Notes under the pieces: generated by a model
What the model saw: the letters and a program-made list of their open reading frames with translations, nothing else
The model's database searches: none
Told to the model about the DNA's origin: nothing
Made by a program: the position numbers and the translations under genes
Shown here: positions 1-64,000 of the stretch, piece after piece
How positions within the stretch are numbered: position 1 is the first letter of the stretch
Layout of the letters: every line of letters begins with the position of its first letter
NCBI GenBank assembly: GCA_045837725.1
Contig: JBEWZL010000151.1
Location: forward strand, 62,001 to 126,000
Length of the DNA stretch: 64,000 nucleotides
From: Vermamoeba vermiformis
Lineage: Eukaryota
Direction of reading: 5' to 3'

Positions 1-2869
1 TCCGTTCTTGATCCAACAATTCATCATTTCAGCGATATTTTTTCCCGAAATTTCGCTTAAGACTTGCCAGAGGTCCTCAGTGGTCACGTGCCCGAACTTG
101 TGTTTGTTCATGAACCGTTGAAGAGCCAAAAATAATTTGTCCTCACCGATGTAACTTGCTAACATTCTGATGCACGACGCTGCCTTTCCGTAGCTAATAA
201 TAGAACAGTATTAATATAAGACCCATATCTATGTCATATAATATCACTATCGCTTAAAAAAATTGCAAATAAATTAATTTTTTGGATCTGTTTTTTCGGA
301 TCGGATCTGGATCTTACCTAATCGAGTCAAAAATGTCATGAATGTCACGTGATCTCGGCACAAACATTTGAATAGGATGACTTTGCTGTCCTTCGTCCAA
401 TTTGAGTGCCATGGAATAAATCTCCGTCAAAAAGTGTTGGTCGTAGTGCCACTCGGGGAAGAAATTGCGCACCAAATAGTACTCCTATAATAAGAATAAT
501 ATTAACATCTTTTCTAACTAATGCACATCATAATATATTATTACAATTGACAAATTAATTGTTGATCATTAGCAGACTGTTTTAAGAAAAAATTTTAATT
601 CAGTCTTCCAGATCTAGTAATTGCGAAAAATAATTTGCATTAAATAAAACTAAGATGACATGGATATTGAGTATATTATAAGTCTAGTACTTACGATCCA
701 ACGAGCAAATCCCTCTTTGAGATACAAGTACTGCCATTCACTAATCGCCACTAAATTTCCGAACCATTGATGACCGACTTCGTGGAACACCAATCTTAAA
801 TAGTAATATATTAATAAGGAAACTTATAATGAAATATAACCATAATTATATAATAGAATTCGTGGCTGAACGAGATCCAGATCTGGATCCGATTGCGGAT
901 CTGCTACTTTGACGAGTATAAGCACGTTTGTATAATAACGTACCTTGCAATGCGTTGTTTGCGTGCAAAAGTAGTGTCGTGCGCGACCAAGAAATGCGAG
1001 TTCAAGAAGAACAAACAGCCCCAGTTCTCCATGCCCAGGCAGTCAATGTCGTTCAAGCCAACAATGTCTAACTTCTTCAACGGGAAACCGACCTTGAGAT
1101 CTATCAACAATACAATTAAGATATAGCCTTATACAGTAATAGAAGTAAATTTCCATCGTGTAAAAGAAAAAAATAAATATTCCGACAGCGGTCAGGTGGT
1201 TGTTTCGAGACACTGTACGTACTTGTGCTGTAAAATTTGACAGCTTTTTCAGCCATTTCCATGACCCAGCTGCCGTCCTCAACACGACCAGGGGGTGTAT
1301 ACTAAATAAGGAAATCAGTCAGGCGTTCGATCACCGCGTCAAAGTGACTACTTACAACTCGCAACGGGAACTTATCTTCAACTTGTTGTCCTTCAAAGTT
1401 ACTAAAATACGAAATTGATTATTACGGAGATCTTATTATAACAAAAAAATCTATTATTAAAGCGTTAATTCGCTTCAAACAGATCCGTGAAAAAAATTGT
1501 GTCAAACCAAAGTGACACTTCACTGCTTTTCTTCAAAATGAACCAAAATACGATCAAATTTGTCATATTAGGCAGCTATAATAATATTGTCGATAAGACT
1601 TACGTATAAGTGAAAGAGATGTGTCGTTCCAAGTACTCAAAGTAGCCGGCAATAAAGCACAACAAGTACGTGCACATGGACGGTGTCCAATCAAACACGA
1701 CTTTCTTTTTCAATTCAACAGCGCTCTCTTCTTGTTCAGGCAATGTTTCTTGTGTGAAAAATGTCTCGTGGGTCAATTCTTCGCTGATGATCGGTGTGTT
1801 GCTGATAGCCGTAAGTTTTTTGTTCACGAGCAAGGTAAGCTGAAAAGCAATCTTAGTATCATTTCCAAATATAGTAATAACATCTACAAATATGCTGATT
1901 ATAATAAATGAAGTGTCCTTGACCGGATGTACTTCCGGAAAAAATTGGATCTTGGCACAATAAATCCATGCAATATTTTCGTTTGCAGATTTGAGTCCAA
2001 ATTAGGTAATTTGTTTTAGGGTTACCTGAAATTCCGCTCTAAAGCAGGGCTCGTCAAAGCACGGGAAAACTCTGCGACAATCGGTCGGTTCAAAGTGCGT
2101 TGCGAAGCCAAAAGGCTCGCTATAATGTTCAGCAACACTATCGGGAATATTGTTCAACAATTCTAACTCGAAAATAGCTGGAAATAAAAAAGAAAAAAAT
2201 TAGCTAAAATAAAATAAAAAAATTCTGCGCGCTACTGAGCGATTTATAGTCATTAAAATATGATATTATAATTTGATATGCTATATTCTTAATATTTAAG
2301 CCATAAATCTCGTTACCTCGTGGTTTCTCGCGATAAATAGGCGAAGTAAATTCAAGAGTCAGAGATGCGCCATGAACAACAGGAATAGTGCGACCAAAAT
2401 CAAGAATAAATACTTCGTGGTCTTCATTATGCGTGTGAGATATTAAAGGCCAGATCTAACGCAATGATTAATATTGAGAAAAATTCTTGTCTTGTTCTCA
2501 CTTCAGAAAACGTTTAAAATTATATACGGGATACTAATATACTATATTGATGTTCTAAAAAATTAAGTGGTATTATTAGCCCTCCCTCTATTCATTAAAC
2601 TTATAAACTGAAAAGATCCGAAATAATTCCATAAATACTAGAAAATTTACCTCGTTATTCACTGATAATGAGCCACTGTGCAATTCTATACCGAGGCCAT
2701 GCAGCTTAATAAAATTTTGTTTGGCTTCGAGCACGTCAATGTCAATCTGAACTCTTCCTTTTACAGATTTGCCAACGACAGGCTCTAGCGTCAATCTGTA
2801 CTTGCGAGGCACAATATGTGCATCGAGGTCGTTTCTAATCTTGATAAGACCTTGTGGTTGTGGTTCCAT
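1..2869 (-). CDS. M1 family zinc aminopeptidase (puromycin-sensitive/APN-like), multi-exon, 3' end outside window
   Basis: Spliced exons give [27 protein letters not shown] (GAMEN variant), [12 protein letters not shown]...LKEGFA (HEXXH-x18-E) and [14 protein letters not shown] at 2869. Confidence 0.93.
874..889. repeat. Perfect 16-bp palindrome GATCCAGATCTGGATC within an intronic GATC cluster
   Basis: Read directly; part of cluster 872-902 in an aminopeptidase intron. Confidence 0.85.
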
Positions 2870-3223
2870 GTCTGGCGAATTGAAAAAATGAAAGAAAAAT
2901 CCGCCTTTTTGGTTTTTTTGAACGGACAAAAGATCTGATAATATTATATTATTAGAGATATATTATTTAACGATTCAGATTGTTGGCGAGAATTGATAAC
3001 CAAGGCGAGTATTGCAAGAATTGAAAAAGATCTGACGCTACAAAGTTGCTTGCCAAGTCAAAACGAGAAAACAAAGGCCGTAAAACGAAAAAAATCTATT
3101 TTTAATTAATTATTTGTACAAATAAGGTGATATTAATGCACATCAGAGACAATAAATAACAATGCATGAAGAATACGCTATCCTCGCTACAAAACTATCA
3201 GATCTACTTCCTTATGCGATCGT

Positions 3224-7741
<4,518 letters not shown>

Positions 7742-8374
7742 TGATATTTATATTAATGATTTATTGCTTGTGCTGTTGTGCACTGATTTCGAAAGCTGAA
7801 ATAAAAACTAGTTGTGTACTTTTTGGCAGATGACGAATGCCTTTTTCGTGTGGCTCTCTTCGGAGGTTCAGCACTGTACCACTCGCAGTATTATCTAACG
7901 TATTTTATATTTAGGACCTCAAAAAGGCCTCCTGTCCCCTCTTCGGTTGGATTCCAAAAATAGGCGCAATCTTTCGATAAGCCAAGCAAGATGCAAATTA
8001 AATTTATTATCGGCTGGTTTGTTGAAGTAATTAAAATAGCCACGTATCAAGATTTTTCAAATCAGTCGCTTTTTCCGGTCCCATTTACTGCAGGACGAAT
8101 CCGTTTCTCTTCGGAACTATGGCGGAAATTATGTGATTAAATCCAATTGTCACTAAATCGGAAATTGCAACTAAATATGCAATATCTGCTTGATTGTACG
8201 AAGAAATACTAATTAGTTTATTCACATAATGACCTAGAAAATTACATCGGTGGATCGGCAACCAAGATCCGGCTTTGCCGACAGTTTTTACAATAGCCTC
8301 TTATAGGGCATACGGTTCAGTTTGTTGTCTAAAATATAACACGATTAATCACTAATAAATAAATAATATTTTCC

Positions 8375-10646
8375 TTACCTCAACTCTTCGGACAATTTCT
8401 CGGCTGATTTTTCAGCTTGTTTTTTAATTTCATCTTTCATCATCTCTAATATAGACTCCATGACGATATTGCCAAGCTTATTCTCCTTAGCCAACTTGTA
8501 CATGACGTTAATGAAGCTCATGCCCATAACACCGGTAACAGTTGCCGCAACAGCTGTAGCAAATGAAACGTGAGTATTTCGTTCATGAACGCGGCATTCA
8601 GTGAAAAAGTACGTACTTGCTGAAATGCCCGAGGCAACGAGATTGACACCAGGAATGAGTTTGAAAATGTTCAGTACGATCAAGGTGCCTCGACTTGCCG
8701 CAGCAGCGCCACCAGTGCCTAAAATAACACCAGCGACAGCAGCCAATAAGGAACGATCGATGGATGCGCCGAAGAGTGCGGTAATAGCTGCCATCATGGC
8801 TGTTTGTAACGAGGCCAAAACCGCGATATCAGCGAACGGACTAAAACGTTGAATTAGAAAAACTAAAGCTCTAAATGCTATTAATATAACTTACATTGGA
8901 TTAGCTCCAGCGGCCGCAGCAGCAGCCATGAAAGAGACGACAACAGCCTTCGATCTGTACACGCGCTTGTTCAAATCTTCTTCGCTTAATTTATCCGCCT
9001 GTAAAGTATAGAAATTAAATTATACTGCCAATTATACCACAAAAGATTTAAATTAAGCAAAATTTGAATTATTCCAAATTAGGCAAGTGCGCGTACCGTC
9101 TTGACTAACTCATCCACGATTTCCTTAGACTTAACCGCTAGCGCAGCAATAGTACGGGCAAGTTGAGGCAAGCCAAATGAAGGAATTTCAAAGCCCACAG
9201 TCGTTTTGTTGCCGCGAGACATGACCGCGCACAGATCTGCGCTCAGAGGCAACTTCACCTCGCTCAGGGCCTGTTTGAATTCTTCAAAATTGGTAAGCGC
9301 TTGCAGCATCACTGGCACGACGGGGGCGTAAGCACTAAACGCCTTGATGTACTCGATATCCGTTGGTTCTAAGCGCGCGGTACTGGCAGGGAAGCAGTAG
9401 ATCACAGCATTGACCACGGGCTTTGGATTGTTAGGATTGATGCCATCAGTCAAACGATCGACCAATGATTGGTACTTCGCTTCTCTCTTTTCAGCGTCGT
9501 ATTCTAAGCCCGGAGTATCGATCAAGCTGATCTTGACTGTTCGAGGCACTTGATCTGGCGCTGTTATCTTGTATTCTCGTGACTTCTCCGATATTTCAGT
9601 AGTCACTATAATAAAGATCATAATTAGTGTCAATGAGCAAATAAGTGGTAGAAACACGTTGCTAGAAGCCACCCAGCCGCATCCAAAAAAAAAAGAATTT
9701 TAGCTTACCATGGCTAGTCTTGCTGATGCCCTCGCTTAGTCGTTCTTCGGGCGCGAGTCTAAGCATTTCATTTACGAAGCAGCTCTTGCCAATGCCGTTT
9801 CGTCCAACAATCATGATCGCGTGTTCTTTTACATCCGCCGGCAAGTTCTCGGCGAGGATTAAAGCGGGTGCCTTAAGCTGATCTACTACCTCTTGAGAGG
9901 CATAATCCACATATTGAGCTAAAAGAATAAATTATTATTAGCCTTTCGTAACAAAGAATTGGATGGGTTTGATATGTACCTTGGAACTCTTTTGGTTGTT
10001 GAGCAACCCATTGTCTTAATGCGCTTATAAAATTTTGACGCTCTTCTGCGCTAAGAATCTCGCCTGCAGAAAGCACTTGTTGAGCTGGAATTGGACCTTC
10101 AGGATTTGAATGAACCAAAGCCAAAAAGAATTTGTAATCTTCGTCAGTTACTGCCTCTGCATTTTTCCATAACCCGAGGAATGTAGGAAGCGCTGCTTGA
10201 ATTGTATTTACAAACCCTAGCAAACAAATCTGTTAATTTTCGTTTCAACTTTCGACCAAGACTTGCAATTTTTACAATATAATATTAATATCGATTTTAG
10301 TGGTGTAGTCTTTTCAAATTTCGAAGCATCGAAATAAAATTTATGAAAAGAATAATAATTGGAGGTCAAATCTGAAATTACCTTCTGTTGCCAACGCTTT
10401 GGTTAATAGTCGGAAAAACCGCACTCTGTTGTTGGTTATAAACATATTGGTTGATATTTTAACGAGTGCTGTGAGTGTTCGGGTCCACAGAGCTTCGTTG
10501 GATGGGATTTGTAAAAATGCAGAAGATTCGCAAATGTTGAGGATCTTGCTCTCCATCTCGAGGTACTTTTGATCTATATTAGTCTTTTCAATATACTCCC
10601 CGAGGACTTTGTCCAATTCTTCAATCTTTTTTGCGTCATCTCCCAT
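8375..10646 (-). CDS. P-loop GTPase with N-terminal helical region and C-terminal DUF697/YcjF-like Gly/Ala-rich hydrophobic domain
   Basis: G1 IVGRNGIGKS, G3 LIDTPGL; C-terminus AAAAAGANP-PFADIAVLASLQTAM...KLIPGV resembles bacterial GTPase-DUF697 proteins. The last codons could instead be a splice donor, so the 3' end is uncertain. Confidence 0.8.
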
Positions 10647-10963
10647 CTTCCACGTTTGATAAACTTCAGCCCAAATTTTCGAGTTGGGTTTTAACTATAC
10701 ACAAAATATACAATATATTACAAGTAGTGGTAGTATGAAGAATTGATTTGATTACAAACAGCGGCCAAAATTTCGTTCAGGGACATCTAGCCACGTGCGC
10801 GCAAAAAAATAAGAATTAATTGAAGGGAAACGAAAGAGTGTTTCCGAATTCCATACGAATGACAAAAACTACGTGAGCAACATATTCATTTTATATTAGA
10901 CATACCTACCCTTGAAGAATTGAATTGTTAACAACACATCCAAGTCGGACAGCCTAAATTCCA

Positions 10964-13854
10964 ATGGAGAAGAAAAGCTACAATAATCAGCAAGCGCCTG
11001 ATATAAAACTAGCTGTAACGGATGATCAGTTTAATTGGAACGAGCAGGAAAAGCTCGCAAAGAAAGATCCAGAACAGTTTATGTATGGCGCGTTCAATTT
11101 ACTGCAGCAAGTTTCCCAAAGGTATGTATAATTATTGTCGTTCGTATAGTACCCAAATTTCAAATTTAAACAATTTTTGAATTTTTTTGGTGATTTTCTT
11201 TTAGGATGGAGCAAAAAGAATAGACTTTTATTAACCGCGTACTTTATCTTTCGTAGCACTGGTATCAAAGTCCAACAACCAGAAATAGTTATTGTAGGAG
11301 GTCAATCAGACGGAAAATCTTCCTTAGTTGAAGCAATAGTCGGATTTAAGTTCAACTTCATTGCAGTCGGTACGTGGCATTACTTTATCACATTTTCGCG
11401 AAACTAATTCTATTGCAGAAATGGGAACTCGCGTTCCGCTCGTTTTGCAATTAACACACGCTCCTGAGTGCGTTGAACCTCGATGCGTTTTTGCTGGCGA
11501 ATCCAAAGTCATTCCCGTAGCAAGTCTCGCAGCAGAGATTAAAGAACGTACTCTTGCTATTACTGGCGGAGATGAAACAGTCAGCTCTAGGCCTATTATC
11601 TTAACAGTTAAGTTCAAGTATAGTCCGAACTTGACCGTAATCGATACGCCGGGCTTTGTTGGCTTAAATAGAACTAAAAGTACGTTATATTGTCAGTATA
11701 TTATTTTTAATATCTTGCTTATATTTAATTCATAGCTGAAATGACTATGGAAGCAATTGATAGAATGGTTGAAGATCTTGTGACGGGTGAAAACAATCAT
11801 CGTATCATCGTTTGCTTAGAACAAGCAACGGTAAGTAACTATACTTGCACCTTATAATAAGAATACATCCGTTTTCTTTTTAAATGTTGGATGCACATCT
11901 GATCCTGTTTTTAGGTTGAATGGCGAAACCCTACAAAATCTCGCTTGTTCGTCGAAAAAGTTGATCCTACATTCAGCCGAACAGTAATGGTCATGACTAA
12001 GTTCGACAATAGATTAGCTCAAATCAAGACTCGTTACGAGCTCGATAAATATTTGTCGACTGGCGGGATCTTGAACCAAACTAAGCCTTTCTTCATTTGG
12101 TTGCCGCATTCTAAGAACGACTACGCTTCTATTAATGAGTATCAACTATCCATCAAGACCGAATACGACAAGATTCTCGGAAAAATGCGCGAGATCGGCT
12201 ACGACCCTTCGTAAGTACCTAGATCTAGCTCGACTGCGAATAATCAACGCTGAAATTAATATAATTATTATAGATTCGATCCACAAATCGGTATTTTCCA
12301 CTTGAAACAGAAGTTGCAAGCGATGTACAAGTCTTTGAATTTGAAGTACCTGGATCCGGTTATCAGCAGTGTGAGCAGCAAAGAACGAGAAGTCTCTAAG
12401 CAACTCGATCAAATTAACGCTAAAATTGCCTCGAGCAACAGCGTCAACATTAAGGCGAAGATTGTTTCAGTCGCCTCAAAGTTCTCTCTCATCGTCGAAA
12501 AGGTTATTGAAGGTAAGGACAATAAAGCATCATATTATATAATTGGATAATAATATATCTATGACACATATTGACAGCACTTGTTAGGTGAAACGAGTGG
12601 AGATCCGGATGCGAACGGGCAAACATTGGATGAAGAAAAAGTTGAAGCGGACTTCTCATGGGAAGCAGTGCCATGGAACAGATATGTTAACTTCGACCTA
12701 GTCCCAGATAAGGCATGTCGTGTCTACGGAGGCAAGCAGTACTCTCGGTTCATGAACGAAGTTGAAGTCGTGATCCGATCAATGGAGATGGGTCCTATCA
12801 GTCCTAACGAGATTGCTACTGCTCTTGGTATTCCTAGATCTCATTTTGTGCCGTCAGTAGGCCACGCTGTAAGTTAAATAGTCTTATTTTTGAATCGCGT
12901 ACTGGATCTGATCTCATTGGTTTTAGGCGAGCACGTTGGCTTTGAAGCACTTTAAGGCGTCTGTAAATAGCCTGTTGCCTCTTATCGCTCAAAGACTTCA
13001 ATATATCGCCAACAGAATGCTGCCAATCGTTCTGATTATCTTCGACAAAGAGAATCCAGATGCGATTGACGAGGCCATGAAGCGAGAGATCTCAACAGCC
13101 TTCGATGGGTAAGCACCATTAAAATACATTGAATTTATAGCTCTAACTATTTGTTTAGCCACGTACAGAAGACGATTGAGAAATGGCAAATGGTCGCTTA
13201 TGGATTGCTCGGCGGATCTTCAGACATGCTCACTACAGTCTCGCATATTGTAGATAGAAACGATGACGATATGTACGTACCGCTAAGCACTTGCTATAAT
13301 TCTATTTCTCTGAAATTTCAACTCAAAATTTTTATCAAGTTTATTTGGTACTAACAAATTCGTTCTTGCGTACAGAGAAAAGGACTTTGTATTGAATCCT
13401 AGCGAAGAACAAGTAGCAGCAAGAGTTAAGAAGGAAATGCAAGCGAAGAACAATTTGATCATCGATAGCTCCAAAGGCAACGACTACCAAACCATTTGTA
13501 AATACTCTTCGTTGATCTTCTCCAAGCTACGTACTCACTGGTTGAGATTGGTCACTGATGTTACTAACGCATTCTTCTTGAACTCTTTGTAAGTCAGATC
13601 CGATCCGTTACAAAAAAGTTCATTTTACTAATTCGCTTGTATTTAGCCGCCATGCTGTTAATGAATCGATCTCGATCAGCTTGTTGAACAAGAGCGATGA
13701 AGAACTCGAGATGCTCACAGCTGTTAATAGCAAGGTACTGAAACAGCAGAAAGAAGAGCTGGATGCGTTGAAAACAAAACTCTCCACGTTGAAGAGCTAC
13801 TTCTTGAGAATAAGAAGCGACTCTTCTATTTGGAAGGACGTAGTTGTAAATTAA
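10964..13854 (+). CDS. Dynamin-related protein, DRP5/ARC5/Dictyostelium Dlp class, multi-exon
   Basis: PEIVIVGGQSDGKSSLVEAIVGFKFN..EMGTRVPL, PNLTVIDTPGF, VMTKFDNRL and YGGKQYSR match the DRP5A-type GTPase domain; the splice junctions checked (first and last introns) are in frame; ATG 10964, TAA 13852-13854. Confidence 0.92.
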
Positions 13855-13978
13855 TAACACTAGCCATCAATAAAGCAATGTTAAATACATCCCGGCTCAG
13901 GTGCATCCAGACCTGTTCGGTACGTAAATTCAATTATTAAGTTCTTTAATAAAATAATATAATACTTTACAATATATT

Positions 13979-15605
13979 TCAATTTTGACGAGCATAAGGA
14001 AAGACTTTTGCGCGTAGCGGCGAGAAGTAAAAAGCTAATAATATAATTCCAACAATTAACGCAACCCCGCCAATAACAACTCCAATAATTAAACCAGTAT
14101 AATCTACTCCAGGCGGAACATTATCTTCAATACACTTAGTAATCGATACTGTTAAGGTCAATTGCGTGGGCGAAAAGTTCGGTTTAGCGTTCCACTCGTC
14201 ACATCCAGGCAAGTCATAATCGCTTTTAATCACAATCTCGTTGAAATCTCCATCACGACAAGCCAATTCCATTACAAGTACATCAATAACGCCGTTATTT
14301 AAGACTTGTACGGTAGATCCGTTTGACAATACTACAACTAATGTACCGTTCAAAGTAGCGCATCCGTTAATGGTTAAAACAACGCCATCATTAATGACCA
14401 AAGTTGAGTTCTCGTTCAATACTAGATCTCCTATTACTGTCGACGCGTTAACTTGCAAAATGTCAACGACAACAACGGTCTGGTAAGTCTTTCCTATTAT
14501 AGTCAATCCAAAAACTCTAACCATTCCATCCGCCGCTAAATAAAGTTCAGCGTAAGTATCGTTTGCGCGGTAAAATCCCAACGGCTCGTTTCTAAGTGTT
14601 GAAGCGTTAACTAGTACACCCAAATCTTTCGGAACCACTGCGACGGTGTTCGTTGCATCCCAAAGTGCTATCCAAACATTGCCAGTGATGTATATATACG
14701 CTAATAATAGCGTTGAGTTATCGCTGCCCATAGCAATCATATTGTACGACAGCAATCGGTTATTGTTTCCTGCAATTTTGTACGCACTTTGATTTGAAGG
14801 AATCGCTTGAATGAAGGTCTCATCTAAATAATTTTGATAGGCATAGTATAATATATTATCATACTCTATGAACCGCATATCCGCCGGCGAGTTCGTAATA
14901 GTGAAATTGAAGTCTTTCTGTAGATAGCTTGCTCTTCCATCGCCAGGAATATTGCCAAGGTCATTCGCGTTAAATCCATAAAATTTAACTTTTGCCGTGG
15001 ATCCGTCAACGTTGACTTCAGCAATCGACACGATATCTCGCTTTGAAATTACTCCGTAGATACTCGGTGGCATTGAAGAGTTGATAGTCAATGCGAGTAC
15101 TATTCCAGAGTTATCAAAGGAAGGTAAAAAACTAACGGAATCTGAGAGGACTCCAACGCCAAAAGTTTTTGAGCCAGCCACGGCAATTTTTCCGATAAAA
15201 GCAAAGTCGTAAACGACACCAACTGTGCTGTTCACGAATATTTGTACTTTTGTGTCTTGAAATGCTATAATACTGTACCGGAAAGGGCTCGCCATGCAGT
15301 CTACTACAGCGAAATTGTTGGGAAATGTTCCGCCATACATTGCTTGGCCACGGATTGCATTAAGATAATCGGCTTGAGTTATCCAAATCTCTGCATACCC
15401 TTCAACGTCGCATATTTGTAGGTTTGCTGGTCCGGTGATATTATAGGGCAGGTAATCCGTGGTTAATTCTGAAAATACCAAATTTTCTGCTCCCGTTACA
15501 AAAAAAATAATTAGTTTTTATTTTGTTTTTGGTATTTTAACTCCGCGTACCAAAATAACCGCCGTAGCATGAGTATATCAGTAGAATTAAGAAAAATAGT
15601 TTCAT
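13979..15605 (-). CDS. Type I membrane glycoprotein, paralog A (signal exon plus large exon)
   Basis: Exon 1 MKLFFLILLIYSCYG (15551-15605); intron 15487-15550; many N-x-S/T sites; TM LIIGVVIGGVALIVGIILLAFYF; tail SPLRAKVFPYARQN. Confidence 0.88.
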
Positions 15606-15937
15606 ATTTTCTTGGATGTTGACAAAGTACGGGCAACTCCGCAGATCGCTTTCCTTGCGATAGTACCAGTTTATGTAGTTTATATAATACAATTGTGTTA
15701 AAATTACCACAATGTGTTGTGCTTCGTATTTACAGAAGAAAATTATCAGGTCGACCTAAATTTGGATGCCGGTACAAATTTGGCTGGACCAGCGATATAG
15801 GTATTTTTTCTCTATAATGCGATTTAACAAGTAATTAATTTAATACTTGAACGACAATGGCCCTATAGATAGACATCAATACTGCGATCTCCGTTCAGTT
15901 CAGATTCGCCAACGAAAAATATAGGAACTGTTTCAAC

Positions 15938-16008
15938 ATGCACTTACGAGGCTTCTAATCATTTGTATTACACCGCTGTAGTGTACGGCGATCAAACATA
16001 CTTTTTAG
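15938..16008 (+). pseudogene. Orphan, frameshifted copy of exon 1 of membrane paralog C
   Basis: Near-identical to 20462-20534 but 2 nt shorter (ATG CAC TTA CGA GGC TTC TAA); keeps the GTAAGC donor; no downstream exon. Confidence 0.85.
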
Positions 16009-16427
16009 GTAAGCTGGGAGGTTCGTCTTCCGGTACAATTTTTCGGAATTTAATATTAATTTATTTATTTATTTTTTTCTCATAATAATCGTTAATTTGC
16101 CTCGATGACCTCAATGCAACGACCTTCCTTAGTACATTGCACAATGAGACACTTCCAAACTCCTGATCTCATCCGCGCAAAGTCTGAAATATCAAGATAT
16201 ATTAATATTTCGTTTCTTCAAGGATCGAAGGATGGTAACTGGTTGTATTTGCTGTTGCGAACGATGGGAGTTACAAACTCCGTAGTAATAATTGGGATCT
16301 CTGCGGTACGGGAGCTACGGGACCAGCTCCGTCTGGGGAGGATTTAAAAAATGCCGGAAAATACATTTTTCGGCTGCGCTCGGTCAAAATTGGCTGGAAA
16401 AAACCGGGATTTTTCTCGGCAGCAGTC

Positions 16428-16471
16428 TACTGCCTGGAAAAAAGCGAAATTTCATTTTTTTCCAGGCAGTA
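16428..16471. repeat. Perfect 16-bp inverted repeat
   Basis: TACTGCCTGGAAAAAA / TTTTTTCCAGGCAGTA with a 12-nt loop; a third arm copy lies at about 16488-16504. Confidence 0.85.
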
Positions 16472-16950
16472 CCGTACATTTTGGCTTTTTTTTCCAGGCA
16501 CTACCTTATTAGGAAGGTGATGTTCGTGCGTGGCTATGTGTTTGCTTGAACTCGTTACTCGTTCAAGCAAACAAATAGCAAACAGTACAATAGGAACGAC
16601 TGGTTTGCGTCGACGAAATTCATTTTGGTGGTTGAAATCAAAAAAATGGATGCGAATCCACGTACTGGATTAGCTTCTCGCGCGCCGAAAAAATATCATT
16701 CCAGACTCACCTCCACCTTTACTGCTTTTCCGCTCGTTACCGGCTCGGACTACGTCTCGCCGGTAATTTTCTCGCTGGGAAAAGCAGTAAATTTTGGAGG
16801 TTCGTCGGAAAATTACTATTAATTTATTTATTTCCTCCTCTTTCGGGACAGAAGCACTAGTTCCGCTCCGCCTGGGGAGCATAAAACTGTTCCAGAACGC
16901 GAACTTTAATTTATTATTATAAACTCAACCCTTTAACTACAACACTACAA

Positions 16951-17912
16951 ATGCAAACTTGGAGCGAAGCTGCAAAATACTACGAATCTGTGTCACGCCT
17001 AACAGTTCACTTTGCTGACAGAATGGTGGATCTGTTCAAGCAAGAACGTGCCAAAGGAAGATTTACCGGACAGATTAGACTTCTAGACGTAGCAACCGGT
17101 ACAGGCATTGTACCGCTATCATTTGTTAAGCATAATGAACTGGATTTGAGCGTTTTGGCGGTCGATCTGTCGGAGCAAATGGTGAAGATTGCAGAACAAA
17201 AAGCCTTAGAAATTAACGCAACGAATATATCTACAAAAGTTATGGACGGTCAAGTAAGTGTCGCATATTCCTAATTATAATTAAGGGTTAGCTAATATTT
17301 GATTTTAAGAACCTTTCGCTGGACAATGAAAGTTTTGACGTAAGCACAGATCTGTTTGGGCTTATTTTCTTCCCAGATAGACCAAAAGGTTTTAAGTACG
17401 TCTTATCTATATTTATCGTTTGTCGTATTAATCCGATTTGGCAGAGAAATGTGGCGCGTGTTGAAACCAAACGGTATGGCGCTTGTAGGCACATGGAAAT
17501 CTCTGAAAACCATCGACATTGCACAGCGTATTGCCGAACATTACAAATCATCGCCTCATCCGGAGATAGAAAAGATGCTTTCGCTGTCAGATCCGGATGT
17601 GTTGAAAAAAGTAAGATCTTGAAATCTCAAACCAGTTTTTATCTGAATTTAACTCATCGATATTTCCAGGAAATGACTGAAGCAGGGTTTAACCAGGTTA
17701 CTGTTGAAACTATAACGGTTAAGTGGCCCGTTGCCGACAAATCCCAGTTCGAACGCGTATTGACGCATATTCCGGTCTTTTGCCATAATTTTGACAAGCA
17801 ACAATTAGCCAAAGATCTTCCCGATATAATTGAACAAGTTATTCCAAACTACAAGACAGTTTCGTCGTTTGAATTGATTGCTACTGCCCACATTGCCTAT
17901 GGCTTCAAATAA
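16951..17912 (+). CDS. Class I SAM-dependent methyltransferase (UbiE/Methyltransf_11-like), 4 exons
   Basis: Motif I LLDVATGTG, VDLSEQMV, NESFDV..LFGLIFFPD, REMWRVLKPNG. Confidence 0.92.
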
Positions 17913-18030
17913 GCCTCTCATACGATGGTAGTGCAATCCAATTCACTTGTTATATATGTTTATACCCTAATAAAAATAATGGTGTTAAATCTGAATGCGC
18001 GCTAGTTTAATTTGCTATTATTAGTAACTA

Positions 18031-18464
18031 GAACGAAGTTGAAGTCGTGATCCGCTCTATGGAGATGGGTCCTATCAGATTGCTACTGCTCTTGGTATTC
18101 CCAGATCTCATTTTGTACCGTCAGTAGGCCACGCTGTAAGTTAAATAGTCTTATTCTAGAACCGCGTACTGGATCTGATCTCGTTGGTTTTAGGCAAGCA
18201 CGTTGGCTTTGAGAACTTTAAGGCATCTGTAAATAGCCTGTTGCCTCTTATTGCTCAAAGACTTCAATATATCGCCAACAGAATGCTGCCGATAGCTCTG
18301 TTTATCTTCGACAAAGAGAATCCAGATGCGATCGATGAGGCCGTGAAGAGCGATCTCAACAGCCTTCGATATTCTCCAAGCAACGTACTCATTGGTTGAG
18401 ATTGGTCACTAAAGCATTCCTCTTGAACTCTTTGTAAGTCAGATCCGATCCGTTACAAAAAGTT
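18031..18464 (+). pseudogene. Degenerate duplicated 3' fragment of the dynamin gene
   Basis: Matches 12754-13107 joined to about 13517-13620, including introns; carries a 10-bp frameshifting deletion and an internal deletion of about 0.4 kb. Confidence 0.92.
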
Positions 18465-18487
18465 TCAAACAGGACGTTTATAACAAT

Positions 18488-20138
18488 TTACTTTATTTGA
18501 ATTTTTACGAGATTAAGGATAGACTTTTGCTCAGCGTAACGTCGCCGGCTACAATAAAAAGCTAATAAAATAATTCCCGTAATTAAAGCCGCACCTCCAA
18601 TAGTAACTCCAATAATCATGCCAGTATAATCTACTCCAGGTGGAATATTATCTTCAAGACACCTAATAATCGATACTGTTAAGGTCAATTGCGTCGGTGA
18701 ATAGTTCGGCTTGGCGCTCCATTCGTCACATCCAGGCAAATCATATTCACTTTTAATCACAATCTCGTTGAAATCTCCATCACGACAAGCTAATTCCAGT
18801 ACAAGTACATTTATAGCGCCGTTGTTTAAGACTTGTTCCGTAGTTTCGTTCGACAATACTATGATTAATGTTCCGTTCAAAGTAGCGCATCCTTTGATAG
18901 TCAAAACAGCGCCGTCATTAATGACCAATGTTGAGTTCGCGTTCAATACTAGATTTCCTATGACCGTCGACACATTAACTTGCAAAATATCAACGACAAC
19001 AACGGTCTGGTAAGTTCCTGTGATGCTCAATCCAAAAACTCTAACCATTCCATCCGCCGCTAAATAAAGTTCAGCGTAAGTATCATTTGCACGGTAAAGT
19101 CCCAATGGTTGGTTTCTAAGCGTTGAAGTGTCAACTTGTACACCCAAATCTTTCGGAACCACTCCGACGGCGTTCGTTGCGTCCCAGAGTGCTATTCCAA
19201 CATCACCAGTGGTGAATATGTACGCTAATAATAGCGTTGAGTTGTCGCTGCCCATAGCAATCATATTGTACGACAGCAATCGGTCGTTGCTTCCTGTAAT
19301 TTTGTAATCACCGCTGTGATTGGACGGAATTGCTTGAATGAATCCCTCATCCAAATAAGTTTGATAGGCATAGTATAAGATATTATCGTACTCTATGAAC
19401 CACATATCCGTCGGCGAGTTTGTAATAGTGAAATTGAAGTCTTTCTGTAGATAACTTGCTCTTCCATCGCCAGGAATATTGCCAAGGTCATTTGCGTCAA
19501 ATCCATAAAATTTGACTTTTGCTGTGGATCCGTCAACGGTGACTTCAGCAATCGACACGATATCTCGCTTTGAAATTACTCCGTAAATACTCGGTGGCTG
19601 GGAAGAGTCGATAGGCAATGCGAGTACTATTCCAGAGTTATCAAAGGAAGGTAATAAACTAACGGAATTTTCGAGGACTCCGATGCCAAAAGTTTTTGAG
19701 CCAGCCACCGCAATTTTTCCAATAACAGTAAAAGTTAAGTCGTATGTTGTAACCAATGTGCTGTTCACGTATAATTGAACATCTGTGTTTTGAAATGCTA
19801 TAAGACTGAACCGCAGAGGGCTCGCCATGCAGTCGATTACAGCAAAATTGCTCGCTATGGCCACAGCTCCGCTGAACATTCCTTCGGCACGGATTGTATG
19901 AAAAACGTCGGCTTGAGTTATCCAAATCTCGGCATGCCCTTCAACATCGCAGATTTGCAGGTCAGCTGGTGCGATGATAGTATAGGGAAAGTAATCGGTG
20001 GTTAATTCTGAAAATACCAAATCTTCTGCTCCGTTAGAAATAATTAGTTTTTATTTTTATTTTTGTACTTTAAATCCGCTTACCAAAATTCCCGCCGTAG
20101 CATGACTGTATCAGTATAATAAACAAAAACAGTTTCAT
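18488..20138 (-). CDS. Type I membrane glycoprotein, paralog B (recent duplicate of A with frameshifted cytosolic tail)
   Basis: Exon 1 MKLFLFIILIQSCYG; ectodomain and TM closely similar to A; tail altered to CSRRRYAEQKSILNLVKIQIK. Confidence 0.85.
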
Positions 20139-20461
20139 ATTTTCTTGGATGTAGACACGTACTGGCAATTCCGCAGATCGCTTTCCTTGCGATAGATACC
20201 AGTTTACGAAATTAAATATAATACAATTGTGGTAGATTACAACAAGGGGATTCGTTAACAGAAGTTAATTATTAGAAATCTAAATTTGGAATGACCGGTA
20301 CAAATTTGGACCCGCTAACTTAAGTATTTTTTTCGCTAGAATTCGACTTTAACTCAATTAATTTAATGCCCGAACAACAATGACACAGTAGATAGACATC
20401 AATACTGCGATCTCCGGTTCAGTTCAGATTCGCCAACAAAAATTATAGGAACTGTTTCAAT

Positions 20462-22270
20462 ATGCACTTACGAGGGCTTCTAATCATTTGTATATACACC
20501 GTTGTAGTGTACGGCGATCAAGCATACTCTTTAGGTAAGCTGGCAGGTTTGTCTTCCGGTACAATTTTTCGGCCGAATTAAAAAATAAGTATTTTGTTAA
20601 ATTTATTCTCGATTTCAGTTATCGTTATTTTATATAAAATTTGTTAATTAATTGATTGATTTTAAATTATTAATTACTAATATCATACAACAGACCAAAA
20701 TATTACAACAATACCCAATTACGAATTATTCAAATTTCAAGTAAGCCCTTCGTTCAATCTTCAAAGCTGCGCGTATCCTAATGGCGACGTAATGGTCTAT
20801 GTTTCTGGCTCAGGAATAATTTATGGAATTTTTCGAGATGCGGATGCGCAAAGTATTATCCGGTTGTACGCAATTTCGTATAATGGAACTGACATAGTAG
20901 CCGACTGTCATACATTGGGCACACTTCAGATGATGTACCTTTCATCAAATAAGTTAATCTACAGTCTACTTACCAGTGCGAATCCGGTTACGGTTAATCT
21001 ACAACCCGGCGTGCAATTCAAGAAACTTTTAAATATGAACACTATGGACCAGACATATGTAGCAGCTATTGCTTCCAATGGAACTTCGGGGTCTATCTAT
21101 CAAAGCGATGCGACGTTTTTGGCTATTTTGCAATTATCCGCAGAAGAATTTTTCAACGTCGATTCGTCGAATTCCAAATATGGAAAAGCTGTCACCATCG
21201 CAGTCGACCCGTCAGCTCAAACTCCAACTTTGACAGTATACCAATGTAATATGACATTTTTAACCTGCCTTTCAACGACAGTAGAGTACCCCAACTTGGC
21301 TGGGAAATTTCCCAGTAGAAATTCATTTGCAGATTACGACAACGTTATGTATTGGTCATTTTTGGACTCTAATACGACATATTTGCATATTCAAAGTGTA
21401 CCACCATCATCGAACATTTCTTTCACGTACGAAACACCCTTAGTACAACAAACAATAGTCGCGATTGGATCTGACAACCACATCGTAATCTTTTGCGGAT
21501 TATCTCCGAACGGAGATATACTTTTAGGCACGTGGGACACGAGCCGTTCAGTGAACGAAGTCAACGTCACTTTTGTGGGATTTTGGGGCGCCGATTTACT
21601 GGGTGGCAATGATTACGCAATCTCATTTGTCAGAATTGGTTGGGATACAGTCCAATTATCATATGTAGATAATATGTTGCATGGATTGATTATTAAGTAC
21701 TCTGGCAGTGGATTGAATTTCACGGAAAACTGGCCGGATGAGATCCAGCCTTCAACAAATATTACCATAAATGGAAACCAAACCTTCTTAGTCAACCAAT
21801 CAATAACGATAGATACTCTAGTAGTCAGCCAAAATTCAACGTTAGTCGTACAAGAAGGAGTTGTGATTACTGTTACTGGATGCGCAGATCTAGCTGGAAC
21901 ACTTCGCGTTATTTTATCAAATGGAACTATTATAGAGGCCAAAGATAATACTGAAATCGAGTTTTTGGTGCTAAACGCGACGTGCAGATCCGGCGAATTC
22001 GAATCCGTTGAAACGAGTACAAATTACGATCTGCAGCCCTGCGAAAAATTAATATCAAAACCTAATTATAGCCCAACTCAAGTAACTATATTAGTATCAG
22101 TCGATGATAGCTCATGCAATATAAGTCAGGATCCGTCGTACGATCAAACAGCACTTATTATTGGCGTTTGTGTAGCTGGCGCAGCCGTATTAATTGTTGG
22201 TATATTATTACTAGCTTTTTATTATTCACCTCTGCGGGCTAAAGTATTTCCTTATGCAAAACAAAAGTAA
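20462..22270 (+). CDS. Type I membrane glycoprotein, paralog C (divergent)
   Basis: Exon 1 MHLRGLLIICIYTVVVYGDQAYSL (20462-20534); intron 20535-20693 splices in frame to the ORF; shares GCAxLxGTL, PNYSPTQ, the TM and SPLRAKVFPYA with A. Confidence 0.88.
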
Positions 22271-22518
22271 ATAAAAAAATTGTTAATGTTTGTACGGATC
22301 CCACCGGTACACTACCTTCGATCTAGATCCAGATAAATAACAAGTTATTTATGCCATACTGATATAATACCAGTATTCTTAGAGTTTGATATCAACGATA
22401 GGAAACGGATCTGGGTTTAACGTTCAACTTATAACTTTACGCGGATCTGATCGAAGTCTCTTAAAAGTTCCATAATACATCATAGCGACTAATATATATG
22501 TACCGTATATTTACTTAT

Positions 22519-24334
22519 CTACAACTTGGCTCTAGGCAAGGTTCCAACGATCTTTCCAAATTGAGTACCGTCTTTCATGGTCGTTTTAATAGCATTAGCG
22601 AGATCAGCCAGGCTATTGACATTAATGTCCACTAACGGCACCATTTTGTTCTTGGAAATAAATTCCATCATTTCTTTGAAGTCCCTAATAAACGAACATC
22701 AGTTTTGTACTGGATCCCGTTACGCATCAAAACAATTTTGAAACAATATTAAATGTCTCTTATATATACATATATATATTCTGCGGCTTAACTAAAATGA
22801 CTATATAACAGTAACTTACTTATCGCTGCCCATTGTTGTACCGAGGATCTTCAACTGGATCAAGAACACTCGGAACAAATCAAATGACTCAGGCTTGCCA
22901 TTAGTAGCTCCATATGTAACAACAGTACCGCCAGGCTTCAGTAGCTTCAATAATAAATCGAATTGGGGTCCGCCAGATCCGTCGATAATCAGATCAAATT
23001 GACCTTTGGCTTTCTTCAATAAAATTTTCTCCCAGCCCTTCCAAATTACATTAATATTACGATATTTATAATATACGCGTATATAAAATAAATTTCTGGT
23101 TAATTTATGGTTCCAATTTGAATGAATGTAAAGCGAGGTTTTGGCGCATCTTGAGCAAGTATGTAGTTTCCTTTTTTGGTAATAAACCTTACCTCTGTCT
23201 TGTAGTTGACACCTCCGACAACTCCAATCTTTTTCTTTGCCAATTCGATCTTATGTTCATTGCCAGAAGTGACCCAAACCTCTGCCTTTCCAAGAACGCT
23301 AAATTGAGCTGCGAATTGACTCACGCCACCTCCGATGCCTGTAATCAATACCTATATATCAAATATAATCAATATATATTACTTTCAACAGTTCTTATCA
23401 CTCGTGTCGTTCGCAGCAGATCCATGTTTGACACGTGTCAAAAAGATTAATTTTGTCGTCCAGAACAAGGCTGGAAAGGACCTCGTTAAGATATTGTTTC
23501 CGTACCTTCTGTCCAGGTTTCAAATTTCCTTTTTTGTACACGGCTCTGAATGCTGTCACGCCTGCCACTGGAATGCACGAGGATTGTTCGGGGGTCAAAT
23601 GCTCAGGGGCCAGGTGTAACCTATCATCGACTTCATCAGTATAACACGTTTTATAATATAAAGGCCGGCACCTATAATATATTAATAACATACCTATCAA
23701 TATCGATTACGAAGTACTCGGAAAAAGCACCCGGCAAAGGAGATCCAAGCATCTGTCAAAAAATTGATTACAAACTGCTCAATAACAAATATCGAGTATT
23801 ATAATAATATGCGTATACGTACCTTGAACTGTAGCGAATGAGTTTCTTCGTTATCGCCCCAACCAAAGGCCGGATTTGCGATCACTTTTTTGCCCAACAA
23901 GCTCTTATCGCTCGTATCAGGACCTAATGCCTCAACAATGCCACAAAAATCTGAACCAAGGATTACTGGCACCTGAATAATAGCTTGTCAATTCATGAAG
24001 ATTGAGACAACAAAACACAAGGCAGATCCCAGATCCCCCCTCCGCTAAACTTAAGGCTGTTCCAAATTATATTCATAAATATAATATTATATTATATTTA
24101 TATTTTCGCTTTATTTTCCGATTCTTAATGCGTACGCAGTAGTCGACAAAATATTATTATTACCTTCAGATTCGGGTACATTCCCTGTGTAATCCAAAAA
24201 TCTCTTCTATTAAGTGATACGGCTAATATTTTAATTAGTGCTTGATTTTTGCCTGGCTTGGGCATTGGTAGATCTGTTTTTACTTCCAACTCGAAATTTT
24301 CGTTAAACAATAGGCCCTGCATTGTGCCGCTCAT
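22519..24334 (-). CDS. Medium-chain dehydrogenase/quinone oxidoreductase-like (MDR) protein with PTS1
   Basis: AVSLNRRDFWITQGMYP, ILGSDFCG, IPVAGVTAFRA, ITGIGGGVSQFA, LKILGTTMGS, QFGKIV; ends in -AKL*. Confidence 0.92.
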
Positions 24335-25901
24335 ATTCAATTATTTATGTAATATGTGTGCTTTATATTTTAATACAAAGAAGACTAAATCTTTGGCGCG
24401 TGACAGGATTTTTCGTCCGGAGTACGAAAAAAGGCTAAAAATACGATCAATTCATTCGTAGTGCGATAAGCAATGTGTTAGCACATGAACTACATATTAT
24501 ATTATACTTTGTGATGAGTAAACGTAAGGTAAGCCTTGGCGTAGTAATTGCACGCGTTTCCATTGCTTATGCAAATCTGAATATCAAAGAGTCTCAACTT
24601 TGAATTAATAATTAATATTCCATATATTATTATACGCATTTATTAATAATGGCAAATTTGGTATGGGTGCGTCTAGAGAAAATATTAAAAATACTTATTT
24701 TGGCTCCGAAACGTTTTCTTTTGGCTACATTCAGCTGCAATATTATGTATCACAATATATCTAATATATTTATAAATATTTTATTACGCAATAAATTTTA
24801 ACAATTTTTTGAAAGGGAAGTAGAAATTGGCAATTGTTTGTAGCTCTGAGGACTATTACTATATGAGTAGAAAATGATACAGTTAGGTAGTATTGAAGGT
24901 ACCTGTTAATGAAGAGGAGAACTTCTTGAGGTAAGCGCATCTATCTTAGCTCGATCGCGTAACGTTGCGAAATGCCATTCTATTAGCACCAATTAATGAT
25001 CGATTGGTACCAAATAATGATACATCACCTATCAATAATAATACCGGCGAAAATACGCGGGATCCGCTCCGTTTGTGGGAGTTTGGATGCACTCGAGTAC
25101 GTTCATTGAAATTTTCAACCTTTTGACCTATTTTTTGAACATTTCATTAGTAAATTCTGCATTCTTAACACTACTTTGAGTATTTCCCTATTGTTACGTA
25201 TGAATACACGAATGCGTAGCGGTTTACAAGTTGAGTTTCGCGCGAAAAGTACGACAAAAATTTAGATGCCGTTTGCATCGGTTAATTTTTTCGCGAATTC
25301 AATAGGAATAGTACTAATATGGCATAACAAAGGTAATGTGGCGTTTGATCAAGTCTTGACGCCATTTGGAATTCGACAGCAGATCGGAATTGGAACGGAT
25401 CTGATCCCACGATCGTTATTAAAGACTTGAAATAGCGTAATTAGGTTTGATTGGTAAGCGAGATACTGTCTTATGATGCGAGTATAAATAATGCAGATAT
25501 TGCCTAAAATACTCTTTAAAAAGATGAGATCTTTCGCGTAATTCTACAATTTTAATAAAAATTGGATCTGCTCGCGGGACCGAATAACCGCGAAAGGCGC
25601 GCAAACCATGCGACCCATTGCTGTTTTAAGTAAAGAGCGACCGAAACTCCACGTAAATTTACGGCGCGTGCTAATTTTGGATGTGAAACGAGAAAACTGA
25701 ATGAAAATCGATGTAGAATTGTTTTGATTAAAGCCATTTGAACCTTTTCCTTTTTTTTCTTATTGACCCAGTGATCACAACTAGATAGCCACAATAGGCC
25801 CCCTTGAAGTACATTAGTTACTTTTTTGTTATTTGGATTTGACTTCGATGCTTCATGCTTCGCTAGACGTAGAGCCAGTTAGTGTAGTTTCTTGCAAGAT
25901 A

Positions 25902-26818
25902 ATGACCTCCCCCAGCGACGTGAAGCTCTCCAATGTAGCTCCAGGCGTTTATCTTGGCGACATTTATCAAGCCCAAAATCTGGATCTTTTGAATGCGAAC
26001 AATATCACGCATATTCTGCCTGTTGGTAGCAATTTATACCCTTATTTCCCTTCGGTATGTATCCTAGGTCACGCTAATATTAATTTAATTCGGTACTAAT
26101 ATTATAAAGCAGATATTCACGTATTTCCCAAGACAAATTGACGTTCTGGACAAAGATAACGAGGATTTGCTCTCGCATTTTGATGAGTGTAAGTATTATT
26201 AATTATTTATCGATGCGTATATTGACAGGTATCATTAGGCTTTGAATTCGTCGAGAACTGTTTAAAATCTGGAGGCAATGTATTTGTAAGTAATCAAATC
26301 TAGTTCAAATTTATTTCGTAAAGCGGCAAAGATAGCTACGATGCCTATAATCTCGTTTATGACTGGTCCAATTCAACCGATGATTACGCAGGCAATCTGT
26401 AATTGTTTGAGATCTCGATCAGCTACCAAATCCAAAGGAAATTCAGCCTTGCTAACGAACGATTTATTTGACAGATCCATTGCGTTGCTGGTGTATCCCG
26501 CTCCGCTGCCATCGCCGTTGGGTATGTAGCAATACAATAACATACAACTTGGAGCCGATATTAATTCTTTTCTTTAGCTTTTTGATGAAACAAAAACAAA
26601 TCCGCTATTTGGAAGCACTAAAAATTGTTCAAACTGCTAGAAGTAGTGTCAATATCAACCCAGGATTCACTAAACAGCTATTATTATATCAAAAACTGCG
26701 ATACAGCATAGATCAAAATAGTCAGGAATACCTCCGCTTTAAAACACAACACGAATCAGCGTACACGACAAACAGACAAAATATAATCTACCTCCCGTGC
26801 CCGGAATCTGTAAAATAA
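25902..26818 (+). CDS. Dual-specificity protein phosphatase, multi-exon
   Basis: PGVYLGD...NNITHIL, catalytic IHCVAGVSRSAA, and ARSSVNINPGFTKQL; an alternative upstream ATG lies at 25848. Confidence 0.92.
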
Positions 26819-26938
26819 GACTTGTATTATAATTGCGAAACAACAACCCTGTAAATTTATTGTTTGTTTGGAACTAGAGCGGATCTTGCTCCAAACGAGC
26901 GATTTTGCGAATAAACCCTCCCTGTACAGTACTTAACC

Positions 26939-29900
26939 CTAATCCATCGTCATTCGTTGTTTTAATCCGCTTCGGAGGTCATCCAATCTCGATTTACCGG
27001 ATCTAAATATGGTAAAGCCACTGCACGCGACAAACTTTGCAATAATTTCATTGTAAATTAATCCTATTGAATAGAATGCTACCGCAGCATGCCCAAAGCC
27101 CATATGTGCCGGCTCTAACGCCGCCACGCGATTACATTGCATCGCTGTATTTAGCTCGAAAAATCTTGCGTGACCCATGTCAAACTTTTTCAATAGCTTT
27201 GCAGCGTGTTGAATCATAGAGGAGCTTGTAGTGCACGATCAGTAAACGAATAGCCATTATCCATCTTTCAGGAAACGGAGTTTGATGGCGGATGGCACCG
27301 CTTCACTCCAGCAAGAATTACGCGCGAAGGAATAGGAAGCGGTGATTACGATTCTTTTTAAACATGCGTCTTTTAATGTTTAAGATTGAGCGAATTCCAC
27401 CACAAGCCCGCGGTAGAGAATTAAATCTTCTGCATGGCCACAACATAATTCTAGCACGTGTAACACCACAACAATCTTGTTTTTCATCCACGTCAAGTGC
27501 CTATGAAGCGGTGTTGTGCTTCGCAACGTAGTATGACGCATACGATCAGTTGCAAAGATATAGTAAGGACTCGGCGGGTATGAAAAGTGCATGTATGACG
27601 CGGATCTGAAAACGCTTTTGTTATTGTACTAAAAGTATCAAGACTTACGTGTGCGAAACAAAAACGGTGTTTTTATTGTTCTGTGGACATCCCAAAGAAC
27701 TTTTTGAACTTGGTTTTCAAGGAGTGTTTCTGCCTGTCTTTTTCTTCCTCGTACCGATTCGCTAACCGCTTGTTTCCTTCGACCAACGTAAAGCCTACTA
27801 GTAATATGTATATTGCTGGATCTACTGGCTTATGAAGGTAAATGTCTTTAACGAAGAAGGCCCATCTGTACTCGGCTTGTTCATGATACGGATTAAAGAC
27901 CTAAATAATACCGTATCAGTATAATATCTTACGAGAAGCCATCTTGGTATTATATCTGTGTATAGTATAGTTTCGGTTAAAAGATTGCTTTTGCAGATTG
28001 AAAGACTGAAGAAAACTCAACCGGATCCTCTGCGCTGAAAGAAATTTGTGTAAAAGGCAAGAATTTGTGACATTGCCTTCGCGTTACATAATGTGTACGT
28101 GACGAGTAAAAATAAAGAATTAACACCAAGTTCTCGATTGGATCTGCTTCAAAGAACTTACGTGAACAGCCGGTATTAATGTCCTGCCTGCGGATCCGAT
28201 AAACTGATCGTCTGGCGTCCAAAATGTCATATCGCGTAGTCCAAAGCTAAAGGCCTCCTTAGCGTGCACTAAAGTAACCGAGTCCGCTGCGTCTCTGTTA
28301 CAAATCTGGTGAGATTGAACTGAGCTTCAACTCCGCATCTGGCTTACCTGATCGCAAAGTATTTCTTCCTGCCCTTGCCAGTAAGGTACACTATATTTAC
28401 AAGCTTGCCGTCTACATCTTTGATTTCCATTTTGTCTTTCAACCAAAGTTAGAAATTTAAAGTCAAGTAGCGGATCGGCCGAGGCCGTAACTCGACTTAC
28501 AATTGGATATCTTTCCATAATACATTATTTCAGACCCTTTGTAATAAACGAGTTCATTATGCCGAACGTAAGTGACCTGATCAGATGTAAGTAAAATTAG
28601 GCGGAAATTCAAACTCGCTTAGTTTTACGAATAACTTACTGACGATAGTGCCCTAGAATGCATAAATACATCTAGTAACAGTCCTATCTTCGGATTGTCG
28701 CTATTAGCAGGTGAGTACTGTTCTGCCTCGAAAATCATTGGATAGTAGCTTCCATCCGGCGTGATCTGGTCATAAATTGTCAGCATAAGTCTAATTTATG
28801 GCTTTGTATATATGACTACATACCTTTCTACCGAAAGTAACGACTTCAAATCGCTCTCTGTACAACTTGGCTATGTCCGGCTTTTGTAACGGCAATCTCG
28901 AAAACATTTCATCGATGACCGACTCCATGTCCCTATTATAGTATTGTTATCAACCACATATACGTATAAAGTATTCAAAAATTCGAACAAAAAGTTTTGT
29001 AGAGCGGATTTGGCTCGTTGAAATTCAAATGTACCTTTCTTCCATTAGTTCTTCTTGCAGCTTCTCCCAATGATACATATAATATTTTGCATTGCGTTCT
29101 CTCCAGCCTTCAGAAGGTGTTTCAGGCACTGTATAAGCCATTCTCATCGTGTAACGGGACGCCTCTGGATGTGGTTTTGACACGTCATAATATTCCTCTG
29201 CAAAAGTGCTTTGCTTCGTCTGGCCATGATCGTGCGATCTCCTTGTCTCGTGGTATGTACTCGAACTCGTATAAGTCTCCGAACCTGCCGCGTTGGTCGT
29301 TGTATGCTCCGCGTAAGTAGCGTGGATGTGGTGACTGTGCATAACGGTCTAAAATATCAATACATCAGTATGTGGTAGTAATATTATCTCAACAGGCTAT
29401 AAGTGCTTACCTCGTAAGCCATTCGGAGCTCTACGAACTTGCGTTCAGCTTCTGGTGATTTGTTGAGGTCCGGATGAAACAGTTTCGCTCGCTTGCAAAC
29501 AAAACAACAATGTTAGCTATAAAAAGCAACTTTGGACGTGCAAATGTCCCTTGGTACCTTAATGAACGCCTTTTTGATGTCCTTCTTCGATGCTGAACGT
29601 GTAATGCCTAACAACTCGAACGGATCTGACGTGTTGCCAGAAGCAGCATAGAAACGATGGCAAAATTGCGGGACTAATTAAGGTAATATTTTAATAATAT
29701 TTTCGAACTACTAACGACGCTATTATCGCTTCTCTCTAATTGAAAAAGATTTTCTGAAATTACTCGAGATTGTTTGCCCTTACAAAAATTATTAAAAACA
29801 TCAAAATAACGCCTCAAGGGAGGCACTATGATATACTACCCAAATTTAAAATAATTATCGCTAAAATAATATTAGATTGCTCGGGTTTGAATTTCGTGAT

Positions 29901-29973
29901 CGACATCGAGGAAGGAAAACTTGCCTGTCCGGCGTTTGGTGAGCTGCGTCAATAGTCTTCGATACGTGATCAT
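26939..29973 (-). CDS. Mitochondrial DnaJ-domain protein with long uncharacterised C-terminal region
   Basis: Presequence-like MITYRRLLTQLTKRRTVPQFCHRFY; J domain DPFELLGI..SKKDIKKAF..RAKLFHPDLNK..FVELRMAYE; the splice EELMEER/DMESVID links it to the downstream exons. Not every downstream junction was checked. Confidence 0.8.
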
Positions 29974-30278
29974 GTTGGCGTCATGTAATATACAACAATG
30001 AACATTGAGAAATACGAAACAGCCTTCTGGGTCTCGTGAGCACGACCGTCAAATCTACGCAGGTCAACTTCGATCAATTCATAATCTCAACAACAAAGCT
30101 TTGCTACACGTGCCTCGTGTGTGCAAATGTCTATCAGTATTACAGGAAGTGAGAAGCAAACGCAAAGACGAGTTTTTGGTCAATTTTTTTTGGTGCCGCC
30201 ATATGACCGTTACTAACTTTTTAAATCTGAAACGGAGCACAAGAGAACAGGACAACTTGGCCAACCAAGACGGTCAAT

Positions 30279-33200
30279 ATGTCGATGTTCGGGAGGATTA
30301 TTATTATACATAAGGTACGTATTGAAGAGTTTTAAGTGGCTCGTTGCTAAATCTTCATCCAGAACGGTAAAGATGGGCCGACTTATTTCTTACGCCAGAG
30401 GCTTTGCACTATTGGAAAGTAAGTCAATATTATTTAATATAAGAGTAATACATATAACTAAACGTATTGATTTTAAAGGAGCCGTAATTGTAATATTCGA
30501 ATGAATTTGGATGAGGTCGCCGATCAACATGCCTGGATTACTGTGGATTCTAAAAACCAAGTAAGTTGTCAAATATAATATGCTGATTTATTATTATACG
30601 TACCCGTGCCTGTGTCTTGTTTGGATTCTTATAAACTGTTTTAGGTTTGGATTGCGAATTCAAGCGAGGGCAAAGAGCTCAAAGTAAATACGCGACCTGT
30701 ACCACCCGGAGGAAAACCAGCGATGCTGCATCATAATTCAATAATATTTATCGAGGGCAGAGCGTTCCGTTTTGAAGAAGGTAATTATTGCGTGATCACA
30801 AGCAAAAAATTCTTAGAAACGCACATTTAGTGGTTTTTGCAGATACCGTGCATTACCTTAATTGCTTTAAGTACATGACAATAATAATCGAACTTTTTTC
30901 GTACACGTTGACGTGTATTCAGAAGTTATTCCGTCGTGTTGCTGATCTGTTTTTTTGCAGAGTCGTGCTTGCAAGACAAAACCGGTTCTGATGCAGAATC
31001 TCCCTCCGAGAATATTGTCGTGGACAATAGTCCAGTGAAGGAGAAGCGACCAGTAATACCGGCTGCAGCAGACCAACAAAACAACCCGAGCAAATCCGAA
31101 CAACAAGCTGCGCCTTTACCTGCTGCTAGAACGAAGCTGAGTAGTGGACATGATCGTAGCAGTAGTGGCGAGAATAGTGCTAGTACTAAGGTTGGCACGA
31201 AGAGAACTCTGGCGCAGAGCTTTGATCACGTCGAAAGTTCGCCTTCGAAGAGACAACGAACGGATGCGGCAGCTGTATCGCGCTCTGCTGAAATCGCACT
31301 TAACAGCGGCATTGGCAAGCAAAAATTGACTGCGGTTCGCGAAGAGCAAGCAGCAGATCCAGCACCTCAAGTTTCGCCAACTAAAACGAATCCGCTTCAC
31401 AAAGTTCGGTTCCTTTTGCCTGGGCAATCCACGGAGCCGCATAAACCACCGAGTAGCAATTCCAACGGCAATGAACCTGGAAGCAACAATTCAATGAGCG
31501 CTCCTACCAGTCCTGTAAAGAGCAAATCTGGCCGCATCCAAAATTTCGATGACTCACAGAACGAGAGTGGCAGTGGTGCTGTATGGATGCGTAAAATGAA
31601 GAAGAAACTCGACGATGACGACGAGGAAGATGAAGACGACGATAATGGCGTGACTTCCTCTGAATTGGATCGCATCTCAAAGAGTACTTCGCCGGCAAAA
31701 CGAGGCTCGAAGTCTCCGAAGAAAGAACGCACTCCAAAGAAAGAAGATAAAGATAAGAAGAAGAAGGCCTCCACTCCTTCAACTTCTCCTCAAAAGAAGC
31801 GACCTCGATCTCCGAGCCCAGATTCAAGGTCCAGCGAAGAAGAGAGCGAGGAAGAGCGACAAAGCAAATCGAGCAAGAAAAAAAGTGCGAGTAAGGATAA
31901 GAAGAAGGACAAGAAGAGCTCTAAAGACAAGGATACTCTTCAAAGCAAGATTCGCAACATTGAATCCAGTACGATAAAATCAAAATCGAGCAAGAAGCGA
32001 AAGAACGAAGATAGTGACGAAGAGGTCACTAAAAAGTCCAAATCGAAGCATAAGACAAGTAAGAAGTCGAAATCGGCCGAAAAGGATCGTCATCAAAAGA
32101 AACGAAGTCTTCGCGTGCGCAGATCGAAGAAAAAAGTCTCTTTGAGCTCTGAAGAATCGATCTCTAGCGAAGAATACGACTTTAATAGTGAATCAGAAGA
32201 AGAGAGCAGTAGCGAAGAGGAGTCTGTTAGTTCTGTTTCTAGCAGCGATGACTTCCAAGAGTCGCCTAAGAAGACCAAATCCAGCTCGCCGAAGAAACGA
32301 AAAGTTAAAGAGAGCTTGGAGAGCATTAGCGAAGAAAGCGATAGCGACGAGAAACACAAGTCAAAGACTAAGAAGCGTAAATTGCAAGTTGAGCCTGTTA
32401 AGCCAAAGCAATCCACATCCGCCAATCACTCGCCGACAAAGACTAAGAAAAAAGAGCCTAGTAGCGACAGTGACGTATCCGGAGAAGTGCAACACGAGTC
32501 TCGTCAGAGCGAGGAGGACGAGAATAATTCAAGAAAAGAATCGAAAGAGACTCGTAGAGAGTCTTTCAAAGCTTTCTTGAAGCCCTTAGCTCACAGAAAG
32601 GCTACTGAAGTGGTTGTTATGAAGGAAGAAGTAATTGAGAAAGAAGACGAGGCTGGTAAGAGGCCCCTAAATAATTCCAAAGGGATCGCGTACTGACTTT
32701 TTTGGATTCAGATGCACCAACTTCCTTCCCTCCAAATCGACCAAGGACGAACCAAACCTATTCTAAGAAGGATAGAGCCGAGGTGAACGTTAAAAGCACT
32801 ATTAACCTTGCACCAATCAAACCCAATCCTGCTGCGGATCTTGAAGAAGAGCTTGAAGAGCAGATCGAAGAAGAGGAACAACAAGACAATGGCTCTGAGT
32901 TCGTCAAAATAGGCAAGAAGGTCCAGTTCAACGACAAGCAGCCTTCACCTATCGCCGTTGATTCTGTTAGCGGCAGTGCTAGCTACTCGTCTCATTCGCA
33001 ATCTCAAAGCAGATCTGCTATTCCAAGTTTCCTCGAAACACAAAACCAAGGCAAGAGTTTCGTAATGGTCCATGGCCTGCCTTCTCAAATGACTCAACGA
33101 CAATCACTGTACTCGCCACAACTTTCTCAGTCTCCTTCAAGTGACCTAGAAGGCAATGCTCATGCGAGTAAAGATGAGGCCGCTGAAGGTCACGAAGACA

Positions 33201-35310
33201 AAGAAGACAAGATGGAGCTGGAGAAGCAAGAAGCAGCTGAGATCCGTAGCACACCCGTGCCGAGACAGTCTCAGCAAGGTGCTTCAATGTGCTTGTTTTC
33301 TGATGCCAAAGAAGACGAGTACGACGACAATAACAATGTCAGAAATAACAATCACGAGGATAAGATGGAAGAAGATTACGATGAAGATCAAAGCACCCTT
33401 GTTGTTGATCGCGTTGATAAGAGCCAACATCTTATTAATAACGAAGAACACGAGCATGCACACGATCAGAGTAACACAAAGTCACGTGACCAATCGTTGA
33501 CTGAGCTCATGGAGGCCTCTACATTGATCGTAGACACCGTTCCTGATACTCCTATGCAAAGACAAGGCTCACGATCGATCTCTAAGTCCAAGTCCAGCGA
33601 GTCAGTCAACACGAGTCTGATGAGCCATGAAGGCAATGTCAGCAGCGCCGCTACGAATCCTTTGAGCCTCGGAAGCAGGAGCAGCAACACAGCCAAGCTA
33701 GATGATACTACACATACTACTAGCACGTCTATCGGTGCTCAAACTAGTGCTGGATCCTCGTATGAAAGTCTGTCGATTGAAGAAAAAATCGAGTTTATCA
33801 AGCCAAAGATGAAAACTGAGGAAGTTAACAGCATTGATGATTTGCAGAAAAGAGTTATTGTTGCATTTCATGAGTTAGGATGCGACGAGCCTCAATTACT
33901 TGACGATATTATTAGGACAGCTTCGGAGTAAGTTTTAAGTTTATTCGCCTAAAAAGGAAATATTAATCGAAATATACTTTTCAAAGATTATTGCCCGAAA
34001 ATTACGTGGCTAATACGCCAAGCTGGCAAACCGATTTAGCGACTGCTATGATGCCTTTAGTATCGAACATTATCATTTCTGATGTTCAGTACTTTAAGCT
34101 GAAAGCTCAATATAGAAAGAGCAAACAGGCTAATGAACGTGAGCATGAACAGTTTGACGAACAAGAAGAAGAACAAAACGAGCAGCAGATCGAGAACAAT
34201 TTTTCGTTCATTCCGGTCAAATCCGCTTCACTGAACGGAGCTAATAATAGCAACATCAAGAGTCATAGCAGTAGTAGCAGATCGCCATCGATTCCGTTGC
34301 AGTCTATCCAATCATACGAAAGCGATCAAATTGCAAATGTTGCCTCGATCCCGCTCAATGCTGGCGGAAAATTCTCGCAACATTTTGAAGAGCCACGTGA
34401 TCAAATGAACGAGGATGGAGAACAAGATGAGCAATTTAGCGAAGAGGAGGTTGCAAATGAAAATGACGACGAAAATGAACGGGATCTGCAGCAAGAAGCG
34501 AAGAAAATGACGAGTCAAAATATGAGCCAGAATGGATTGAAACTAGTGAATTATAGCAACAGCGAAAGTGCGCACAATAATCATAGTAACGATCAAGAGC
34601 CACGGCCATCACCTTCTGATGAAGAAAATAGCGAGCAAGAGGAAGAAAAAAATTCTCAATTTGTGGCGCAGCAAAAACTCAGCCAGAAAGAGCTTGAAAC
34701 GCAACATTATTCTCAGAATAGCAGAAAGAGCTCAAGTCATAGTCAGGGAAGTCGTAGTGGGTCGCAACACAGTCAGCCTAAGTTGAACGAATCTGGTTCA
34801 AAAGTGCGATCTGCAACGGATCAGCTGCGAAGCGAACTTAACAAGGGCATGGATATATTGAAGTCTATTGTGGTCAAACAGAAAGAACCTAATGCTATTC
34901 GCAAATGGAAACGAGGTAAGTTACTTGGATCTCCCGGATTCCACCGTTCTAACTGATCTTGTAGAGCTTAACATTCAACTCAGAGGCAATTACTTGCTAT
35001 GCGGAGGCCTTAAGGATAATGGTACGATATTGACTATATTGTTATTGACATTAGTACTAACGTTGAGTTTGTTACAGAGGTGCGGATCTTGCTTCAGGTT
35101 TTGTTGGACGAATTGCCCGATGTGAGTTTAGAGTTCATTGTCTCAAAATTATTTTCAACGGCTGTAGTCACTATCATGCTCGCTAGAAATCCAGGCACTA
35201 AGCACGAAGAGGTCATGCAACAAGTTGGTGAGAGATGTGTTGCTTTGAAAGTCGTTGGAGATGACGTCGCTGATTGGCAGTTGACTGATGTGCTAAATAA
35301 GGAAGGATAG
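30279..35310 (+). CDS. Ki-67-like protein: N-terminal FHA domain, about 1300 aa of mostly charged low-complexity sequence, small C-terminal domain (~1480 aa, 9 exons)
   Basis: Exons 1-4 give MSMFGRIIIIHKNGKDGPTYFLRQRLCTIGRSRNCNIRMNLDEVADQHAWI...LHHNSIIFIEGRAFRFEE; the long ORFs at 30936, 32702 and 33991 splice in frame; KVRF and KVQF motifs present. Confidence 0.85.
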
Positions 35311-35390
35311 ATACTATAGATAATAACCATATTAAGCGAGGATGAAGATTTGTGGAGCAGATCCGGATCGTCCGAACAAAATTGCAAATT

Positions 35391-35987
35391 TTACAGTTTA
35401 CTTCGAACAGACGATGAAGTTAACAATGGATCAGTATTTTTGTTACTATTATAGTCAGTACTTGTTAAATAATAAACGGGGTGCATCAATCCTGTTGGTG
35501 GATAAAGTACGGTGCCCATCGGTGTCATTTTTAAGTGTTTTGTAATGACGGATCTGGATTGGTTGTTCTTAGGATGATGCAAGCTAATTATTTTCGGTAT
35601 TTTAAGCGTATTAAATGTATGATTTAAAACTGCTGTTGTTGCTTCGGGTGCGATTCCTTTACCCCAAAATTTTTTGAGCAGATGCGCTCCCATTTCTATT
35701 TCGCCAAGGATAGTAGAATATACAGCATGAATACCACAGCATCCAATAAACTCGCCCGTTGGCCTATAATACATTGCCCAATATTGCAGACCGGATTTGT
35801 TCAGCTCGTCCAATTCAAGCTCGAATCGTTTCTGCACTTTTTCTTCGCTAAATGGTCCTCCTATAAGTGCTGTAACGTATTCACTGCCCCATAGCGTCTT
35901 TGCGTTGTGAATGTCGTTGGGTGTCCAAATCCGAAACTCGATCCTATCTGTTGGCGATGGAACATCAGATGGATATTTTTGTGACAT
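35391..35987 (-). CDS. GNAT acetyltransferase (RimJ/RimL-like), intronless, PTS1
   Basis: TDRIEFRIW, FIGCCG, EIEMGAHLLKKFWGKGIAPEA, HHPKNNQSRSV; ends in -SKL. Confidence 0.92.
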   Translation of the reverse strand: MSQKYPSDVPSPTDRIEFRIWTPNDIHNAKTLWGSEYVTALIGGPFSEEKVQKRFELELDELNKSGLQYWAMYYRPTGEFIGCCGIHAVYSTILGEIEMGAHLLKKFWGKGIAPEATTAVLNHTFNTLKIPKIISLHHPKNNQSRSVITKHLKMTPMGTVLYPPTGLMHPVYYLTSTDYNSNKNTDPLLTSSSVRSKL

Positions 35988-36490
35988 CTATAAACGTAAT
36001 TCATTAAAAATTAAATGGAGTTCGAAAAATAAGGGTGTTGTGCGCGAGGCGCCGCCTAGTAGCTGGATCTATTTCTAAATTGGCACGTATGCCGAAAAAA
36101 TACAAATATGAAAGAGAATTATCCATAATTAGTAGAATAATATACTTAGGGTTTACTTAATTTAATTGATTTTGCAACGGCTTGATATTTTATTTTGATC
36201 TCATTATCTACTGGATCCAGCAATCAAAAGCAACGTTGGATAGGTAAAAATAGTAATGAAATTATGCAATTTGACTTACTGTTATTAATAAAAGTCTTCT
36301 GAGCTGCAGTGGTCGATCTGCCAGTTGACACGTGCATTTGATTTTCTTTCAAAAGTGAATCTTAGAGCTAAAAGTTATTTCAAAGTTTAAAGGATCAATG
36401 ATAGATTATATTATTAGGTGCTATTTAATAGTCAGTGCGATATTAACGATTAAAATTTTGCGTGTCTCGGATCTGATCTTGATTTTTAAT

Positions 36491-37060
36491 TTATTTTGAA
36501 CTTTTTGATGGTTCTAATGCCATATTCTTATAGTCAGTATTATTAATGTAATATACAGGGTGTCTTAATCCAGTTGGCGGATAAAATACGTCGCCCATGG
36601 GCGTCATTTTCAGTTTGTTCATAATGATAGCTTGCGAAGCCTTATTATTCGGATGATGGCCAGCTATAATTTTAGTATATTTAAGTGTATTAAATGCGTG
36701 GTCTAGAACTGCTAAAGCTGCTTCAGATGCGATCCCTTGGCCCCAATACTTTGTACAAAGGTGATAACCGAGTTCTATGTCGCCAGGAATAGCCGAGTGC
36801 ACAGATTTAATACCACAGCATCCAATAAAGTCGCCTGCTGAGCGATCGTACATTGCCCAATATTGCAAACCGGATTTGCTTAATTCATCCAATTCGAGTT
36901 CGAACCGTTTTTGTATTCTTTCGGGTGTAAATGGTCCTCCTAATAATTCTGTTACTTTATCGTCGCCCCATAGCGCTGTTGCGTTGTGAATGTCATTGGG
37001 TGTCCAAATCCGAAATTCGATCCGGTTTGTTGGCTGTGGAACGAGGTAATTTTGCGCCAT
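36491..37060 (-). CDS. GNAT acetyltransferase (RimJ/RimL-like), intronless tandem paralog
   Basis: DIELGYHLCTKYWGQGIASEA, GHHPNNKAS, YPPTGLRHPVY; clearly paralogous to 35391-35987. Confidence 0.92.
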   Translation of the reverse strand: MAQNYLVPQPTNRIEFRIWTPNDIHNATALWGDDKVTELLGGPFTPERIQKRFELELDELSKSGLQYWAMYDRSAGDFIGCCGIKSVHSAIPGDIELGYHLCTKYWGQGIASEAALAVLDHAFNTLKYTKIIAGHHPNNKASQAIIMNKLKMTPMGDVFYPPTGLRHPVYYINNTDYKNMALEPSKSSK

Positions 37061-37759
37061 AATATGTCTGACCTATAAAATAAATTGATCAATAAATATT
37101 CGCAATATTTGATTGTGTTTTAACGGTTCCATGATGCCGTTATTGACTGGATCCGTCACAGCATTTGTTTTTAACGTTAATCCTCGTGCATGTCATTAAT
37201 AAATATGTATTTAATTTCATAATTGAAGTAAAGCAATTAAGACTGCTTCGCTAAGCCGGATGGCGTAAGTGCGGATCGGGACCGAACGTAAGTGAGTTTG
37301 TAATTGAGGGCCGAACCGCAATTGCTTGATAAAACATTAATAACGAATATCATACCGTTATTTGATTGCTGGAAGATGTTGTGGTCTTGGGTCCGATCGG
37401 CAAATTTATTCTGACGCATTTAGCTGCTCTAACTGCATCGTTTTTCGAGGCAAATTTCGACTTAATATAAATAAATAGGCCTTGAATGCATTTGGCGGCG
37501 CATTTTGCCTTCATTAAGGTAATCTAACAGTCTGTTCATCTGCGGATTGTAAGAATGCAAGAATTTCAGCGGCATAATGTCGTAGCTGTATGAGTACAAT
37601 ACTTGGAATTACCGGAGTTGTGTCGGATCTAATCAACTCGGCAAAATTTGCGAGTTTTCAGTGTTTTTTTTCCTTTTCAGCCGGGCCCGTTCAATTTTTG
37701 TCACTTTCATTCCCGAAATCAACCGTAAACAACACCTCGTATATACTTGTTAATTCACT

Positions 37760-39375
37760 ATGAATCGCGGTGGTAGAAAGAACGCAGGCGTAATTAATGC
37801 CCAGCAAGTGATCAATGAATACATTATTGATCGAGATCTGAAGAAGATTACCAACGCTATTAACCTCTTGGACCGCAAATTCTACGAGTCTCTTTATCAA
37901 GCTGTAGAAGGCGAGAGCATGGACGAAAAATTTCAACGTTTGCTTGTCGCAGATGAAGCCCTTGGACAGAAAGAAAGCTTAGAACTGTTCTTCGCTAGCG
38001 AACAGTTCGACGATCTACATTAGTATATAGTTTTAATAAGTGAAAAGCTATTCCGTGATGCCGAGTCTTCTTTCGGCTGAGCAGATGGCGCGATATTTTT
38101 TGGAATTGTTGTAAATGGCATTGTAACTCACGAACCGAATTGTAGTATATGTAAGATTGATATAAATATATTCTCATATTTAAACTGTGGCTTCTTTTTT
38201 TATTCTGACTCATCTTCATCCGAAACTTGATCCCTGACCGATTGAAGGAGCGAAAAACTGCTAGCATAGGTATCATATATTATTTTACGATATTTAGTGG
38301 TTCCTCGTTGGCGCCGGCGTTGAACCTGAATAAATCCGCAGATCTTGGTTTTGGCGCTTTCAAGAGGAGAACAGACCGAGCAAAAAGGATAGATTGCATC
38401 CATATAGTAAGATAGCACTATTGTTTCGTGTGATTATAAGGCTCCTGTCGATTTTAAATTCCGCCTTTCATGTTTAATTAATCGCATCTGGACAACAACA
38501 GAAACTCCGATAAGATTAATATTAAATGGGCGATTTTTCTAAGAAGAGTCTTTGCGCTGGCTTGATGAGCGCTGTTATGGCTGGTTAGTCCTGTTTAAAA
38601 AAGTTTTTTAGATTGCATCCCGCCAATCGATCCAAACATGTTAAATTTGTGATTAATACCAAATATATATTCATGCGTTAGATGTCGTTAATTTAAATCG
38701 GCCAGATCTTCGTTTCAGTGAATTTATTTGTTTCTTATTCCCACAGGTAATCCAGTCGTTCTTCAAGGCTTAATGGCGCAAGGAGCTGATGTTAATTATT
38801 GCAGCACCTTATTTATTAATGCAAATAATGATAATAAAGCCAGACTGTCAGATCAGCAAACTTATTTCGCGTATGTACTTCCAGATCTAACAATCTTTTG
38901 CATGCTTTAATAATAGAATTAATATTTAATTATTAGACGTCAAGATGGCGCTCGTACGGAATTTTCAATGTCTCCATCCGCAACTCACGGCATGAGTTTA
39001 CTTAATTATGCGATTCTTGGAGCAGCTCTCCCGTATAAAAAAGAAAATTTAGAGCCTAGAATGAAGACCATTGCATTATTATCGTCATTGGGCATTAATA
39101 AGGCTACCGGAGTTAATAACAAATGGACACCACTACACGTCGCGAGCCAAATCTGCCAACCTGAACTCAGTAAGCGCTAAATCTTACAAAAATAGCATTT
39201 TATAATGGTATTGTATTTAGTACTGCTTCTGTTAAGTATGGGAGCAGATCCAATGGTTACATCTGACAAGGGACTTACGGGTCCAGAAATGGTGCCAAAA
39301 TGGTGTCCTGAAGGCTTAGAAGCATATAGATTTTATTATACTAATGCTCCTGAAAAGCCAAAGAAGAAGAAATAG
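37760..39375 (+). CDS. Ankyrin-repeat protein, multi-exon (middle exons uncertain)
   Basis: LMAQGADVNY, SLLNYAIL, KWTPLHVASQ...LLSMGADP; ends in PKKKK*. Confidence 0.7.
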
Positions 39376-39413
39376 CGCTGCTCAACTGCCCTGTTTAAAC
39401 GAGTACATCTGCT

Positions 39414-40780
39414 TTAATAGAGAGCTGTCGACAAAAATAGCAGTAGCATCATAGGAACATTAATACTATGAGCTAAGCTTACAATTCCATCTTGCGGAGT
39501 TAGTTGGTTGCATGTTTTAGCTTGGCAGATCGGATGGGCGTAAAGAGAGCAGATGTAGTTAGGAAAGTCTTGGCCAGAACAGGAATAGAACAGTAAGCTA
39601 TTGTCATTTTGCACTACGTTCATGCCGAATAAAACATTGTTATTATCAGCTCTAATGTCTGCTGTCGCCTGCCATTCTGAACTGGAGTTAGATTTGGTCA
39701 CTACTGTCGCAGATCCGCCGGTCAGAACGGTGCTCGAATTAAAGCTTCCGTCAAATGGGGATGATACTAAGATGGTATTTTCATCAAGTATGTTGATAAG
39801 ATACCCAAAATATTGATGTTCAGATCCAGAAATTGTGTTTGTTAAACTCCATCCGGATGCACTTTTGACGAATACCCACAGAGCGCCGAAAGTTTCATTA
39901 GCTTCATAATTGCTTAAGAAGAGTGTATCCTCGCCGTTCCAAGCAACGTTATATGGGTGGTAAGTATCACTGTCATATACCATCGTCAAATCAGAGCGTA
40001 AATTCCACGTGCTGTCACTAGTTTGACGTTCGAAAAAGTACACTGAATTATTCATCGGCTCAATGCCTACAATGAAGCTATCGCTTATATAAATCGATGG
40101 ACTATCATTACTAATCGTTAAAGTGCTGAAAGTTAATGGTGATTCGTTGACGATCTGCCATCCGTTATCACGTTTTTGGAAAGTGGATACTTTTGATGGT
40201 GTTATGGCTAAAAATGAATCATCGGATAAAATCTTCGTAATTAATCCGAAGCTATCATCTGGTAAGCCTTCAATAGTCGCAGAATCTATTGTATTTCCAT
40301 TTACGTCCAACTTGAAAATTTCTGCAATGTTACTTGTCGGATCCACAACGCTAAACCAACGTCCGTTTGTGACTAGTTCGACTAAAGCATATTCATTTCC
40401 AGAATAGACTCGTTCGTACTGGCCTTCCATGTTGCGTTTCAAAATGGATGTAGTAAAATTGTTTGGTCCTTCGAGCACCATAGCGTAGTCTCCGCCAGCT
40501 GATATAACTGTATATCCATATCCAAAAGCGGCACTAGCAGGAGATGCTAGAAAAGCCTATTTGAATAACCGAATATTAATTTAATTAAAGTCATAAAATG
40601 AAGCGACATCCGCCGAAACATGGCAGGTTTGACATTCGATAAGACATCAGATTGACAATTAATATTAACCTACTTCATTTTAGAGGTGGTTACGAAAGAT
40701 TTTGTGGAACTTACCGTTGCTTCAGATGCGACAACAGAGAAAGCAATTGACAGTACGAATAAGCCAACCAAAATCTGCAT
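39414..40780 (-). CDS. Secreted, probably GPI-anchored beta-propeller (FG-GAP-like) glycoprotein
   Basis: Signal exon MQILVGLFVLSIAFSVVAS; repeats such as FGYGYTV, GALWVF..SGWSL, YFGYLI..VSSP and LFGMNV; hydrophobic C-terminus with no cytosolic tail. Confidence 0.75.
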
Positions 40781-41207
40781 TATTATAGATTATTCTGAGG
40801 TAAGTTGTGTTCGTATTCTACAAATTTAATCAATCGTGAATAGCGCAAGATTAATTAATTGAAAGTGTGTGTCACAAAACTTAAATTACAAGCGAAATCT
40901 ACCTAGCTTCTTATACACACCGGAGGCCTGCGCGGTGCTCGAATTTGTGCAGTATTTCAACTTGTTAGCCATATTAGCGCTTAAACTGGGCATTACACAA
41001 ATTTTTGTAGTGATTGCAATTCATAGTTAAATTTTGTGCGTCAGAATTGACCTGTTTTTCTAAAGCGATCTCGTAATTCGATACAAACGCGTGGTTATTA
41101 GTTAAATCTTTTCTCAGTCATCAAAACGTGGATAAAAGAAATAATATTTTCTTTATTTAATTGTTAACGATTTTTAAGGTGGGAAATTGTTACGGAATTA
41201 TTTTCAG

Positions 41208-41897
41208 AGCTTAACACGCTTACTGCTTATGGTCCTACTTATGGTCCACTTGAAGGAGGTAATGCTTATTGAAGGAAGGTTCGTTGATGGCTTCAAGGGC
41301 TGCAACCCGGATCTGGATGCCGAGGACCAACCTTGCGCATGGCTACTTTGGTTATGATAACTCGGGCTGTTCCAGCTACTATCGAGTCGTCTACTTCTGC
41401 TAAGTAAGTTTATATCATCCGCCTGGTACTTATTCTAATTACATTTGTTCGTCAGATGTACGGTGCCAAGCTGGGTATCGTTGGACTTCAAAAATCGTAC
41501 CGTGGAAGTATGGTTGTCAATGAACTACTTCATTGCGGTTGGTCCATTGAATTACGAGTTCAGAGAAGACGGTAAGCATTCCGCAGATCAGATTTGAAAA
41601 TTTGTTTGTGGCCGGATCTGAACTTTTCGTCCTCTCCATTGATCGTACTAACCATAGCGATATTTAGTTGGTCCTATTGGCGATGTTCCATTGACTGAGT
41701 CAAAGCTTTCGTTCCCGCCAAATAATGCGCCAGTTGCCAGCGTCAGATCACCGTCGAAAACTCCCGCGAAAGTTTCTGACGCTAATATTCATCAAGGTAC
41801 GCTGTAATGTAGCATAACATCGATTGAACTAACCTATTATTTAGGCGTCTCATTGGTAGTTTCTTTGCTGCTTGCTGTATTCGTAATGGCAATGTAA
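41208..41897 (+). pseudogene. Frameshifted IPT/TIG-like GPI-anchored surface protein gene
   Basis: GPTYGPLEGG, MLIEGRF and AVPATIESSTSAKCTVP require frameshifts to join; later exons are intact, ending GVSLVVSLLLAVFVMAM*; no start exon found. Confidence 0.6.
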
Positions 41898-42040
41898 AAT
41901 CTTTTGTTGTCATTTAAATTCTTTTTTGGACCTCGCTTCGAACGATTGTTCTTCAGGCTATTGCTCGCAACATATCTGCAGTAAGTCTTCCACGGTCACG
42001 TGATTTCCTAATATGACAAGGCTAACAATGATGATTACAG

Positions 42041-42388
42041 GCACGCTACCCGCACCTATCCCTACTCCAACGCGGTACCTATCGCTGCTCCAGTTAATAC
42101 GCCCGTTCATGAAACACCGGTCACTCCGCCAGTCACTGCGCCAGTCAGCGCGCCAGAAACAGTTAATCCACCAATCAACAACGTACCTGAGCCTATTGCT
42201 TCACCCGTTCCTGTTCCTGTGAGCAACGCACCTGTCCAGGCTGGCAGCTAGTAAATCAGTTTTAAATGCTAGTCGTTGTTCGTTTATCAGTGAAGCGTCA
42301 CGTGGTTTCTCCGTCTGAGAAAGGTAGGAAAAAGTAGTACGCTGTTCAGTTTCGGTTGGTCCATTGCACTACGGCTTCGAAGAAGGAG
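42041..42388 (+). pseudogene. Fragments of a second related surface-protein gene (Pro/Val/Thr stalk plus TIG-end exon)
   Basis: APVNTPVHETPVTPPVTAPVSAP stalk; SVGPLHYGFEEG followed by a GT donor resembles AVGPLNYEFRED of the upstream relic. Confidence 0.5.
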
Positions 42389-42645
42389 GTAATTCAAACT
42401 ACTCCGTACTTGTGGCTCTTGATAGAAAAATTTCTCGAAGCGGATCTGAGACTTGGGTTCATGATCTGATCCTATGGAATGTGAAATCTTCTTCGAGTTG
42501 CTATTAACAAGTTTTTATTCATTTTTCAATCTTCAATAAATAAAACATTCGTTCTAACGGTTACTAATAAACATCACTCGCGTAAATTTGCTGCCGATAT
42601 CTGACGTGAAAAAAACATTGACACGTGTCAAATCACATGTCGCTG

Positions 42646-45279
42646 CTAAAAAGTGACATTTGCAGCGCCGAATAAATTCTTTGCGATCATAACAATTTCC
42701 ATTTTCTTTTCCAATTCTACGGCTGCGTTGAACTCAAAGTCCTTGATTTTCAGCCATACATTTTCAATGTCCAATCGATTGTTGTTTCTGTACAGTGTCA
42801 CGATCAAATCCCACGCGAACTCGAATGAGTCCTATTAAATAAACCACAATAATTAATATCTGATCAATTCGCCTAAACAAATAAAAATTCTATTCTATTC
42901 TATTCTATTCTGATCAATCGACAAATTTTTCACGGTCAGATGTAGATCCGATCCGCCGAGCTAAGAGCGAGAAATTTCGATATGTTCTGCTTCATAATAA
43001 TAAAAATGATATTTACCTCAGGTTCTTGTGATTGTGATTTGCCACGCTTCATATGCGTGACTTGAATGTGATTGTTTGGTTGCATTTCAACGACGATTCG
43101 CCAACTATTGCTCACATCGACCACTGGATATGACACGAACTATAATAAGCAAAAATAAAATTAATAAAATTTGAATAAAATAAACTTAATAAAAATTGAA
43201 CATGAGACAAAAAAATTCGAAACAAACGGATCTGCTCCAGGTCAAAATATTTGTCTTAATTATGTATGAAATATTATTTTGGTATAATTATGAAAATTGA
43301 CTTACTTTGGTTTTTAAGGCCCAATAAGCTGGCGCAACAAAGGCTTGATTAGTGATCGACTTCAACAATTGCAAGACAATGTCGCGTTCAATGTCTTCAG
43401 GCGACTTCAAATAAACATTTGTAAAGAAGTTCGATACGGCCTTAATATCATCGTTCTTGAGATTTCCGTCCACGATGAATGTATCGAGCACATTGATAAT
43501 GTTATCTTGCGGCTCATCGAGGGCAACTTTTAAGTAACACAGCAGATCTCGCATGTGAACCAAATGACTATTAAAAAAAAAGAATATTAACTACTAATCT
43601 ACGATAAAGGTTATCGAGGTAAAATTTAACTGTGAAAAAATTGGTGTCAAAAATGACACGTGTCATTTGAATTTTTCACGGTGTCAAAATTAGTTGATTT
43701 TGAATAGTTGGATGACGTATTATAGTATTATAGCGCTATAAAATAATAATATAATAACAAAGTGAGGTTTTGGATCTATTGCAAATTTGAGTGTGACACG
43801 TGTCATCATTAAATTTTCACGACAAATCGACTGACTTACATTTTCTTCTTTTCTGAGGGATCTAATTGAACTTCACTTGCTGTATTATTATTTTCGGTAT
43901 TAGTGCCATTAGCTGCATTGCTTTCTTCTAATTTCCTCAGCTCGTTCTTCGGCGAATTCAAAATTACATCGCCTTTGCAAGAGAATTACATAAGTATTTC
44001 GAAACGACAGATGTATATTAATATTAATTAGTATATTAATAAATAAATACCTTCTTCGTCGATAATTTCTACGTTTCGTGACAGACGCACAAAGTCAGCG
44101 AAAAAACTATTTGGATGTGGTTGTTGCCATTTAGCTTTCAACGCGTTTTCTATCATAACATTAATACCATAATTTATACATAATATTCGAATTGAATTAA
44201 TCAATATTTGAATGGTTGATCCGGCGGCGGATCTGGTTTAAGTCTAAATTTGGACAAAAAAGAATATTACTTACTGACGTGATTTTGATCGATCAAATTC
44301 AATTCTATAATGGACCGACGCTTATCAGACTTATTATTCATATTTGCACTATTGATACTAGGCTTAGAATCAACTGGCAGATCAGTCACATTTCCAATCG
44401 TAAATTTTCTGTCGCGAGGGACTAATGTCGGAGTTGTCGCTGACATGGCTTGAAAAATAAAATTAATAAAAAATATTTGCAATCGAAATTGATTGGTAAT
44501 AATAAAACTAAGACACAAGATCCGGCAGAACGACTTTAGCCGAAGAAATTAGTACTTAAATGCGTATAAAAATTTCATTATATCGAATAATTATTTTTAG
44601 CAATAAAAAGTGATTTTCAGGCCAGGGATTAAAGCTGGATCTAACGGTCTAATTTAAGAATAATTTTAAAAATCTGAATTCGCTTTCGAAAATAAAGACT
44701 TGCAAAAATTCTAATATAATACGAGTCATATGATATAATCATAATAGGATTAGCACTAAATAATCGAATACTTACAAACAGCAACAGTTCTTGGCTTGAG
44801 ATCGTCATTTTCTTCTTGCTCTTCGCGAGTTTTTTTATCCGCGCCTAATTTTGAGCTCTTATGGACTGAAAATGCCTTTTTTAATCGTTTCTAATGAAAA
44901 AATAAGCGTTAGAACCAGATTTGAATTTTGCCGCAAGCGAATCTGTGGTGTGATGAAAAATTAAGTATTAATAGTATTATTGTAGCTATTGTATATATGA
45001 TTATAATATTATTTTCGATTTTCGGTAGATTTCGGCAAAGATTTAATTTCGATAAGATTTTGTAACTTCGATCTACGATTTGCAAAAAGAATAACGGCCA
45101 AATAGCGCATAAATTTGATACGCATTTTTGCTGTTATTATTCATGATCGCTAGAATTATTTAGTTGATTCGAATCTGCGCAATGATATCGATCGTTTTTA
45201 AACTTACTCGGCTGGGCGTTCGAATGACTTTATTTTCACGAACTTTTAATTCTCCAGCGCTCTTTTGACGCTTGAGCAT
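42646..45279 (-). CDS. Protein with low-complexity N-terminus and C-terminal domain resembling the amoebozoan GlfB C-terminal domain
   Basis: Exons run from MLKRQKSAGE to YPVVDVSNSWRIVV..IQVTHMKRGKS..FEFAWDL..LKIKDFEF..NVTF*; the domain name is from recall, not a search. Confidence 0.65.
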
Positions 45280-45869
45280 TGGTAAACAGGCCTTATTACT
45301 GTAATGACATCAAATAATTAATGTAAATAACCTGGATTTAGTTCTCGAGTGGAATATCAACTTGCCTCATTCAATAAGGACCAATAAACCAAGTCACAAG
45401 TTCGTAAATTAGTCTTGTTATGGTTCGTCAAGTTTAAACTGCCGAAAAATGGGCTTATCGAAAAGGAGGCAAAATTAGAACCTCCGGATTCCGATTAGAA
45501 CGCCCACATTTGGAGCATCAAATAAGAATTCCTCAATGCAGTATACATAATTTTGTGGGTATTTGCTACCTATCAGAGCGCCGCTTACCGAGTTTGAGAC
45601 CAAATCTGATCTGGCGGAATTATGACCGTTACTTTAATTAACATAATTTCAACTTTTATATTAGACGATATGCTCTATATTTCTCAATTATGAACAAGGT
45701 AATCACTCCAGATTTTTTGAATTTATGATTTTAATTTTGGATCCTCCATTTCCAACGGCCAAAATTCCCGCAAATGCTCTTGCTTTAATTGCAATAAAAA
45801 TACACTACAAGTCACTATGCTTTTTAAAAATAAATTTGGCACTAGGCCAATAATTTGTAGCTTCACGTC

Positions 45870-48506
45870 CTATTTTCTCAGCTTGTAGAATCTGAAAGCG
45901 GCAAAAGCACCAGCAGCAGCGAGCAAAGCAACTCCAGCGGCTTTGATTAAAAATTTAATTTGCTCTTCGCGCTCTTCTCGTGCAGCCATCTCTTCAACAG
46001 CGTCGTAGGTCGTGTCGAACTCGGTCATACTAAGCTCGGTCATTAAAGCAAACATGAAATCGTCGGTCTTGGCGTGCACTTTAATCGTGGCAAATTCGTC
46101 GTAGGGCGTTCTTTGCAGATTGACGATGAATAACTAAATAAAGAAATTAGTATAGGCGGATCAACATAGCGAGCTTAGAATAAACTGCAACACATCAAAG
46201 TGATGGTATATGGTTCATACAAATATTTTTAAGATCGATTAAACCATATTAGAAGGTTTAGGCGATTAAATGAAAGATGACAGATCTGGATCCGTGGATG
46301 TGGTCATGTTTGACTTACTTTTCCTCCATTAACAAGAGCTTTGTCAGGTAATGAAGCAGCAGGCTGCACGTTCATGCTCGTTCCCATCACTAAGGCAACA
46401 TCACTAATGCGCGCGTTCTTCACTGCTGGGTCCCACTCACGTGGCGGAACGGTCTCAGTAAAGTGCACAATAGTGTCCTTCAATTTTCCGCCACAAGCAC
46501 AATATCGTCCTAAAATTATAGTGAGTGATAAGTATTAACTATATTTAAGTAAGAGTATGATATAGACATACCAGTAAAGTGGCTCCAACGATCTTCTCGG
46601 CTGGTCAAAGTATCAAATGATCGCAAATATTCTCGCTCGCAGTCGCCGCAAATCTCACGGTAGCTGTAACCATTAACGTTAAAATTAAGTCTTAAAGACG
46701 AAGTGAGTTTATATTTGCTTACCAGTTGCCGTGCATTTCGGAAATTTTGTTGGCGGGAACACCTGACTTGCGGTGCAAGCCATCAAGATTAGTCGATGAG
46801 ATGAACTTCACAATATCTTTTCGCATAAGCTCCATGAGGGCATAGTGCGCGTAAGTAGGTTTAGCATCGCCTAACTCGACTTTGCCAAACACAGCAGCGC
46901 CTTTAGATCTCATCGTCCAAACTCCCTTAGGACCACGATAATCTGTTTCATATAATTATTAACATCTCGAATGGCCATAAAAAGTAGTTATATTACCAGG
47001 AAGTGAGGCAGCGGTTGAAATTCCGGCACCAGTGTACACTACGGTATGTTTTGAAGCGCGTAGCGCATCCGCGATCTGCTTGACCTTTTCTTGGAAGACG
47101 TGTGGAGGATCCTCGAACTCCTCAATTTCTTTTTCGTAAAGCTCGCCTACGATGAATAATGGTTAGACTAATGCGTGGTAGAACGAGCATCATTTTCAGG
47201 AAATTTCGTCAAAGTCAGTTTAAGTCATGATTTTTTTTTAAGTTAAGTCACGCCAGTACGCGATGATTTAACAACGCGTATACGAGCATAATATAATCTA
47301 TTTCTTACCGAGCTTTTTATCGGGGAAGTCATCGAAGACTGCATTGTTCTCTTCCGCTACACGCATTTCTTCGAGCACTGTTTCAGCGGTGCGTGCGTAC
47401 GAAGGGTTTTGTTTGTCTTCGAGCTGTGCAGTACGTAATTCTTTGCCTTCTTCCAAGAAACTGACCAGAATTTCGTCGCCTACAATGGTTATTAAGAATT
47501 TCAATTGGATTGCACTATGCTTAAGCATCTATATTTAATTGCTATGGTAGTATGTATTTAGTATATTTACCTTGAGTATCAGGAACATTGAAGGATTTAA
47601 TCAGATCTACAGGCAAAATGCGATGCTTGTTTGGATCAGTGCCTCTACGAATAACGGTTCTTTGGACCTTATTGTCCTTGCAGTTCTTCCAATAGAGTCT
47701 ATCAAAAAGATATATCACGTTAAACTAAAATACGATAACAGATCTAGCAGCTGAACGTACCTGAAGTTTTCAATCAACGTTTCGGAGTCAGAAAATTGAA
47801 TAGTAATTCCTAAATATAGAAATTTGGTAAGTACGAATGATAAAAGAAATATCATGCGAATATTCATTCTCAAGAGTGCAAGGTACGCTACGTAGCGAAC
47901 GGATGTCGATCGACTTAAAATTTAAAATTGGTCTTCTGAAAGGAATGAATTACCTTCGCAGTTATAGAATCGCAATATACGCACATCAACCTCGTCGAAG
48001 AGGATAGTGCAGTTTTTAACGTTGACAAATTCCGCAGTTCGAGAGCCGATAACCGCTGAATCAAGAGTTTGAAGCTGACAGTCCTCGCAATTGTTGTATA
48101 CGACCTTCTTAATCTTCTGATTCATATTAATGGAAAGTTCGCTCTTCTTGACGTTCGTAATAAAGAGGATGTGGTTGTATCTGGTGTTCGACACCTTTCT
48201 GGACCCATTTTCCAAGTTTTCCTGGGGAAAAAATTACTATTAATTTTATTCATAATATTTCATAATGATATTTGAGCATTCAAACCAGAAGAAGCGAATT
48301 TTCATTGTTGCTGAAATTAAATTGGAATTCAAAAATTGTTGTTAATATCAAAGCGCAATTATGAAAAAACAATACGAATTTAATAAACGAACACGAAATT
48401 TAGCGAAAGAAAAGTCGGCCTTAGATAGTTCAAAGACCAGACCAAGATCTAAACTCCTTACAATTTTGACCAAGCGATCGGGAATGTAGACTTTAGGATG
48501 TTCCAT
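45870..48506 (-). CDS. Class IV (SIRT6/7-like) sirtuin with N-terminal C-CAP/cofactor-C-like beta-helix and C-terminal tail anchor
   Basis: [45 protein letters not shown], Cys pairs, LKDTIVHF, MGTSMNVQPAASLP, IVNLQRTPYD; terminal AAGVALLAAAGAFAAFRFYKLRK. Confidence 0.88.
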
Positions 48507-48800
48507 TACTCTTGTGGTTATAATATCCCTTGGTGTGGGTTAATCGAATGTTCAAGTAAAAATCAGCGTAACGGTCGTTGATTTTTTAATGTGACCTTTT
48601 TCAGCTAACGAGAACAAGACCAGCGATCACATGTTTATTTAATCTTATTATGGCAGTTTGCCATAACATTTTGTGGCACTAGTTTTCTTTAATTCCTAAA
48701 TAATTAAGAAGACTGGAAACGTGTCCACTAAAACGAGACCTAAAGTCTCCTGTTTTTGTTCAATCAAGCAAAACGAGTACCACAGCTATACATCTTAATT

Positions 48801-50720
48801 ATGTGGGCCTTAAAGAGTACTTTTGAATCGATCAAGACGAAGATCAGTGGATCGAATAACAATAATACCGAAGAAAATGCACCAAAAGAGACAGATCCAG
48901 AAATCATAAAAAAACAGGAAGAAGCTAGCAAGCGTAGGAAGGAAATGGTAAAGTTTGTAAGTGCAGATCATGTCATTGAAAATTAATTAGATTTTTTCTC
49001 ATTAAATATTTTTCTTAGGGTCTCACCAACATTCTCGCATTCGGCGTGAGTCATATAACTAAGGGGCACGTCCCAAGAGGTAAATTAATGATAGTGTTGC
49101 AATTAGTATATCCGTAAAAGAAATAATTGCGATCAGATCTAACTTTCTATTTTAGAAGCTGTCAAGAATGCGATAGAAGTAGGTTGGGATGCTACAGAGC
49201 TTACGATAGAAACAAGTAAGAATATGATCTTGCTGACGTGGTTAAACACGCGCATAAATTATTCTTACGTGGCAGATCGGGATCTGAACTTATACGCAAA
49301 TTTTTAGGAAAGGAAGTCAACGAAGTCAAGCTATTTTTAGCTAAACAAGACGTGGAGTTCAATGACTTGCGATTCTTCCAACTTGCAGAGCTATGCGCTT
49401 GGCTCTCTTATCACGCTTACGAACCAAAAGACGAATCTGACGCGATGCCGGTTATGTTCAATGAAAAGGTCTCGTTGAACTTTAAATATAAAGAAGTGCT
49501 CAAGTTAATGGACAAGCACGTGTTTTGGTTCGTAGCGCAAGATAAGACGAGAAACATCGTGTACATTGTGTTCAGAGGCACGAGCGTGGCTGGAGATGTC
49601 GTAATAGACCTATACGCTGATCTTCATGCTGTAAGTACTCTATAACAAACGTGTTTATACATACTATTATGGGTGGCAAGTCTATTGTTATTAGTAATTT
49701 TTAACCGAGATCCGCTATACGGACGGTTTTAATAAGTAGTAGTTTGCGCTTTATGTCCATTGAATAATTCGAGCTTTATTACAGGATGATATAGTTAAAG
49801 ATTATATGGCTCATTCAGGCATCTATCAATCTGTTCATAAAGAACTGGATGCGATCAAAGAAGCGATCAAAAACTGCGATGTTAACGAGAAGACTTACTT
49901 CGTGCTGACCGGACATTCGCTTGGCGGAGGATTAGCGACAATGTTGTATACTTACCTGAAGACTAAGAGCGAATACCAAAACAACCGAATGATCGTAATA
50001 ACTTTTGGCGCGCCTTTGGTTTTGGCTCCGAATGATAATGGTACTAAATATACACCATACAATATTAAATATAACAGTTATTTAGTTATATTTCGATGGT
50101 GCATATTAGACGAGCGATCATTAAGTTAATTTTTGTAGGTTGGCCCGAGACACTTCAAGCGATCTCAAAGGACGTCCATAACTTCGTACACAACGCTGAT
50201 ATTATTCCTCGTGTTCTAGGCAACGAGAATGTCAAGTTATTGCCAATGATAGTTGGGGTAAGCACTACCATACCGAGTTTGACACGTGTCAACATGTCAC
50301 TTAACACAGATCCGTGTTCTAACCGAAGCATTTTTTCTTTATAGTTGTTAAAGAAGACTGTTGGCGAATCAGGTGCCAATATGCTATTAGAAGGCCTGTC
50401 TATGAAGGGCGAAAAGTTTGAAGAAAGATTAGGAAAGTACCGACCGTACGGCGAGATCTACTTGCTTTATGGCCAAGACAAAGTACTTCGCGCATCAACT
50501 GACGAAGAAAAACGAAAGATTTTATCGCTTCCTGCGGTGGTACGTCATTTTTTATATCATTTTAGTTTGCCCGACAGAGCTGATCGAGATTTTTTCTCAG
50601 TTGTGTTTTGAAGTTCTTACGCAGCCTAAGAAGGTCTTCGAACATCATGGAATAGGCTTATATTTGGAGTTTCTTAAAGCGACAGTTGTTAGAGAAAAAT
50701 TGAACAGCAACAAAAGCTGA
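48801..50720 (+). CDS. Class 3 lipase (alpha/beta hydrolase), multi-exon
   Basis: YIVFRGT, AHSGIY, VLTGHSLGGGLA, ITFGAP, FVHNADIIPRV, and a C-terminal HHGI His. Confidence 0.92.
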
Positions 50721-51154
50721 TCCACGTAATCAATTCGTTCATGAACCGAGTGGAATGTGAATCTCCGTAACAATTACCAAAAGTATCGTATGAAATCCAC
50801 AACAGTGGTTCTACAACGCGTGGATCGAGATATCTTTACTATATTTGCTACTGTCGTACAAAAATCAGAAAGTGCACATCCGGCTCAATTGTAAGTTATT
50901 TATAAAAGATAATATCGCTCCTTAAGTGGCTAAATTATGTATAGTAAGGTATGAGCACGACGCCCAAAAAGGTATACAAGGCCAAATCTCCAAAAATCTC
51001 AAATTTAGGAGTTTGATTGTCAAATTATTCCGCACGGCGAATTTATATCATTTTCCTGGGTCAAAGGGAATTAAATATACTTTTTATTTACAGGAGCACA
51101 AGAGAGGAGCTCTTACCTTTTTAGCTGCGGCAAAGGCAAAGGCACATCTGGCAA

Positions 51155-53662
<2,508 letters not shown>

Positions 53663-54419
53663 AATATTTTACTATCAACACTGAACTCGTACATTTGTAA
53701 ATGCTAATAAATTTTTGCTGTCAATTTGACCTTGTTTGAGATTTATGAATGGCCGGTGTTTCTTTGCGTTGAAGTAAAAATTGCCCGAGGCAAAAAAAAA
53801 GAAAAAGATCGTGGCCAACGGCTAGCTTTTTCATGTTGCACTAACACTTGATAACACAACTAATAACATGAGGTATATTAATATATTATTGGCGGAGGAA
53901 TGATACCCAACCACTCGATCAAAACTCAAAAGTAGGCTTTTCAACAGAACAAATTAAATAATGCTAGTATAAAGAAGGTGAAATTTTCCGCTTGGAAGGT
54001 AAATTAGCTTCGTTTTTGTTTACGTGATTTCGCAAGATGAGATGCATTCAAACCAATTTAATTAATTCGTTTATTTACTGTGGTGAGTGAAGATATTTTT
54101 ATAGATATCTATTTTTCGAAAAAGTGACATTGGGATATATAACCAATTTTATCTTCACGACATCTAATTTTGATCTGATTTTTTCTTTCTAAATGTAGAT
54201 TGTAAAATGGTGTTTTTATCCATTAATTACATTTATTATTCATGAACATAAATCTACTCGTTTTCTCCGCCTCACGGCCGGTCATTAGACTTCCAAATTG
54301 TCCCGCGGCGCTTGCGCCATTTTTAATCGGACAATTCAAATTACTCTAAGCAATCCAAATATTAATACGACCACACAAGAGCATAGACTATAGACTATAT
54401 AATAACTAATTTTATATTC

Positions 54420-57025
<2,606 letters not shown>

Positions 57026-57384
57026 CAAAAATCGTTTTTGCAATTTGATTAGCACGAACGATTTTTTTGATCATATTGTATTGTATAGTACTTGTTTTAT
57101 TTTCGAAATAAAATGCCAAGTAATTCGGCCACTACAATTTGAATTTACGGATTGGCCAGATGCGAATATTTATTCATCCATGGCATATAATATCATATGT
57201 ACGTATTTATAACGTTGAATTAGAGATTGATCAGAGCAGAAAAATTAGAATTGTAGTTAGCGCGCTTCCGTACAACTTTAAATAACTAGTTATTCGACAA
57301 TGCCGACAAATCACAACTCACCGATAAGGCCATGCATCGTTTGATGAATTATTTCCGTCACTAATCGAAGGTTGGGTCGATTAA

Positions 57385-58636
57385 TCACGACTTGCTTTCC
57401 CATGATATATTCGATTCTCCTTCTTCAGCGTAATCAGAAACACAACCAGAACGGATAATTGATCCGTACAATCTGACCAAAAAATAATCATAATGTAGTA
57501 AATTCGGAGAAAGATTCTGACCAGTGTATTATATTCTGATCAATATTAGACTTGAATGTAGTTCGTGCGCTCTTGCGAATAACAACCACGCAATAAGACA
57601 TAATTACTGCAGCCACAATACCAGAGATGATTAAACCCCACATTAGCTATGATATGAAGCTGTCCTCTTTAGGTAAGACTCAAGAAAAAATAAAATTAAA
57701 ATACTTGGTACAATTTTTTTAAAATTTTAGTAATTATATATTCAGCTTCACTATTGACTTACTTCTCCAAGTAACTTCTGCGAAGCTCCAATAACGTCTC
57801 CACGATTTGTAGCCATCAAACATCAGCCAGACGACTCTCGTTTTCAATCAAAATGTGACCTCTTTAAAGCATAAAAAAACCACTAAGGAAAATGAGAGAG
57901 ACGACCTAAGCGTAAGTTACCCTCGCCACAGTAACCAACATTCGGTTGTTGCATTGAAGAAGTAGAATACTTTGCATTCGACGCCAAGGCACGAGAGAGC
58001 TACGTTAGTTCTATTTATGTTCGGGTTGTTGCCGATCACGTACAAAGATCTGATCAGAAAATTAATTTGGTTTCAGAAAACTCTATGATAGTGATACATA
58101 CGTATAAGCTACGGTCACATTAATATCTCCCGTAACATTTTTGTTTTCTAATTGTAGCGTAGTGAAGACCTCTTCATTTCGCGGAAGCGGATGCACACAA
58201 GGATCTAGTACAATTTATTAATTAATTGTAAATAAGCTAAAAAAATCGTGCAATTACCGATCGTATCGTAAGCACTGTTTGAATCAGACCAAGCGCTCGA
58301 ACCCATGGTTCGAATAGAAGCTAAAAATGACTACAAAATTATTTAAATTAAAATACTATTGAAATAATTTAAAATCATAATAATATCGCTTACGCTGAGT
58401 ACGACCCCATCTTTATTGATCACTCGCATAGGCCCAATATCAAGGCTACTTTGGCTAGTGCCGCTAATATTCCAAGAAAGTTTCCAACCGAACTGACCGC
58501 CCAGGCTAGTATAATTGCGAGCTTCGTTGAATTTAGTCAAACCGTCCAATGAATAGGGAGTATGAAATATATCCAAATCCGCCAGAGCGCATCCGACAAA
58601 AACGCCAACTAGCAAAAAGAACGTATTTGACTTCAT
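57385..58636 (-). pseudogene. Probable pseudogene of a single-pass membrane glycoprotein
   Basis: Signal peptide MKSNTFFLLVGVFVGCALA and TM LMWGLIISGIVAAVIMSYCVVVI are present, but there is an in-frame TAG at 57647-57649 and a stop or frameshift near 57850. Confidence 0.6.
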
Positions 58637-58864
58637 GGTTTCCTTTCTTAGAGAATCTTGTTGCTCATTAATAAGAACGAAAATCCGTCTATTTAAGCTC
58701 AGTACATATTTCGCAGTAAGGAAAAGTCTTACGAATAAGTTTAAACGCCATTCTCAAATTTCGATATTTTACGAAAGACGTGATAAAACTAATGTTTTCA
58801 TTTACTACAAATACAAGTTCTAAAGTACATAATTATATACATATTGGCAGAAAATAGCCGAAAT

Positions 58865-61511
<2,647 letters not shown>

Positions 61512-62227
61512 TATAATATGAAAAATATAACCTCAGTTGTGGTCTACCTAACTGAATATGAAATTGAATGACGAGCGAAACATGAAATTAGCTTTTTATC
61601 GGTTTGTGTCGAGCGGAACAATTTTCCAAACTGAGTCAAAAAAAATCAATTGGGATATTCGTGGAGATCAAATTTGTGCAATCTTTGCTGCGAGAGGAAT
61701 ATTCTCCGTGATTAGCTGAGATTTGTCTCACCGTTAATACAAGAACAGAAACTTTGCCATGCTTCACTTGACACATCCGCATAGTATTCTTTCATTTGGA
61801 TACCAACGTGACTACCAGTATAAAAATATACGGATTACTACTCCTCGGATGCTTTGAGAAAGAACATTCGGAATTTGATCGAAAATTCGATTAAAATTAG
61901 CGATGGGTTCTTTCCCAGCGTACAATCCCCAAACCCCATCTTACAACAACATAATTGTTGCAATTTATCCAACTGACATTTTTCAAGTGATTAAAGTTAT
62001 AAACTGTAATATTAATTGCGCGGCAAATTAGATTAACGAGGCACAGAATGTAATGGATGGGAAATTGAATAGTCTTAACCGACGCTGAAGTTTATTATTA
62101 ATAATCATCCCTTTCTAGTACTTCTTTAAAATCTGTCTAACCAGAAATTTTGGCCGTATATGGTGGTGCTATTTGAAATTTTAAGCTTGGTGTTCTAAAT
62201 TTAAAGCTCAGTTCCGCTTCGATGTCG

Positions 62228-62265
62228 GTATTTACCTTACGAGGAAGTATTTACCTTACGAGGAA
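62228..62265. repeat. 19-bp tandem duplication GTATTTACCTTACGAGGAA x2
   Basis: Read directly in the K3-K4 intergenic region. Confidence 0.9.
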
Positions 62266-62437
62266 TCACGTGGGACAATACACCCAAATCATAAATTCGA
62301 AATCACCAAAAATGGTAATCTGATAACATACTGCCCAACAATTCGTAAGATTCATTCATTTTAGTACACTACGATTTACTATTACATACAAATTGAGGCT
62401 AATATTACAATGAGGTTGATCAAAATAAACGTTTTTG

Positions 62438-64000
62438 TTACAAGTTGATCGATTTAAGAAAACCAGATGCGATGTTTTTGTACCTCCAAATATCACCTTC
62501 GAGGCGCTTAAACTTCAATCCCTTTAAGTTCTTAAAGTCCTTCATCTTCACAATCTCAATATCAAACACGATCTTCTCGGAGGTCGGATCCGATGCGTTG
62601 TTGAGAAGTGTCATTTTGAACTCGTACTTTGACACTTTGTCGCATTGAAGTGAGCACTTTTGAGCAGCTGAAATGATCTTCTTTTTGATCTCTTTCGTCG
62701 ACTTTGATGACGTCGTGTCGCACTTGAACGACGACGACAGTTTGAAATTTCGTTGCTCGGAGTCAAAATTTTGACTGGCTTGGCCTTCACTTGCAGCAAC
62801 ATTCGACGAGTTATTCAGTGAACGGACAGTTTGTTTCGGGCTCTCTTCATGAATCTTGTTCATCGTCCAAAGGCCGGACGGATCTCGATCCAAATACGCG
62901 TCAAAATTGATACTTTCGCCAGACGACGCGGTTGAGGTGCCAGAGATCGTGTTACGTTTAGCTTTTTTATCAGTAATTCTCCTCTTCATAAGCTTCTTTT
63001 GTGTGGCTTTACTGCTCTTAGTAATGTCGTTGATGATCTGATCCAGTTGTGCTTCGAATTTGTCCATCAAATTTTTGGCGTCCTGTTTGCCCTCCGCGAC
63101 AGCTTTTGCAAAGTCTCGTTCGCCCAAACTGAATTACCATATTTAGTATAGGTCCCGAGTACTCTTAAGGTACGTATATTATACTGACCTATTCTTTTTC
63201 TGTGAGTCTCGGAGGTGTCTCCGAGTGTGCACAACGGTCTCGGATAAAATTTCTTCGTTGGAAAAACTTCGTTTTAGCAACGGAGGTTGCAACACGGATG
63301 AAGGCTCGCTACTCGCTTTAGAACTATTCAGTTTGCTTATAGTAGGTGCTCTGATGCGACGACTTGGTGATAACGGTCTTCTACTTAAGCACAACTGATA
63401 CGCGGTGACAATTTGTTTGTTGTTTTTGTTCTTCAAAATATCACGGCGATTCGCTTGAGTATCGTCAAAGCCCAATGCAACGACTTCACGCATGATTTGT
63501 TCGTCGATTTGAGTCACGTGCTTGAATACTGGCACGTATGTCTCTGGTGGATTGCGATGCAACTTCAAGATCCAAGGATGAACGCGGATCTCGCTCAATG
63601 TTATTCTTTTCTTCGGATCTATTGCCAACATCCTCGTAATTAAATCTTTAAGCTCTAAAAACGATTATTAGTACTTAATTTTTGATTCAAAACACAGAAT
63701 TTTTAGCGTCGGAAATCTAAATTTTACCTTTTGAAACTTCAACGTCAAACTGAAGTCCCTGGTTAATTCTTTTAAGCATTTCGTAGGGAGTATCAGCATC
63801 AAAAGGTTGTCGGCCATTAACCTGTAAAATATTGCATCAGATCGGTTGATCCGAAAAATTTCAGATGCGGAAGATCTACGACCCTAGATCTGACTTACCA
63901 AGCAGTACAATATGACACCAAGGGCATATATATCTACCGGAGGACCTCCATATACTTGCCCATGCAAAATTTCCGGAGCCGCTAATTAATATAAACGGAT
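62438..64000 (-). CDS. MARK/KIN1-like kinase K4 (5' part outside window)
   Basis: [24 protein letters not shown] region identical in protein to K1, KA1 core identical to K2. Confidence 0.92.

Follow-up and report, generated by a model that had tools for sequence, protein, structure and literature searches.

GATC words form one half of a 142-bp sequence pattern that runs through introns, exons and spacers and suggests DNA-encoded chromatin packing

Results

Genes and features of the locus

We analysed a 64-kb stretch of DNA (hereafter the window; GC content 38.7%) together with one related locus, L001, of 5.1 kb. Introns were called with a self-trained order-2 gene finder and curated by hand, giving 132 introns in 25 gene models; 3731 uncertain bases were left out of the class counts. 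For Vermamoeba, considered as a possible source and not established, PMC7125106 gives 41.7% GC and 3.5 introns per gene. A DRP5-like dynamin gene model aligns gap-free with protein P0001 and agrees with it at 697 of 719 residues. Its closest named relatives, from dictyostelids, Pelomyxa, Balamuthia and Naegleria, stand at 31–34%, and in a quick tree of 25 of the 120 matches listed the query occupied a long branch. A kinase-exon search returned two relatives, and 9 of 13 exon pieces received a Pfam name. At least one locus was found among 594 metagenome stretches, and a viral scan gave 0 of 432. The features discussed below are listed here; only the dynamin gene is assigned a strand, and offsets are from the lattice centre.

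1..64000, 142-bp lattice, a GATCYR/CCG/A-tract phase alternating with an ATA/TAT phase (periodicity tests; 16 of 16 4-kb blocks positive)
10500..25500, longest unbroken lattice (Fourier power, phase track)
10964..13854, + strand, DRP5-like dynamin gene with 10 introns (model checked against P0001)
297..314, tandem GATC at the 5' end of the aminopeptidase-like gene's intron, +6 bp
872..902, intron cluster of four GATC with a 16-bp palindrome (874-889), -1 bp
13596..13607, tandem GATC in the last intron of the dynamin-like gene, retained in the duplicate copy near 18440
25381..25414, intergenic GATC cluster, -2 bp
46281..46293, tandem GATC within an intron, -36 bp, slightly beyond the GATC half
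63838..63891, kinase intron of 77 nt with 4 GATC, +3 bp
4618..4629, TGACACGTGTCA palindrome, intron, at lattice centre
6288..6299, TGACACGTGTCA palindrome, intron, at lattice centre
23429..23440, TGACACGTGTCA palindrome, intron, at lattice centre
36326..36334, TGACACGTG partial element, intergenic, at lattice centre
42619..42630, TGACACGTGTCA palindrome, intergenic, GATC side (cosine -0.43)
43654..43665, TGACACGTGTCA palindrome, intron, next TGACACGTGTCA 140 bp away
43794..43805, TGACACGTGTCA palindrome, same intron as the preceding one (phase analysis)
50280..50291, TGACACGTGTCA palindrome, intron, at lattice centre
59617..59628, TGACACGTGTCA palindrome, intron, poorest phase fit (cosine -0.13)

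GATC words are enriched in every sequence class

GATC was the most over-represented 4-mer in the window (412 occurrences against 263 expected), within a YRGATCYR-like consensus; the flanks with the strongest enrichment were CG, TG and CA. The original prediction had described clusters of such words as a non-coding code pervading introns and intergenic DNA. Their excess there was borne out, with 106 copies in introns against 36.1 ± 6.2 in dinucleotide and 43.8 ± 5.8 in trinucleotide shuffles, and 60 in intergenic DNA against 31–34 in shuffles. The restriction to non-coding DNA fails, since coding exons carried 212 copies against 148.1 ± 9.4 under synonymous-codon shuffles. "Pervade" was too strong, as GATC occurs in only 61 of 132 introns. 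The longer word YVGATCBR was found 48 times in introns (4–6 expected) and 47 times in coding sequence (20.6 under synonymous-codon shuffles).

The clusters themselves are real: all 13 places cited in the prediction contain GATC words (10 intronic and 3 intergenic by our gene models), and the 16-bp palindrome lies where it was reported. So is the tandem spacing, with 15 pairs at 5 nt and 13 at 6 nt against 2.65 expected per distance, and 51 of 411 adjacent gaps of at most 13 nt against 25.6 expected. A pair peak at 29 nt partly reflects kinase paralogy. The two orientations predicted are near equal in number within introns (AGATCC 17, GGATCT 16), without strand bias. Among longer words, CAGATCCG/CGGATCTG occurred 23 times (1.4 expected) and CACGTGTC 17 times (0.7 expected). 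A generic SATS or GATG motif was rejected. GTAC is also enriched in the window, but is unphased to the 142-bp lattice.

Along genes, GATC density was 5.3 per kb in first introns and 8.7 in the sixth and later ones; GATC was high directly past stop codons and low over the 250 bp upstream of start codons, at 12 copies in 4245 bp. Taking the start codon as a proxy for the start site in 21 of 25 genes, we found no concentration within 500 bp downstream, the profile being flat or rising along genes.

A 142-bp lattice crosses gene boundaries

The original prediction overlooked the 142-bp structure of these words. GATC words recur at 142 bp (bootstrap 141–143.5), in antiphase to the trinucleotide ATA/TAT. 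The period of GATC and GATCYR was 140–142, and none of 500 nulls preserving the exon/intron layout reached that signal. When 136 4-mers were ranked in the 134–148 band, the top seven were TATA, ATAT, ATAG, GATC, CGGA, ATAC and CAGA, each peaking at 140–142. The antiphase score of GATCYR versus TATA/ATAT was 0.251, compared with a maximum of 0.124 in 500 circular shifts, and a cross-validated 4-mer model peaked at 134–148 in 11 of 12 held-out 5-kb chunks. The longest unbroken stretch covers about 15 kb and ~105 periods, crosses genes on both strands, and has a best period of 142.1 (Fourier power 82.9 versus a median of 4.1).

GATCYR clusters number 0.47 per period, so most repeats are without the word. 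Pairs inside single long exons were weak (z 0.2 for GATC, 1.2 for GATCYR and 2.1 for TATA), and the peak lay elsewhere in two of the eight quarter-window tests. Intron–exon spacing was rejected as the origin of the period, donors giving z 1.2 and acceptors z 2.4 at 142. Donors, acceptors and midpoints of the 132 introns were unphased to the lattice (Rayleigh p 0.1–0.97), as were start codons (p 0.76–0.83) and stop codons. Duplicates were likewise rejected, the period persisting at 141 after 4336 duplicated bases had been masked. A 10-bp rotational dinucleotide signal did not reach significance, its best result among 14 tests standing at 11 of 300 jitter nulls.

At the related locus GATC was again the leading 4-mer (28 versus 19.3 expected). 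The direct test at 142 was reached by 142 of 2000 nulls, and the model-based test gave a wide peak with its best value at 156. The related species appears to carry the same code, with a less certain period.

The two halves of the repeat

In each repeat, YRGATCYR, CCG/CGG and A-tracts are abundant in a zone of ~60 bp from which ATA/TAT is purged, and ATA/TAT is abundant in the opposite zone. The entire GATC excess is confined to one half of the cycle, with observed/expected ratios of 2.1 in exons, 4.1 in introns and 2.3 in intergenic DNA, against 1.1, 1.1 and 1.2 in the other half. With phase taken from flanks more than 71 bp away, ATA/TAT swings from 0.32 to 1.86 and GATCYR from 2.2 to 0.2. 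In the GATC zone the observed/expected ratio of ATA/TAT is 0.33–0.40, and that of AAA in introns is 1.87 versus 0.63.

The antiphase signal is one trinucleotide, ATA/TAT, traded against AAA. Remaining TpA and ApT contexts were neutral; the signal is therefore not general AT-richness, and a general AT or TpA oscillation was rejected. Of ten NATN contexts, GATC alone was strongly in phase, AATC, AATT and CATC were weak, and AATG and CATG were neutral. The CG swing was small (1.27 to 0.72). The relative G+C level was 1.10 in the GATC zone versus 0.88, and intron AT content 76% in the ATA zone versus 64% in the GATC zone.

YRGATCYR reaches its maxima 14–28 bp off the axis, with TGACACGTG on it. 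All nine TGACACGTG(TCA) sites fall in the half of the cycle that holds GATC, their cosine to the ATA phase averaging -0.80, and all 15 TGACACGTG half-sites scored with flank-only phase (>71 bp away) lie within 14 bp of the centre. Two of the 13 named GATC clusters, including 46281..46293, lie slightly outside the GATC half. It had been proposed that GATC may work together with TGACACGTGTCA, since both occur in certain introns: the three introns named do each hold GATC plus TGACACGTG, and the link stands on the common phase (9 of 9 sites on the GATC side), not on intron sharing. We conclude that GATC words are half of a ~142-base pattern common to introns, exons and spacers, alternating with ATA/TAT-rich stretches.

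Phase in synonymous codons and duplicate sites

Phase derived from non-coding DNA alone predicts synonymous codons: GATC was realised at 55 of 120 opportunities versus 21 of 113 (p=1e-5), and the Ile codon ATA was used at 5% versus 27%. Codon usage shifts with phase for Ile, Lys, Tyr, Val and Leu. The lattice takes no account of where exons, introns or genes end, and extends into synonymous codon choice. At duplicate sites, GATC was retained in 20 of 31 cases, whereas ten 4-mers used as controls were retained in 72 of 172 (p=0.03); the total substitution rate was no different between phases (0.122 versus 0.126). Codon differences between kinase paralogues track local phase in 55 of 89 pairs, which are non-independent.

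Discussion

A proposed chromatin repeat and its alternatives

The lattice suggests that chromatin packing is encoded in the DNA, its repeat being shorter than that of a standard nucleosome. The best explanation overall, to which we give about an even chance, is that the genome encodes a ~142-bp chromatin repeat in which GATC words mark the exposed, linker-like phase and, when bound, keep the register. The idea of a second DNA-level code is supported, stripped of the term "non-coding", and among the options offered for it the nucleosome-scale one fits best, given the 142-bp period of the words. The canonical nucleosome core is 147 bp, so canonical nucleosomes do not fit this repeat without unwrapping; the packaging particles may be nucleosomes that hold less than 147 bp, or that are almost free of linker. 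The particle would hold the flexible ATA/TAT zone. The GATC zone is taken as exposed because AAA is enriched there, A-tracts being described as refractory to nucleosomes (PMC4617968), and because it holds factor-like palindromes; it would be the junction at which sequence-specific proteins bind. By motif likeness, YRGATCYR may be read by a GATA-type zinc finger and TGACACGTGTCA by a G-box-type factor, and the GATC in this zone may carry adenine methylation. Bound words would act as spacers that hold the array in register, so we propose that they are under weak selection, in line with their greater retention in duplicates. A stronger form is possible rather than probable: a near-crystalline 142-bp array hard-wired in DNA over tens of kilobases across genes, its register coming from GATC-bound proteins or methyl marks and not from promoter-anchored phasing.

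The phases may be reversed, since the ATA zone is the more AT-rich and Paramecium nucleosome edges are AT-rich as described in 10.1101/2021.08.05.455221. In this unlikely but serious reading the same selected lattice has the GATC zone at the nucleosome centre, with the palindromes on the dyad and YRGATCYR ~20 bp to each side, and the ATA/TAT zone forms edge and linker. The off-axis maxima of YRGATCYR around on-axis TGACACGTG would fit, as would the scarcity of GATC upstream of start codons and the GC-richer GATC zone, a pattern like that of the DNA-guided nucleosomes reported for Tetrahymena (PMC4617968). The A-tracts of the GATC zone, the neutrality of other TpA/ApT contexts and the lack of intron phasing to the ATA zone argue against it.

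We consider it improbable that the words are functionless and the lattice a neutral mutational footprint of long-fixed nucleosomes, left by phase-dependent damage, methylation or repair that turns ATA into AAA, ATC or ATT in one zone and does the reverse in the other. The exchange of a single trinucleotide for AAA fits such a process; 6mA is accompanied by TAT depletion in early-diverging fungi according to PMC12695648, and the kinase-paralogue codon differences, in non-independent pairs, also follow phase. However, a footprint does not explain the 8-bp and 12-bp words (CAGATCCG, CACGTGTC) or the retention of GATC in duplicates, and it still requires chromatin to have kept a 142-bp repeat in place over many kilobases.

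Very improbable is a plant-type enhancer, with GATA-factor sites past the start site whose copy number raises expression and for which chromatin spacing is irrelevant. The YVGATCBR consensus fits, and the plant motif is reported as active in introns, UTRs and exons (PMC11525189), but the 5' bias is absent, GATC is high past stops, and a 142-bp period across gene boundaries is not predicted. A role in RNA, with palindromic words folding introns or guiding splicing, has hardly any probability. Introns with two or more GATC do fold slightly better (mean z -0.64 over 24 introns, 4 of them below -2, versus 0.05 for 70 without GATC), and a mild GATC peak lies 10–14 nt inside introns (18 per kb, from 12 sites); intron folding nonetheless lacks support as the function, and a role in RNA is opposed by the missing strand bias, the same phased signal in exons and spacers, unphased splice sites and the 71 of 132 introns without GATC. 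An artefact of ligation junctions from a GATC-cutting library, or of repeats and paralogues, is largely excluded: the window does hold duplicated segments, and kinase paralogues account for some of the 29-nt pairs, but GATCGATC is present only twice, the reading frames are unbroken and agree with an independent protein, the period survives masking, and GATC leads the 4-mers of the related locus.

Comparison with known systems

We found no earlier account of this lattice in the main texts of the open-access papers searched. For one gene set of Dictyostelium the repeat is given as about 169 bp (PMC5378177), and for Paramecium as 151 bp, among the smallest reported (10.1101/2021.08.05.455221). 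Paramecium and the protist studied here share a compact genome with many introns and a very short repeat; here, however, the repeat is shorter still at 142 bp, is inferred from sequence and not from MNase, and the 132 introns are unphased instead of lying at linkers. If true, a repeat of 142 bp would imply unusual nucleosomes.

AMT1-type symmetric 6mA is described as marking ApT in linkers, usually the first ones after the start site, in many ApT contexts, and a single methylated GATC disfavoured nucleosome assembly in vitro (PMC12695648, PMC7145601, PMC11258239, PMC6245762). GATC conforms to its VATB context, and the loss of ATA/TAT from the GATC zone resembles the TAT depletion that goes with 6mA in early fungi (PMC12695648). 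In contrast, GATC alone among ApT contexts is strongly phased here, although sequence phase need not mirror methylation, and the pattern spans whole genes, neither concentrated after starts nor phased to start codons.

The plant downstream motif YVGATCBR, reported as bound by GATA factors and concentrated within 500 bp past the start site (PMC11525189), has a near-identical palindromic consensus, lies in introns and exons, and often comes in several copies. Unlike it, the words here are spread along genes and beyond stops, are periodic and, by the start-codon proxy, lack the 5' bias. The match raises the possibility that the plant motif also acts via chromatin spacing.

The closest known systems are the nucleosome-periodic sequences of prasinophytes and Tetrahymena. 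Prasinophytes are described as having periodic CG methylation in linkers (Huff and Zilberman 2014, via 10.1101/2025.02.07.637104, PMC12695648), and share with this locus a palindromic, methylatable word periodically clustered in the gene bodies of a compact genome; here the word is GATC and not CG, its partner signal is ATA/TAT, and methylation is only potential. In Tetrahymena, DNA-guided nucleosomes downstream of the start site follow a 3–4% GC oscillation of about 200 bp, as PMC4617968 reports, and in both cases a nucleosome-scale oscillation within coding regions biases codon usage. Unlike Tetrahymena, this lattice consists of specific words with 6- to 10-fold swings and a 142-bp period, has no tie to start codons, and stays coherent over 15 kb across genes. 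The dependence of codon usage on chromosomal phase bears on how genes are predicted and transgenes designed in this lineage. How far DNA sequence fixes nucleosome positions is a long-standing question, and at this locus the predicted positions would be readable from word contrasts of that size.

Gene models and the distribution of GATC

The window is compact, intron-rich eukaryotic DNA from a protist (G+C 38.7%, CpG without depletion). Gene models came from a self-trained finder (Markov order 2, with GATC beyond its model) and hand curation, which together predicted 25 genes with 132 GT-AG introns, every frame being open. Bases were classed as coding (36046), intron (13809) or intergenic (10414), with 3731 uncertain bases excluded from class counts. 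The predicted dynamin model gave a gap-free match to P0001, an independent protein, with 697 of 719 residues agreeing, and Pfam gave names to 9 of 13 exon pieces tested. Features of the window include:

10964-13854, dynamin, DRP5/DlpC-like and highly divergent (closest named relatives, from amoebozoans and Naegleria, 31-34% identical; on a long branch, without a clear placement, in a quick tree of 25 of 120 listed rows)
13958-16098 and 18479-20631, direct duplication (2.2 kb, 85%) of a secreted membrane-protein gene and its divergent neighbour, which appears truncated in the first copy
18031-18467, partial copy of the dynamin gene 3' end, with intron GATC clusters kept
26830-27660, about 800 bp without a gene model, G+C fairly high
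35391-37060, two tandem intronless paralogous GNAT acetyltransferase genes
45870-48221, predicted model fusing an unrelated N-terminal part to a sirtuin-like region, first exon not found
51155-64000, four kinase paralogues, each carrying KA1 at the C terminus (counterpart at 433-2911 of L001, a 5.1-kb kinase locus from a related species)

GATC is the most enriched 4-mer in the window (412 vs 263 expected). The top 6-mers are CAGATC, AGATCC and CGGATC, and the top 8-mers are CACGTGTC (observed 17, expected 0.7) and CAGATCCG (23 and 1.4). All 13 places cited as non-coding clusters in the original prediction contain GATC words, 10 in introns and 3 intergenic by our gene models, and GATC exceeded shuffled nulls in both introns (106 vs 36-44) and intergenic DNA (60 vs 31-34). 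The proposal of a purely non-coding code fails, however, as coding sequence is also enriched (212 vs 148 ± 9 under synonymous-codon shuffles); an excess in introns, spacers and coding sequence alike makes the word genome-wide rather than non-coding. GATC occurs in 61 of 132 introns and has no 5' bias (5.3 per kb in introns 1, 8.7 in introns 6 and later). It is scarce in the 250 bp upstream of start codons (12 in 4245 bp). Tandem pairs spaced 5 or 6 nt are more frequent than expected. Locally, density was low 75-150 bp upstream of start codons (2 in 1306 bp) and high in the first 75 bp past stop codons (18 in 1459 bp). GTAC was the second enriched palindromic 4-mer (252 in the window, 1.42-fold, partly from donor sites).

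A 142-bp period

Distances between GATC pairs showed maxima near 140, 270, 410 and 560 bp, and the best period for GATC, RGATCY, YVGATCBR and GATCYR was 140-142. This period score was matched by 0 of 500 random placements confined to each site's own exon, intron or spacer, and by 0, 0 and 1 of 500 in class-wise placements. Among 136 4-mers, the strongest seven in this band were TATA, ATAT, ATAG, GATC, CGGA, ATAC and CAGA. TATA/ATAT lay in antiphase to GATCYR (maxima 60-70, 200-220, 340-360 and 480 bp away), and these maxima persisted with exonic GATCYR as anchor. The cross-signal had a period of 142 bp (block bootstrap 141-143.5), was positive in 16/16 blocks of 4 kb and reached 0.251, against a highest value of 0.124 among 500 circular shifts. 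The observation behind the original prediction is real, and larger than described: a sequence lattice in which a GATC zone alternates with an opposite ATA/TAT zone.

A single 142.1-bp sinusoid fits 10.5-25.5 kb, through genes of both strands. Pairs across a promoter retain about half of the signal (0.106 vs 0.20), and masking the 4336 duplicated bases left the period at 141; the lattice score is lowest in the 2.2-kb duplication region. Pairs within single long exons gave a weak period signal, 2 of 8 quarter-window tests had maxima at other periods, and under half of periods (0.47) hold a GATCYR cluster. Across the window we found no lattice phasing of donors, acceptors, intron midpoints, start codons, stop codons or GTAC, and no significant 10-bp signal.

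Anatomy of the repeat

Phase (the place in the cycle) was estimated solely from distant flanks, beyond 71 bp. The swings were then 0.32 to 1.86 for ATA/TAT, 2.2 to 0.2 for GATCYR, 1.66 to 0.55 for CCG and 1.32 to 0.76 for AAAA; TpA and ApT contexts other than the phased words are near neutral. Intron ATA occurs at 0.33 of expectation in the GATC zone, against 1.67 in the opposite zone; for AAA the two values are 1.87 and 0.63. The entire GATC excess is confined to one half-cycle (exons 2.1x, introns 4.1x, spacers 2.3x expectation; 1.1x, 1.1x and 1.2x in the other). The enriched half also holds 11 of the 13 originally cited clusters, along with 38 of 51 tandem pairs. The suggested tie to the TGACACGTG(TCA) element is supported, through shared phase: 9/9 sites lie on the GATC side, 7 with a phase cosine below -0.84, and nearby ATA density oscillates about tenfold through three periods. 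YRGATCYR peaks 14-28 bp off the lattice axis (small numbers).

One intron (43654-43805) has two TGACACGTGTCA palindromes spaced 140 bp, one lattice period. In all four kinases and L001, the intron 3' of the exon ending ...YCL has GATC ≤15 nt from its donor, and the four window donors share a similar phase (-8 to -33 bp).

Prediction beyond the training sequence

Phase from non-coding DNA only, with low-phase-amplitude positions removed, foretold coding choices in the window: synonymous GATC opportunities were used at 55/120 vs 21/113 (p=1e-5), Ile codons shifted (ATA 5% vs 27%, ATC 53% vs 20%), and so did Lys AAA (71% vs 48%). Trp was commoner in the GATC phase of coding exons (25 vs 8, small numbers); other amino acids varied little. 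A 4-mer model trained on one window half returned 142 in the other, and 11 of 12 held-out chunks peaked at 134-148, the exception being the duplicated region at 15-20 kb. L001 (71% identity) likewise has GATC as its most enriched 4-mer (28 observed, 19.3 expected). Tested directly at 142 bp, its score was reached by 142/2000 nulls; periodicity of the window-trained score exceeded 300/300 block shuffles, and the peak was broad and highest at 156. The code is common to window and L001, and the L001 period is uncertain. Duplicate-site retention (GATC 20/31, controls 72/172, p=0.03) is modest evidence of selection on GATC words.

What the lattice may encode

A signal that is strand-symmetric, transcript-blind and repeated every 142 bp points to DNA packaging. 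The gathering of A-tracts and factor-like palindromes in the GATC zone makes us favour a particle array encoded in the DNA itself, with that zone as the putative exposed junction. By motif likeness, putative readers would be of GATA type for GATC words and of G-box type for the TGACACGTG(TCA) 12-mer, which we take to be a G-box-type site. The same array with opposite polarity is a serious rival, as AT content is higher in the ATA zone. Fixed nucleosomes that leave a neutral mutational footprint would account for the ATA/AAA trade but not for 8- to 12-bp words. Each of the three requires a chromatin repeat of ~142 bp, and that the answer lies among them is highly probable.

Adenine methylation at GATC would be compatible with this array: GATC fits the VATB context of adenine methylation (PMC11258239). 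Published work also describes TAT depletion accompanying 6mA in early fungi (PMC12695648) and nucleosomes disfavoured in vitro by a methylated GATC (PMC6245762).

Comparison with known systems

In PMC11525189, a plant GATC motif is tied to GATA factors, with a CACGTG label also given; its YVGATCBR word matches that of the window. That plant enhancer is defined by 5' location, and typical AMT1-type marking also has one, whereas window GATC does not. The lattice period is shorter than the 147-bp core and, as a figure from sequence, than the 151 bp given for Paramecium (10.1101/2021.08.05.455221). An earlier description of such a lattice was not found in the literature searched, taken as passages and individual sections; within it, the lattice is a previously undescribed form of what would be sequence-encoded chromatin periodicity. 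It resembles the DNA-guided arrays of Tetrahymena in mode of working (PMC4617968) and would work like the periodic linker CG of prasinophytes, as described in 10.1101/2025.02.07.637104 and PMC12695648.

Follow-up and report, generated by a model that had tools for sequence, protein, structure and literature searches.

A Vermamoeba vermiformis gene for a probable Ki-67/bridgin-group protein with a Ki-67-type FHA domain, a candidate PP1 docking motif and a CDK-site-rich disordered body

Analysis of a 64,000-nucleotide stretch of Vermamoeba vermiformis DNA (hereafter, the window) revealed a nine-exon gene on the plus strand at positions 30279–35310, whose joined frame is open for 1479 amino acids. 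We consider it probable, at roughly 60%, that the protein belongs to the Ki-67/bridgin group, with a Ki-67-type FHA domain, an RVxF candidate and a CDK-rich disordered region, and that it acts as a cell-cycle-controlled nuclear scaffold. The initial annotation had proposed a Ki-67 analogue or homologue; the FHA type, the CDK sites and the KVRF block speak for this proposal, whereas the missing KiR-SLiM, the lack of a basic isoelectric point and the lack of a basic tail speak against it.

The first 103 residues are carried by four small exons, as had been claimed, and this arrangement is borne out by contig joints, by exon-versus-intron conservation in metagenome relatives and by P0008, a public-library protein that holds the entire spliced FHA with the same start. 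The joints come from contigs (X1) of a relative 90–99% identical to the window, for which the label 'RNA?' is a guess; they excise introns 1, 2 and 8 exactly, and introns 4–7 are without any covering joint. All eight introns are GT..AG, with lengths (introns 1–8) of 48, 60, 84, 180, 56, 59, 49 and 56 nt. Exon 1 (30279–30314, residues 1–12) provides the start codon and the first FHA strand, and the X1 joint 30312 to 30361 excises the intron that separates it from exon 2 (30363–30418, residues 13–31). The latter ends in Gly-Lys, replacing the FHA Gly-Arg, and is connected by the X1 joint 30418 to 30479 to exon 3 (30479–30560, residues 31–58), which carries VADQH, the S-x-x-H site with Ala. At 30562, X1 has a loose end whose continuation falls in exon 4 (30645–30780, residues 59–103), where the FHA ends. 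Three metagenome relatives were available, of which L001 and L002 are identical over 685 aligned bases and L003 is more distant. Compared with L001, exons 1–4 share 31 of 36 (gap-free), 47 of 56, 78 of 82 and 111 of 136 bases, that is, 267 of 310 bases with no gaps, versus 182 of 379 identical bases and 55 gap columns for introns 1–4. The start Met is kept in L001, L003 and P0008, and a counterpart of exon 4 is present in all three metagenome relatives and in the public proteins P0001, P0003 and P0008.

The remainder of the protein is encoded by five exons, likewise on the plus strand. Exon 5 (30961–32655, residues 104–668) contains the conserved short motifs, followed by a Lys/Ser/Glu-rich block with all full CDK sites; its junction with exon 4 has no RNA joint and is in-frame in the P0001 model, L001 and L003. 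Exon 6 (32712–33927, residues 669–1074), with 68% identity to P0001, runs from an acidic disordered region to the middle of helical region A, and exon 7 (33987–34915, residues 1074–1384) completes region A and continues through an acidic/Ser-rich linker into helical region B. Exon 8 (34965–35021, residues 1384–1403) has the same boundaries in L003, and exon 9 (35078–35310), reached by the X1 joint 35020 to 35077, ends with the TAG stop at 35308–35310. L003 has seven introns, all GT..AG, at the same positions as in the window gene. P0001, the public model of the orthologue, begins within exon 3, has no precomputed domain and is named 'hypothetical protein'; its FHA was missed by public annotation because the domain is split over exons of 36 to 136 bases.

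The FHA is located at the extreme N-terminus, starting 4–5 residues past the start Met in the window protein, L001, L003 and P0008, and is of the Ki-67 type, in agreement with the initial annotation. When P0008 was searched against all PDB chains, two human Ki-67 FHA entries ranked best (E=1.4e-12 and 1.5e-12; 50.7 bits) among 25 sequences at E<=10, and the next FHA was mycobacterial (E=1.2e-3; 21.5 bits), a subfamily comparison made against solved structures only. In the same database, residues 1–72 of P0001, which correspond to the last two thirds of the FHA, gave two matches at E<=10, and both were Ki-67. The window's four FHA exons are 67, 67, 56 and 42% identical to P0008, while the whole domain shares 74 of 103 residues with L003; identity of the FHA to P0001 is 94%. 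P0008 further matched PF00498 (E=6.7e-12; 46.1 bits, with the cut-off at 20.7; profile positions 1–66 of 67). A Pfam search of the window exons one at a time gave no FHA match in six pieces, and the partial P0001 reached 14 bits, under the FHA cut-off; therefore, the FHA assignment in the window rests on its relatives. In an Atlas feature search, the closest cluster to the FHA of P0008 was not a Ki-67 cluster but a generic 'FHAD1 fragment' one (0.94).

The canonical phosphothreonine-binding residues of FHA domains are given as G, R, S, H, N and N ('GRSHNN') in the available text of a 2026 preprint (10.64898/2026.06.18.733134). Aligned to Ki-67 through P0008, the corresponding residues in the window protein are G30, K31, A45, H48, K68 and N73, with three of the six changed. 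The Ser-to-Ala replacement in S-x-x-H, to which the initial annotation had drawn attention, is real, and the Ala is common to P0001, P0008, L001 and L003. The Arg position is encoded by AAG (Lys) in the window and is also Lys in L001, with Arg in L003 and P0008, and K, Q or H takes the place of the loop Asn in every relative seen, in a loop whose alignment is less certain than the rest. As judged from these alignments, the pocket is more degenerate than previously noted, with Ala for Ser clade-wide, another residue for the loop Asn and, in the window protein, Lys for Arg. Given such a pocket, the FHA probably binds its partner through strand pairing, or else in a phosphate-independent or weakly phosphate-dependent manner.

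Beyond the FHA, comparison of residues 104–310 with L003 (60 of 146 aligned residues identical) revealed three conserved islands. The SP[VI]KEK island (31029–31052, +, residues 127–134) contains a full CDK site and agrees with L003 at 6 or more of its 8 residues. In the VG.KRTLAQSFD..E.SP.KRQR island (31188–31265, +, residues 180–205), basic clusters flank a CDK site in what may be an NLS-like arrangement, and P0008 has a resembling stretch (KRT...SPKRHK). The third, LHKVRFLLP (31395–31421, +, residues 249–257), lies 148 residues past the FHA and includes the RVxF-type KVRF (31401–31412, residues 251–254), a candidate PP1 docking site. This block is identical in P0001 and reads HKVRF in L001 and LHQVRFMLP in L003, so that LH[KQ]VRF[LM]LP is kept in three lineages; HQVRF of L003 does not fit the strict [RK]-x0-1-[VI]-{P}-[FW] pattern found in the available part of the preprint (10.64898/2026.06.18.733134). 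The KVRF motif would most likely dock PP1. The second RVxF-type motif, KKVQF (32915–32929, +, residues 737–741), is KKVTF in P0001, and its surrounding segment is missing in L003. Thus, of the two RVxF candidates in the initial annotation, whose coordinates, like those of the start and stop, are exact, KVRF stands in a conserved block whereas KKVQF is not conserved at depth. In number, RVxF-type motifs are weakly above chance (3 versus 0.86 expected; 5.3% of shuffles reach 3). PP1 binding by Ki-67 and RepoMan is defined by an RVxF followed by the KiR-SLiM, FDxxLP(P/A)N(T/S)PL... (PMC5005033). FD..LP was absent from both the window protein and the L003 model, even in its relaxed form F[DE]..[LIV]P, and the PP1_bind family gave no Pfam match at E<=10 with the window exons or P0001.

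The disordered body is rich in full CDK sites, as had been claimed: 11 [ST]Px[KR] sites, all within residues 127–594, were counted versus 2.2 expected, and none of 2000 shuffles reached 11. The simpler [ST]P sites number 23 versus 14.5 expected (0.95% of shuffles reach 23). The SQ clusters of the initial annotation did not hold up as an enrichment, with 19 SQ/TQ sites versus 17.9 expected and 43% of shuffles reaching 19. The alternation of Lys-rich and acidic blocks that it described is present. Residues 311–668 form the only basic block (pI 9.51, net +20), which is central, while residues 669–1015 and 1126–1345 have pI values of 4.7 and 4.5, and the whole protein is acidic, not basic (pI 5.81, net charge -29). 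The reported lack of Ki-67 repeats was also upheld, as no such Pfam family appeared at E<=10 with the exons or P0001. A self-comparison gave no off-diagonal match at E<=0.01, and the only internal repeats found were short tandem repeats at the codon level.

Two further conserved regions follow towards the C-terminus. Helical region A (33752–34110, +, residues 1016–1115) is split by intron 6 (33928–33986), which lies at the same place in L003; 94 of its 100 residues align with that relative, 29 of them identical, and its helices are predicted at low confidence. Helical region B (34789–35307, +, residues 1342–1479), spread over exons 7, 8 and 9, is the best conserved part after the FHA, with 82–90% identity to P0001 in 50-residue bins and an LLCGGL island common to L003. 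Residues 1346–1479 have a pI of 7.95 and are predicted to be helical at low confidence, with no basic C-terminal domain. Sequence search and structure prediction gave neither a detectable relative nor a confident fold for regions A and B. According to these predictions, the C-terminus is a conserved helical module and not a basic tail.

Several other explanations of this locus were weighed against the Ki-67/bridgin reading. It is very improbable that the model wrongly joins a small FHA gene to a second, independent one that codes for the long disordered protein. Introns 4–7 lack an RNA joint, intron 4 is retained in an X2 contig and the public P0001 model begins within exon 3, yet P0001 itself joins exons 3 to 9, without splicing the exon-4 frame meets a stop after 50 bases of intron 4, X2 looks like DNA, and L003 combines the FHA, the motif block and regions A and B in a single frame, with matching intron positions. 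An FHA followed by an RVxF-type motif, the order seen in the window protein, is also the layout of NIPP1, a protein of roughly 350 residues. A NIPP1-like PP1 regulator of splicing or transcription is nevertheless scarcely credible here: the 25 PDB sequences at E<=10, headed by Ki-67, included no chain named NIPP1 or PPP1R8, and the 1479-residue window protein is far longer.

The protein might instead be a lineage-specific nuclear or nucleolar FHA phosphoprotein and no Ki-67 counterpart, with an RVxF-like motif that is no PP1 site and with its function residing in the helical C-terminus. The phosphothreonine pocket is degenerate, the RVxF count is marginally above chance, region B, which has no known relative, is nearly as conserved as the FHA (82–90% versus 94% identity to P0001), and Ser/Glu and Lys blocks like these occur in many nucleolar proteins. 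We regard this explanation as unlikely, as Ki-67 leads every other solved FHA by 29 bits and the LH.VRF.LP block is kept although its surroundings diverge. The FHA also lies at the extreme N-terminus, as in all homologues reported in the available preprint text (10.64898/2026.06.18.733134). Within the same family, a bridgin-like kinetochore linker, brought in by its FHA and disordered region and holding chromatin by a basic segment, rather than a chromosome-periphery or nucleolar protein, would account for the order of parts, since bridgin, as far as described in the available text, likewise has an N-terminal FHA, a PP1 docking site and an unstructured region, and needs merely a net positive segment (PMC7794384), which the strongly basic block at residues 311–668 might supply. 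This role is improbable, given that the basic block is central, the C-terminus is helical with a pI of 7.95 and bridgin-type repeats are absent.

Returning to the Ki-67/bridgin reading, we propose that the protein probably serves as a nuclear scaffold that the cell cycle controls. Phosphorylation of the basic block by CDK would alter its charge and the binding of chromatin or nucleolar material, and PP1 docked on the KVRF motif would reverse the CDK marks at mitotic exit. The FHA may hold a partner protein, and helical regions A and B, which occupy the place of the basic tail of bridgin and Ki-67, may give targeting or self-association. A bolder version, possible yet on balance doubtful, is that the clade forms a distinct Ki-67/bridgin branch, whose FHA is without canonical phosphothreonine recognition and in which the basic DNA-binding tail has been replaced by the helical module A+B. 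If this were true, the module might represent a new type of domain, for chromatin, for the kinetochore or for self-association.

The gene is a well-supported addition to the recently recognized spread of Ki-67-like proteins beyond vertebrates, and it illustrates how such genes stay hidden, with an FHA in small exons and an incomplete orthologue model. The L003 gene is about half as long as the window gene and retains the FHA, both helical regions and three short motifs, the candidate PP1 site among them; this compact set of retained pieces marks what is under selection. Functional roles for both the degenerate pocket and the helical C-terminus, if established, would indicate how far partner binding and targeting in this family can change without loss of the overall layout.

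Among known systems, human Ki-67 (1R21, 2AFF) is the best solved match, found via P0008. In both proteins the FHA is at the extreme N-terminus, with about one third of its residues equal by a position-by-position count from the alignments, and is followed by a downstream RVxF-type motif, many CDK sites and a long disordered body. In the FHA pocket, the window protein has Lys for the Arg, Ala for the Ser and Lys for the loop Asn of human Ki-67. Unlike human Ki-67 (MKI67), which has 3256 residues, the 1479-residue window protein has neither Ki-67 repeats nor a KiR-SLiM and has an acidic pI of 5.8. In Ki-67, which is highly basic, CDK phosphorylation reverses the charge, whereas the window protein is not basic overall, and it has helical regions where Ki-67 has a basic chromatin-binding end. 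RepoMan (CDCA2) also carries an RVxF-type motif in a disordered, CDK-regulated chromatin protein (PMC5005033), a form of control that the window protein may share; RepoMan has the KiR-SLiM and no FHA, and the window protein the reverse.

The view in the initial annotation that Ki-67 is characterized mainly in vertebrates has been overtaken by work on bridgin (PMC7794384) and by the preprint (10.64898/2026.06.18.733134). In the available text of the former, published in 2021, bridgin (Bgi1) of Cryptococcus neoformans has an FHA at residues 1–124, a putative PP1 docking site at residues 161–164 and a long unstructured region; Ki-67 is named its metazoan homologue, bridgin-like proteins are reported outside fungi, and bridgin function is said to require a net positive segment and no specific sequence (PMC7794384). 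Compared by this published description, both proteins have an N-terminal FHA (residues 1–103 in the window protein), a PP1 site candidate soon after, an unstructured acidic part and a basic segment. Bridgin carries a C-terminal basic domain that is unstructured and DNA-binding, with a pI of 11.2 (PMC7794384), whereas the basic block of the window protein is central and its C-terminus is predicted to be helical; the acidic domain of bridgin has 13 repeats as described there, in contrast to the acidic regions of the window protein (pI 4.5–4.7), in which none were found. As far as the available text of the preprint extends, Ki-67 homologues occur in fungi, Dictyostelium, Thecamonas and a thraustochytrid, some being negatively charged (Drosophila) and some without predicted NIFK binding (10.64898/2026.06.18.733134). 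Together, the two works cover Ki-67-like FHA proteins of many invertebrates as well. The preprint text, in its account of the non-vertebrate homologues, does not list conserved helical C-terminal regions. The features that are given, namely an N-terminal FHA, one or two RVxF-type motifs of the strict pattern noted above, a mostly disordered sequence, S/T-P sites and an enrichment in charged residues (10.64898/2026.06.18.733134), form the same list as in the window protein. Ki-67-like proteins outside vertebrates are thus already described, and the window gene is a further member.

The forward-strand interval 30279-35310 was resolved into a single gene of nine exons, located at 30279-30314, 30363-30418, 30479-30560, 30645-30780, 30961-32655, 32712-33927, 33987-34915, 34965-35021, and 35078-35310, whose joined frame remains open for 1479 residues. 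All eight introns are bounded by GT..AG and measure 48 to 180 bases, and our re-derived model reproduced exactly the start, the stop, and the coordinates of both RVxF-type motifs (KVRF at 31401-31412 and KKVQF at 32915-32929) proposed in the initial annotation. Four independent lines of evidence agree that the four small exons encoding the FHA domain are real. In contigs of the sequencing run X1, which derive from a relative 90-99% identical to the window and whose RNA label is a guess, joints excise introns 1, 2, and 8 exactly at the GT..AG borders of the model, while one contig's loose end, at 30562, runs into the first bases of exon 4. No joint among the run contigs spans introns 4 to 7. 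A single contig of a second run (X2) keeps intron 4 and looks like DNA. An X2 contig covers 30610-31035 unspliced with two differences, with 36 unrelated letters ahead of 30610; it may be chimeric or come from a strain whose intron 3 differs. Two further runs were not informative, with no reads aligned to the gene in X3 and five partial reads of 90-95% likeness in X5.

Comparison with metagenome relatives follows the same exon borders. Since L001 and L002 are identical over 685 aligned bases, they were counted once; against this relative, exons 1-4 are identical at 267 of 310 bases with no gaps, and introns 1-4 at 182 of 379 with 55 gap columns. The more distant L003, a 3022-base contig, carries a gene with the same start and roughly half the length, and its introns occupy the same positions as in the window gene, all seven that were seen being GT..AG. 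By eye, the end of the upstream gene on this contig (1-215) resembles the C-terminus of an inosine triphosphate pyrophosphatase (Ham1-type). Among public library proteins, P0008 bears the whole spliced FHA domain. P0001, the public model of the closest orthologue (1418 aa, with 68% identity over exon 6), connects exons 3 to 9 in the same way as our model. It begins at a Met within exon 3 and so omits the first 38 FHA residues, encoded by two and a half FHA exons; it is named 'hypothetical protein' and has no precomputed Pfam domain. Another library model, P0002, reads through intron 3 unspliced.

The type of the FHA domain was assigned through P0008, whose identity to the window's four FHA exons is 67, 67, 56, and 42%. 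Searched one by one in six pieces, the window exons gave no FHA match in Pfam, the single exons being too short, and only weak sub-cut-off matches to ScpB, saccharopine dehydrogenase, BSP_II, and PknG_TPR (E 0.03-0.6) were returned; the partial FHA of P0001 reached only 14 bits against the Pfam cut-off of 20.7. P0008 matched PF00498 across the whole profile (E=6.7e-12). Against all PDB chains, its two top matches were human Ki-67 FHA structures at 50.7 bits each (1r21_A, 1.4e-12; 2aff_A, 1.5e-12), and among the 25 sequences at E<=10 the next was a mycobacterial FHA (21.5 bits), ahead of CHFR, KIF13B, and Rad53. Within this set of solved structures, the ranking bears out the Ki-67-type FHA of the initial annotation. 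Even when only the final two-thirds of the domain, taken from P0001, served as query, the two PDB matches retrieved were both Ki-67 (E about 0.07), and about one-third of the window FHA positions equal those of Ki-67 when counted through the P0008 alignments. On the side of a more generic FHA, an Atlas feature search with the P0008 domain placed it nearest to an 'FHAD1 fragment' cluster and not to a Ki-67 cluster. The whole of P0001 yielded no PDB match at E<=10. A word-based search with the P0008 FHA and longer lengths found nothing. A phmmer search of the whole protein library with 72 aa of the FHA gave 16 matches at E<=0.001, comprising three true relatives (P0002, P0003, and P0008) and P0015, a bacterial multi-FHA protein. 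The other matches, nine NHL-repeat proteins and three proteins carrying other families, arose from several weak stretches. At library scale, Ki-67 cannot be reached with such a query.

A recent preprint on non-vertebrate Ki-67 homologues (10.64898/2026.06.18.733134) lists G, R, S, H, N, and N as conserved FHA residues. By alignment, the corresponding window residues are G30, K31, A45, H48, K68, and N73. The Ala is common to the window, P0001, P0008, L001, and L003, and in the same five the loop Asn is replaced by Lys, Gln, or His, the pocket loop being the least certain step of the alignment. The pocket Arg is present in L003 and P0008, and Lys takes its place only in the window and L001. Because the Ala is shared and the loop Asn replaced throughout, the phosphothreonine pocket is degenerate across the clade by the aligned residues. 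The Ser-to-Ala change noticed earlier thus holds clade-wide, but the extent of the degeneracy had been understated, with K31 and K68 also changed.

Downstream of the FHA domain, full CDK sites ([ST]Px[KR]), described as many in the initial annotation, are enriched, with 11 found against 2.2 expected and none of 2000 shuffles reaching that count; all fall between aa 127 and aa 594. For minimal [ST]P sites the count is 23, with 14.5 expected. The SQ clusters correspond to no overall enrichment, SQ/TQ occurring 19 times against 17.9 expected, a chance level. RVxF-type matches number three against 0.86 expected, as many being seen in 5.3% of shuffles, and the third, KIEF, falls in a helical region and does not occur in P0001. 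More telling is the alignment of aa 104-310 with L003, which has 60 identities in 146 aligned residues and in which only three islands stand out, namely SP[VI]KEK, VG.KRTLAQSFD..E.SP.KRQR, and LH[KQ]VRF[LM]LP; since the last of these contains it, the first candidate PP1 site (KVRF) lies in a conserved block. Its L003 version, HQVRF, fits only the looser pattern [HKR][ACHKMNQRSTV]V[CHKNQRST][FW], which reportedly comes from Meiselbach et al. 2006. It fails the strict RVxF pattern of the preprint. For the second candidate, KKVQF, P0001 has KKVTF, and L003 lacks the motif.

The alternating charge blocks were recovered, with a basic block at aa 311-668 (pI 9.5, net +20) and acidic blocks at aa 669-1015 (pI 4.7) and aa 1126-1345 (pI 4.5), in a protein of overall pI 5.8. 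No long internal repeats were found. Towards the C-terminus, P0001 and L003 both conserve two regions, aa 1016-1115 and aa 1342-1479. Each is interrupted by an intron whose position is shared, and the latter is 82-90% identical to P0001. The C-terminal regions had no relative in Pfam, PDB, Atlas, or the protein library, and a word-based search returned only P0001 itself. AlphaFold2 predicted all-helical models for the last 461 aa (mean pLDDT 38.9) and the last 144 aa (pLDDT 43.9) of P0001, both of a confidence too low to support a fold search.

Around the gene, short reverse-strand frames upstream (29384-29677) resemble J-domain pieces by eye, including an HPD-containing stretch. Directly past its 3' end, two adjoining uninterrupted reverse-strand frames, 35391-35987 (198 aa, E=4e-22) and 36491-37072 (193 aa, E=4e-27), match the GNAT family Acetyltransf_3 and appear to be intronless tandem paralogues. 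Farther on, 51389-63664 holds a cluster, on both strands, of at least four kinase genes ending in a kinase-associated KA1 domain (MARK/Kin1-like), with KA1 matches at 53012-53662 (+), 56291-57025 (+), 58865-59875 (-), and 62438-63133 (-) adjoined by kinase-domain pieces. Exon-sized frames for dynamin N (11340-11732, +, E=1e-10), a zinc-type alcohol dehydrogenase (22819-23250, -, E=3e-11), and a class 3 lipase (49764-50126, +, E=4e-15) are ordinary neighbours without visible link to the FHA gene.

Taken together, the gene itself is confirmed and its Ki-67-like reading is partly supported; we infer that the protein may bind PP1, be under CDK control, and localise as that reading implies. In the bridgin paper (PMC7794384), the Cryptococcus protein is described with an FHA domain (aa 1-124), a putative docking site for PP1 (aa 161-164), an acidic unstructured domain that contains repeats, and a basic domain at the C-terminus; Ki-67 is given as its metazoan homologue, and bridgin-like proteins are also placed outside fungi. 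The KiR-SLiM, which comes after RVxF in Ki-67 and RepoMan (PMC5005033), was absent from the window protein in a motif search. Compared with Ki-67 proper, the window protein differs in having no repeats, KiR-SLiM, basic pI, or basic tail. The June 2026 preprint (10.64898/2026.06.18.733134) reports Ki-67-like proteins from numerous invertebrates and three fungi, as well as from Capsaspora, Monosiga, Thecamonas, Dictyostelium, and a thraustochytrid. Its defining traits for the family are a Ki-67-type FHA at the N-terminus, RVxF-type motifs in one or two copies, disorder, S/T-P sites, and charge, and it admits both negatively charged members and members without predicted NIFK binding. The window protein fits this loose Ki-67-like family, where its noteworthy traits are the degenerate pocket and an unexplained C-terminal module with helices predicted at low confidence.
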